Assembly: GCA_905178155.1 (NCBI GenBank)
Contig: CAJINV010000003.1
Location: forward strand, 5,029,700 to 5,093,699
From: Amoebophrya sp. A120
Lineage: Eukaryota; Protista; Dinoflagellata
Direction: 5' to 3'
Length of the DNA stretch: 64,000 nucleotides
The position numbers and the translations under genes were made by a program. The notes under the pieces were generated by a model. The model did not search any database and had not been told where the DNA came from. It worked only from the letters and a program-made list of their open reading frames with translations. Shown piece by piece: positions 1 through 64,000 of the stretch (its first letter is position 1; each line of letters begins with the position of its first letter).

Positions 1-89
1 CGAAGCCTGGATGCAGCGGGAAACAGCGAAGCCTGGAAGCAGAGCGAAGCCCCGAAGCCTCGAGGCGAGGCAACAACGTGCAAAACCCC

Positions 90-1250
90 GAAGCACGAGC
101 CGGAACCACGGCAAAGCCGCGCCGGTGACGGACCATGCCCAAGCCGAGCCGGTGCCGGAACCACGGCAAAGCCGCGCCGGTGCCGGACCATGCCCAAGCC
201 GAGCCGGTGCCGGACCATGGCCAAGCCGAGCCGGTGCCGGACCCTGCCCATCCCGAGCCGGCGCCGGCGCCGGACCATGGCCAAGCCAAGCCAAGCCAAG
301 CCAAGCCGGGCCAGTGCCGGGCCAGTGCCGGGCCAGTGCCGGGCCAGTGCCGGGCCATGGCAGAGCCGGGCCGGTGCGTTCCGGACCCTGGCCAAGCAGA
401 GCCGGTGCGTGCCGGACCACGCATGGCCAAGCCGAGCCGACGCACGCGCACCGGACCGTGGCCAAGCCGGGCCGGTGCGTGCCGGACCAACCAACCATGG
501 CTAAGCCGGGCCGGTGCGTGCCGGACCTACCATGGCCAAGCAGGGCCGGTGCGTGGGTGCCGGGCCATGCATGGCCAAGCCGAGCCGGTGCGTGCGTGCC
601 GGGCGGACCATGCATGCATGGCCAAGCCGGGCCGGGCCGGTGCGTGCGTGCCGGACCATGCATGGCCAAGCCGAGCCGGTGCGTGCAGGACCATGGCAAA
701 GCCCGCCGGTGCCAGGTCGTGGCCCGGCCGATGCAAACCGGTGCCAGATCATGACCAAGCCGGTGCCAGGTCGTGGCCAAGCCGGTGCCAGGTCATGGCC
801 AAAGCCTGCCAAGCCGGTGCCAGATCATGGCCATCCAAGCCTGCCAAGCGGCAGCCTATGCCAGGCCGTGGCCAAGCCGCCCGGTGCCAAAGCATGGCCA
901 GGCCGGTGCCAGATCACGGCAATGCCTGCCGGTGCCAGGTCGGGGCCAAGCCGGTGCCAGATCATGGCCAAGCCGGTGCCAGATCAGGGCCAGGCCGATG
1001 CCAAATCATCGCCAAGCCGGTGCCAGGTCGTGGCCAAGCCGGTGCCAGATCATGGCCAAAGCCTACCAAGCCGGTGCCACTGCCAGATCATGACCAGCCC
1101 GGTGCCACATCATGGCCAAGTCGGTGCCAGATCATGGCCAAGCCGGTGCCAGGTCGTGGCCAAGCCGGTGCCAGATCATGGCCAAAGCCTGCTAAGCCGG
1201 TGCCAGATCATGGCCGACCCCGCCGGTGCCAGGTCGTGGCCAAGCCGCGC
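90..1250. repeat. GC-rich degenerate tandem repeat (satellite), ~22-bp unit of the GCCGGTGCCAGATCATGGCCAA / GCCGGTGCCAGGTCGTGGCCAA type
   Basis: Dozens of imperfect copies are visible, most regular at 730-1245. Overlapping repetitive ORFs in several frames are a by-product of the repeat. Confidence 0.9.
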
Positions 1251-1850
1251 AGCAGGGCCAGCTCCCGGGCCGTGCGGCCAAGCCACCGCCAAAGCCGTGC
1301 GGCCAAGCCAACGAGAGCCAAAGCCTTGCGGCCAGGCGGGCACCAAAGCCGCGCGGCCACGCCAGCGAGCGCCAAAGCCGGACGGCCAAGCGGGCGGGCG
1401 CCAAAACCGTGTGGCCACGCGGGCGCCAAAAACGTGTGGCAACGCGGGCGCCAAAACCGTGCGAACTAACAAGCGCCAAATCCGCGCGGCTAAGCGCCAA
1501 AGCCGTGCGGATAAGCGCCAAAGCCGTGCGGCCAAGAGCCAAAGCCGTGCGCGGCGGCCAAGCGCCAAGCAAGGCCGCGCGGCCAGGCGCCAAAGCCGCG
1601 CGGCCGGGTTTTGTTTGCCCTTTCTATTCGCCGCCCTTATTTGCTTCGTTCCTCGCTAAACGCAAACCCTAAGCGCCGACATCAACTCTAAGCCAGAGGC
1701 AGCTAAGGCCGCGCGGCCAATAAGCGCCAAAGCCGAGCGAGGCCGCGCAGAGAAGCGGCAAAACCGGGCCCACGCTGCCAGGTTCCAAAGCCGAAGCCGT
1801 GCGGCCTACAGCGAACTAATCCGCGCGGCCGAAGGCAAGGTGGGCCCAGA
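1250..1850. repeat. Second degenerate tandem repeat, ~20-bp unit like GCGCCAAAGCCGTGCGGCCAA
   Basis: Repeated gcgccaaagccg(t/c)gcggcc units at 1290-1600, decaying towards 1850. Confidence 0.75.
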
Positions 1851-2299
1851 CAACGAAAGGCGGCCCGGCCATCCCGGCCCGTGCCGGCTCGAGCTAGCCG
1901 GGCGGGCGCGAGGCCAAACTAACCCGGGGCCCAGCTAGCCCGGCGCGGCTCATGCGACGGCCAGCCAGCCGGGTGGCGCGAGGCCATAGCCAAGCGGGCC
2001 GATGTCGCGGGGCGCTGAAAGTCCGCCACCCAGCGAGCCCCACTCCTCTCGCGGGCCGCTGCGCTTTCTTCAACAGAAGAGGAGTAGCAGTGGCGAGCTG
2101 CGGGCGGGTTTCCCTGTCATCCTTCGCACTTTTTTTTTTGGGGGGGGGATCGTATCCCAATAAGATTCGCGCGGGTCGTCCTGTCATCTTCGCGCTTCTA
2201 TTTATTTTTTTTCTCATCTTCTATCTAGCGGATACTTGTTTTACATGTCAACCACGTACAGGCGGAGCTTCTGGAGGCTAGTAGCAAAAAGGAGTATAC

Positions 2300-5200
2300 C
2301 GAGCGCTGATTGTGGCCCAGCTTTTCGCAGAGAATGGGCAACAACATGAGTGCCTCTTTCTCCGTGGGTACGTACTTTTGCTCGTCCAAGAGGCGGATTA
2401 CGCGAGTAAGTAGATCCAGTGCCGCGTTGTAGACCCGAGTGTTCGTTACCTTGTGCAACACGTAGGTTATGTAGCGGAACAGGAGGTCCAAAATTTCGAT
2501 GATTTCCGGTGCGTACTTGTTCACGTGCTGGCTCCAGGCCTCCAGTGCGATCAGAATTTCCGCCCCGTTACCAAAATCAAACATGCGGGACGCGATCGGC
2601 TCACAAACCCCGACCTTCATGTGCTCCTCCAGCTGTCGCCAGCCATCGGCCGGAATGTCCTCCGGACCCCACAGAAAGCTGAACGAATTTTGGCGCTGCT
2701 CCTTACCACCGAGTCTTGACACCGTGTGATGGGGCGGCTCGAAGATGTCAAACGAGATCACAATGTCCCGCAGCTGGCTCGTCGCGTCCTTGCCGCTTCC
2801 ACCGCCGACAAGCGACGTCCTGCTTGACCGCATGATTTCCGGGGCGCCGCGGCTAGACCCAAGACCTGATCAGAAATTGAGACATCCCGCGTTTTTTTAT
2901 GCTTACACTTCATACACAACCCTGACTCTGCGCATTTCGGGTTCTTAAACTTCGTCGTGCTCAAAATTATAGATGGAATTTCCACGGTGGTGAATCTGCA
3001 GCCGTGATGATGAATAAAACTTCAATCAACAATACTTGTTGTACCCCGAGGGGAAGACGCCCGAATGCTGCCACCTCCGCGCACTGACGGGCTTTGTCCT
3101 CGGAGAGAAGCGGCGGGCGAAACCGTCCTTCGCTGGGAAGTGCTAGCGTTGGGTGCCTGTGCGCGGGGCGGAACCTGCAGCTTTCTCCGCGCGCCACCAC
3201 TGAAAGACCGGCTAGCCATGCTCGTGTTGCTTAACATGCTTGGCGGCGTCCCTGACTTATTTACCCCACCGCCACTGGAGAAGGTTACACCTCCTCCGAA
3301 AGACGCGCGTGCAGCCGCGCTCGCGGTAGGTGTTTCCGTCGATCCCGCCCGCGCCCCCGCGGTGGAGGCTTCCAGGCGCTCCTTCAACTCGAGCACACTC
3401 TCACCGACCGTCTGCTGATGCGGCGCTGCGCTTTGCGGCGGCTGGATGCTAGAGGGCGCTTCGGAGAGCAAGGACCCGTTGAGTCGCTGCTGCGTCAGCT
3501 GAGACTGCAGGTCCTTGATCTGTCGCTGGTACTCTTTCTCGCGCGCTCGAAAATCGTGCTCCTCCGAGTCCCCTTCTACGATGTGGCCACCGCTATACCG
3601 CTTGCGCTCCTCTTGCAGAAATGAATCGGAAATAGTAGCCTCGGCCGCGGGTGGCGGAGCGATGATAAGAGCGCGGTTGCACGCAGGTAGTTCCACAGCA
3701 CGAGCTTCGAGCTTTATCTCCTTTTGCGTCGCAGCTTCCAAACCTTGTTCAACGAACGCTCCTCGTGGGTCTACATCGGACGAAAGACCACGTGCCAGCT
3801 TTTCGGAAGAAGCGCCGCCAGTCCGTGCGACAAATTGCGGTACGCGCGAGGGCGGGACGGTTCCCTCCGCCTCGCTCCCCCTCTTCGTCGACTCTCCGAC
3901 TATCGAAACTGCGGGGACGGACGCGGATGTCGGACTCCGTGGGGCCACGGTGACTGGACCCCGTGTTTGCACCGGCGGCGGTCGCTCCGCGTTCCGGCCT
4001 CCACCACCGTACAACTCCTGCAATCGCCGATAGGCGTCTTCCTGTGTTACAGCCGGGCGGAGGGACTGAAACACATTCTGCTTCGAGGTCTGGAACCTGC
4101 ACATGAGTTCGGCGGCCCGAAAAGCCGATTTGCGCTCACTGATCACCCGGGAATCAAATCCGTCAGCCAGTAAATCCACCACTCCCGGTACCACACCACC
4201 GGCGTTTTGCAGTCCAAAGGCGTGAACCAGGTCGTACAGGAGATTGAGCCGCGGCTCCAGGTGCTTCAGCCGACGATGTGAAGACGACGACGAAGCGCCA
4301 GAACCTTTGCGAGTAGTTCGATAGGAACTGAACCGGGGTGGATAAGAGTACTTAAACAGCACAAGGAAATAAAGGAACCTCCTTCACACCTGCTAAGCTA
4401 AAAGAGACCATGTACGAACTTAACGGCACAAAACGTCGGCCGAGTCTTTTATCCAGTGAGTGAGACGACCAGTGCGAAATTATGACTAAACAAAGCATCT
4501 ATCATCAACGATCTGTACTTCTCCCACTGTGGCAAACGAGGTCGACGAGAAAACCGCAGCCCGCTTTTTCCGCCAAATCTAAAACGAGGGTGTTCACTTG
4601 GTCGACCAGCTTTGCGTCACCCGCCATCTCGATCAACCGCGGCACGATCAAACGCACCACCTTCGTGGTGAGGCGACTGAGCATTGCCACGCTCTGAAAG
4701 AACTGCAGAAACGCGCGCGCTGCCAGCGGTCTGGCGTCGGAAAAGTGCATGGTTTTGTCGTGCAACGTTTGCACAAAGTGTTCAACCGCCTCCGGTGGTG
4801 GTGCCGCCCCGCTTTGCTGCCAGTGCTGCGCAACAGCCGTCAGACCGGGAACGTTCACGCGACTCGCACTATCATACAACTTGCATTCAACGGGAAAGTG
4901 TTCATCTTGCAGACCCGCTGCTCGGTCGGCTTGCGTAAGATGCACCTGCGGCCCGCGTGGAGATGGCATTCTAGTGCTGCACGCCGAGCTCAGACGCGAA
5001 CGCGGCAGCCGACGTTCAGAGGCCGACTTTGACATCCCGCGCACCGGCGCCCCCACGGAAGCGGTCGCGGTGGTTGCAGGAAAATTATTGATCGACAACC
5101 GACCCCCCTGCGGAGGCAACGCCGCTACAGCACCTGTCGTTGGTTTCAACAGCTTTTTCACACCCCCTGCTGCTCCACCACCGCCTTCCTGTATGACGGA

Positions 5201-8200
5201 GTCGTTCATCCCACCTGTCCCGGTGGCTCCGGCTGCTGGTGCTGCATCCTGGTTGCATGAGGAGCTCCTCCCTTCAACGACGGGCTTGAACACCTTCTCT
5301 CGGATCGTCTCGAAGACCCTCCGTCGCGAGACCGGCAGCTCGTCGCACAATCTGGCTGCAGCGGCGTCGTCGCCCTTGCAGAAGTGGAGCAGCACCCGGA
5401 TAGCTTGCTCCCGGACCGAAATTTCCGCGTCTTCACTTACCGTCTTGATCGCGATCTCGCGAATCCGCTCCTCCTCTTCTGGACCGACGCAAGTTGTGCG
5501 ATCCTCCAAAATTCGAAGCAAGAAGAGGAATGACATGCTACGCGCGTTCGGACTGGTATCCGTGAACTTCCCACCCAAATCCTCTAGCAGCCTGGACAGA
5601 GACACCACGCCCGCCTGCCAGACTTGCCACGCCGGCTCTTCCAGAAGTTTCCACGTCGTCTTGTCGTTCATCCGTCCGAGGCAGCTTCGCAGCACCTGCC
5701 GACCGTGGCGGTCAAAGTTTCTGCCGAGCCCCCCGGCCAGGCCGCCCACGATGAAGGCCGCCTCGGTAAGCACTAGGTGATTTTGTTCCGCTTTCAGTAC
5801 CTTGCAAATGTTGGAAAGCAGCAGCGCTAGTTCAGGGGTGGACTTTATCCGCCGCGGCTTCGAGAGCAGCTGCGACACGACCTCGAAGTACTCCTTCTTC
5901 TCTTTTCCGGTGTGCATGGCGTCGATTCCCGCATGTTGGTATCTCCGGGGCAGCTGCGCCATCAAGTCGAACTCTTCTTCGGGCAGCGGGACGGCGGGGG
6001 CCCGCGAAGAAGACGCGGAGCCCGAACCGACTGTTACTCCGTTGACCGAGGTAGACGCAGTGGTCGCTGCGTTGGACAGCAGTTGCGGTGATGTCGCGGA
6101 ACAACCGTCCACGGATGGGGCGGCCGTTGCACCACTTGCTAAAAAACGCGTCGTCCCCGCCGACTGATCCGGGGTTTTGTCTTTCGGCGCCGCAGCTCCC
6201 TGCTGCGGTGCACCACTGCTGGTGCCACTTCTGCTTGCCGACGTTGTTTCCCGGCGATATTTCCGGACCGGAGCATTCAGCGGCTTCCCCTTGTTGCGCT
6301 GATTCCGCTGGGAGGGCAACTCTTTCCGCTGTGGCTCCGAAAGTAGGCCGCACGTCCACTCTGCAAGCACGCGCTCACCAACCAACCGCTCCACCTCTAC
6401 CAGTGCAGCGTAGCAGTTCGTCCGCAAAACGCGATCCGCCACGAAGCGCCCCGCGACCCGTGCGAGCAACCGCAGATTGGTCTCGCCGCACTTTTGCATG
6501 CCAAACTCCGTAACCACCTCGGCAAACAGCCCAAGCCCTGTGTTGAGCTGCTTCTTTATCGCTGCCACTTTGGCGGTCGTGTGGGTCTTCGTCACCGTTG
6601 TTTTCTCGCTCCAGCCTTGCAACAAGCCCGCAAGCTGCCCCAGCACGTCCCCGCACTCCACAACCTCGGTAACCGCGATCCACAGTTGCTTCAGCTGATC
6701 CTCCAATTTTGGCTGGCCCAGCTGCTTGTGCTCCAAGAGGGCGCCGGTCATGCGCAAAAACGCCGCCCGAATGTCGCTGTCCGCGCAGTCCTTCGCCGGA
6801 AGGCTCTTTGCGTACGCGATCGCGCCGTTCAGCGCCGGCTCGTACGCCCCGCGAAGCTGCTCGGTGGCGACGCGATCGAGGTGCCCGGGCATCTTTGCGG
6901 CGGGGTTTGCGAGAATCGCCTGCCAGGCGGAGACGCGCTCCTTCAGGTCCTTGGATTCCAGCCGCGTCTTCAGCGGAATCTTTGAAAAATCCTTCTCGGC
7001 CACTGTTTCCGGCGGTAGCGTATGGTTTTGTCGACCTCCGCCCACAGGCACGTCTTCAGTGCCCAAACTCGTGCGGTTGCTGGTCTGTTTCTTGGGTTCT
7101 GCTTCTGCTCGCTCCTCGGGCCGTGCTTTCTTACTCCCCGTTTCCTCGACGAATGCGGTGTACCCTGGAGTGTTGATCTCCTGTATTGGCGAGCCTTCCG
7201 GTGGTGGTGCTGCTGCTGAGACAGACGCGGTCTTGGCCTTTGCCGAAGTCGGCGCGGGCTTTGAATCTGCGCCGACGGGGCAGGCAGAGGCCAGTGACAG
7301 TCGGTTCGCGTCGGAAAGTCGGCCCTTGGAACTGGAACGACGAAATAACCCAGTCACTTCCACTGGTGGCTCCGCAGCGCTGACAACAGGGAACAGGCCC
7401 CCTGCGGCCGGCTTTTCCGGTGTGCACTTCAGAGCTTGATGCGACTTCCCCTCCGCTCGTGCTTTACGTGGCGGCGACGTGGGTTCTAATGGTGGATCAC
7501 CATTCACACTAGTGCTCGCCTTCCGCGGAATTTCGTCTACGAGAAGCGAAGTCGTGGGAACTACAACTGCAGCTTCAACACCAACAGGTACGGGCTCCGC
7601 GTCCTTGTCTTCAGGCTGTGAAGACGCCCCTTCCACATCTTCCGCGGCAGTCACTTCCATGGCGTCGTCTTCCCCTACTTCTGCAGCGGCGCGAATTTTT
7701 CCGTGGTCTTGCGCTCCACCCCGCGCTTCCCCCGTGGACGCCGTGATCGCAGGGGCAGCTGCCCCGCTGTCCACCAGAAGCGAAGACATGTCGGTATTTT
7801 GAATCTGCGCAGCTTCCAATTCTGAAGCGGCTTCGAACGCCGAAAGCTCTTCTGGCTCTCCGGCTGGTGGAGTACGCTTCTCCGACGAGCTCCTCGCTTC
7901 CTGCCGCTCCGGTACAACAAGCTCGGCCTTCCGGTCTGCTGGCCCCTCCGATTTTCGGACCTCCGCCTCGGCATCCTCCGCCGACACCACCAGCCCCCCT
8001 GACGAAATCTCGCTGTCGCTACTTTTGTTGTTCTGCACCTCCGGCGTGACGAGGTCCGCATCGTACGCGTCGTCCAGGTGGCTGGGCACAAGTCGCACCT
8101 GCCCTCCCATGCCCGCATATGGTGACGGACTCCACGCATGGTCGATCGGGCTCGGCGACATGGCGCTCATCCCATCCAGCGGACTCGCGGCCGAGTGCAG

Positions 8201-9991
8201 GAGCGCGTGTCCGTCTTCTTCTCTGCGGCTTTCCGCGTCCACCAAGTGACTCGTGGACATTTGCGAGAACGCACTGGTTTCTGCGTTCCCTTGTGCGTGG
8301 TCCCCCTGGTTAGTACCGCTTTGGTGTTCCGCGCTTTTGCTAGTAAAAATCCCTTCTCCCCCTGGCTGCTCCTCTTGGTCCCGTCGTGGTGAATACGCGC
8401 GCATAGCTGAAGCGTCCTGCGAATGACGGCCGAACCGGGTGGATAGGGTCGAACCCAAGCTCGGTCTAAGTGCGCTGGGCTGACGCACCTCAGGCACTTC
8501 CCGCGGCGGTTCCCCGATAGTCAGCTCCACCACGGAATCTTTGCTGCTCACGCGCGAGGCGAAGAGAGCGTCTTGGTCTTCTTCTGGTGAAGCCGGGGAT
8601 GAGGCTGCCATCTTCCTAGGACCGCTCAGAGCACTGGAGGGCGCTACTTGATCAACAGGAGCTGCTTCCCCCGACGAGGCGCACTCCTTCGCCGCGAAGC
8701 CAAAAACCGATTTGGCCGTCGCTGAGGAGCTTGCTGCAGAGCCGAACAGGGCGGGCTGCTCATGAAACCCAGTCCCAAATACTGTCCCTCCTGCGGTCGC
8801 GGTGGTTGTGCTTCCGAAAATGGACTTCTTCTTCTCCGCGTACGAGCTAAATAGTGCTTCCTGGTTCCCGAAAATACTTTCGGAGGTCTGCGAAACAAGA
8901 CTTTTGTTTTTATCCACCAAGTCAAAGCCGCCTCCGAACAGGCTGGAAGCGGAGCTGGAACTCTTGGCCACCGGTTTTCCAAAAAGTGTAGCCGCAGCGC
9001 CGAAGTGATTGTTGTCAACCGGCGAGAACGACAGGGGCGTGGAACCCCCACCGAATATGTTCGTGGTCGGCTTCGTGCCTGCTCCCAAAACACAATTATC
9101 TTCCTCGGTGCTCTGGTCGACGAGTTTTGCCGCACAGGCCGCTGAGTCTATGGGACTACTTGCGGCGGCCAAGACCCCCCGACCGGCTTCCGTGACGAAC
9201 CTGCTAGCATCGGCGGCCGCATGCTCTGCACTCTGAAACAGCAAGCTGGACTCGTCACCCTTTTTCGATGCCCCGCCGTCCTCGACCGGGCTGCTCGGGT
9301 CTACTTGCGGGGAATCAAACCCGATCTCATCCTCCAGCCGAGGGTAGCTGGCCAAGGGCGGCGCAACATCTGCCTCGGGCAGCTCCTCGCTGCACGAGGA
9401 GGACGCTGCGCTACTAGTAGCGCTTGAACTCGCAGAACCCCCGCTAAAAAGAACACCCGCTCGCTCCTTTGTGGACGCCCGGGTCGCGCTGTCGGAGTCA
9501 TCGGGGTAGTGAGTCCCGAACATGGTTGTGAATTTGGTCGAGTGGGGGCTTTGCTCGTCTTCATCTGCGTTAGGACCAGAAGTTGCTTTTCCCGCCTCTT
9601 CTACTTCCTTTTCCGGACAATCCGCAGCTGCAGTCCCGCTGCCGTCGGCGGCTTGCTGCAGGTTGGAGTCCTCAAAAAGACTGGAACCTGCTGACAGGGA
9701 CCGCTCTTCCCTGTTCGACGGAGGCACTGCTCTCATCTTCCCTCCCCCTGCATGGAGCGAGAGCCCGGCCATCAGTTCTTTCACCTGCAGTTCGTCCTGG
9801 CTTGGTTGTTCCGCCGACATACTGTCCTTGCTGGACAACGACGCCCGTCGTCGCTCTTCCGCAAGAACCCGGTCTCCTCCGAAAGCGGTGGCGCCATCCC
9901 CAAACAGGTTGTCACTGTCACTGTTCATCAACCAAGTCGGAGGCTGCTGCCGCTTGCGACGGCCTGGTCGATCCGCCTCATCGACGCTCAT
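2300..9991 (-). CDS. TOG/HEAT-repeat microtubule-associated protein (XMAP215/CKAP5/MOR1-like) with a long low-complexity N-terminus; multi-exon, 3' end not found
   Basis: ORFs 4505-9991, 3022-4362 and 2225-2833 join through introns (GT-AG at ~2866-3044; GT donor at 2299). TOG-like motifs include 'KIPLKTRLESKDLKERVSAW' and 'LDLLFRYIT..HKVTNTRVYNAALDLL..PTEKEALMLLPILCEKLGHN'. Confidence 0.75.
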
Positions 9992-10625
9992 TTTTGATCG
10001 ATGGTTGAAATAACTTTCTAGTTCTAATTTACTAATCGCTGCCTCATAGGAGCGGTTGAAGGTCTTCGGTACATAGGTCGTGCTTTTCTTGCATCAAGAC
10101 GCAAGAAAAGCTAAAATAAACAAAGAAACGCTAGAAGTACGGAAAATTCAAAATTAAGTTGGCAAAGAGGGTACGAAAGAGGGAAGAAATGCTTGAACTT
10201 GAAACGCTTGCTTTCATCTTCATCAGCATCGTCGCAGCTGCGGCGAAAATGAGTTTGTGTGTCGACCACGAGATGATGAACGAGAGCCAAATTTCGTTCG
10301 AAAAGCCGAACCAAAGCAATTCCCTCAGTTCCAGTCTATGGCGAACCTTCAGCACCATTTTCAACGCAATGCGATCTAGAAAATAACGCACAGCACAAAA
10401 GCGCGCGGCGAAGCAAAATCGAGTTCGCTTTCAGCGAAGAGCAGAACACAACTCATCGATGACATAACAAGCTCGTACTATGTCGAGACCACGCTTGGTG
10501 GTGCGAGAATAGCCTTATCGCTCGATCGAAATTTTGATTCTCTGCTGGTGCTGTCGCTGGGGATGTACTAAATCTCACAGAAGTACTTACTGTTCATTCG
10601 TCTACTTTAGCATTTTCATCTCGCA

Positions 10626-12089
10626 CTATACTTCGTCTGCCGCTTGCCGAGCGAGGGCGGCAGCGGCTAACTTTCGTTTGGGGAGCTGCATGGAACCGGG
10701 ATTCTGATGATTGCACAGCCAAACATAGGGGCAATCGCAGAACGGGATACTCTTGACTTTGCGATAGGTCAGGCTGATCCGGTACTGGCGCTCGGGTATT
10801 ACCACCCCATTCACCATATCGCTGGTGCGACTTGCAATGCCATGTCGCCAGGCGAACCGCGCCTCCCCGTGGAAGGTCACACGCGAGCGCGGAGGCAGAT
10901 AGAGCGACACGACTTCTTCTTCCGCATTATTCGGAAGAGTTTCTACGTTCGCCATTTGCCTTTCGTCCAACCCGAAAGTGTCTTTTCGCCTCCGAAAATC
11001 CATGACGATTCCGCCGAGCAGCGACACGCTGCAGAAGCCCTCCTCAAAACACGAATGCGTCTCCACGTGCGGGGCGATCCCGACGCCGGCGGGATATTCG
11101 TTCACGGTCACCTGGTTGTACTGGCCAGGGAACGAAAAACGACTACTCAGGGACAACTCGAAGGGAATACTGTTCTCGCCTTTATTCGCGTCATCGACTT
11201 GTTCCGGGTGGAGGCTCAAGTAGTCGAAGCGCATTCCGAAATGCTGCACCCGCCGCTTCAAGGTGGTGTCCCACGACCGCGCGGACAGCCACTCCACCAG
11301 CGCTGCTTCCTCGGCCTCGGACACGAAATCCTCCTCCAGAGACAGTCCGATCGGGCGTTTTTCCGCCGGCAATGTGGCCCAAGTGTATGCGCCGTGCGGG
11401 GGACGGGTCGGCTCCGAGTTTCGCACGCTCTTCGCCGGTTTCGGGTTGGCCACGAGCGCGCAGAAACTCACTTTGTTGAACAGTGGTCGGCTGCATGGAT
11501 CTTCCTGGATTTTTACTGCCGTCGTGTGGTCATGATCAGTAAGCCTAGTATAATAATTGCTGGAATAAAACGTCGGCTCATCTTGCTTTTGTCTCGTTGA
11601 AGGAGTCGTTAACTCAGGCTCCCTGGTGTCCCTTCCGCCGCCATCAGGCGATATTATAGGTGATGCTTCGCTACTGCCCGGCCGGGTAGAGGAGGAAGAA
11701 ACACTGTCGACGTCCTCTGAAGCTGCGCCACGCGACGACGAGGAGATGCTAGATGCTGCGGCTTGAAAAAGTCGTGCATCACAGATGATATCACCCTCAC
11801 GTCTGTCGCGACTGCGTAGATTTTGCAGAGTATCTTTATTTCTCGCAGCGGCTGCTGCAGACGAGAACTGCAAAATTGCAGCGTGCCCGCGGCGAAATTC
11901 CCGGACGAACCCCGGCAAGGTGGCGAACGTAGTTCGCAGCAGCTCCTCCCGGTCAAAGCGAAACAGTCCGCACACGCAAACAAATTCAGTCTCCTGTCCT
12001 GGGGTGCGACAGGGTCCAAACGCGATTTTGGTGTCATCGAGCGCGGCTCTTCCGAGCTGGTCGTCCGATTCCGCACCCTGCAGCACCAT
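10626..12089 (-). CDS. ALKBH8: ALKBH8-like tRNA wobble-uridine hydroxylase (RRM-like + AlkB 2OG-Fe(II) domain + Cys-rich Zn-finger tail; no methyltransferase domain)
   Basis: Motifs 'LKRRVQHFG..FDY', 'NQVTVNEYPAGVGIAPHVETH', 'LYLPPRS..GEARFAWRHGI', 'RISLTYRKV', and C-terminal 'CDCPYVWLC'. Intronless ORF. Confidence 0.85.
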   Translation of the reverse strand: MVLQGAESDDQLGRAALDDTKIAFGPCRTPGQETEFVCVCGLFRFDREELLRTTFATLPGFVREFRRGHAAILQFSSAAAAARNKDTLQNLRSRDRREGDIICDARLFQAAASSISSSSRGAASEDVDSVSSSSTRPGSSEASPIISPDGGGRDTREPELTTPSTRQKQDEPTFYSSNYYTRLTDHDHTTAVKIQEDPCSRPLFNKVSFCALVANPKPAKSVRNSEPTRPPHGAYTWATLPAEKRPIGLSLEEDFVSEAEEAALVEWLSARSWDTTLKRRVQHFGMRFDYLSLHPEQVDDANKGENSIPFELSLSSRFSFPGQYNQVTVNEYPAGVGIAPHVETHSCFEEGFCSVSLLGGIVMDFRRRKDTFGLDERQMANVETLPNNAEEEVVSLYLPPRSRVTFHGEARFAWRHGIASRTSDMVNGVVIPERQYRISLTYRKVKSIPFCDCPYVWLCNHQNPGSMQLPKRKLAAAALARQAADEV

Positions 12090-12698
12090 TTCTCGTGGGG
12101 TGGTCGTGGTGTAGTTGATGCTAACTTGTTTCCATATATGTGTACGACATGATTTAGAGAAGACAGTCGTACTTCGTTACTTTCTCATCATAGTTAACTC
12201 AAGGATGCTCGTTCGAGAGGACAGGTCGCCTGGTACTGGTTCGTTCATCTTTCCGTGTAATGTACAAACGCATGTCACATGAAAAGCTAGTCGAATAGCC
12301 AAAATGATCACATCCAAGTGTGAGTGGCTTATTTCGATCGTCTACCCATCAAAAGCAAACAACTATTTTGACTCATCCATCTGTTTCTTTGTACACTATG
12401 TGGCTGATCGATTTTTTCTCGTTCGATCTTCATCATTTAAAACTTTTCCGAATGAGTGCGTTGCGGCAAAGTCGGAACTGCCGATCCGGTAAGTAACTGG
12501 ATCCACCAGAACAACTGAGGGTGTTTTCCACGTTGGATGAATTTGCGGGAATGTGAATTGACTGTCGAGGATACATCACTCCATCTTTATTTTTTCAACG
12601 CTGTGTCGCTAGATAAATCAGAATCTGCACAGTGCTGTCGCTTTTTGCATTGGCAAAATATCAACCTTATTTTCACATTGGCCGCAAACTTACGCATC

Positions 12699-14159
12699 TC
12701 ATTTCATGTCCGCGATGAGAGGCAGCTTTTTGACGTCCAGGTCGAGAAACCACATCGTTAAAGCCGTCCGCTCGCGATACGCCCGCCTTACTTCGTGCGG
12801 TACCAGATCCGCTCGGAAGCACGCCATCGTGCCAAATTCCGGGGCAATATCTACGTGCGGTGATTCCGGACTGGTGAAGGCATCGCAGGAAGTGGAAGAG
12901 GACGACAAACTGTTCCCGTCACCGGTGGGGCCGGTGTAGGCGCGCAGCTGCCCCCCGTCCCTTTCGACGTCCCACGGCTCCGCTTCACAGTCGTCAGACA
13001 GGTACAAGATAACCGTGAGCGCCCGGTGGTTCAGGTGGCACTCATTGTCCCGGTGCGTCACATAGCGCGCCCCGTTTCCCGGGTACCGCGCCACCATCGC
13101 ACGAGCTGGCCGCAGCAGCGTGCTCTGGTGTTTATTTTTCCGCTCGTAATATCCCCACTCTCGCCACTGCTGCACTGCGAAAACCTCCATCCACCTTGCT
13201 GCCTCTTGCAACGCCGGAAACTTCATGCTCGTCACGGAGCTGCTACAACCACTCGCGGTGGAACTTGGTAAATCAATCCAGCAGATGGCATCGTCCCGGC
13301 CCTTCACGACTTCGTTCGTAGTACCCGCTAACTTTTTTCGGAACGTCAGCCGCTCCAAGTCGTCCTTCAACTGCGCGCGCAGCCCGTGAAAAACGGAACG
13401 AAACGAGCGGTAAGCCGCAAGGCAACCCTCGACGTAATGCGAAGCGACGGCAGAGCCGCAGTGGAGTTCTTTCGGAATTTTGTTGTCTATGGCCTCTGAG
13501 GTCCCCGTCAGTCGCCGAGGCACGGTGCTGCGAAAGAGCTCTAAAGCGAAGTCAGAAATGGGCTCCAGGGCGAGTGTTCCGTCGCGCTTCCAAGTCCCCA
13601 CCGCGGGCAAGGCGGCGGCCAGCCGTGTTCGCACAAATCTTTTTTCTTCGCCAGAACTTCTCGTTGCGGGCTGCAATGTTCCAGGCGTTCGACCCTCAAG
13701 CTGCTCCTGCGCGGCGCGGCGCGCCAAAGTGTCTACCGCGTCGGCCGGTCCGAACAGCAGGAGCTTGCGATCCGGGCCCTTCCAGAGACGAAGACCATCT
13801 TCCCAGTCGCAGATTTCGGTCTCTGCATCAACGTAGGAGCGCCAGACAGCCGTGTCCTCTTCGTTGCAGATCTCGTTGGTAGTTGCCTGTGGTTCATCCT
13901 GCTCCTTTCCGGCCTGACTAGCCACGCCCTCGGTGCGGCGCCGCTTGGGTGCATCTTCGCCAGAATTGCCGGCTTGCTCAGCGCTGGCTGATATTTTGGC
14001 TTGCTCTTTCTCCAGCATATCAAGGGCAGCATCAAAGTCATACCGCGCCTCGCGCAATGCCCTTCCTGCCGCCTTTGGGCCAAATCCCATCCCAACTAGC
14101 AGTTCCACTTGGTCGCAGCCAGACTCACTGCTGCTATCTTCGTCGGAAGAACGAGTCAT
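12699..14159 (-). CDS. UBA-domain + EGLN/PHD-type prolyl-4-hydroxylase-like 2OG-Fe(II) dioxygenase
   Basis: N-terminal 'LLVGMGFGPKAAGRALREARYDFDAALDML' (UBA). C-terminal 'MVARYPGNGARYVTHRDN..RALTVILYL..GGQLR..PHEV..RTALTMWF' matches the EGLN HxD..H..R pattern. Confidence 0.85.
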   Translation of the reverse strand: MTRSSDEDSSSESGCDQVELLVGMGFGPKAAGRALREARYDFDAALDMLEKEQAKISASAEQAGNSGEDAPKRRRTEGVASQAGKEQDEPQATTNEICNEEDTAVWRSYVDAETEICDWEDGLRLWKGPDRKLLLFGPADAVDTLARRAAQEQLEGRTPGTLQPATRSSGEEKRFVRTRLAAALPAVGTWKRDGTLALEPISDFALELFRSTVPRRLTGTSEAIDNKIPKELHCGSAVASHYVEGCLAAYRSFRSVFHGLRAQLKDDLERLTFRKKLAGTTNEVVKGRDDAICWIDLPSSTASGCSSSVTSMKFPALQEAARWMEVFAVQQWREWGYYERKNKHQSTLLRPARAMVARYPGNGARYVTHRDNECHLNHRALTVILYLSDDCEAEPWDVERDGGQLRAYTGPTGDGNSLSSSSTSCDAFTSPESPHVDIAPEFGTMACFRADLVPHEVRRAYRERTALTMWFLDLDVKKLPLIADMK

Positions 14160-15587
14160 GTTTCAGGGACGATAAAGCACTACTATTTTACTTCTCGGTC
14201 GCACGGGCCAGTCAATATTTCTTCTGCACAATGGACAATTGCGGTGGTGATACTGTGGCTTTCTTGCTAAGAGAAACTACTAGGTAATACATAGACAGCA
14301 CATTGCAGTCCTAGGACACCCAGTACCAACCGCATCCGCTCGTCCCCTGCCTTCCGTTATTTATCCAACAGGAGAAATAAAAGCAGAAATTAAAGTGTAG
14401 CCTGTGGCCGATGCAGCAAGATCCTTTACCTTCTTTATTTTCTGACCCCGATTATAGTAGGAAGTACCGAAAAATTTGGATCCTTAGATTTGCTGTCTCT
14501 CGGTTGGATCTATGTTCATCTCAGACACAGTTGTTTTGCTGCCACTGAATTGAAGGCTCATCGCATTTTACTAGAAGATCAAGGAAGGATCTACACCGTG
14601 ATCGTGCTTTCACTTTGTGCTGTCGGAGGGTACGCTGTGTCTCTGTCGCTTTCATCATCTTTCACTTTTGAGGACCCCTTCGTGACTCCCACCAAATACA
14701 CTCACGACCGAAGATCGGATAAATCCACCTCATCGGTGAACGTAGACCTACTATCACGCACTCCTTTGTTGAATGATCTCCAGTGGCGGGTCGTGCCAAG
14801 AGGATCGCTTTGCAAATGTTTTCCCCCCGAACAAGGATGTGTATATCGTTGTTCAAACTACATCTGCAGTGTCGCTGGTGACTGGGTGTTAGTTTTGTTT
14901 CATTCGGAGAACCTAAGAGCGAAACGGGTGCATTGGAAAAGCCTGTTTTAGTGGGCATTCGTCAAGTTCTCTTTCGTCCTCTTTAGTAGACATTCATACA
15001 GTGATTGCATTTCATGCCTGAAAAAAGTTCTCTTACGTATAGATACAGTTCCGTGCGCCGGTTCCGAGGTGAAACTCGAGTTCATCTTCAGCGGGTAAAG
15101 TTGGACACACGTCGTGCCCGGTACCCGCAAGCGGTGCTCCAGACAGCTCCTTGCTGGCCCGCAGCAAGCAATTCAGCGCCACCGCGTATGTGTTCGCCAC
15201 AAACTCAGTGCTGTCCGGAAGCTCGGTGAAATTGTTCAGTAAAGTTCACAAACTACTGTATTTGGACAATAGCATTAACGAGTAAGCAAAAGCCTTTTAG
15301 TTAAATTATCACCAGGAAAAAGTTCACGAAGCGAAAAGCGAAAGCCCGTAGCGTGTGGCTCTAAGCCAAAGCCGAAAAAGAAAGATTTAGAATCTGAAGA
15401 AGATATTGCGCAAATACCCTTCGTGTGCAAGTAAGAATTTTAACAGTGTGTCATTGACAATAAGTGTCTGTTTGAAAAGATTATTCACGAATTGTAAAGT
15501 TGAGCAAGCTTTTTTCAGATCAGGCTAGCCCGTCAGTTGTAAAAGCAAGTCGTTGTTGTAGTGTTTTTCGAGAGCGAAAAGTTGCTC

Positions 15588-18500
15588 TTACGGCTCTTTG
15601 AGCTTGATGACCTTTTGTGCTCCCGCGGGATTGTTCATGTTCTCGACCACCTCCAGTACAATCACGATAGCGTCCTGACTGATTTCGCTCTGCCACTCCG
15701 CAAAGAAAAGGTCAATCCAAAATAGGCCGTCACTTGAAGACCCGTCAAACACCTTGATGCCTTCGCAAACTCGTCCGATAGACACTTCGTACCTGAAAAA
15801 TGGAGGCTCTTTAATGAATCACGATGCGAAAAAATCAATACAAAACGATGCGTAAAAACAATCAACCGCACGTCAGAAAGATCATTTGAAGATCGTCATG
15901 CATTCACACACACGTGCGGGGCGCTTTGTTGGCGTTGAAGATGTTGAGCACAGTCACATGCAGAAGAATTGATTAAAATCAACAGCAGTACTTGAATCGA
16001 CTGCCCTTGGGGGCGAAGAAGCGCACCGCGGAGACGCCTTCCTGGTAGATTCGGTTGTCCAGGCCCTCGGGGTAAAAGTCCATGCGCAAATCCGGTACGG
16101 AATTGAGTCGGAAGGACTCGGATCGGATTACGGGCACGTTGTTCGTGTTGCCGAGTTTCTTCGCGATGTTTTCGATGCGCCACTCCAGCTTGGTCGGTTG
16201 CATCGCTTGCAGGATGTTCGTGATCTTTTTGGTTGCATCCTCGTTCCAATGGTCCTGTTCGTCCACGAAGGCTTGATAGTCCCCCGCAAACGTCTTCATG
16301 TTCTTCGTAATCGTATTCTTCGCGCTGTCCAGAAGCAGCAGGCCCTCCTTGAGCCCTTGGTGCTCGTGTTGCAGCAAAGATATCTGTTGTAAGGGGTTCT
16401 ATAATTTTCACATTGGTGCACGCTCGAAAGGAAAATTTCCTCGGTTTCAATGTTCTGGGAACCTAAGAACCCGGGCTGTTAGAGAGCTGCGCTGTACTAA
16501 ATGTCAACTTCAAAAAGTCAACTACACCAGCTGGTGGTCAAAACTTTTTACATGTCTGCCGTTTTGATTTATGAAGTCCCCCAGCTCCTTCTGTAGTATG
16601 TTGAGCATCTTGGTGGACGCGAGATAGCCCTCCTCCGTTTTCTGCGAATCTAGCCGGAATTCGAGCTTCGCCTGCACCAGTGCCTTACCAAACTCCTGCT
16701 CGAACTCTTATCGTAAGGAAAAATCCCCCCTCCCCATATCGAAAAGGAAATTTGTGATGCTGGATTTCCGTACACAAATTCTCGCTGTCTTGCAGTAAGG
16801 CATCGCAGCCAGATCCTCAGGCTAGGCAGGGGTGTTTGGGTCTAGCTATTTCGCATTACAAACGGCTGCCCCCTAGGCCAAAAAGCATGCCAAATCGCTT
16901 CCATAATGGCCCGGAAGACGCTGCGTTTGTCTTCTTGCAAGACAGACGTGATTTGTGGTCTCAAATCAGCAACACAAATCTTCGGAGCGATACCGTTTCG
17001 ATATGGGGAGGGGGGATTTTTCCTTTTGATAACTCTGTTACGCGCTTCTGGTGCACCTCGACAAATTCGTCGAACTGCCCCTTGGTCACATCGTGCTTCG
17101 CGTTTACGACGCCGAGACCTGGAAGAGACAGAAATCCGGTGGTAAAACTAGCCGTCGCTTACGCTTTGATAAAAATTGGCCGCCCAACATTAAGATCAAA
17201 ACGGGCAAATGCTGATAGCAACAATAAACCACATTTGGCTATTATATACCGTTTGCGAGGGTCTCTACTTCTGAGGCCAGGCCTGCGCGCGCGTCTTCTA
17301 GCTCTAGTATGTCGGCCTTCTCCCCTTCTATTTTTCCGCAGAGGGATTTTATTTCCGACAACCGGAGCTCCAGAAGCTGTGTTGAAATTGAAACATGCAC
17401 AGTGATGACAATCAATGTACCAACGTCGGTTCTTCACGACAAAGCATGCAGACATTTTACGAAAAAGAAAGGAGAAGACACGCACCAGTTCACGTCTGAG
17501 TCAACGACCTACAAGAACCCCTTTTTACCTTATCCAGCTCCTCGTTGAAAATTTTTCTTCGGGCTTCTATATTGGTGATGTCTTGCCTGACTCTAGTGTC
17601 CAATCGTCGTATTGTCTGGTCCGTGCTGGCGGCGTCTGCGTCTATTCTGGTAAGGAGCTCATGGTGCATTTTGTCTCGCGCAGCATTGGCGGCCTCTAGC
17701 TCGCTTTCTAGTTTCGAGCATCGCGTCGCCCTGTTGTTTTTTTGCAATGGTCTTCTTCTACACTCAGGGTCTTCTCCGAGCGACTGGTCGAGGTGGACAC
17801 ACAAAATTTGATGAAAACGCTCCAGGCAAAGCCAAACGCAAAATGAATAATACAGCTTATCGACTGTTTCCTGGAACTTGGCCACGTCAACTTTCTCGGT
17901 CTTTAGTCGTGCGACGTCCCGCGAAGAATCGCTTACACTTTCCTGTGGTACGTTTGATTTTCGAGGAAATTCACTCAAGAGACTTAACGCATCAACTGAG
18001 ACTTTTTCACAAAAAGTAGAATGGAAAGAATTGACAGCGTCAGTGGGCTTTCATAATATGTACAACCGCCCATCCGCCCCGGGTAAATATACGTCATACC
18101 TTGACGGTGGCGAAGCCCTTCTTTATGCTTTCGACCCACTGGTTTCGCTGTGCTTCGTTTTCGTCGTTACCGTCCGCTATTTTTGTAACGGTGGCTGAAA
18201 CCTTGCTGAGCTGATTTGTGAGCTGTGCTACTTCCACTTGCAGGCCTCGCTCAACTTCCTCCAGCCGCTCCCCAGTTTCCGCGCTGCCTTTCTCCAGTTC
18301 CGTGATTTTTGTCTCTATGCTGCTTCGCCTGTTGTGTGGAGGTCACGAGAAATTTCATCAATTGCCAGTGCAAATGCACAACAACCAACACAAACGCAGG
18401 TCATTCAATGAATGAATCATGCATCCTCGCACCAAAAACGCAGTAGAGGCCGCTAACAAATAGGGAGCAGTACGTTTCTGCGAGCGATTTCTCGATTTCG

Positions 18501-19165
18501 GCCATGAAACGCTTAGTGTTCATTTCGATTGGCTGCAAGCTTGCGAGGAGTTCATCGGTTGTCCGCTTTGTCTCTTGTTTGAAATCTTCGAGCTTCTTCT
18601 CCATCAGATTCGCGTTTTTTCGAAGGTCTCGGTTCTCCAGCTCGAGTTGGTCTACGTGATCTTTTTTCATCACCCGCTTCTGTCGCTGTTGCTCCTGCTC
18701 CCGGGCTGCTATGCTTTTGTGCACCTGAGTGTCCATATTACCATGATGATCACGTTTCCAAATGATGTTTTCCATTTCTCCTGCAGCTAGGTGATGCATG
18801 TGCAGCAGCTTTCCACCTCCTCTTCCACTTCACAACATTGAGAAACACACAGGATATAAATACCCCACAAAAACTTTTACCTCTATTGTTGGATATGCCA
18901 CCGGCGTTTCGGCGAAAAATTGTTCGGTGACCGCATCGTCCGTGAGCGGAATTTTTCTCCCATTTTCCACTGCCACCAAAGAATAGTCTCCTCTTGGTAC
19001 GTCAGAAAAAGAAAGGACGTGCCCGAGCAGTGTGCCTAGGTTCCTCTCTTTCTGGAAACTCGGGAAGGTTATTGTTCCGCAAAGTCTCTTCTCCGAGTCC
19101 TCGCCATCGACCATGAAGGTTCGGAACCCCTTTCCGCCTTCCCTTTCGCCGCCCTGTTCCGCCAT
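15588..19165 (-). CDS. Multi-exon coiled-coil protein with a C-terminal MATH/TRAF-like beta domain
   Basis: About 10 exons join in frame, mostly through GT-AG introns (e.g. PTIE|VHKS, DK|LLEL, FK|YEVS), plus one non-canonical intron at 16709-17036. The C-terminus 'WRIENI..IRSESF..LRMDFYPEG..SAVRFFAPKG' resembles a MATH fold. Confidence 0.65.
16709..17036 (-). mobile_element. Introner/MITE-like non-canonical intron, 328 bp
   Basis: Imperfect inverted arms of ~100 bp (16709-16809 vs 16920-17031; tatcgtaaggaaaaatcccccctccccatatcgaaa / tttcgatatggggaggggggatttttccttttgata). Direct repeat AACTCT at 16703 and 17031. Excision gives ..QKRVTEFEQEF.. in frame. Confidence 0.9.
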
Positions 19166-19975
19166 TTTCTTTAGTTATAACGGTGCAAGTGCGTCTGTTT
19201 GGTTGCAGCAAGCTGCAACCTGCGGACGTGGTTTTCTGACGGAACAAATTAATCTCGACGGATGAATTGCGACTGGTGGGTGTAGCTCTGTGCCCCGCGC
19301 CGGCCTTCCCGGTCGTCCTACGAGTCGTCCAATTACAGCAACAGGGGCCCCTCCGCCTGTCAAGCTGCCCGCAGCTCGAATAGGGTGGTCGTACCTTGTT
19401 CCAAAGAACTTCTACCCTTGCTCTTTTCTACGGCGGCCAGGCCAACGCGCAAGGCCGATGCAGAGCCATCATGGGCAGAGCTTTCAGAGGGTCTTACAGC
19501 TACCGGCAAGCATCTTTCTATGCTCGCATCTAGTACATCTGGTGCCCCCACAGAGGGACCTATCTTTGTTCATGGGAAACAGACACAGTTCTTCCAGAAG
19601 TAGCTCTAAAAGCATGTGCGGTGGTGGAAGTAGCTCTCCGACGATAAGGAACTTGCTCATGCATTCAACAATGCACACGACGACCAAGCGCAAAAGCGCG
19701 CACGATTGCTCTAAACGAAAAGGCGAATCTCTCGTCCGATGCGCTATTCCATGTTCGATTTGGGCCTCAAATCACGCCCTCGTAGATAGAATCATACGAA
19801 ATCGAATTCCAGCTGCGACAAAAACATGGCTGACGCCCGTGCGCTCGTGGACGAGGCGAGAGTGTGAAGATGAAGAATCGTCTTCAAAATTGGCTGCGAA
19901 TTTCTTATTTGAAAGGATTCAATTAGTTATGTTGTCGTGCTGCACGCTAGTCAGCGGTGTATTCCATCGAGGCTC

Positions 19976-22052
19976 TTATTTATCGCACTTAATCGCTTTC
20001 TTGCGTTCCTCCAAAAGGTTCTGCAGCACGCGAAATGCACCCTCGCGATATTCGACGCAGTACGTTCCACTGTACCGATCAGGATGAAAATCAAGGGAAA
20101 CGCGTCGGTACGCGCGTCGCAGGCTCGCACACGTGTCCGATCGCAAGAACTTCTGCCAATGCGACCCGCTTGTCTCGACGGACTGTGAATTGTGGTCGGA
20201 TATTCCATTACAGAACGTTGTATCTTTGAAACAGATTGATGAAACTACTTCACCATGAATTTACGAAACTTCAACTTTCATCTCCGTAGACCACCAATAC
20301 AACAAGTACCTCTAGCACCCGGGTTCCGATGTGCCAGCGCAGGTAGTCCTCGAGATCTTTGAAGTCGCAGCTGTGCAACCAATCGCGCGTCCACTCTAGC
20401 ACTTTTCGGACAGGGTAGCTGTATTTCGTGAGCGGGTGTCGGTACCGCGCGGCCTCTTCCCGTTTCTCCCTGCGGCGCCGCCGCTTTGCCGCTGCTTCTT
20501 CTCGTTCTTTCAACATTTTTTCCTCGTTCTCCTGTGCCTGTAGTACCTGGTTCGCCGCGTCCTGGCTTGTCGTGCTCGACTCCTCGTTGTCAGTTCCCGA
20601 GAGCACCCTGCCATGATCTCCACTGAGCGACGTGTTGAAGGCAATCTTGATCGATTCATTCTCCTTTCCCAGGCTCCAGTCTTTATCGACGCCTGCAGCC
20701 GCAGCCATGTGCAAAATGCGCTGCCGCGCCTCGGCGTCCTGTCTCGCTTGAGTTCTTTTGCTGTCGGCTGCAGAAGTGGGTTCTTCTTCTTCCTCCTCCT
20801 CCTCGTCCTCGTTGGCAAGAGCGGACGCAGATGAAGATGTTGGCTCTGCCGTATTTTTTAATACAGACGCCGACGTTATCCCTTTGACATTCTCCGACGT
20901 CGCACCTTTATTTCCCGCTGTCTCTACTGCGTCCTGCTCCGTTTCATCTTCGTCTGCAGGACTTTCTGGTTGACCCAATTTCCACAGGTCCACCGCCGGG
21001 TCCGGGGCCGACCGCAGGAACTTGAGAATCTTTCGCGACACGATCGCAGGGGCCAGGTCGGTTGGGACAAGACTTCGCAGCAGTTGCACCAGCACCCGGT
21101 CGGGTGTATGGATAAAGCTTTCCAGTGAAAAAACGAATTGTTGTTCCGACGGTGCGTCAAGCTTGCTCTTGTGGGATGTAGAAGTTGTACTAGTCACTCC
21201 GGTTTTCTTCTGTGTCTCCTCATCCAGAAACCCGACCCCTGTCCACACCGCGTCACGCAGCGTCAAGACGCAGCGCCGCCGCACGCGCTGGACCTGGAGG
21301 AGCAATGCGACCGGCGGGGCAACGACATAATTCAAAGTGCTGTCATAATTCCCCGCCGTCATGCGGAGTGCGTCTTCCAGTACTACCCCGTCGAGCGCCA
21401 GAGGGGACCAGATCACGGCCTCAAACGCAAACAGCGCAGCGATCCCGCGCCGAAAGAACTTACGCGCCCGGCAGACCCGTTGAGCAAACCGCTCGTGCGA
21501 GGACGGCGTGCGAGGCACGTAGGACCCTGAAGACGCGGTCATCGCACCGAAGACAATTCGTGTGTAGAGTTCTAACGCCGTGAAAAACACGATGGCCACG
21601 CCGAACGTTTCTTCTTCCAGCCAGGAACGGGCACAGGTCCACACGGCGAGCAGAAACGCGTGCAGCGCCAGTCGCTTCGGGACGAAAAAGTAAACCAGCA
21701 GCAACGCGCGCACTGGCTTCACACTGTGCACGAAATCACCCTGCCCGAATTTGTGCAGAGCCCGCACAATGACGTAAAACTCGGCCGCCAACATCACCGC
21801 AAACATCAAACGCGCCAGAAACACGAGCGCGAGCGCGAAGTCGCTGGGGCTTTTAGCTAAAGTTTTGCTGCCCATACTTTTCTCTGTTCGTGGCCCAACC
21901 GCTGGGGCGTCGATGCGAAAGGGCGGGGTCGCGTTTTTCGGTCTGTCTCCGACCTCCTTTCCGTGGGGTGCGCTGGTTGGCTTTAAACTTGAACCGATCG
22001 CGCCCCGCTGACGAAGCGTCGGCGGACGGACGGAAACGGCTGGAACAGGCAT
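19976..22052 (-). CDS. Multi-pass membrane protein with a C-terminal DnaJ (J) domain; 2 exons
   Basis: ORF 20271-22088 has hydrophobic helices. A GT-AG intron (~20183-20309) joins it to an exon encoding 'LRRAYRRVSLDFHPDRY..AFRVLQ' (HPD motif), with a stop at 19976-19978. Confidence 0.75.
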
Positions 22053-22600
22053 AATTTGGCTTTGGTCAAATTGAAAATAATAAAGCAATTTCTACAGCAC
22101 TGATGAGTCCTCCAAAATCCATCGGTCCGCAAAATCAAATGAGAAAACTTATTCCGCCCTTGTCACTCCGCTCTCCATGTTGAAACTCACTACTCCCACT
22201 CGACGGGCGCAGGAAGTTTGGCGTCGAAAAAACTGTGTTGTCGTTGTGGAGAACACTTCTGCGCAGAACCGCCCCACTGCTACTTGCATCAAAAAGGATA
22301 TTCGCTGTGGTGCTGGCAGCATGCTGCGATGTACGAAGCATAGATGGTCTATCAGGAGCCCATCACGTAAAAAGGTTCCATACCAAAAACCAAAATCTAT
22401 CAGAGGCCAGCAGGCCATGCCATGCCTGCATTTTCTATCAAAACGAACGAAAGGACATTCACTCTCCGGTGCGACGTGCTATTTGTTTCATTTCTTTTTG
22501 CAAGTATGAAAAGCCCTAGGAAAAGTAATTCACGATTGTACAGAACTAGATTACAGGTGCAACACTTGCTAGAATTTTCGTTAGTTTGATATTGTGACAA

Positions 22601-22643
22601 ATCATTCATTGCGACACTTACTTCATTCATTGCGACACTGACT
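22601..22643. repeat. Short tandem duplication (2 x 21 bp, TCATTCATTGCGACACT core)
   Basis: atcattcattgcgacacttac / ttcattcattgcgacactgac. Confidence 0.7.
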
Positions 22644-22764
22644 AGAACTTGAATACTCACGACTTATAGGTGAACAAAGTGAAATAGTTATAGTACTTGA
22701 TCTTACAAAAGTTCTTGCAGTCATTTACTCAGAGAATAAAATCTTGTGTGCGGTTTCCTATCCC

Positions 22765-25700
22765 TCACTCGCAGGTGGAAACATTGGTCTTCGATGGGGC
22801 GCGCGATTCCTTCTGCTTCGACCCGGAACGCGACTCGGTGATCAAATGCGGGATGTTGTGAAACTTGGCGATGCGGGCGACGATTTTCTCGTACGCCACC
22901 GGGTGTTTGTTCTTGATCAGGTCGTCGAACACCTCGTCCGTGAGTTTCTCCACGACGCAGTAGGTTTGCGCACGTATATAGGCCGTCCGCTTCGCGCCCT
23001 TTTGTACCAAGGCGATTTCCCCAAAGTAGTCCCCTTCCTGCTTCTGCGCCACCACGGTCAGCTTCCGAGTTTTCTTCTGCGCCAACGTGGAAAGCGCGCC
23101 GTCGTTACTCCGGGCGGAACTGCTCGTATCATCGCGGGCGTTGTCAACATCCCCGTCGGTATTAGCCGTTTGATCGGTGCCCGTGGATGCGGCCGGATCC
23201 ACCTTTCCCGCACCCTGTGCGGGGGCGTCTGGTTTCTTATTCGTGGACCAGGGCGCCCCCTTGAACGAGTGCTTCAGCAGTGTGGCCGTCGTACTATCGA
23301 CCAGTCGCTGGGGTCCGGACACCGGAACCACACTCGCGAGGTTATGCTTGTTCGGGCTCTTCCCGCTGGTGTCGGTACTAGTTGCCTTCGACGATGACTT
23401 TTGTTCCGTTTCTTTGCCCTTGTCCTCTTGAAGATGTTGCGGATCATCACTCACCCCCTTGGACGGCGTGCTGGCCGCTGGTGCGGCGGCCGCACCTGTG
23501 TTGATCAAAACGTCGCATAATCCCTTCAGAATGAAATACATCTCCCGTCCCTTCTGGCCTTCGCGAATGATAAAATCGCCGGGGGAAAAGACTTCCTCCT
23601 GAAAACTGTCGATAATCTCGCCCACCCCGTGCGGCTTCAGGTCGTAGAACAATGGCGCCTTTTCGATGAGCTGCGCGAAGAGGCAAATTTTCACTTCGAG
23701 CACCAAGGCACGACTGGAGGTGTGGTACAGCAACTTGCAGGCCTGCTCGTCGTGCTGGATTTCTAAGAACTGGTGGTACATCGTATAACCCGCTCAGGTG
23801 TTACAATCTCAAAGGTTACGATAGAATCTGGAATTTGTGTTGCAAGAAGTGCATGATCTACCCTACTCCCACAGGATTGCGCATGACAAGTTCTGGAGTC
23901 CCAATCCGCACTACAATCTGGCGAAATTTGTATTGCAAAAAGTGGAACGCTGTCCGAGTCTGTCATGTTGGTCATGCAAGACAAATCTCAGACTCTATTG
24001 CAACGTTTGAGATTGTAACACCTGAGCAGGTTATACATCGTGATGCGCCGCCGCAGGTTCTCCGGAAGCCGCAACACGCTCATAGCCGCGTTAATTGTCG
24101 TTTGCTGTGTAGTGTGTATATTCAAGTTCTTTCCTTGACTCCGGGTTGCTACGACACGATAGATGTTACTTATACGAAATCGTAAAGGACAGAAAGATAC
24201 TATGTACTTTAAGTTTTTGTGCTGTCCAAGAACATGTTCCCTTTTCAAAACTACTCCTCTTCTTAATACCTGTTCCAAAATTTTGCTTTTCAGAATGTTC
24301 ATCCGCTGTTTGATCAGGACAATTTCAGCGAAGATGACTGCCTGACACAGGGCTCCGACCGGCTTGAGCATCACCTGGGTGAGCACCAAGTGTGTGTCCT
24401 GTCGTGCCGTCATGACCGCGGGTGGCGACGCGGAGAAGAGCAGGACGGCGTCGCGGAGCGCCAGCAGGTAATACTTTAGCACGTGCGTTTCCTCGGTGTC
24501 TAATTCGTACGCAAAACGCCCGTCCTGCTCGTGCAGTGCCAGGAACCAGATCACGGCAAAAATATGCACGGCGAAAATGTTCACGAGCGCGAGCGTGAGA
24601 GCGCTGAGCAGCCCGTTTTTCCAAGGGGACAAAACGCGTCCGTCGGGCGTACACTGCTTGTCGTGGCGGTACCGTTGCACGCTTTCGTACCGGAGAAAGC
24701 GAAACAATCCCAAGAACCGGGTCCAGCTCGCTGCTGGACCGAGTAAGCCTATCCACATGAAGGCACCCAGGACGGAGGCAGCATTCATGCGCAACTCGCG
24801 CTGCCCCCACACCAGGCGGTGGATGTCCGCGAGCTCCACGTATTCCTTCCCCTGCTGGTACAGGATGACGGAGGTGCGAAACGGCAAGATCAAGTGGATG
24901 AAAACGAACAGAAGTTCGAACACAAACAAGTCCACGAAGAGCAACGCCTCCATCATCCGAACCTCCGCAGCTTTGTCCTCACTTACCGGGTGCGGTCCAC
25001 CGTTTAGAAGCCAGCGGAGCAACGGAGGTGACTCTCGCCGGGCTGCGTCGTGGTTGGTCACCTCAAGGCCGCGTGCTGGCGCCGTAACATCAAGTTCAGC
25101 TCTGGAGGAAGAACTGTGCTCGCGGAAATGCTCTTCTGCGGCCAGCGGAGAGGTGAGTACGGTACGTGATGATACCGAGTGGTCGACGGTATGCCTGCTC
25201 CCTTCCGTTCTGGTGGCGAAGGCAGCTGCAGCCGCTTTGCTTTCTTCAATATCTGGTCCATGAAAGTTTGGATCCTCTGGAAGGAGTTGTACACGTTCCG
25301 GCGGGGATCGTGCTCCTACTTCTCGCCGGTCTTGAAGATCCGCCAAGCTCGTCGGTATCCCGTCCTTCTCGTGCCACGATGCTGCCGTTGGTTTTGGCAA
25401 CACATAATCCTCTTGCAGTTGCCTGTTTTGCGCTGCTGCTTCGTAGGAGTCGTACAGTAGCGGGCAGTACATGAGAAAAAACGTCGTAAAAAAGCAGTTC
25501 CAGACGAACAAGACGGTGGAAAAACGGTGCAGCCGCTCCACCAGCAAATCGGATGCCCGGAAGTAAAAGTTGAGGTGCGCTGGCACCTTGCCGACCAGGG
25601 TGTTCGTCGAGTTGTTCTGTCCGAACACCGAGGCGTCGTCCGTATCCCGAATCTCCAACTGGTCAAACGAGAACCGCGAAAACTCGACCACGGAACCGAG

Positions 25701-27108
25701 ATTGATGATACTTTTTCGTCCCTTGGAAAGCGACGCACGTCGCGACTTGCGACGGGCAACCATGCTAGTCGAGCTCCCGGCGTCCGCGGCGCTCCGCATG
25801 GAAATACTCGGCCGGGACGTTGCACGCGCCCACGCTTCGTCGAAACTTTGCCTCGCCCCTTGCGAAGCTCGCGTGGCGCGCTCCGCGGGAAACTGTTTTT
25901 TAAAAAGTCATATATTTTTCGGCATAAATATTTTCTCACAAATTTCTATTTATGGCAGCTGCTGTGCAGGTCTTAATATTCTTCCACGACCCTCCCATGA
26001 CAGCTCGGACCGCACTTCATGCGTGAGGTACTTAGTGACACCAGCGAGAGTTGTAAGTAATACCCTGATGTCTCCTGCGCTCGCACTGCGATAAAGTACA
26101 TTCCGCTCCGGCGCGTTCTCCTCCTCCCGCGGGGGAGATGGCGGCATGCTGCCCTTCGACGAGATCCGCGACTCCGTGCTAGACGACGAGAACGAGGATC
26201 CACCATCATCGACAGGCCGAATGTTGGAGACCGTGATTCCCGCAGCCACGACCTCAGGCTCTGCGTTCCCCCCGCCGGAGCCCGCTGCCTGCTCCCTTGA
26301 CGTGGGCAGCGGTCCGGCAGGTGCTGTCTCGTTCGCAGCCACGGTAGCAGGTGCGATCGGTTTTTTGTTCTTCGCGTTGATAGACGTATTCTTTCGGTGC
26401 TGTGCGCTGCCGTCCGAAGAAATTTCTCCGAAAGAGGACGCACTGCTGCGGGAGGAAGAGCGCGTCTCCACCGTGATTGGTAGACACACCTTTGCGGTGC
26501 CAGCATTCGCCACGATGCCCCCACTCTTCCCGTTTGCGGTTGGCTGAGGGGTCGCCTCATTCTCGGATGGTCGATCGGCGTACGTCGCGTCAACTAACTC
26601 ATCATCGGCCTTTATGCAACACAAACGTGAAGATCATGTGGAGCAGCGATAATTTTCAGTCCCTGCGCTGCATCTCTGAGTGAAGCGCGTTTTTGGCTGC
26701 AGCACTCAAAAACGCACTTCTAAAATAAATTGCTGCGCAATCGTACTACAAAATGAAAAGTCTCTACTAGAAGGTTACGCACACAACTTCACCACGGAAT
26801 GATTTTTCTTGCCTAGACTCAATCTGCAATTTCTCCTCGTCTTCCAGTGTGGTTTCCAATCTGGCCTCCGCGTCCGCCATCTGATCTGGCGTGTGACCGC
26901 TGCTTTTTTCGCCTTCCTGTGCTCCAACGGCGGGTTTAAAAGATACTTGGACGATTGTGTTAAACGAGACACGACTTCCGCGGCGCCCTATTGCAGCGGC
27001 AGGCTTGATCAACGAAAGGAGGGATGGCGACGGCTCTGGAGCTGGATCGGCTGCGATTACCTGATCTTGTTTACAGGTGTTGCGGAGGGCTGTAAAAAAA
27101 CTCCGCAT
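22765..27108 (-). CDS. Cyclic-nucleotide-binding-domain cation channel (CNG/HCN/KCNH superfamily); multi-exon, 5' end uncertain
   Basis: TM helices with an S4-like 'RFLGLFRFLRY' and S5 'AVHIFAVIWF'. C-linker 'AAMSVLRLPENLRRRITMYHQF'. CNBD 'FSPGDFIIREGQKGREMYFILKG..GDYFGEIAL..RTAYIRA'. Exons join by GT-AG introns and one inverted-repeat intron. Confidence 0.85.
23785..24041 (-). mobile_element. Introner/MITE-like non-canonical intron, 257 bp
   Basis: Inverted arms of ~60 bp (gtataacccgctcaggtgttacaatctcaaa.. / ..tttgagattgtaacacctgagcaggttatac). Direct repeat TACATCGT at 23777 and 24034. Excision restores RRITMYHQF. Confidence 0.92.
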
Positions 27109-28111
27109 ACATCTAGGCGCGTGTGTGGCTAATCATTAAAGGGCTTTGTCATAGTAGAGAACAGTGAGGCGGGGTTGAGATATCAACTTAGCACCCTTGC
27201 TCTATACCTGGCTCAGTCGTTCCCGAACCTCACTGCTGCGGCACAGTACTTGACTGACATCAACACTGTTCCTGCGACTAACTCGGTCAATCTGCGCTGC
27301 GCTAAGTCGCCGAGACTCTGTTGGCCCCCCTACCTCGAGAGCGTCCATGTGTTACGAGCATATCATGATCGCTAGCACCACCTATCTATCGACGAGCAGG
27401 TAATTGCAATTGCCCACCGTCGTTGCTGTGGCAATTCGTCGAGAAGAAAAAACCAACATCAGCGAAGAAAAAAAAGGCAAGAAGAGTGTGAGGAAGAGTC
27501 CGAAGAAAAGCCGCTCACTCAGCACAATGGATGTGCTCAGTCGCACTTTACAAACGTGTTCTCTTGTGCGCAGATCTAGTGAATGATTTTCGGATGATGT
27601 GCCTTGACGACAGATCTCGTCTTGTAGTGACCAGCGATATCTCGAAGCTTGTGGAATCAGAGAAATCCGCTAAATTGCGTTCACGTCAGCTGCGGTCGCC
27701 GCCCCGGAAAAACCGGGTCAGCAACGCGCATCGTCGAGTGTGTAACAACAAATCTGTCTCATCATTCTGCTCCAGAATCAGAAAGCTTGATCAGTGCATT
27801 TCACGAGGGAGCCGACAGAAGGTCTAGATTTCATGTGGCGAACAGCTCGAGTTTGTCGATGAGCGCAATGTCACAGCATTCATTGTGCTTGGACAGCCGG
27901 CGTTTTCACTGAGGATCAGAAACATTGCCAAAAAAAAGTAGGTGCTACATCTCGCGTTCGAACATGAGGACCGCTTGCCTCCTGAGAAGTGACGCAATAC
28001 AAAGAATGCGGGTCATCGAAAAAGTGCGATCGCTGAAATAATGGGAAGCGTTCTTTTGAATGGGTGCGATACACTGCCGCCTGTGTACAGCCTCGGCGTT
28101 CCAATGGGCAG

Positions 28112-28855
28112 CTACTTTTTATTCTTTCTTGTCGCCTTCGCCTTTTTTGTTGTTTTGGGGGTCGCGGCACTGCTCTTGCTGCGCGATTTTGTGCTCTTCT
28201 TCGGCGTTTTAGCTTCGGCTGAACGGCTCGCCTGCTTAGTCCGGGGGGTCTTCTTCTTAGGGGCGACCGCCCCCATGAGGTCCAAAATCTGCCTGGCGAG
28301 TTTTTCGTCGCGGTTCATTTTTTCGACTTCGATGTAACAGTCGTCCGGCACTGCCTCGTCCCAGTCATCCGGAAGGTGCCCCATGACCATCCAATTCTTG
28401 CGGGCAATTTTTTGTGGCGTTTCCATTCCTGGCCGGTGGTTGCGCGCCACCGCAGCTTCAGCCTCCTTCAAACTCGAAAGATTAAACTCCACCACGATGG
28501 GCTGATAGCCTCCGTCCCGGACTGTTAAGTCCCACAGTTCGCCAAGCGCGTCGCCGCTCCAGCCATCACCCCCCGGCGTCTTCAGGTTCCAATTGTCGCA
28601 AATAATGACGCGCGCGCGGTCTTTCACTGCTTGTTGCACTTTGCGGCGCACGTCCGGAATCGCCTGGAATTGAACGGCGCCGAAGCTCCACGGCATGCCG
28701 GTTTCCTCAAAGTAAAAGTCATTGCTGACGTGGACGCATTTCACCGTGGACGACAAGGCGGCACAGATGTCTCGGCCCAGTTTCGTCTTCCCGACGCCCG
28801 AAATTCCACGCAGCAAAATGAAAAACTTATCTTTGCCCGGCAGCTCCAACGACAT
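28112..28855 (-). CDS. P-loop nucleotide/polynucleotide kinase-like protein (AAA_33 / N4BP2-kinase-like) with a basic C-terminal tail
   Basis: 'FILLRGISGVGKT' Walker A, 'VSNDFYF', 'VIICDNWNL', and a Lys-rich tail. Start assumed at MSLELP. Confidence 0.7.
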   Translation of the reverse strand: MSLELPGKDKFFILLRGISGVGKTKLGRDICAALSSTVKCVHVSNDFYFEETGMPWSFGAVQFQAIPDVRRKVQQAVKDRARVIICDNWNLKTPGGDGWSGDALGELWDLTVRDGGYQPIVVEFNLSSLKEAEAAVARNHRPGMETPQKIARKNWMVMGHLPDDWDEAVPDDCYIEVEKMNRDEKLARQILDLMGAVAPKKKTPRTKQASRSAEAKTPKKSTKSRSKSSAATPKTTKKAKATRKNKK

Positions 28856-28931
28856 TTTGTTTCGAGAATACGGTGATGGAAATAGTGCTTGTGATAATTG
28901 AAACAAGAAACAAGAGGTGAAAACACGTAAG

Positions 28932-28980
28932 GCAGTTGTACTTGATGGTGTGGAAAGCAGTTGTACTTGATGATGTGGAA
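28932..28980. repeat. Tandem duplication 2 x 25 bp (GCAGTTGTACTTGATG.TGTGGAA)
   Basis: Two copies with one mismatch, upstream of the kinase gene. Confidence 0.7.
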
Positions 28981-29653
28981 TGCGTCGCTTACCAATAGCT
29001 ATAAAGCACACGAACTAGAAAGTAAAAGTATCGTGATATATTTTCTGGAAAAAAAAGGAATCGGCTTCGAAGTTTCTCACGGGTTTTCAGACCGATGGTT
29101 GTGAGGAGCCACGTATTTTTTCACCTCCTGCTGTGTATCGAAATGGAAATTTTTTCTGAGCGATTGCATTTTTGATTTGGAACTAGAACCTCATTTTGGT
29201 TCGCAGGCCTAGTTTTGGAAGAAAAAGGAAAGGATCGCAACTAGTTTTGGCGCGAAACATTTCATTTAGGTTCTCGGATTCACTCCAATTTTCGCTCTTT
29301 TTGAAGCGAAAAAACAAGAACAAAAAAAAACGATACGAAGTTAGGGAGGCCGGGCGAAACATTTGACGATGTGCTGAACTACGATTCGTACGATGTATTA
29401 GCGAAAAAGGTCCAACATGAATGTGAGGACGGACGAGAATGCATGCGTGTGACTTATGAGGGCGAACACTGCAACCTGGCCGATGCATTGATTGTTGAGT
29501 ACGGTCGCTTGTATCTGTTCTGGTTTGCACTTCAACTTACTGCACACTGCAAGTACAAGTTCCTTATTGCGTTTGATTCGAACAGCGTGTGTACCATTTG
29601 CTCTTTGGATAATGAAGCATCCATCCTTGTGAACAACCTGTTGACCCAGCGTC

Positions 29654-30316
29654 TCACAGGTCCTGCTTCACCGTCGGGGACACATCAATCAGCTGCAGCG
29701 CCGTGCCGTCGGTGATTTGAAGCTCCTTCTGCACCAAATCTAAAGTAGCTCTAGGAAAATAGTCTGCGTAATCAGATTTTCCCGGCTCAAAACGGTCTTG
29801 GTACACAAACTCTGGATTTTCGTCCTTGTATACCCACGCCCGGGAGATTCTCGGCGCGGAGGTGTTTTCCGCGTTCGTTTTCTCGGCACTCGATCGAACG
29901 ACCTCATGTATGACCAGAAGCTTTCCCGTGGACGGCAAATTCTCGCTCGCTTGGCGTCCGTAATAGGTTTCCATGTCGAGGAAGAATGCCGTTTGTCGCT
30001 GCGCGCTCCCCGTCGTGCCGTCCGCGGTAACTTCAGAAAAGAAGAAGCGCCGATGCACGGTTAGGCCAAGACCGGGGGACGAGTGGAACAGTTCGGCTTG
30101 GCGAGTCCCGAAGTTGTCGCGTCCTTCGACCAGCAAGTCCGTCGCGTTTGGCTTCATGAGGTACAGCCGGAACGCCGGATCGTAATTTGCGAGAAAATCG
30201 GCTAGCTTCGCTTCTTCGTCCGCCGGCGACGTCCACGCTCGGCCGTATGCCTCCGCCTGGCCTTCAAGGGGCGCCAGGAACGCCGGCAGCTCCGCGGAGG
30301 CTAGCTGCGTGGCCAT
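29654..30316 (-). CDS. SnoaL/NTF2-like fold protein
   Basis: 'EGQAEAYG..LADFLANY..LLVEGRDNF..ELFHSSPGL..IHEV..ISRAW' resembles the pattern of bacterial SnoaL-like small proteins. Intronless. Confidence 0.5.
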   Translation of the reverse strand: MATQLASAELPAFLAPLEGQAEAYGRAWTSPADEEAKLADFLANYDPAFRLYLMKPNATDLLVEGRDNFGTRQAELFHSSPGLGLTVHRRFFFSEVTADGTTGSAQRQTAFFLDMETYYGRQASENLPSTGKLLVIHEVVRSSAEKTNAENTSAPRISRAWVYKDENPEFVYQDRFEPGKSDYADYFPRATLDLVQKELQITDGTALQLIDVSPTVKQDL

Positions 30317-30885
30317 CGTTCGAGATGCGTAGACTCCGGCCCTAGGCGAAGCTGCGAGGTGAGCCTGCTGCCGAAAAAGACAAAACCCGATGCGGCTAAA
30401 GTGAAGGGCGCCGCGAAACTTTCCGGTGGAGATCTGCGCTGAGTGCGCGCGATGACGAAGAAGCGAACTGCCCAGCCCTGTCTGCTTGGTTCGTGTGGTA
30501 AAATCAGCAAGAGAGGGGGCGATGGCTTTCATTCATGAAATATCGCGGGCTCGGGGAGGGATCGCGGGGGCCGACGCAAATTACTCGCGCTCGGGGACCT
30601 GTGTCGTGCATTTTTGCATAAGAATATCTTTTTTCCAATACGGGAATGCTCTTTCTCCATTCAATTCCAAACCGAGAAGCGGCTGTCTTTGGTACCGAAA
30701 AAAACAAGTGCATTTGGTGTAGCAGACCGAGACACCGCAAAACCTTCTGGAATCGACCGCGCGCATGCTTGTGCTTTCTGCAAGCGCGGGCAGCCGGTGG
30801 CTGACACACTGCGTGGCATCCGCGGGCCCCCGGGCGGCCGGGACATGCAGCTTGCAGGCGCTAAACTCAAAAGCCGCCCCGCCGG

Positions 30886-31035
30886 CGGGGGCTGGAGGGC
30901 GGGGGCCGGAGGGCGGGGGGCCGGAGGGCGGGGGGCCGGAGGGCGGGGGGCCGGAGGGCGGGGGGCCGGAGGGCGGGGGGCCGGAGGGCGGGGGGCCGGA
31001 GGGCGGGGGGCCGGAGGGCAGGGGGGCCGGGGGCC
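30886..31035 (+). repeat. 15-bp G-rich tandem array (GGGGGCCGGAGGGCG), 8 full units plus partial flanks; G-quadruplex-prone
   Basis: Near-perfect units at 30901-31020. Confidence 0.95.
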
Positions 31036-31740
31036 GTAATCTTGCCAGCTGGTAGCCCGGCCACGCAGAATCTTGCTAGCTTGTGGCCCGACTGCGCAGA
31101 AACTTGGTAGCTGGTGGCCTAACCGCGGAGAATCTTGGTAGCTCGCCGCCCAACCGCAGAGAATCTTGGTAGCTGGTGGCCCAACCGCAGAAAATTTTGG
31201 TAGCTGGTGGCTCAGCCGCAGAAAATCTTCCCAGCTGGTCGCATGATCGCGCACTGTCCTCCTCCCAGCTGGCAGAAAATCTTGCCAGTTAGTGGCGCGA
31301 CGGCGCAAAGTCTTGCCATCTGATTCCTAAACCGCGCAAAATATTGTCAGTCACTTGCCCACCCGCGCAAAATCTTCCAAGCTGGTGGCCCAGCGGCGCA
31401 AAATCTGGACAGTTGGTGGCGTAACCGCGCAAAATCTTGCCAGCTGGTGATCTGACGGCACATAGTCTTGCTTGTTGGCGACTCAATTGCTGAAAATCCA
31501 ACCAGTTAATGGCTCAGCCCTGCAAAATCTTGTCGGATGGTCGCTCAGCCGCGCAGAATCTCACTAGGTGGCAACCCAACCGCGCAAAATCTTGCCAGTT
31601 GGTGGCCCAAGCGCTCAAAAGCTCGCCACCTGGTGGCCGGGTTGCGCAAAATTTTGTCAGCTGGCGGCCTGACGACGCAAAATCTCGGTAGCTGCTGGCC
31701 TGACGAAACAAAATAAAATCTTGTCACTTGGTGGCCCCGT
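31036..31740. repeat. Degenerate ~31-bp tandem array (AAAATCTTGCCAGCTGGTGGCCCAACCGCGC consensus-like), roughly 20 copies
   Basis: Recurrent aaaatcttg..agctggtggc...ccgc at ~31-bp spacing. Confidence 0.85.
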
Positions 31741-32758
31741 CATTTGCTGACTAGTGGCATAACAGCTCCCCCGAAGCAAGATTGTGCATGCTTGAAATCC
31801 TTTGGGGATCACTCTCACAGATTGGCTGCCTTTTTTAAGGAAAATCTGGCAGGGTGGTTGTCAGTTAGTACAAAATCCCACGGCCAGGCAAAGACGATGC
31901 CTACAATATTGCCAGATGCCTGTCCGTATTGGCCCACAGGCTGTAAATTGCGCCCTATTTTCACAGGTGCCTAATTACAGGAAGGGCAAAAAGAGTGATC
32001 TTTTGGAACCCGGTGCGCCTCGCCTCTGCCCGCACCGTCGGACGCCCGCCGGGGTGGCAGCCTCTTGGTGCGAAGTCCTTGAAGCTGATCACTGTTGTCG
32101 TGCGCATATGCTCCGCGCCGAGCTCCTTAGTGGTATAACTGTGCCCGCGGATCGGTGCCGCACGCATCCGCCGCTTACCAGTCCTCCCGCCCCCTGGAAT
32201 GTGCGGAAGCCGTTCGGAAGTGCATGAACTTGCCGGCTAGTCGCTCCGCGATAAAAGGCCTCACCTTTGAGCAACTTGCGTCGGGCCTAAGAAGCCTCGC
32301 AAAGACCAGGAAAGCGGGCCCGGGCTTTGTGTGCAATCAGTCTTTGTCGTCCCTCAGCGGCACGTCAAGCCGGGGGGGCCCTTTGCTTGTTGTTGCGCCT
32401 TGGAAATGTGTTGCACCTGCGTGACTTTCCTGCCAGATTCCGCCGGATTTCTTCTTCGGACCGGGCCACCCTGCGTGTTGTAGCACGCGGCTGCCGGTTT
32501 GCCGTCGCCCCTCCGGCTTTCGGCGGTGGGGCGCCAGCCTGATTTGTTTGCCGGCCGGCAGCCCGGGGGTCTCCGGGGGCATCCGGCATTGTGGCGCAGT
32601 GGAAGGCGTTAGCGGTCTGTTGTTCAGCGTTCGTTTGCGCACTACCTTCCAAATTTCGTGTCCCGCCTTTTGCCTGCTTCTGCGCAGCGGGGACATTTTC
32701 TCAACTGCGCTTCTGCGTGCGACAGTGATCGTACTTCTTCGCAACCACGTGCAAAAAC

Positions 32759-33724
32759 ATGCGATCCCCTTTGCGCCGGGTGTGTTTTGTGGAACTCGTC
32801 GTGTTATGTTTCGCGGAAAGCGACACGGAGCGCCGCCTGCAGAATCACTTCGCCTGGACGGAACCGGTAGCCCAGTATGAAGAGCACGCGGTCCCGGCGT
32901 TTCATCGCGTCACGCCGGAAAAGCTCGCAGAGCTCCTTGCGAACGGCATGCCGTTCGTACTGCACGGGTTTGCCCCGGATGAGAGCTGCTTTGCTGCCAC
33001 ACCTGGCACACAGTGCGAGAAGCAGCTCGCGAAACTCGGCGTTCCCGCGCTCCCGGCTGACGCGACCGAGACCGCGCTTCCGCGGACTCGGCTGGAGAGG
33101 CGCTCAGCCGAACATTGCTTCGCGACGGCCGCGGTTGCATCCGGCGGCCCGATTGGCGTGCGACTGCAGCATGTTGATGGGGCGACGTGGCATTGGAAAA
33201 CTCACCTGCGCCCCGGCGACCTGCTTGTTTATCCTCCCAGCCTAGCAGGCCGCGAGTGGACTTCCGAGTCCAGTACTGCGGGCAACGAAGCCGAGGACGA
33301 TGCAAGCACTATTCGCCTTCGACGACTGCCTCTCCTGGCCCCGCTGCCGTCGGGACTGCTACGCGAGCTCGGAACCGCTGGAACGAAGGGTGTGGCGTGC
33401 AAGCAGCTTCGCCGCGACCTGGCTGTCCTCGGGGTGCAGTTTCCTCTGCTGCCATCGGGAGAAGAGGCATTCGAGCAGGCATGGAAACTGGTTGCGGAGC
33501 AGCTCGACACCAACGGGAATGGCGAACTCGAACGTGAAGAGGTCGAGACGTACTTTCGCGAGGCCACGCAACGCGCGGGTGCGCAGCCGTACTTCGAGGA
33601 CCTGTTGCTTTTTCACGATCGAGACGGTGACGGAATATTGTCGGTTTCGGAAGTAGTCGGGACGCTGGCTAACTTTTCTGTTGAACAATACCAGGCGCGA
33701 AGGCCGGCAAGCACTGCGACGTAG
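32759..33724 (+). CDS. Cupin/JmjC-like domain + two EF-hands
   Basis: 'GMPFVLHG', 'WKTHLRPGDLLVYPP' (JmjC-like). EF-hands 'DTNGNGELEREE' and 'DRDGDGILSVSE'. Confidence 0.6.
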   Translation: MRSPLRRVCFVELVVLCFAESDTERRLQNHFAWTEPVAQYEEHAVPAFHRVTPEKLAELLANGMPFVLHGFAPDESCFAATPGTQCEKQLAKLGVPALPADATETALPRTRLERRSAEHCFATAAVASGGPIGVRLQHVDGATWHWKTHLRPGDLLVYPPSLAGREWTSESSTAGNEAEDDASTIRLRRLPLLAPLPSGLLRELGTAGTKGVACKQLRRDLAVLGVQFPLLPSGEEAFEQAWKLVAEQLDTNGNGELEREEVETYFREATQRAGAQPYFEDLLLFHDRDGDGILSVSEVVGTLANFSVEQYQARRPASTAT

Positions 33725-34251
33725 CGGAAATGGAAGCCGAAGATCCGGAAGTAATATATATATACAGGCATTGACCTAGAGCTGTGAAGGCAACTTTGCT
33801 GAGGTCGTAGTTGAGCTGCCTTTTATAATCGTGACTGAGATTCTTTACCTTGCGAAACCGAAAGCGCAACTGTCAAGTCGTTTGCCGGTGCGACACGAAA
33901 ATAGCGCACGTGTTCTGCGAATGCATCCCCACGACGGCACCTTTGAGTCTGTGAATTTTGCGTTGAAGAGATGGCAAGAAAATGCAAGGGATTGGACGTT
34001 GAGAAGCATCAAAACGGAATGCCTTATGAGAGAGCAGCTCTGTCCTCGACTTCGCAACCAAAAAGCTGCATTCACTCACTTACCAACTGCCACAAGATAT
34101 TGATCCAAAAATAGATCGCATTTCGGACTGCAAATGATGTTGACCGGCGCGGTCCCAGCCGAAAGATGTTGATACCCCGCCAGCTAGAGTAGCCCGGTTG
34201 GGCGGCCTCGGCGCGCGTTACAGCGGATTGCTTGCCGAAACCTGTACAAGA

Positions 34252-37200
34252 ATGGGTCAAAGTGAGTCGCTTTTCGCGGGGGGCACCGGTATGTTCCTTT
34301 TTTGGACCGTCGCAAAGAAACAAGAATTATAGATACCGTGTCTTTAAGCTGGTGGTTGACTACGATGAGCCTCTGTACACAGATGATTTCACATTTCCTT
34401 CAGGCCCGGAGTTTTCACTGCAGCCAATTCCAGAGGCCTGCGTGCCGAAGACGGATACGGACTTGCCGCAACAGGCTCAAGCTTCGAACGCCGAGGCAAT
34501 CAAGCTTATCGATGCGGGCAAGCATTTGGAGGCGGTACTAGAGTAGTTGATTTTTTCAAAGTCTGAAAATAGCGCAACTTTATTCGTACCGCGACTTGCC
34601 ACACACAACTCCCTCGGCGTTCGGAGAATGTCGTTGAACACCCACCACGTGATGAACAAGCTTCCCGCAATCCGATGAATCTTAGATCGCAATCGCATGA
34701 AATGTTTCACCCACAGATCAAGCGCCTCCGTGCCGCTTTGCAGTTGGTACCGGAGTCATCGACCCTTGCCGGAAACCTGGCGCTCTGCCTCGCAAAACGA
34801 AATGAATTCGCAGACGCGAAGGCCATGTATTCCATGTTTCTACTCTGTTGCGCGGACATTCCTGCCGCAAACTTGGCACGCAAGTAGACGAGCTGCTGTT
34901 TCTTTGTTTCAGCCGGCTGCTGGCGGATGCGACCCAACGATGAATTAATCGCGGTTGTTGAATACTTAAAACAATTTCAAATAACTCAGGTGCCAGCGTG
35001 CCCTTTCCGGAGAAGAACACCAAACAGGGGACTTTGGCACGCGGCTCATTCTCGCTTGGTGCGAGAGCAAGCTCGGGCGAGCAAGCGACGCCATCGCTCT
35101 GTATCAGAACTTGTACCAGGAAAGGAGTACGGAGTACGAAATTCTGTTTCACATGAGCGAGGCTTTCCGCGACCACGGCGACTTCGGCGACGCAGTTGAG
35201 ACTCTGAACTTCTTTCTGCAGCACCGCCCTAACCATTTCGAGGCGCAGCGGCAACTAGGGTTCTGCTACGAGCAGAAGAAGGATCTAGAGAACGCGCAGA
35301 GAACGTAAAAATTTACAATTTCATTTCGTGCAACATTTCTTCTGGAAACCATGCACATCTTCGCCGCAAAAGAAAACTACCGAAGTTGCTGTCCACAGTT
35401 CGTCGCGAAGACCAAAAGACTCCCTAAAAGCCAAAAGAACTACTGCGTGTGATTGTTATTGTGAAATGCTATTTCAGGTATGAGTTTTTGTTGAAGCAGT
35501 GGGAGGGTGCTTCCTCCGAAGAGAGGACGCCTGGGTTTCCCGAGCGGGAGACGCGACTGCGCCTGGTTGGCGTGTTGCGGGACCGGGTGGAGCAACAGAA
35601 AGACGAGGAGCGCAAGCTGACCAAGAGGCCCGGCTACAGTTTGAGCATTGTGGGAAAGCTGGTGGCCGCCGGAGAGAACCTCAGCGGCTCGGACGACGAC
35701 CTTCCCGGGGGGCGCGCCAGCAGCAGCAGCTCCGCCTCCGCGCGCCGCAGTGGGCGCAAGGGCGGACGCCGTTCCTCGGGGCGGCGGAGCGGCGCGAAGC
35801 TCGGCGACGTGGAATACCGGAGCTCGTTGCTGAAGCGGGACCGGTTCTCCGCGATCCAGGAGGAGCGCGACAGCGAACTGGAGGACTCGTCTTTGCTGGA
35901 GGAGGAGAAGGAGGAGCGCGGCATCCTGAGCATCCACGAGTTTGCCGCGATGCAGCAGTTGCAGAAACTGCTCGAGCAGGATCCCAACGACCTGCTGGTG
36001 CTCCGCGAACTGTGCTTCGCGTCCACGAAGATCAAGAGCGTGGCGCAGTACGGCGAGCGCGCCTTCGCGCTCGAACCGGACGCGGAGCTCGCCTTCCACA
36101 TCGCGGAAAGCTACACGAAGGCGGTGCAAAAGTACATCGTGCTGGACGTGCCGGGCGCGGAGAACGCCGCGTCGGATCCCTCGATTGAGCGCGGGCTCCG
36201 CCACGCCATCGGGTGGTACCGGAAGACGCTCGAGGTCGCGGACCGACCGCACCTCCCCGCCATGATCGCGCTGGCCCGGCTGCTGGTGAACTGCGGTTCC
36301 AACGTGATCTCCTCGCCGATGCTGGCGCGCGCCACGGGTGGGCTAGGGTTACTCATGTCGCAGCTGGCGCGCCCCTCCTACCAGCGCACACTGGAGCCCA
36401 CGGGCGTAGTGGACGCACCCACCGGCGTTCTGCTCTCTGCCCCGCCGTCAAGCACGAAACTGTCGAGTCACCAGGACCCGCTGCGGCACAGCAGCCGCGG
36501 TGGTGGTGCCGGAACCTCGGCAATTACAGGAACCAATGCGCCACCTTCATCTTCCGGCGCTCTGATTCCGGCCGCGCCTGTGGGAGCCGACAAGCAGCGG
36601 TACGTGGAAGCCATGGAGATCTTGGCCGCGGCGCGCAAGATGGACCGCACCAACAAGGAAGTGCTGGAGCTGTGCTGCGCGTGCAAATTCTTCCAGGGAA
36701 ACTACTTTGCGGCGCGAAGCTACGCGACGGAGCTGCGCAAAGTGGACGGGTTCAACAAGACCGCCCTGTTCGTACTCGCGGAGGTGCACAAACTGCAGAA
36801 AACCAGCGCGACCGAAGTGTTGAAAAACAAACAGGCCGCTCCAGGAAAGCGGAAGCAGAAGCTGCCCTGGTACCAGGAGCTCGAGGGCATCGCGCCGCGC
36901 CAGATGGAGCGCGTGATGCAGGCCATATCCGAAAGCTACAAGGAGCGGAAAAAGTTTGACGAGGCGACGACGTGGGTGCAAAAGGGTTTGCAGGCATACC
37001 CGGGCTCCACGAAGCTGCAGTGCTTCAAAATGCAGCTGGAGCTCGACAAGCGCACGCACAACAATTTGTTGGACCACACCTTTTCGGACAACGGGCTCTC
37101 ATCCTGCTTGGACAGCACACACCACAGTCTCAGTGTGCAGACCAAAGAACTGAATCCCGGGGACCTCGGCTCCTCACGGCAAACGACTGTCGTCGCGCAG

Positions 37201-40200
37201 GAGGACGCCTCTTCGCCGCTCTTGTCGCGAGAAATCATGAACGGATCGTCACCCGCCAAGGTGGCGGAGCCTGCCGCGACCGAATCTCCGACAAAAGCGA
37301 CAAAGCGAAAGAACGCCGCCCTGCGTAGACGATCCCACCGCCCCTGCAACGAAAATCTCTTTGAAGAGGACTCGCGGCGCGCGACGCTAAAGCGGGAAAC
37401 GGCGAATGCCAAATTGGAAACCCTTCGATTTCCCTCCACTATTGCAGAAGTATAAATGTTGTGATCTCCGGAACTTTTTCTTTCCTCATTTGCTGTGAAA
37501 AAGAGAACAGAGTTATTCAACGAACTAGAATGAGCTTCATCGTTTGTACTTCGATTCACACAGGAGGACCTCCAACCGGGCGCGCGACTTACAACTCCGT
37601 ATTCCGAAAGCGAGGAGCTGGTAAACACGGTGGCCCTTCACGAGCAGGACCTGGGTTCGCACCGCGGCGAGCCGCCGTCCCTGTTTGCGCAGGCGCTCGC
37701 GTCCGACGACGTGTTCTTCGTGAAGGACACGGCGGCCGGACTCGTGCGGGAAGGGCAGGACTACGACTCCGCGCTCCGACTGTACGAGCGCATGTTGGAG
37801 CTGGCGAGCAGCGAGGACGCCCCCGGTGCGGTGTCCGACGCCACCCTGAACCGGCTGCAAATCGACGCGCGCCTCCACATGTGCGAGATACGTGTGCGCA
37901 TGTACGACGCGGTCGTGGAGAATAGTCTGGAGCTGACCACGGCGAGCCGCGCAGCCCTACTTACAACCGGCGTGAACCCCGCTGCACTGCTGCTGTATCG
38001 CGAAGACCCGCCGGAGGGCGGCTTTTTCGGGCACGGATTTTCATCTGCGGACCGTAGACCTGCTGCGTCGGAAGAGGACCACGATACGGAAGTGGATAGC
38101 GCGGTCTTTTCGGCGACGCAGCACTTCCTGGCGGCGATAGACCATTTGAAACGGGCGGAGCGGAAAATGCGCGGCGTGCTCGGGTTTGACCGGGACCGAT
38201 ACCTAAGGCACCGCGTGAAAGCCCGCACGACATCTTCCAGCCGCAAAAACAGCTTCAACACGACGCTGGCGGCTGGCGACGCGGCGTCTTGCGTGGAGTA
38301 CAGTGACGACTTCAACCACGACCCGGAGGGGTTCTTGTCCCGCAAATTTTTCAGTTGCGCCGCCCACGTGATCTACCGGCGATCCGTGGAAGCCGCGCAG
38401 TGGAAGCTGACGCCCGCCATCAGCTTGTTTCTCCAATCCGGAACTTCCACGGATCGTGCCGGAACCGGCAGTGGTGGTGCATCGTCGAGCAGCGTGAACC
38501 TGATCGAAGATCCGTTGCAACGCGAAAACGTGTTTTCCTTCGCTCGGCTGTCTTTGAAATACCTGCTTCTCGACGACGAATCGCGTACGCCGCTCGACGC
38601 GCGCGACCAGGTGCTGCTCGCGGAGCTTGGGGCGTTTCTGCAGCACGAAAAAACCCTGCAGTGGATTCATCGCGCAACGCAACGTGGCGGAGCCGCCGCG
38701 CAAGCGGCCGTGGACGCGGCCTCGAACGCGAACAACAACAGTTCGCAGCTCTCGTCCGCAGCGGCGACGCCCGCGACCGTCACCGCCGGGGAGACGAGTC
38801 AACCTCCTGGCAGCGCCGCCGCCAACATCCCTGGCGACTGCCCGCAGGCGCTGTACAAGCCGAAGCTGCTGCTCGGGTGCTACTACGCAAATTTGGGAAA
38901 CTACAACCAGGCCCTGCACCACTTCAAAATTGCCGCGAAGAGCTGTCCCGAGAAGTTGTACGTGCGGTATTTGCACCACTCCATCCTCGACGCGGCCATC
39001 CACGCGTCGAAACTGGACCAGCTTGTCGAGATGCTCGACGACACGTTCGGACCGCATTTGCTGGAAGATTTGGTCCTGCAAGCACCCATCAACTGGACCG
39101 AGGAAGAAGAAAACGCGGTCCAGAAGAGCGATAGTGCCGAGAAGGCAGATGTTGAAAGTGGCACGGAACAACAAGGCCCGGGTGCGGCCTCGGGGGCTTC
39201 GATGAAGTTATCGATATCGCCAGCTGACGAAGAGCACGAGGCGTTGTCCGTGGCGCGCGGGCGCGAGACCAAAGCAAGCGCAGGAGGTGAGGTGAACACT
39301 AGAAAATCTACGGGCGGGCCCGGGGCCATGAACCTGGACTGGGTGGCAGTGAAAGGGCAAAACCAGGTGAAGAATCTCTTGAAGTTCGAGTGCCTGAAGC
39401 GCAGCGTGCGGAAGCGCAGCGACGCGGTGGCCACGCCGACCGAGGAAAGCAGCGTGGTCGCCTTGGAAGGGCTGGTCAGCGACGTCATCCGCGAGATGGT
39501 GACCGACAAAAGCGCCGCCTCGACCTCGTCGTCCCACGAGAGGGAGCAGCGGCGTACGGTGGCGCAGCACTTCCGCCGGTCCGCACTCTCGGTGCTCCAC
39601 GACCACGAGCTGCTCCGCCGGTTTCCGCAGAAGCGCCTCATTGTAGCGCGGTGGTTGCGCGAAGAAAGCCGGTTTGAGGACGCCCTCGCACAGTATGCGT
39701 TGACGGAACTTAGTGGCGGCACGCCGACCAGTCCACGGGGAACCGAGCAAGAGTTGTCCAGCGGCTGGGGTTGTAAGGACGCAGTTCTGAACGGCGAGCA
39801 GTTCCGGAAAACCTATTACAGTAACAGGCAAGTCGCCGCGGAACAACAGCACGCGGACCACACGAACACCACGGGCGGCGGGGGTGAAGATCAGAGTAAA
39901 CTCACAAGCCAGCCACTGGAGCCGAATCCAATCCCCATGGGCCGCCTCACGAAACCGCCGTCCGCGTTGCTCGGGGCGGGTGGAAGAAGCTTGCTGCAGC
40001 TCGGCAGCGCGTTCCCGAAGCCACGCAGCCCGCTGGGTGCGCCGCCGGCGGGAAGTGGTGCGCCGGTCGGCGCGAAAGCAAGCGATAGTACCGCAGCGGA
40101 GCGTCGACGGGCGGAGGAGGTCGAAAAGATCGAGGGCATGGCGTACTGCTCGCGCAAGATCGGCGACTACGACAACGCCCTGGCTTACTACCGGCAGTTG

Positions 40201-43200
40201 GTGGACGCGACGGAGGGCCGCGGGTCCGCATTCGCGGAGCAGAACCTGGCTGGCCTCTACTATGTGGCCACCGTCCTGTTCAAGAAGCGCGAAATGGAGG
40301 AGGCAATCCTGTTTGCCAGACGCGTGATATTGACGTGCCAAACCAAGGCGGCCGCGTCCGATGCGCTTGCCGTGCTGAAGGAATCGGAATACCGACTGGG
40401 TGCGTGCTACGTGGCCTCGAAGGCGCACCTGATTCTCGAAGACCTGCAGGAGTCGCAGTGGATGATCAAGCGCGGCTTGGAGATGCGCGAGAAGGCCGAG
40501 CAGGTGCACTTCGTGTTTTTTCTCGGCGTCATCAAGTCCCGCCTGCACGAGTACGGCATGGCGAAGGAGCTGCTGGTGGAGGCGTTGCAGTTGTCGAACC
40601 TGTTCAAGAAAAACGCGTGGTCCGCCTCGCGTTCTTCATCTGCCACGGCGACCGACCGCCAGTCGCGGCAGTGGAAGTTGTGTCTCACCATGGACGGTAC
40701 TACCGCCTCGCGACTGGTGGACGGCCTCGCGTCCCAGACCGGCTCCTCCGAGAAGGAGCCCACGCCGCAGGAGATGCGCAACGTGGAGGCCGCCGCGGCG
40801 GCGGCCGCGTCGCGCGACAGTAAGATCTGCGTCGACATCCGGTTTGCTTTAGCGCAGCTGTACTTGTACCAAAGTCTGTACGAGCTCGCGCGACAAGAGG
40901 TGGAAATTGGACTCTGCGAGAACCCGATGCACGTCGGCTTGTTGTCCACGAAGGCGCTGCTCTACGTGCTTCAGGATGACGAGGAGAGCATCGCCGAGAA
41001 CTGCCTGGTGTCAATCGATCTGGTCTCGCGGCTTTGCCAAGACAAGCAGAACATCGGCTGGCTACCGCTGCTCTACTGCCGCCTAGGCTACCTCTATTTG
41101 CGCGCAGAGAATTATGAGAACGCCCTGCGGGCACTCTCTAAGTGTACTCGCTGCGATCTCCATACGATTCCGCACGTCACGAAGAGTGTCTACGGCAGCG
41201 CCCACGTTCTCGTTGCATTGATCTACAAGACACAAGGGGATATCACAGCGGCCCGAAAACACGTGGCTGAGGCGAGAAGGTTATTTTCCCCATTTTTTGC
41301 GGACAAGCATTTATGATGTCGAGGTGCAGGTGATCTTCATTCGCAGAGAGTTTCTGCTTCATCGCGGATGCATTTTTTATGTTTTTCATAATTGCCGTGA
41401 CCGCGATTGGCTGCTCTACATCTACCTCAACAAAATTTTCCGCAGGTATCATAAAATTTTCGATGGCTTCTTGACCGCAAGAAAAACCGACGGTCGCGAA
41501 CTGAGCACGTACCTACACGAGCTTTGCCTCACACCCGGCCACATTTCGCAACTGCTGTCGCTTCTGGAGGATTGCGCAAGCTCCGATCCGACGCCAGCCA
41601 CGTCCACTTTCGAGCAACAAGGTACCGCTTGCTTGGACCTGCTGGCAGCATAGCTGCTCTTTACTTACTTCTTCAATGAGATCTTCACGCTCCTTCATAT
41701 CACCGCTCGTAGCAGAAAGATGAGCGTTTCTCGGAAATAAGGGAGATGTTGTTCATCTCATTTTCTTGACAGGTGCCGGGCAGTTTTCGCTGCCTCCATC
41801 GAAACCAACGTCGCGAAGCGGTACACCCTCTCGGCTTCAGCCCACCGCGTACCCGGAGCCAGCCCCGCAAGTCATGATGCCACCGACCGCCGCACCGCAG
41901 CAGGCCGGACCCGCCCCGGGCACGAATCCTCTGTTTTTCACTTCGACAACGCGCGGTGCCGCGGTGCGAGATGCCAGTCTGACGCCGAATTCCGTGACCC
42001 CACGGGCGATGTTCGCGGCGCTCAAGCCTCCGTCGCTCGAGTTTCCGACCGCAAAGTTGTTCGGCGCGGCCGGGGGTGGGACTACGGCACTGCAGAGCGG
42101 CGGCGAGCCGCTGCTGCCGACGGTGAGCCTCTTTTCGCGCAGCCGGAGTCAGTCTCGCACGGGTACGCCCGCCCGAGGGCGGAGTCTGACCCCGGGCGTC
42201 GGATCCGAAGCACACAGCCGCAGCAACTCGCAGTCGCGCCTGCAGCCCGCCCTGCTGCAGCAGCAGGACCGCGTCTTGGCGCCCATTGTGCAGCAGGTCG
42301 GCCAGCCCGCGGGAGACTTGATTCCGAGTGTAATGCCGACGGTCATTCAGCCTCCAAGCGCGCCGTTCGATCCGCCGCCACGACTCGGTTTGCCTTCGTC
42401 TGCATCTTCACGGTCGCACACCCCCTCACGCGGGTCCTCGTCTGCGGGACCCAGTAGTGCGGCGCACAGCAAAGAGACCTACGGCCCCCGCCCCGGCGCA
42501 GCAGCTCCGCCGTCCCGTCCCGGCCTCTCCTCGAAGATCGCCCCGCCGTCTCTCGCCGGCGGAGTGCAACCGTCCTCCTCGCTCGTTCCATCGCCGCCCG
42601 CGGACCACGAGGAGGCCGATACGTTTGGAAAGGCCGTCGCGGCCGCCCTCGCCCACGAAGACGCTTCTCTAGCGGCCGACAGTGAGTCCTCAAGAAGGCA
42701 CTCGCCGCCCGACCGCAAGCCAATGGAGGGCAGCTTGCGACTCGCGGAGTACAGTAGTGACCACGATAGAGCAGCAGACCAGTCCGTCATCCCCTCCGAG
42801 TACAACTCGCGCGGCCCCTCGCCGGTGGAACACCCGAAGCACCACGCGCGCCGCGTGTGGTCTCAGCAGAAAAACGCACCCAACCGACAGTTGTCCAGTG
42901 GCCTGAACAGCCCACCGCCGAATGTGTCCGTCCCCTCTCTCGGCGGAGGCGGGGGAGGTAGTAGCAGTTCTTCCTCTACTTCCACGTCGCATTTCCAGCA
43001 ACCCGGTGACGGGGGGTCTACCGCCGTCCGGTCGCGGCAGGAACACAACTCTGCCCCCACGGAACAGCAGCAGGAAATAAACAACCTCGATGACACCAAC
43101 TTGCAGGAACATCAAAACTACAACGCCCAGCAGCAGCAGCCGGCCGGGCCCCCGGACCGCGCGCCGCAGGAGGGTCGAAACTCGTTGCCCCCAAAAAGAC

Positions 43201-44424
43201 GGCCCCAGGTGCAACTGGCCATTCAGAAGATGGTGAACAACGACGACCTGAAGTACGGCTACCGCCTTGGCAGCGGCGGCTTCGGAACCGTGTACCACGG
43301 AGTCTACAAGGGGGAGGAGGTGGCCATAAAAAAGATCAACATCGACGAGTTTGGGAACATATGCAATGCAAAAGCATCGTGCTAGTATGTACTGCAGTAC
43401 AAAGTAGCCCAGCATCACAAATTGAATCAGCTTGCCTTGAGAAAATATGTAACGCATAAATGCAATAATTCCTACGAGTACGATACTTTTGCACAGGATG
43501 GAACATGTCGGAAACGCAGATGCTGGAAATGGAGAAAGAGATCGAGGCGTTGTCGCATCTCCGCCACCCGCGGCTCGTCAAGTTCATCGGCGCTTGCCTC
43601 GATTACCCGCATTTGTCCATCATCACCGAGTTCATGCCCGGGGGGTCGTTGCACGCGCTCCTGCACATCAACAAAGTTAAACTCCCACCGCACACGCAAC
43701 TTAGCCTCTCGAGGCAGTTCGTCGAGGGGGTACGGTTTCTGCACACGCAGCAGCCCAGTCCCATCGTGCACCGGGATTTGAAGTCCTTGAACTTGGTGCT
43801 CGACCGGTTGCTCAACTGCAAGATTTGCGACTTCGGCCTCACGCGGACGATGGACAAAACACATCTGTCATTAAAGGACGGGGGTAACGGAGGAAGCCCA
43901 AGGTAACAAGTTGTGCTGATACTACCTACAAGTGAGCTACGCGTACTTCTGGCCGCAGTCATTCGCAGTTTTTTTGCGCACTGGAGTTGATGTCATAGCG
44001 GTCACTGAAGTATTTAGTCTCTCTCGGTCATTGAAATTGTCCTGGCAGAGATCGTTTCGCTTTGCGCATGCGATAGGTGACGAGGTGGAAATCAATGCGA
44101 AAGTATGGACATCCACATGATATTCTTTTCCCCAGGTACATGGCACCGGAGTGCTACGAGAGTCAAGGCAAGCTGACAGAGAAGGTGGACATCTGGGCAG
44201 TCGGGTGTTTGCTGAACGAAATCTATGGCGGCCGGCTCCCCTTCGATGAGTGCACCGCTATCCAGCAAATTGTGAAGAAGCTTCTGGTTGACCATCAAGG
44301 TCCCTACATCCCTCCGCACATCCCCGCGCCGATGCGAACCCTGATTCAGCAGTGTCTCTGTTTCGACCTGCGGTCCCGTCTTTCTGCGGTCGAGATTTTC
44401 GATCGTCTGCAGCAAATAAAGTGA
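34252..44424 (+). CDS. Giant multi-exon TPR-repeat protein fused to a C-terminal TKL-family protein kinase
   Basis: TPR-rich exons are linked in frame by GT-AG introns (EA|IKRL, KAM|CQR, QRT|YEF, AE|ED, ARR|YHK, QQ|GAG). Kinase motifs are GSGGFG, VAIK, HRDLKSLN, DFG, GSPR|YMAPE and DIWAVG. The first exon (MGQ..) is tentative. Confidence 0.8.
43361..43506 (+). mobile_element. Decayed introner-like non-canonical intron, 146 bp, inside the kinase domain
   Basis: Direct repeat GGAACAT at 43354 and 43500. Inverted repeat tgcaaaagcatcgtgct / agtacgatacttttgca. Excision gives EFGNMSETQ in frame. Confidence 0.75.
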
Positions 44425-45687
44425 AGCGCAAGTAGGTGGACAACTCTGGGTCGACGTACGGAGAAGGTTTTTTCAATCGAAACCCTGTAGAATTGAGGAT
44501 AGTAATTACGAAGCGTTCAATATGAAAACCAAAATCAATGTTATGTAACTCCTAAATGTAACTCCGCGATGCAAATCGCGTTTTCATAGTGCCAGTGCGT
44601 ACGAGGCGTCGGTCACGGGAGAACATCCTCTCATGGACCGGTTTGTCTCGTACTCGTACTGCCGTGTACGTTGTGGCCATTCGTAGATGTGTGATTTTTA
44701 CTCGAAGTTAATATATCTTGTGCACATCACTTCAGCTTTCAATCGAGTTGATCTTCGCGCTGTCACTCGATTTGACGCAAATTGTTAGTCCGGCGTCGTG
44801 GATTTTTTCTGAATGCTCAGCTGCCGTTACGTACGTAGACTGCCAGCGATTACTTTGGTCACGCGGCCGCAAGCAGGAGACGTAGTTGCGACGCGGCCCC
44901 CTTGCCTGCGGAAAACTTTTCTTTGAAAGAGCTTTGGAGTGAAAAGTACTTCAGTTCTTGCCTTTTTCGGGAACCAACGTCGAAAGTACCGGATTCTTTT
45001 GAAGGACAGCCTCTACCGAAGCGAAGAAGACCTTTATTTCCGTAATTTTCAATGAGGGAAATCCGGGCGCCCGTAAGAGTACGTATCTGAAAGTCGTAAA
45101 GCGATATGCAACTACAGTAAGGTTCGCGGTGAGGAGACAAAGCAAACTGCAAAAACTGTTCTCCGCGCTTTACTACTTGCCTACTTGGCATGATGTTGAG
45201 ACAGTGGCAGTGTCAGTCTCAGATTGGACTGCACTTGTCCAGTGCAGATCTACAGTAGCCCACGACAACGAACCACGAGTGGAAGATCAATCTCGAGCAT
45301 TTTTTGTACAGATCCGCGCTGTCCGTTTTTCGTGTGCGATCCCAGACACGACTCTACACGTGGTTTACAACGATCTTCATTGTCAGTTGCTCCCGACTCT
45401 ACCCTTTGAACACCGCGGCCACTATGCGCAGGAGTGATTTGCAAGGTTTGTGCGATGATTTGAGGGAATTGAACTCCAAGTGTTGCACCATTTCTGTGGG
45501 TTACACCATTGTATCACCAGGTCGTTGGTTTTTTTTCCTTGTTTTTTTTTTCCTTGCAGCTACGATTACAAGTAGCAGTAGCAAATAACATCTGCATACG
45601 AAGTGAAAGTTGAAGTTGAAGGTTAGTGCTATTCACATATTTCTGGGCGGTGAACAAGCAGGTGGTGGAAATCGGCAGTCGAAAAAA

Positions 45688-48537
45688 ATGGTCGGCAGTA
45701 GTGGGCTGATGTGGCTACGAGTACTAAAGCTTCTCCTCTGGGTCGGCCGCCTCAACGTGGCTCGGGGAGCGGCCGGGAGTTTCCACCCTGGAGTCGGAGA
45801 TCCTGAACCCGAACCCGCAGAAACAGAGGAGGATCGGGAGGCACTAAGATACCTCCTCGCCGCCGCCGAAAGTCAGGTGATGAAGCTACGGACCCGGCTG
45901 GGGCTCAACGTCGACGGCAGTGCGATCGCTGGGGGCCAAATATCGGAGCGCCATGAAGCCACGAGACCGTCGTGCGACCAGGTTGCCGTGGACGCGGGGT
46001 GCTGCGACGAAATGGGCCGGATCATCCGCACGTTTGGCGAGAACGCAGCCTGGCGAGGGCCTACGTCACCGACCACTGCAGCTGGAACAGCATATAGTGC
46101 CGCTACTAAGAATGAACTCTGCTCGCGATGCGGAGGCCCCGTCCAAAGTCGCTTGAAAAAAGCAGGCACCAGTGTGCATTTCTCGTTTGACGAAGACGAG
46201 AATGCAAGAAGCACACCCGTGCTTACAATTCCTTCAGGCGCCAGCACGCATCTTCGACCAAGGCAAGAAGATTCCGAGGGAGATAACTCTTCCTCTTCCA
46301 GTGAATCGGGTGCCGAGGACGATGGAGATTTTGATCGTCGTAGCACGCCCAGTGCGTTGACGCAGCAAGGTAAAAAGTGCGAAAATTTCATCTTGCATCA
46401 AGCTGAGCAGCGCACCTTTGCTTGCTCGCTATTTCCGGATGGGGATCATGAAGTATCCACCTTCATCGCAGACAGCCACGCAGCGCAAACCTCTCCTGTG
46501 GGTCGTGAGGGTGTGAACTCTAGCGAAGATGGCCCAGAAGTCCTGCAGAAGACCTCGAGTCCACCGTCGGGGACGACGGCTCCTCGCAGCACCCGGCAAA
46601 TAAAGAACGCAGCGTTTCGCAGCGGCGGACAGGTGGAAGAAGGACCGAGCAATGTAAAGAAAAATCGTGCCTCGGCTGTGTCCGAAAACGTTCGAAAGGC
46701 AGCCCGGAAGAAAGAGAAGCCGGCGATTTGCGACACAAGTTCTCCGACGAGAAGTGCAGCAAAAACTACTACACTCGCAGATGATTCTAGTCGTCGTGGT
46801 GGCCTTCGCCTTGGGAGCGATAGCTTTCAAATCGCTCTGAAGGAGCAAGCGAGAGAAGAAGCGAGGTTCCTGAGCAGAAGCGGAAATAAACAAAAACGGA
46901 CGGGAAACGCGGGCAGAGTGCAGCTCGGAGGAAAAACTTCGACGGGCCCGCAACATAGCCAAGAAGCAGTGGAGGAGCAGAGGACCTCCACGCGAAATGC
47001 TGCATATGGTAGTATGCTTCCTCAACCGCAGAAAACAGATGAGTTTCCTGCAAGCGCCGGAGATCAAGATCAACTAGCAGACGAGTTGGAGTCCGTGCGT
47101 GCAAGGCTCTCTAGGCTGTCAGTCTCCTATGGTGACAGGCTCGGTCAGGTGCGCGACTTTGTCGTGCCTAGCGGTAGAGAGATTACAAATGCATGCGACC
47201 ACCTCGTCTCGGTGTGCCGTGGAGCAGCGGTTTCCACCGCGAACGACGTGATACGGTGGGTCTATTTCTTCCACAAGTTGGGGTGCTCGTCGGTTCGCGG
47301 ACTAGTCAAACACATTGAAGCGACCGATGAGCACTACTGGGCGACCCTTAAAGAACGCCTAAAAGAGCGGCAGCCGCCTTCCGGGAAGCAGAAACGCACT
47401 GCAAGAAGAATGGCCGCAGCAAGTCGTGGGCAAAACAGAGGCTCGCCCGCGCAAGGTAGCGTCGAAGCAGGGGCCATAGTACAACCGGAGGGCAGCAGCT
47501 GCGCTTCGGAACACAGCGACGCTATGCCTCTTTGCACGACCGCACCCGAAAACAAGACGGGAGGTTGGTGGCAGATGTGTTGTGCAACCATGGTTGGAAC
47601 CGCCGGCGCGCTTATTTTTGCGCATTGTGCAACTCTGGATATCGCGGTGACGCGGTGTCATGCCCCAGTCATGTTACAGGCCGGAGGGGCGTGGCTAGAA
47701 GATAAAATATGCGAGCTAGAGGTGGAACGGATGCGGAAGAAGTACAAGGTCTCGGAACAATTATATCCAGCAGAGTTTGATGCCGTGACTAGTTCCGGCA
47801 ACCCGAATGATATGATCCCGAGGACACAAGCAGTGAATAGAGTAAAAGGTGATCTTCATGCGCGTGCGATCGCGGCAGCAAAGAGCGAAGTGGGCCGCTG
47901 TGTCTACAGGTGGAGAAAGTGCTCTATAGACGAGCTGCTTGCGGAGATCATGGACGGCTCTGATTTGGATGCGGAGGACAGCGATGGCAGGCAGCGGTGG
48001 TGGAATTCGAGCGAGAGTCAACATCCGGGGGGACCAGGACTTTTTGCCTCCACAGATTGTACCCACGACTCGACATCAACCTGCGCGACCGAGGCCAGGG
48101 TGACAGACAGCGCGTCTGTCGCGCACGAGTGTCGTGGAGGTGCACGGGACGAAGCCGCGGCGCTTCGAGTTCTCTTGGAGAACGCACCGGCAGTTGAAGG
48201 GTATTTGTGTGATCATGCAATTTTTTGGTCGTGGTTCCCGTTCTCGCCCGAGCGGGCGCGTCGCGTCAACGAGATGTCGCCAGAATTTCCGAAACTGCAG
48301 TTTTACATCCGGGAGGCCTGCAGAGAACGGGGAATGCTCGTTCACTCGTTTCACGCACTTTTCGAAACTTTCGACGAGTTTTTCAAGCAGGTGCTCTCAG
48401 AATGCAGCGCAGATAAAGACAGAACCACACTTGCGGATGAACGCAGAGTGATGGGCCTTCCCTGTGCGCACGTGTATGAGGCTATCCGAAAGGTTCGGGA
48501 ACAATGCGGTCAGCAGGCCCTCAGGGAGAGGACATAA
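45688..48537 (+). CDS. Hypothetical intronless protein (~950 aa) with a possible signal peptide
   Basis: Long ORF. Hydrophobic N-terminus 'MWLRVLKLLLWVG..ARG', short coiled coil and low-complexity middle. No family recognised. Confidence 0.65.
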   Translation: MVGSSGLMWLRVLKLLLWVGRLNVARGAAGSFHPGVGDPEPEPAETEEDREALRYLLAAAESQVMKLRTRLGLNVDGSAIAGGQISERHEATRPSCDQVAVDAGCCDEMGRIIRTFGENAAWRGPTSPTTAAGTAYSAATKNELCSRCGGPVQSRLKKAGTSVHFSFDEDENARSTPVLTIPSGASTHLRPRQEDSEGDNSSSSSESGAEDDGDFDRRSTPSALTQQGKKCENFILHQAEQRTFACSLFPDGDHEVSTFIADSHAAQTSPVGREGVNSSEDGPEVLQKTSSPPSGTTAPRSTRQIKNAAFRSGGQVEEGPSNVKKNRASAVSENVRKAARKKEKPAICDTSSPTRSAAKTTTLADDSSRRGGLRLGSDSFQIALKEQAREEARFLSRSGNKQKRTGNAGRVQLGGKTSTGPQHSQEAVEEQRTSTRNAAYGSMLPQPQKTDEFPASAGDQDQLADELESVRARLSRLSVSYGDRLGQVRDFVVPSGREITNACDHLVSVCRGAAVSTANDVIRWVYFFHKLGCSSVRGLVKHIEATDEHYWATLKERLKERQPPSGKQKRTARRMAAASRGQNRGSPAQGSVEAGAIVQPEGSSCASEHSDAMPLCTTAPENKTGGWWQMCCATMVGTAGALIFAHCATLDIAVTRCHAPVMLQAGGAWLEDKICELEVERMRKKYKVSEQLYPAEFDAVTSSGNPNDMIPRTQAVNRVKGDLHARAIAAAKSEVGRCVYRWRKCSIDELLAEIMDGSDLDAEDSDGRQRWWNSSESQHPGGPGLFASTDCTHDSTSTCATEARVTDSASVAHECRGGARDEAAALRVLLENAPAVEGYLCDHAIFWSWFPFSPERARRVNEMSPEFPKLQFYIREACRERGMLVHSFHALFETFDEFFKQVLSECSADKDRTTLADERRVMGLPCAHVYEAIRKVREQCGQQALRERT

Positions 48538-49842
48538 AGAGAAAGGCAAACTACGCGGCTTCGTGATTTTTATCTCGGCAAATGTCGATAGAAGTGTGCT
48601 ACTTATTTGTTCATCACGTGATTAATTCATATGACCGCTCGTTGCGGAAAACAGCTCCACTTTGCACCCATGTTTTATCTTTAACACGCGAAAAGTCTTC
48701 ATTTGCGTGCCGTGCGGTCTAAGTTTTATGCTTTAGTCGTTTCGGCGCGTCGCAGATCTACTTTTTCGTTGTGTTTTTGTAAAGTTTGGGAAAAACACAC
48801 AGGATCCGTATCGAATCGAAAGAGGTAAAGAGCTTTATTTTCGCATAGCCCAGTTTCGTGGTGCGTGAAGTAGATGAAATTCGGCCCAATCCGAGAACTG
48901 CTTGGAGGTGAAAATGCATCTTCTCGAAGCCATTTGTGATTTTCTTGCGACTAGAAGTTGTGAGAAAAAAAATTCTCGCTAACGTCGTCTTCGCTTCGTC
49001 AACCGCTTGATTTGTGTGAAGTGATCAGTTGAACACCGACACTGAAAGGTTATTGTTGCACTGCAGAATGTCATATTTTCTTTTTCCTGCAACTACGAAT
49101 AAATACATGGCAAACTCAAAACTTAGAGGGTGCATAGTTTGAATATTTATCCGTTGTCCTAGTAGTACAGTACCTGGAAACAACAAGTTCTCATAAATAT
49201 CAGCTCTAAAAAAGTGAAATCTAGCTACGTGGCGATCGAACACTTACCCGCTAGTATATTAAACAAACTGTTGCCAATATTGATCTACTTCGTTTCTAAC
49301 GGAAGGCACAGCTTCTTCATCACCGCGGCGCGCCGCCCGGTTCGGTTCCCGCATTCATGTTCTCCGGGACGAAAACGAAGTAGCTTGTTGTACGGTTTCT
49401 TTGCTTTTTCAACGAACAGAGGATCAATCCCTTGACCCGGCCGAGCTACGGCACAAAGAAATAGCTACTAAATAAAATTGTTGTACTTCATTTTTGTTTT
49501 TTCCACCTCAAGATGAAGATGTAGATGAATCAGATCAACACTCAAAAATATGTTACTTTGCGTTCCTTCTCATGTAAAAATAGTGATATCAGTGTTGTGA
49601 ATAAAGCCTTCGAATACAACTCCGTAGATCTCCTTTTGTCATCTATCTGTCCTTCCCCTGAACCACCGGTGTGAGATACAAACAACCCTGGGGCATCAAA
49701 AACGGGGCGAGCAAGGACCAGAACAATTGATGAGAAGAACCGCGTACAAAAGAAATTGACCACTTTCCACCACCCCTACGCTTCCAGAAGTACAACCTGC
49801 CCGACTGCGATTTCGCGAGTAGCCTTGTACGCAATCTTCACC

Positions 49843-52800
49843 ATGCTGCCGTCACGCACAGGATCGACCGCACCGTCGCGCAACGACCAGGATGCCTACA
49901 TACGGGCACGGGAGGAGGGACATTCGCATTCCGTTGGAGAGCTGGACCAGGCCTTGGGTGGCTGGGGTGCGTTAGAGGGGGACGAGGATGGCGATGACGA
50001 CATTCTTGCGAAACCGCGGACGAAATCCGCGGGCGCCGAACCTGGATTGCCCCCTAGTTTCTGTTTTTCCTCCACTTCTGCGGAGGGTGGGGGTGCAACG
50101 GGAGTCGGAAATCATGACAATGGGGTGCTGGACCGGTACGAGTGAATTCAGTGATCATAATTGTATATTCTTTAACGGTACTTGATTCGGAGAAAAACAA
50201 AAATGTCACAGCATAAAAAAGTGCACACCTATGTACCTCTTATTCGACGTAAAAAAAGTTGTATCTTGTGTTGGGAGGCTAGAAGGGTCTGTTAAAGAGC
50301 GCCATCTGATCTACAGTCTAGAGTGCAGGCGTTAAATGAATTGCTCAGGTCCGACGACGAGGAAGTTGACAGTGGCGGCGAGTCGGTCGCCGACGACCCA
50401 GTGGATGTGAATGACGCGGCGGAGGTGGAGGTGAAAAAGAAGACCAAGCGTGGCGGGGTGAAAAAGAAAAAAGGTACTCTGCCTCATTAATGTATTTGAA
50501 TTGCATGTCACGCCAATCATGAACATGATGAAGATGCACCATGAAAATGAATTCGTCAATAGTTTTTCTGTGAGATTCTAATCCTGAGACACGGCGACTG
50601 ACAGAAGCAAGCGCTTATCTTTACGACTGAGATAAAAGTTTCTTCAAACCACGAACATCAGGTACCAAGAAGACGGAAATGAAAAACATTATTTCGCCGG
50701 CTCAGATGTTAGGAATGATGGTCAAGGCCAACATCACCGATCCGAAAAATGCGGAGAGGACTTCTACGGCCGAAGCGAATAAGATCAACACAACTTCTAC
50801 AACTGCTACTACACCCGGAGCCGCAGAGACTGGGCCCTCGGCCTCTACTTCCGTCTCCGGTGGTGCCGGCGGCCGTACCCGACCCGCACACCTTCCTACG
50901 CCACCCCCGGCCCCGGCCTTGGCTCCTGGAACTGGTGCGTATGAGCACGCGGTGCCGCGGCCGCCGACCCCGAAGTACCCCGCCAAATCGAGCCCCGGCG
51001 GCGAGGGGGATCCCCGCTACGCCCTCGTGGGTAACTACTACCTGGGCTACCTGCGGGTGCTGAAACGGGGCAAGCAGTGGCCGGTGTGCCAGTTCTGGTT
51101 CAAGGATTGCGAGTTGTTCAGTAAACAAAACAAAGAAAATGCGCCGGCCTTCGCCTACTGCTCCAAGAACTGGGCCTTCCGCGGTGACCCCGACCATAAG
51201 CGCTTCGTCGCGGCGAGGGAAGGAGAACAGGATCCGAACTGGGAAAATCGCACCCGTACATACAAATAGGAAGTGCTGGAGGATATTATAGATGAGATAT
51301 GGAACATCAAGCTCTTTCGATTTTTGACTTTGCTCTTTTCTTTATTTTCGTTTTTTGCAAGACTTCTTGTTCTTACCCATGCCATCATCACAAGCAACAA
51401 CTTACAGTCGTCCGGTTTCGGATGCAAATCATGCAGAAAAGCAACCTGGAGCTGCGTCCGCAGGCGGAGGACGTGGAAGTTTTGACGAGAGAAGAGTACG
51501 AGAACTACTTGCGCCAAGAGGCGGAGGATCAGGAGCCGGAGGTGGCTCAGCATCCGGCGCAGACAGGAGCCATAGACCATCAACAGATCACGCATGGGCA
51601 GCACAACATGGGCGTTGTACAGAATAACACTACGACGTCGAATGGTTCGACTGCCGCCAGCGAGAATCAGAACCACCTGTACAACAACCGTGATGCAGCG
51701 TGTGGGGCTACAACTCTCGCGCAGGGAACCGCGGGAAACACCTGCGTTGCACCAGAGACCCACCAGCGTGGTAACTGTGGAACTGCTCCGTCAGCTATGA
51801 CTACGACGCAGCAATACAACTATCACACCAACAACAGCCAGCAGTCCGCGAGCTCCAGCATCAATTCATATAAGAACCCGGCGTTGAGCAACAGCTCCGC
51901 TGGTGGAGACAGGATTATTACTCCAATGGTTCATCCCGTGGTAACTCCTTGGGGAGTGGATACTCGAGCGGAGCAGAACACTGCGACAAATGGTGGCGAC
52001 CCTATTGGACAAGCCGCCATGGCCCAGCAAGCGGATCTCGGCGCATCGTGGGTCGAACAAGGTAGTACGAACCCTTACAACACCGAGGGATCGACATACA
52101 CGAACGGAAACGGTTGGGAAGAGATGCACCATCAACAGCAGACTCCCTGGCCCGAGGCTGAGTCATCGTCTTCCGCTCCCGAACAAGTTGCGCATGAAAA
52201 TTGCAGGAGCGCTCACGAAAATGGCAACCGGTGCTGGGATCAGGTGCAGCAGCAGCAAGCGACGGCTTTGGAGCAGCAATGGACAATTACCAGCACTGCA
52301 GTCCACCTAACCGGGGGCGGGGACCACACGGCGCGCGGTGACGAGCAGTCCGGCGACGCATTATCTCAGACCCAGCCGCCACCTCCGCCAGATCGCTCGG
52401 AGTCAATGGATCAGTCGTTGGTGGAGAACCCGGGGGCGCAAATGAACTCCGCCGTCGCTCGAATGTACAGCAATCCGTACAATTCCTATCCCATAGTGGA
52501 ACTACCTTCCTATAACCACTTTCCTTCAAATGATTTAGCATTTGTGGTATTTTTGTCGGGTGATGGAGGTGATGCATGAAGTGATACATAATGTTGGCCA
52601 GGAGCACGGCGATGCAGGGCCAGTGGCTCAAACAGAACTAGCAGGCATCACTATATTTTCATGGAGATTTCGGCACTCATCGAAAATAACTCAACTCCTG
52701 GCTTCTTCTATCCACCAAGAGACTTGTGCATGGTTTATTCACCCGTTTCATTTCCTGCACATGCGTCGCTGGTGCAGCTTCTCTCGAGAGGAAGGAGGGA

Positions 52801-53938
52801 AAGTTAGTAGTTTCCACGTGATAGTAAGGCAGCTCAACTACAAATCGCGTCCGCCCAGGCAAGCGTCGCGACATATGCTCACTACGGTGGACATTCCTCT
52901 ACCACTCAGCAGAACCCTTACTCCTCTGCCCGCCCTCGTCAGGAAGAGCGCGATCATCAAAACTGGGGCGCTGGTGTTCCCAACGGCGCGGGAGATGAAC
53001 ACCAGCCATCGCATCCTTACCACGTTGCGAATCAGCAACACCACTACAACGGATCTCAACTACAAGTGGCGAATGGGACGAGTGCAAACAAAATCCAAAC
53101 CGAGCACCAATATACGGGCGCGTCGTATTACAACTACCATCCAAGAAGCATGACCATGCAGCACAACAGTTCCTACAACAATATCGCAGCACAACAAGCT
53201 TCGTATGGTGATTCGCAGCAGTGCAACTCCGGTACTGACGACGCAGCTCACTGTGTTGGTCACGTGCAGCGAGCGACTGGTCGTGCATCTGCGGTGGTCG
53301 TCCCCGTGCATCGTTATCCGTGGCAAGAGCAGAGCGAAGTAGATCCAAGCACAATGGTCGCATCGGAGCAGCATGATGCAAGAGTGCGAGCCGAAGATCC
53401 GACCAAGAATTCGAACTCTACTACGGACACCTCGGACCTTGGAGCAGGAGAACAACATCACGTTGTTGGTTATGAAATAACTACAACTTCCTCTACCTGT
53501 AATACAGCCAATGCACAGAACGTCGGCACTTGTTCGAGAACCTTGGGACAGCAGCTGACGTTCGTGCGGGACCAGATTCGAAAAGCTGACGCGAACAGGA
53601 AGGGCGCGGACGCAACGGCTAACCGGCTGCGTGATCAGTGTGAAGAAATGCTGGATACGATGTCGGAAACGAACGCGGAAATCAGACGCTTGAAAGACAA
53701 GCTAGCCGAGCTAGAAGACAAGAAGAAAAAGGACAACAAAACGTTTTGCGATTTGAATATGGAAATGCAGGACCAGGAAAAAACTGGCACGAGAATCATG
53801 GAAAAGATGAACAATTACAAATTCGAAGAGCAGGAGCTGATGCGAAAAATAGATATCCTGGGGGAAGATCATCAACTAGTAAGACCGCGGGCGGATGATC
53901 ACGCATGCGATGTCGGCGGCACGGAGGTGGGAGGGTAA
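49843..53938 (+). CDS. Multi-exon low-complexity protein with a divergent cold-shock (OB-fold)-like domain and a C-terminal coiled coil
   Basis: GT-AG joins (DR|SDD, KK|GTK, NRT|LVRF) give 'YYLGYLRV..LVRFRMQI..RPQAEDVEVL', similar to the CSD C-terminal strands. Junctions after ~52480 and the true 3' end are uncertain, so this could be two genes. Confidence 0.5.
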
Positions 53939-54784
53939 AAGTCACATTGATAATTTCAGATTTTTCGACCGTTCATTCTTCTTCTTGCATCGTAAGTACG
54001 AAACGTGCAACAGCGAATTTTTTTTTGGAATACACAATTTCAAAGATTTGTTTCGACGAACTCACTACAGGTACTGACTGGAACTTTTTTTTCAGCGGTT
54101 TCGTGCGAGCCCCGAAGCGCCTGATACTGGAAGCCGCAGAGCAGCGACCTTGAGGAGCTACGAGTTTTTCTTTTTTCAGTCGCCACCCGGAGGATGAGAA
54201 TGAGTACACATACCTGAAGCAAAGACCACACACAGTCGCAATGTAGAAGTTTGAGAAAGCGAAGTAGTACGCCGAGTTTGTAGTGCGAAAAAATATACAG
54301 ATTGCAATGGACGAAAATGAACATAAAAAAAGCAGCGTCTCACTGAGTAGTCTGGGGGTATTAATTGCGACAGCTGGAAGCTTCCTTTCCAAGCTCGTCG
54401 CATCTCGCTTGGCAGCAAAAGCTCAGTTTGGCGGTGTCTCGATCCGGGCAAGATCTTCCGGAATTTACGTAAATTGCTCGGGTCGTATCAATGACTTTCA
54501 TATCTTGCGCGAATTTCGGACGATCAGTGTCGTTCCATCATAAAAACCATTATCATCAATGTACGCACGTAGCATGCGCGCTATGTAAAAATAAAATGCT
54601 TCGAAGAAACTTCAGTCAATAAGTCGAAAGCGAAAGCCTTGCTTGAATGTCTTCTTCCTGCTGCGTCCTGGCGGACGGGCTTGTTTCGATGCCATGGTGT
54701 TCTGTGAGTCAGCGAAGGGACTTTTTTCCCGAAATCATGTCAAGTGAAAACTCCAACCCGACGCTGCTCTAAAACTCGCACTGC

Positions 54785-56050
54785 GTGGCGGAGCAGCTGT
54801 CTTTTGATGTTGCCGGGGGCCCTCAGTTTTGCTTCGGGACGAATTTCGGCGGCCTGGGCCGTGCCTGGCTTGTCCCCATATACGGCCGGGCGAACTGCGC
54901 CGACAGTGGGGAGCGCCTCGGCGATCGCTTGCGCAGCGCGCTCGTTTGGTTTCGCGCAAATCGCGAGGGCGAGCATTGCCATGCCCTGCTTGCAGTTCTT
55001 GACGGTCCCGACAGAAGTGACACGCCGGCGGCTCCGGTTCGTAGCACTGCGGCGATCTCCACAGAGTCGCCCGGCCCGGAGCTCCTGGGCGTTGCCATCT
55101 TCGTGGACGGCGTGCGCCTCGCCCTCTCGACTCGCACGAGACGGGTCTATAGTTGTCTAGAGTTTTACGAAACTGCGGCCATTTTACTAGCCCTGACCAG
55201 GTTCAGCATCCTGCGGCGGGGGGAGACGGTCCCGGAACTTGTGGACAATTGGCCCGCACGGTGCGCGCGCCAGAACAGCGCCAGCCCCGCAGCGCCTTGC
55301 TGCGCCCTGGCTGGCAAGATTCGGGGCCGCAGGCCCCGCAGGCGACGAGCCCGGTGGCCGCGGGCATCTTGCAAAACTTCCCGCCCAGGATGAGACGTCT
55401 CGCCAGTTTTCCTGGCGCTGCTGCCCGGCTGCCCGCGGCCCCATTTGCAAGCATTCCGCGGGCCTTTTCGGACGGGAGGCGCGCCCCCGGGGCCTGTTGC
55501 GCCGGCCGGCGCGCGGCTTTGCACGGTCGGACGGGCCGCGGGCGGCCCCTTTGCGGGAGACGCGGGGCGGGCCCAAGGGCATGAGCCGGACCGCGATCGA
55601 CCTGGAACCGCTCCGCCTACCGCAGTCTCTTCGGGAGCTACTCAAGTAGGCAGACGAAATTGGGTCCCTGCCTACCGGGGGCCTTTGCGGGGTTTTTAAA
55701 CATCGCCCCCGGAGGTGGGGGGGGGGTATTCGGTCCCACAAAGCTGCTGGCGCTCCTACAGACTGGCTTTCCAAATTTGCTTCAGCTCCTGTTTCTAGTT
55801 TCCAAACGTATCGGCTGGAATGAGGATGATGCGGAGACGGGCCGGCGCGGCGCCAGTCGCGCGAGCGTGGCCAACCCCCGAAGAGGTTTGGCCCAGTTGG
55901 CTCCTCGGGAACGGAAGGAGAAGGACTGGGATAAGGGCGGCAGGCTGCGCGCCCGCACCTTCACCGGCGGCAGGCACCGCGCCGGCAGCGGCGGAAATGC
56001 CCCAAGGGTAAGCCTTGCCACCCGGGGAAAGGGAGGCGCGGTATGAAATC
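54785..56050 (+). mobile_element. Decayed DIRS-like (tyrosine-recombinase) retrotransposon fragment: end of RT, RNase H, and a YR-like remnant
   Basis: 'QFCFGTNFGGLGRAWLVPIY' (RT thumb-like). 'LEFYETAAILLALTRF..RGETV..LVDN..AR' (DIRS-type RNase H). 'CLPGAFAGFL..PG..VF..IGW..GRRGASR..LAQL' (YR C-terminus-like). Frames are broken. Confidence 0.5.
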
Positions 56051-57115
56051 GAGGCGGTCGGGTCCATGGGATTAGAGCACTGGAGGCCGAAACTATATCA
56101 GCCGAGCGACGATACGGGAAAAGGCAGGGAAATTGCGAGGGCCGGCCTTCAGTGCGGGGCCGGAGCGCCAGCGAGCCGATGTGCAGACGGGCGGCTGCCA
56201 AATTTGCCAACGACGCACGTGCCTCGCTCGAACGTAATGGCACCAGTGGCCGCATCGGGCGCCTGCCACCAAGCGGGAAGCGGCTTTCCTACCGGAAGGC
56301 GGGCGCCTGCGGTATTTCTGCCGAAGGGGCTGCGAACAGGTAGCGCGCAAATTGTTCGGACAAAGTGGCCTCGCTTTTGGCTACGCGTTGCGCTGCGACT
56401 TACCACCGCGGCGGTGCCCCCTTATCCGGATCCTGCTCGCTGTCGCTTTGCGCGGCCTACAGAGCACGCGCATGCACTTCGCCCGTTGGGGACGGGCGCG
56501 GGTCGTGCTTTGATCTCGTCGGGCTGGCGCCTGTTCGAGCACGCTGCAGCGCTCGCGCACAGCGCCACTACGTAGCTCGCGTTCTAGAAGTCGGAGCGCT
56601 TGCCACCCGCGCGCGGTCACCGACCATGTGCAAACTGTGTCGTAGTCCGCTTGCGTGAGCATTTTACTTATCGACCGATCGCAGAAATTAAGTGCAAACA
56701 CAGCTCGCACTTCGTGGAGCATTTTTTTTTTTGATGTCGTAGTGGACAGGGCTGTTCTTACATCGACCACCAGCCGTTCGCTTTCTGTTTTGAGAGCCGA
56801 AGCACGCGCGTGAATTCGCGATGCGATCCATTTGCTCCGGTTCGTGAAATTAGAAGTACATGAGGCTTTATGCCACAGCAGCAAGCGCAAAGGCATAGAG
56901 TAAGATCACAGACCCTGTGGTTAACCACCCTGAAACTTTTTGCGCCGAGTGTACAGAGGCGAGCACAACATGTAGCAAGAAAATAGCACACACACTACGT
57001 ACAAGGAGGAATTTATTCTTCGACCTAAGATTGTTGCGGAGTAAGTGCGATCATCTTCAGGTGAGCGCATGTTGTATCGTCATTTCTAATGCCAGGAGTC
57101 GTGCCTGTGGCAAAA

Positions 57116-59894
57116 ATGAGAATGCGGGCTCTCGTTCTTGCGTTTGTGTCCGTGGCGCTTCGCTTGCGCTGTTGCCTTGGATTTTCGTTGGACGAAAACG
57201 ACATGCAGTTGCGCGAGGGTGAAGATGTGAACGCGGCCGTGGAGCGCGTGATGCAAAAAATGATGGTGGACCACCAGAAAACGAAACACAAAAAGCTTCA
57301 CGAAAGGCGCCAAAAGATGCAGGAGGAGGATCGGTTTAAGCCGATCGCGAGGGCCGCGCCGCCAAAAGACGTGGTGGAAACGACACATCAAGGCGAACAA
57401 GACGATGACGAGCTGGACGACGACGTGCAGCTGGACGAAGCGGGCACGAAAAATGCTGATGCCGCCGCGAGGGAGGACGAAGATGCCTCATTGTATACCC
57501 GGGCGACAGCGTACGAGGAGAGTGGTGAGTACTTTCGCAACTACGAGCTCGCGGAGACGCACAAGATTATGGTAACGGATAAGTACCGGACGGACCAGTA
57601 CCTGAAAGCGCTGCAGCGCGCCGGCGTGAAAGGCAAAATTGTGGTGGATTTCGGCTGCGGCAGCGGGGTGCTGAGTATCCTGGCAGCCCGACTCGGAGCG
57701 GACCACACCTACTGCGTCGAGCGCTCCAGGGTTCGCGTGCAAGCAAAGCAGGTGATCGCGAAAAACGGGTACTTCCCATGGTTACTACACGCAGGCTTAT
57801 TTTGTACGAGCGACTAGCTTGCTTGTCGTGACAGTCCTGACGTTTTTCTACTCGCGAAAACTTCTACTGTGCCAAGCGCAGTAGAGGTATTCAGTGTGTG
57901 AATGCATGTCTGTTCTGTATTAGTTCCTATCATGATCACGATCTATTGCCCAGATTCGCGGACCGCATCACGGTGGTGGCCAGCGTAAACGAGATCGAGC
58001 CGAAGTCTGCGGACGTGCTGGTGTCGGAGTGGATGGGGCATGGTCTACTGACGGATGTGGTGATCGGGGATTTTTTCGATGCCCGCGACCGGGTGCTCAA
58101 GGAGGACACCGGGGTTCTGATCCCGTCCAAGGGCCGCATCTACGCGCAGCCGGTGAGCGATCCGGCCTGGTGGCGCGATAACGTGGCGTGGGGCACCGAC
58201 AACGACTACGGGATCGACTTTTCACCGCTCTCCCTCTACACGCGGTCGAACACCACCACCACGCCCATCCGGTTTGCCCATTTCGGCGTCTTCCAAAACC
58301 AGAAGTTCTACGGCGGGAAAAAGGCAGCGGTACAACTAGAGTGTTACAGAATGTTACCCCATCTGGTGCGCAGAATTCGAATTTTTGATATGTGTATTGT
58401 GACTTGTTTTGTAGTTCACCTTCATTGGTGCAAAAATCGGGAGCATGTCGTGGTTCAGCCGATGAACTTGTGCCAAGTTGTCCAAGCCTTTTCTGGGCTG
58501 CTTCCGCGCGTTGGATCCAAGCGATTCCGCGCAGCATTTTTCTATTGTGGTATGTACCATAAGTAGTACACGTCTCGTGGGAAAGATGCAGCAAATGCAT
58601 CCGAGTTGTACTTCGACGCCACCCTTCTGTGCGCTGTTTGCAATGCTGGGTCTCAAACGGAAACAGATCTGCACGATCGACTTTGAAGCAGACAGCTACG
58701 ACGCAGATTGGGAATGTGGTCGGCGTATCAAATGCAAAAATGTCTGGGTCTGGAAGAATGCAAGATTTGTCATGCGCATTTCTCATGACCCACGATGCCT
58801 GTAATGCATGACCTAGCATCGCAGACTTTTAGAGGGCTTTCCGATGCACCTTCCGCATGAGAAATGCCCTGCCCGTGTAGCACAAACTGTGCCCCTCTTG
58901 CTGGTCATGCAATACAAATTTTTTTAGAGTCCAAAAACAGTTGGCCACTGGATTGTCCTTCATAGGCCGCCGAGAGATTCACTCGCCTCGCTCGATTTTT
59001 TTTGCTTCATCCTTCTCTTTTTGCTTTCCTTTTCCAAAAAACTATGCATGTAGGGATCGCACTTGACAAGATGGGCATCCGTCGCGGCGGGATCTCCCCG
59101 GGTTTGGTTTAGGTTTCAGGGTTTAGGGTTCCCCATTAGGGGGCCCCATTTTAGAGTCCAAAAACAGCATGACAAGTTGCAATCTTTCAGACCCAGACAT
59201 TTTTACATTTGATACGGCGCACCCGGCGGGAGCACAAGTTCCCGGAGCCGGTACCGGACGATTGGCACGGTTTTTTGATCACGTGGGATGTCACGCTCTA
59301 CTCGGACGTGACATTGGACACCTCCAACCCGACGCATTACACGCACTGGGGGCACTTGTTCTGGCCGCGACCACTGGACACGGACATTGGCAATGGGAAA
59401 CTTGAGGACAAGCTTGAGCTGTCGGCATCGTTCAAATATGAAAACGGAACAGAACTCATGGTTTTGATACAACGCTTTTTTTCATTTCCGCGATCTACTT
59501 TATTCCACAGAAAGGACGCCTGTGCTCACCCGCCCCGGGTACTTACACGTACACCTGACACGACAACAAATTCTTTGCATAAAAGAGAGAAGTAGATTTT
59601 AAAAAAAATTCCACTGATGCTAGATGCAATCAAAATCATCGGGACCTATCTTGTCACCTCTATGACCAGCGGGCGAACCTCTATCACCACGACCTGCAAT
59701 TCCGGTACTACTACCAGAACCACGGGGAGGAGGTGGTGCTGCGGGAGCCAGAATTTTCCGCGGACACGGTAGCGACCGAGGACGCTTTCCAGAACAAACG
59801 GCTCTACACGGCCATGCTAGCTGCGAAGGCAAAAAAGCGAACAGAAGCCAAGCAAGACGCCATAGAAGGGAAAAAGAACAGAGTTGACCTGTAG
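57116..59894 (+). CDS. Protein arginine N-methyltransferase (PRMT family) with an N-terminal signal-peptide-like segment; multi-exon
   Basis: 'YFRNY..HKIMVTDKYRT', motif I 'VVDFGCGSGVLS', 'VERS', 'VSEWMG', 'THW'. The last exon ends at TAG 59892-59894, and its junction is uncertain. Confidence 0.85.
58726..59219 (+). mobile_element. Introner/MITE-like non-canonical intron, 494 bp, with a nested insertion
   Basis: TIR of ~50 bp (gtatcaaatgcaaaaatgtctgggtctggaagaatgcaa / ttgcaatctttcagacccagacatttttacatttgatac). Direct repeat CGGCG at 58721 and 59215. Excision gives ECGRRTRREHKF in frame. Confidence 0.92.
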
Positions 59895-60190
59895 ACGACC
59901 GTTCATGCGATCATGTCGCAATACATGAGCATCCTTTACTGAAGATGCCGATGTCGGCCTTCGCAGTACGTCGCACAGCGAGAATTTAGTTGAAGGGTCC
60001 TGCTAATAATCCAAGTGTTAAACTGGGAGCCGCTACATCACGCTGCAATGTTCTGTGCGCCGCGTCACTGCTAGCCAAGTGAGTTTGTTTCATGTTGTGA
60101 AAACTTCGGTGTACTACGAAAAAGATCACTCGTGCAAGTACAACGTTCTCGTTCTAAAAAAAGTAGAGATCATAACTCACCGCTTCGCAG

Positions 60191-62020
60191 CTCTCAGGCT
60201 CCACCCAGCAAGCGCTCCTGCCACCTCGTTTCCGTTCTTGAATGCCGCGGGCGTGGTGCCCCCGACGGCCTTCAACCCGGCCAGTACTGCTTTCGGCGCT
60301 GCTCCGGCAGGGATGTACGGAGGTGGCGCTCCAGCGGCCCCAGGTGCTCCCAGAAGTAACATGTCTTCTGGGCAGCTGCAGCCGAAACAAGCGGCATTGA
60401 TTGGCTCAACAGCATCTGGCTTCTACTTCCCACCAAGAACCATCTTCCGCAGCTACGGATCATCTGCATCAACACCAGCAATTCATGGCGAGCCAGCTGC
60501 AAGGTACCACGGGTACAACAATGAATGGAAGCAATGACAGCAGCATGAGCGGCAATCCTTTCCAGGGATCTGTGGCGCTGACCAACAACGCGACTACTGC
60601 TGGCACGATGCACAAAACCATTTCTGGTTCCATCGGCACGATGGGCTTGACCAAATCTGGTTTGGCAAACTACAACGCGAACCACTATCACCAGCACAAC
60701 TCCCACAACATGTTGCACGGTCAGCACGCGAACGGCTATGGAGCGACGAGCACATCCACTGGTGTGGAGGAGCAGCAACAAAGTACTAATTGTTTGGGCG
60801 GGCCGAACCCGAACAACCGCACTGCCACCGCGAGCGCAATGTTGACCGGAGGACCGTCTGCGGCCCCTCAGAGTGTTTCAGCAATGGCGATCGGAATGCT
60901 GAACAATGCGGGACAGCATCAGCATCTCAGCTCGCAAATGCACATGCCGTCGTCGACGAATGAGAATACTTACGCCAGCCAGGATAAGATCATGATGCAC
61001 CAGCAGCAAGATGGCAGCAAGTTACCCAACGGGAACGGTTCTCCGACGCAGCGCATAGAGCAGCATCTGGTCGCCCAGGATCGTGGTGCCAGCGCGCAGC
61101 AAATAATGCAGGAAAAGTGGTACGAGGTGAAGCGGCGCAACTACCAGAACGACCCGGGTCCGGGTGTACCAGCCGAGCCGCACATGTTCATCGATCCGAC
61201 CAAGCCTCGGAAGCAGTACTTTTTCTGTTTTATAGGATGCTCTCGACTGCCCTCCTCACGTCTGATAGATCGGAGTGTACTGAAGCGTTGCGACCCTGAC
61301 GGGAGGTGACATTTTTTGTCATGGACAATAATAAATCATTTCTTTGCGACAAATGAAACAAATCGTATCAGGTTCGAGGATTATTATTACGACACGAAGC
61401 AGGATTTCATTGACTACCCCAAAACCTTCGACTACATCATCAAGCACTACTCGAAGCGGATTAACTCCTACGGGATCGACGAGAAGCTGCTGAACGACGT
61501 GATTGTGCAGTTGATGAAGCCCCTGGAAACCGACCGCCCGTTCGAGGCCTTCAACCTGGTATGGCATTTTCTGAAGTGGTTGCGCCAGATGCAGGTGGAG
61601 ATCAAAACCAAACTGTTCACCCTCATCATTCGCAGCTTCGAGAAGTGCCATGAACCGGCCAAGTACCATTGGGCAATGCTGGACATCTACAAGCGCTTGC
61701 CGGCGCGGAACTCGTATTACCTAGCTTGCTGGATGATTCTCGGCAGTTGTACTTGGGATGAAAAAACGATGACTACATTGTATGGATTTTTTTATTGTGA
61801 CGAATCGACGCTTTTGTCTTGCGTAAACAATGTACCCAAAACTATCCAGCCACGCTACCGCCGCGATGATCAAGGCGCATGGTGTAGCGCAGGATGTGGG
61901 ACAGTGCGTGGAATACCTGAAACAGTACAAGATGTTGCCGAAGCACGATTCTAACAAGCGCTTCAACTTTGTCGTGTACCAGGCCGCTTTGGACGCTTCT
62001 ATTCTGCACCTGCGGAACGT
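60191..62020 (+). CDS. Protein with a Q/N/H-rich N-terminus and a helical PPR-like C-terminus; truncated near the gap, apparent frameshift at ~60400
   Basis: GT-AG joins (RKQ|FED, RNS|HAT). 'LFTLIIRSF', 'AAMIKAHG' and 'VYQAALDA' are PPR-like helices. Start and end are not resolved. Confidence 0.5.
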
Positions 62021-62256
62021 ACTTTATTGTCATTGCGATGTATTTGCGATGATTCTTTTTCTTTCTCCTGTGCTGTAGCGGATTAGAAACACCTCATGAG
62101 GGAGAAAAGCTCCCAGATTGATGAGTCTGACAAGAGCGGGGTAACAAAATAAAAAAAGAGGTCCTCGGGGGACCTCTTGTCCCCCCGGCCGGGCGGACAA
62201 GAGGTCCCCTCGTTTTGCTGCCGGAGCGTCCGGCACGCGGAGTTCCCCCCCCCCCN

Positions 62257-64000
62257 AATTTACGTAAATTGCTCGGGTCGTATCAATGACTTTCATATCT
62301 TGCGCGAATTTCGGACGATCAGTGTCGTTCCATCATAAAAACCATTATCATCAATGTACGCACGTAGCATGCGCGCTATGTAAAAATAAAATGCTTCGAA
62401 GAAACTTCAGTCAATAAGTCGAAAGCGAAAGCCTTGCTTGAATGTCTTCTTCCTGCTGCGTCCTGGCGGACGGGCTTGTTTCGATGCCATGGTGTTCTGT
62501 GAGTCAGCGAAGGGACTTTTTTCCCGAAATCATGTCAAGTGAAAACTCCAACCCGACGCTGCTCTAAAACTCGCACTGCGTGGCGGAGCAGCTGTCTTTT
62601 GATGTTGCCGGGGGCCCTCAGTTTTGCTTCGGGACGAATTTCGGCGGCCTGGGCCGTGCCTGGCTTGTCCCCATATACGGCCGGGCGAACTGCGCCGACA
62701 GTGGGGAGCGCCTCGGCGATCGCTTGCGCAGCGCGCTCGTTTGGTTTCGCGCAAATCGCGAGGGCGAGCATTGCCATGCCCTGCTTGCAGTTCTTGACGG
62801 TCCCGACAGAAGTGACACGCCGGCGGCTCCGGTTCGTAGCACTGCGGCGATCTCCACAGAGTCGCCCGGCCCGGAGCTCCTGGGCGTTGCCATCTTCGTG
62901 GACGGCGTGCGCCTCGCCCTCTCGACTCGCACGAGACGGGTCTATAGTTGTCTAGAGTTTTACGAAACTGCGGCCATTTTACTAGCCCTGACCAGGTTCA
63001 GCATCCTGCGGCGGGGGGAGACGGTCCCGGAACTTGTGGACAATTGGCCCGCACGGTGCGCGCGCCAGAACAGCGCCAGCCCCGCAGCGCCTTGCTGCGC
63101 CCTGGCTGGCAAGATTCGGGGCCGCAGGCCCCGCAGGCGACGAGCCCGGTGGCCGCGGGCATCTTGCAAAACTTCCCGCCCAGGATGAGACGTCTCGCCA
63201 GTTTTCCTGGCGCTGCTGCCCGGCTGCCCGCGGCCCCATTTGCAAGCATTCCGCGGGCCTTTTCGGACGGGAGGCGCGCCCCCGGGGCCTGTTGCGCCGG
63301 CCGGCGCGCGGCTTTGCACGGTCGGACGGGCCGCGGGCGGCCCCTTTGCGGGAGACGCGGGGCGGGCCCAAGGGCATGAGCCGGACCGCGATCGACCTGG
63401 AACCGCTCCGCCTACCGCAGTCTCTTCGGGAGCTACTCAAGTAGGCAGACGAAATTGGGTCCCTGCCTACCGGGGGCCTTTGCGGGGTTTTTAAACATCG
63501 CCCCCGGAGGTGGGGGGGGGGTATTCGGTCCCACAAAGCTGCTGGCGCTCCTACAGACTGGCTTTCCAAATTTGCTTCAGCTCCTGTTTCTAGTTTCCAA
63601 ACGTATCGGCTGGAATGAGGATGATGCGGAGACGGGCCGGCGCGGCGCCAGTCGCGCGAGCGTGGCCAACCCCCGAAGAGGTTTGGCCCAGTTGGCTCCT
63701 CGGGAACGGAAGGAGAAGGACTGGGATAAGGGCGGCAGGCTGCGCGCCCGCACCTTCACCGGCGGCAGGCACCGCGCCGGCAGCGGCGGAAATGCCCCAA
63801 GGGTAAGCCTTGCCACCCGGGGAAAGGGAGGCGCGGTATGAAATCGAGGCGGTCGGGTCCATGGGATTAGAGCACTGGAGGCCGAAACTATATCAGCCGA
63901 GCGACGATACGGGAAAAGGCAGGGAAATTGCGAGGGCCGGCCTTCAGTGCGGGGCCGGAGCGCCAGCGAGCCGATGTGCAGACGGGCGGCTGCCAAATTT
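62257..64000 (+). repeat. Apparently exact copy of 54462-56205 (offset 7795 bp), starting immediately after an N at 62256
   Basis: Identical ORF translations at both loci. The sequence matches from 'aatttacgtaaattgctcggg' to the window end. Confidence 0.95.

Follow-up and report, generated by a model that had tools for sequence, protein, structure and literature searches.

Introner elements were described among the non-canonical introns of Amoebophrya strain A120 by Farhat et al. in 2021, with about 30,000 such introners reported in that strain (PMC7789003). These elements have a TAT-starting terminal inverted repeat (TIR) with seven looser bases and at least three A's, a 5-bp direct repeat (Fig. 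S19 legend), non-GT-AG ends, and no transposase, and are found in multiple copies beside canonical introns; the same source gives repeats of 3–5 nt and argues against general mobilisation by a transposase (PMC7789003). Gozashti et al. 2025 reported A120 TIR-DNA families of about 149, 209, 250–260, 305, and 320 nt, mostly with non-canonical annotated ends, and automated duplication lengths of 2–6 (PMC12130899). The MITE introners of Micromonas/Aureococcus and Polarella are likewise non-autonomous TIR elements that duplicate their target and turn into introns; they carry or co-opt GT/GC and AG (PMC11282704). Euglenid nonconventional and diplonemid noncanonical introns have pairable ends without GT-AG and occur alongside U2 introns (PMC12501133, PMC12621601), with duplication-like repeats in the euglenids (PMC12501133). 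The A120 intron class is thus already published genome-wide, and the locus described here is a clean example.

Within the window analysed (the whole stretch of 64,000 nucleotides, which its sequence assigns to Amoebophrya), four elements, E1–E4, were identified that are almost certainly introners of the A120 type, the class to which a sequence-only reading had likened them.

Four inverted-repeat elements and their families

All four elements are of the TAT...ATA inverted-repeat type and each interrupts a coding exon (Table 1), as the sequence-only reading had proposed; its direct repeats of 5–8 bp are also present, but with a uniform length of 5 bp, the extra letters representing overlap with the terminal TAT/ATA. 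The three longest inverted repeats listed for the window are the arms of E2, E4, and E1, and a terminus-profile scan of the window returned E1–E4 and nothing further. In line with the A120 elements, all four have terminal inverted repeats of 8–20 nt or more, a direct repeat at the exon/intron boundary (5 bp in 4/4), and relatives elsewhere in the genome, and their size classes correspond to those of Gozashti et al. The pattern TAT + 7 nt + AAA is present at both ends of E1 and E4 and at the left end of E3, the right end of which is ATG instead of ATA (reading CAT); E2 starts with TAT but, unlike the published definition, has no A-run at positions 11–13. By sequence, they could not be assigned to a numbered published family, as the four terminus motifs had no match in those PMC12130899 supplement files that were searched.

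Table 1. Positions in the window of the elements, their target duplications and their host genes.
Feature	Position	Strand	Description
E1 host gene, RNA-covered part	15988..19604	-	8 canonical introns
E1	16709..17031	.	323-nt TIR element, TAT...ATA, inside minus-strand gene
E1 5-bp target duplication	left 16704..16708, right 17032-17036	+ (left)	ACTCT
E2 host gene	22765..25907	-	cyclic-nucleotide-binding domain, PF00027 E 6.8e-14
E2	23784..24035	.	252-nt TIR element, inside minus-strand gene
E2 5-bp target duplication	left 23779..23783, right 24036-24040	+ (left)	CATCG
E3 host gene, protein kinase	41724..45106	+	PF07714 E 3.3e-27; X4 contig
E3	43360..43500	.	141-nt TIR element, weak hairpin
E3 5-bp target duplication	left 43355..43359, right 43501-43505	+ (left)	GAACA
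E4 host gene, SAM methyltransferase	57089..59891	+	PF06325 E 4.9e-10
E4	58726..59214	.	489-nt TIR element
E4 5-bp target duplication	left 58721..58725, right 59215-59219	+ (left)	CGGCG
Nested insert in E4	58941..59167	.	227 nt

No Pfam family was found in the two exons tested of the E1 host gene, and RNA cover of the E2 host gene extends over 22330–24642. The E4 host gene, which we take to be arginine-methyltransferase-like, matches the public gene model P0001 (named Amoebophrya sp. A120) at 97–99.6% identity in four exon blocks. E4 itself is a family copy of about 262 nt made longer by a nested insert, which contains telomere-like TTTAGGG units, has a 19-nt direct repeat at its borders (58922–58940 and 59149–59167), and is covered by 0/127 metagenome loci; loose ends at 58935/58940 in contigs of the DNA-like run X1 represent E4 copies without it.

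The E4 terminus was matched exactly in 127 metagenome assembly loci, which carry no RNA support and for which strands are model calls; relatives of E1, E2, E3, and E4 were present in 16, 4, 22, and 127 of these, respectively, including two near-full-length relatives of E2 (81–83% identity). The arms are thus multi-copy, and the earlier proposal of a non-autonomous DNA-transposon family holds for the TIRs and the copy number, though not for a single family, which sequence comparison rejected; the elements belong to four multi-copy families with a common terminus type. The internal motif that E2 and E4 had been noted to share is real but short (24 nt; equalled in 0/200 shuffles).

An exact 5-bp duplication flanks 92/113 distinct E4-family copies, with one mismatch in another 13. 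Across the 127 loci and the window, 166/280 TAT...ATA arm pairs had a 5-bp duplication, as compared to 0/21 in shuffled loci. None of the duplication positions demands a particular base. Only A at position 5 is overrepresented, with 40 against 25.5 for the confident set (p = 0.002 for one cell out of 36) and 49 against 37.3 when all copies are counted. While PMC7789003 argues against general transposase mobilisation, the copies analysed here have a duplication of fixed length at unselective sites, which favours a single integrase or transposase. No such enzyme was seen; none of the seven copies >380 nt has an open frame >150 aa, the terminus has no match in viral and prokaryote contig collections, and a literature search on the transposon superfamily gave nothing useful. 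Ginger, Transib, and IS3EU were the named superfamilies considered, on what we presume to be their end and duplication rules.

Removal from transcripts and presence in DNA

RNA-like contigs omit exactly E1, E2, and E3 together with one 5-bp duplication, in agreement with the precise removal that the sequence-only reading had proposed. The joint across E1 (16702 to 17031) was seen in runs X3, X4, and X5 and that across E2 (23776 to 24034) in X4 only, and an X4 contig links 43353 to 43500 across E3 with zero letters in between; the contigs skipping E1 and E2 also skip adjoining GT-AG introns. Removal of E4 has the public gene model P0001 as its sole support. The P0001 junction fits with 494 nt taken out, lengths of 503 and 508 did not fit, and no E4 joint was present among the 15 joints listed of 85. 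This evidence consists of contigs assembled from the cDNA of two samples, both belonging to a single study, and their RNA status is an automated guess; X4 behaves as RNA, since its depth is zero in five bins without annotated exons (45702–46935 and 54957–56807). The raw-read RNA runs X11 and X12 contributed 2 and 0 reads, respectively, and the environmental run X9 contributed none.

Run X1, in contrast to X4, covers 30/30 bins, and DNA-like contigs retain the elements. One X1 contig (42000–43496) extends 136 nt inside E3, and X1 contigs pass from exon to element at single-copy depth (about 45); under a 31-letter rule, X1 bridges only the left junction of E3, the overlap at the other junctions being 21–29 nt. 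A total of 7567 X1 contigs align to 42000–60500, heaped on E3 and E4. The choice between RNA and DNA that had been left to further work therefore now falls against DNA, and removal very probably takes place at the RNA level.

Splice letters, cut register, orientation and folding

The removed lengths (element plus one duplication) are 328, 257, 146, and 494 nt for E1–E4, none a multiple of three, and removal restores the frame as predicted earlier. Of 155 elements, only two could be read through if retained, and the other 153 would break the frame. A first frame-restoration control was weak (open frames in 116/126 at +5, 114 at +2 and +8, and 92–101 with out-of-frame removals); a locus-wide control was clearer (median 0.64 vs. 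0.51–0.53), with +5 the best in 33/53 loci. The coding likelihood over imperfect duplications did not fix the cut register. The 23 used for this analysis (27 found, minus one nested and three too near an end) include 14 that are synonymous, which is above the fixed-register prediction and raises the possibility of multiple registers.

GTA...CAG ends were found in all 12 further introns with RNA support that were examined, which bears out the earlier description of neighbouring introns as canonical. It had also been claimed that the elements have no frame-preserving GT-AG register; this holds for the exact register (0/4), but each of the four elements has GT-AG pairs within 30 nt that would keep the frame, and the RNA contigs leave these pairs unused at E1–E3. 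E3 has an AT-AC register, and a 5′ GT register is present in E1, E2, and E4. A hidden 5′ GT as a requirement was rejected among 151 elements, 62 of which have a 5′ GT (67 expected); a 3′ AG is present in 73 (73 expected) and neither in 48. The GT-AG register was found in 3 (5.5 expected) and the G[TCA]-AG register in 13 (14.8 expected), so that GT, AG, and GT-AG registers are at chance level and the elements differ from MITE-type spliceosomal introners. U12 introns have AT-AC or GT-AG ends with a ATATCCTT-type donor. E3 does not fit this type: its AT-AC register continues ATATGCAA, and minor snRNAs are reported absent (PMC7789003). The code of Euglena introns is N3CDG ... CH'GN5-6|R (PMC12501133); 0/4 termini here have CAG at +4 to +6, and the lineage is a different one. 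The NT-heavy splice classes of the published Table S4 may derive from aligner preference and are not used as support.

Elements of the E4 family are found in both orientations, with 42:26 among 68 confident calls; strand calls were 97% correct in cross-validation, and for E4 the coding model had the strand right and the frame wrong. Neighbouring copies of the same family had the same orientation in six cases and opposite orientation in five. Chance-level GT/AG and the use of both orientations set these copies apart from the MITE introners.

Folding exceeded shuffles for E1 (z = −9.2), E2 (−11.3), and E4 (−5.9), with E3 (−0.11) at shuffle level. Over 201 elements, the terminal three pairs and positions 11–13 are complementary in 96–99%, and positions 4, 5, 7, and 10 in 49–70%, in a scan biased toward TAT ends. 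No selection on an RNA hairpin was detected by G-U/A-C balance or sense-strand folding; on the transcribed strand of 96 elements, G-U exceeded A-C in 29 and A-C exceeded G-U in 43 (p = 0.12), and the sense strand folded better in 44/93. Conservation of the 5′ end did not significantly exceed that of the 3′ end (49 vs. 34, p = 0.12). A pooled excess of A-C over G-U (86 vs. 56, p = 0.015) was set aside, as per element it is only p = 0.12. A hairpin is expected of any TIR element. A hairpin-guided step is unproven, because no hairpin selection was seen and E3 folds like shuffles; of the precise, structure-guided removal suggested earlier, it is the precision that was confirmed, at the E1–E3 joints.

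Routes of removal and their meaning

Given removal from RNA, the spliceosome is the somewhat likelier catalyst, and we lean slightly toward a reading by analogy in which an altered spliceosome is anchored on the symmetric terminus. A trans-acting transposase or integrase would have placed the short non-coding copies in coding exons, and all four would be excised from pre-mRNA by a spliceosome that measures from the terminus and not from GT and AG. The recognised terminus would consist of TAT, C/G, five looser positions, and an A-run at 11–15, identical from either strand; E2 is removed although it has no A-run. More speculatively, the cut may fall one base ahead of TAT, with TA mimicking positions +2/+3 of a canonical GTA donor, and the T-run of the far end may serve as a pyrimidine tract. 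The spliceosomal step draws on analogy and this 2-nt resemblance; it is supported by the GTA donors of the canonical introns, and against it counts that, in known spliceosomes, the terminal G's take part in catalysis. Also in its favour, 83/89 spliceosomal proteins are reported as present with U1 undetected (PMC7789003), whereas a strain whose introns are canonical does have U1 (PMC12005148). A possible but less probable route is non-spliceosomal, as is suspected for euglenid nonconventional introns: an endonuclease would dock either where the terminal stem begins or on the terminus motif and cut with an offset of 5 nt in total, after which a ligase would join the exons. The indifference to junction letters and orientation, the paired terminal positions, the strong folds of E1, E2, and E4, and the paired ends without GT-AG of euglenid and diplonemid introns (PMC12501133, PMC12621601) are consistent with it; however, selection for RNA pairing was not seen and E3 folds at chance.

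It is improbable that the elements are cut out of the DNA of transcribed nuclei at a particular life stage and so never enter transcripts, in the manner of the internal eliminated sequences of ciliates and their pointer repeats. The geometry of element plus one repeat and the strand symmetry would suit a DNA reaction, and the ciliate elements are similar in that their ends start with TA and are flanked by a direct repeat. Nevertheless, X1 contigs run from exon into element, although these are contigs with rare variants dropped and of undefined stage, RNA-like runs contain element sequence with foreign flanks, as loose ends, and we know of no germline/soma split in the group of Amoebophrya. Least probable, and very unlikely, is that the joints are reverse-transcriptase template switches over a hairpin between direct repeats, with the mRNA keeping the element and ribosomes hopping across it. 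Direct repeats with RNA structure are a known signature of false junctions (PMC4176328), the RNA evidence here is wholly cDNA, and any 5-nt repeat holds one full in-frame codon. However, the main contig through every one of these genes is the joined form, seen for E1 in three runs, E3 is skipped despite its weak hairpin, and the number of frame-breaking elements would demand hopping at thousands of sites.

The fixed 5-bp duplication without target preference, chance-level GT/AG, both orientations, and the lack of detectable hairpin selection narrow the mechanism and rule out the usual route in which GT or AG is co-opted. We found no prior report of the orientation and imperfect-duplication tests in PMC7789003, the text of PMC12130899, or a library search, and figures and supplements may hold them. 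If a machine blind to junction letters is confirmed, be it a rewired spliceosome or a new pathway, it would explain how a transposon fills exons at no cost. Tentatively, a second, non-spliceosomal nuclear splicing system may clear mRNA of transposon copies in the tens of thousands. It would take its measure from the strand-symmetric terminus, in either orientation and without junction letters, possibly with more than one register inside the 5-bp duplication, and a copy of these transposons landing in an exon would have done no harm from the start.

Four introners in coding exons and RNA-like joints across three

All four transposon-like introns (introners, E1–E4) that a sequence-only reading had placed in coding exons were confirmed there, and their exact ends were set (see table); the hosts are unrelated, as that reading held, and encode a kinase, a cyclic-nucleotide-binding protein, a SAM methyltransferase, and a product without a Pfam match (two exons tested). 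Each element presented a direct repeat on both sides, although the length of 5–8 bp first proposed did not hold; the duplication is uniformly 5 bp, and the surplus letters are element termini. Excision of an element with one repeat copy regained an open frame in all four, and, also as proposed, none of their repeat registers presented GT-AG. A terminus-profile scan of the 64-kb window identified no fifth element. Zero introners were present in two neighbouring 2OG-Fe(II) oxygenase frames, one of which carries a UBA domain, or in long TPR-rich frames (10626–14162 and 35428–41316).

Position, ends, and removal unit of each introner in the window
Element	Position	Ends	Removal unit with one duplication copy (nt)
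E1	16709–17031	TAT...ATA	328
E2	23784–24035	TAT...ATA	257
E3	43360–43500	TAT start, ATG in place of ATA at end	146
E4	58726–59214	TAT...ATA	494

Junction mapping with assembled contigs, which drew on seven of 13 listed runs, found E1, E2, and E3 cleanly removed in RNA-like runs with no GT-AG substitute; frame-keeping GT-AG pairs are present within 30 nt of each of E1–E4, and those near E1–E3 were unused. The run X4 behaves as RNA, leaving out canonical introns and dropping to zero depth over 45702–46935 and 54957–56807; a single X4 contig links 43353 directly to 43500 across E3, with zero letters in between. The 12 joints listed on 15700–24700 comprised ten canonical joints plus E1 and E2; the E1 joint was found in X3, X4, and X5 (two samples, one study) and the E2 joint in X4 only. 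Removal of E4 rests on a gene model rather than a read (its joint is absent from the 15 of 85 joints listed): the gene is matched at 97–99.6% by a public protein recorded under Amoebophrya sp. A120, which spans the junction only with 494 nt removed.

The DNA-like run X1 covered 30 of 30 bins, and its contigs pass from exon into element at a depth of about 45; 7567 X1 contigs stacked on E3 and E4, and under a 31-letter bridging rule the E3 left junction is the only one bridged by X1. Nested in E4 is a 227-nt insert (58941–59167) with telomere-like TTTAGGG units, its limits marked by a 19-nt direct repeat; it was found in 0 of 127 family loci and may itself be repeated, because summed X1 depth there is ~420–460, versus 45. 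An identical stretch of 1744 bases occurs at 54462–56205 and 62257–64000, the second copy directly after a lone N at 62256; because an X1 contig spans 54527–58748 with the depth of a single copy, the repeat probably reflects overlapping assembly across a gap. At 53349–54253, X4 and X1 differ from the window by allele-like changes and small indels, possibly reflecting a two-copy or polymorphic gene. Degenerate GC-rich tandem arrays occupy 1–1600 (units ~11–55 nt) and 30887–31737 (units 15 and 31 nt), the latter at a minus-to-plus switch of gene orientation and with its unit found again, inverted, near 55310.

Families and further copies

A search for further copies found relatives of all four elements in metagenome loci. 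The exact E4 terminus occurs in at least 127 loci (among the 80 entries listed, all with the prefix JACKZZ01), which also contained relatives of E1 (16 loci), E2 (4), and E3 (22). The single family once proposed did not hold: each element belongs to a different one, and cross-links are limited to short E2–E4 and E1–E3 matches. From 136 E4-terminus matches, the second end was located for 120, giving 113 distinct copies, mostly 251–266 nt, with an exact 5-bp duplication in 92, one mismatch in 13, and worse in 8; no copy encodes a long open frame. A general scan yielded 280 TAT...ATA arm pairs, with a 5-bp duplication in 166, 4-bp in 3, and 6-bp in 0 (shuffled control, 0 of 21 arm pairs). Across the 127 loci, 162 kb contained 201 elements, a density owed in part to selection, versus 4 in the 64-kb window. 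One locus (L001:83–1645) presented five introners of several families within 1.6 kb, with exons of ~40 and ~70 nt inside the first two pairs.

Host strand was called with a coding model that had been fitted to reading frames of the window (cross-validated accuracy 87% overall, 97% at a margin of at least 4) and could score 155 of 167 elements, 151 of them from the metagenome loci; splicing of the copies at these loci is inferred. Frames came out longer when 5 nt was removed with the element than when 4 or 6 nt was (p = 2e-6 and 4e-5), and 5 nt was the best length in 33 of 53 loci; retention would permit read-through for only 2 of 155 elements. Among the 151 locus elements, a GT-AG register was present in 3 (5.5 expected), 5′ GT in 62 (67 expected), and 3′ AG in 73 (73 expected), with both absent in 48. 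Target sites showed little preference, with a weak excess of A at position 5. Elements occur in both orientations: confident calls for the E4 family split 42:26, and smaller families split 6:6, 5:6, and 3:4; adjacent copies of one family shared orientation in six cases and were opposite in five, and at L079 two opposite copies interrupt an apparent single protein.

Mechanism of removal and relation to known introners

The elements are real and precisely removed, yet belong to a known class: repeat-bearing non-canonical introns, mentioned in the sequence-only reading as reported in Amoebophrya, are described for A120 in Farhat et al. 2021 (PMC7789003), with ends TAT + 7 nt + AAA, direct repeats of 3–5 nt, 1,954 families, 29,850 copies, and the removal mechanism left open. 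Every defining feature tested was found here, save the A-run in E2, and A120 TIR families listed by Gozashti et al. 2025 (PMC12130899) have equal sizes. Unlike introners that co-opt GT/AG, as presented in a review (PMC11282704), the E1–E4 type does not do so.

Insertion would call for a transposase or integrase that works in trans and staggers its cut by 5 bp; neither enzyme was found in the sequences examined. Removal would be anchored on a terminus that reads identically from either strand. Removal very probably occurs at the RNA level; DNA excision is unlikely, and a reverse-transcription artefact combined with ribosome hopping still more so. We favour, somewhat above even confidence, an altered spliceosome as the remover: its parts are reported as largely intact with U1 undetected (PMC7789003), and U1 is present in a strain with canonical introns, according to PMC12005148. 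All 12 RNA-supported canonical introns examined (15793–51407) are GTA...CAG without a conserved +5 G, as would fit a U1 that is divergent or missing, and TAT would mimic GTA from position +2. A nuclease-ligase distinct from the spliceosome comes a close second, as a tentative possibility.

Structure-guided removal, proposed from the inverted arms, found no support in a low-power test. E3 folds no better than its shuffles, unlike E1, E2, and E4, which far outdo theirs, and E3 is exactly removed despite this; sense and antisense strands fold equally, and the transcribed strand showed no preference for G-U pairs over A-C. Arm pairing is almost full at positions 1–3 and 11–13 and loose at 4, 5, 7, and 10. 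The hairpin is not evidence for a structure-guided splice, because transposition requires inverted arms anyway.

Mismatches between the 5-bp copies were synonymous in 14 of 23 scorable imperfect duplications (L008–L126), where 30–48% would be expected with one copy free under a fixed cut (p = 0.002–0.15, depending on the model), hinting that both copies may be read, i.e., that the cut varies. Imperfect duplications are natural markers with which to map the splice register, and they offer a cheap new handle on the removal mechanism.
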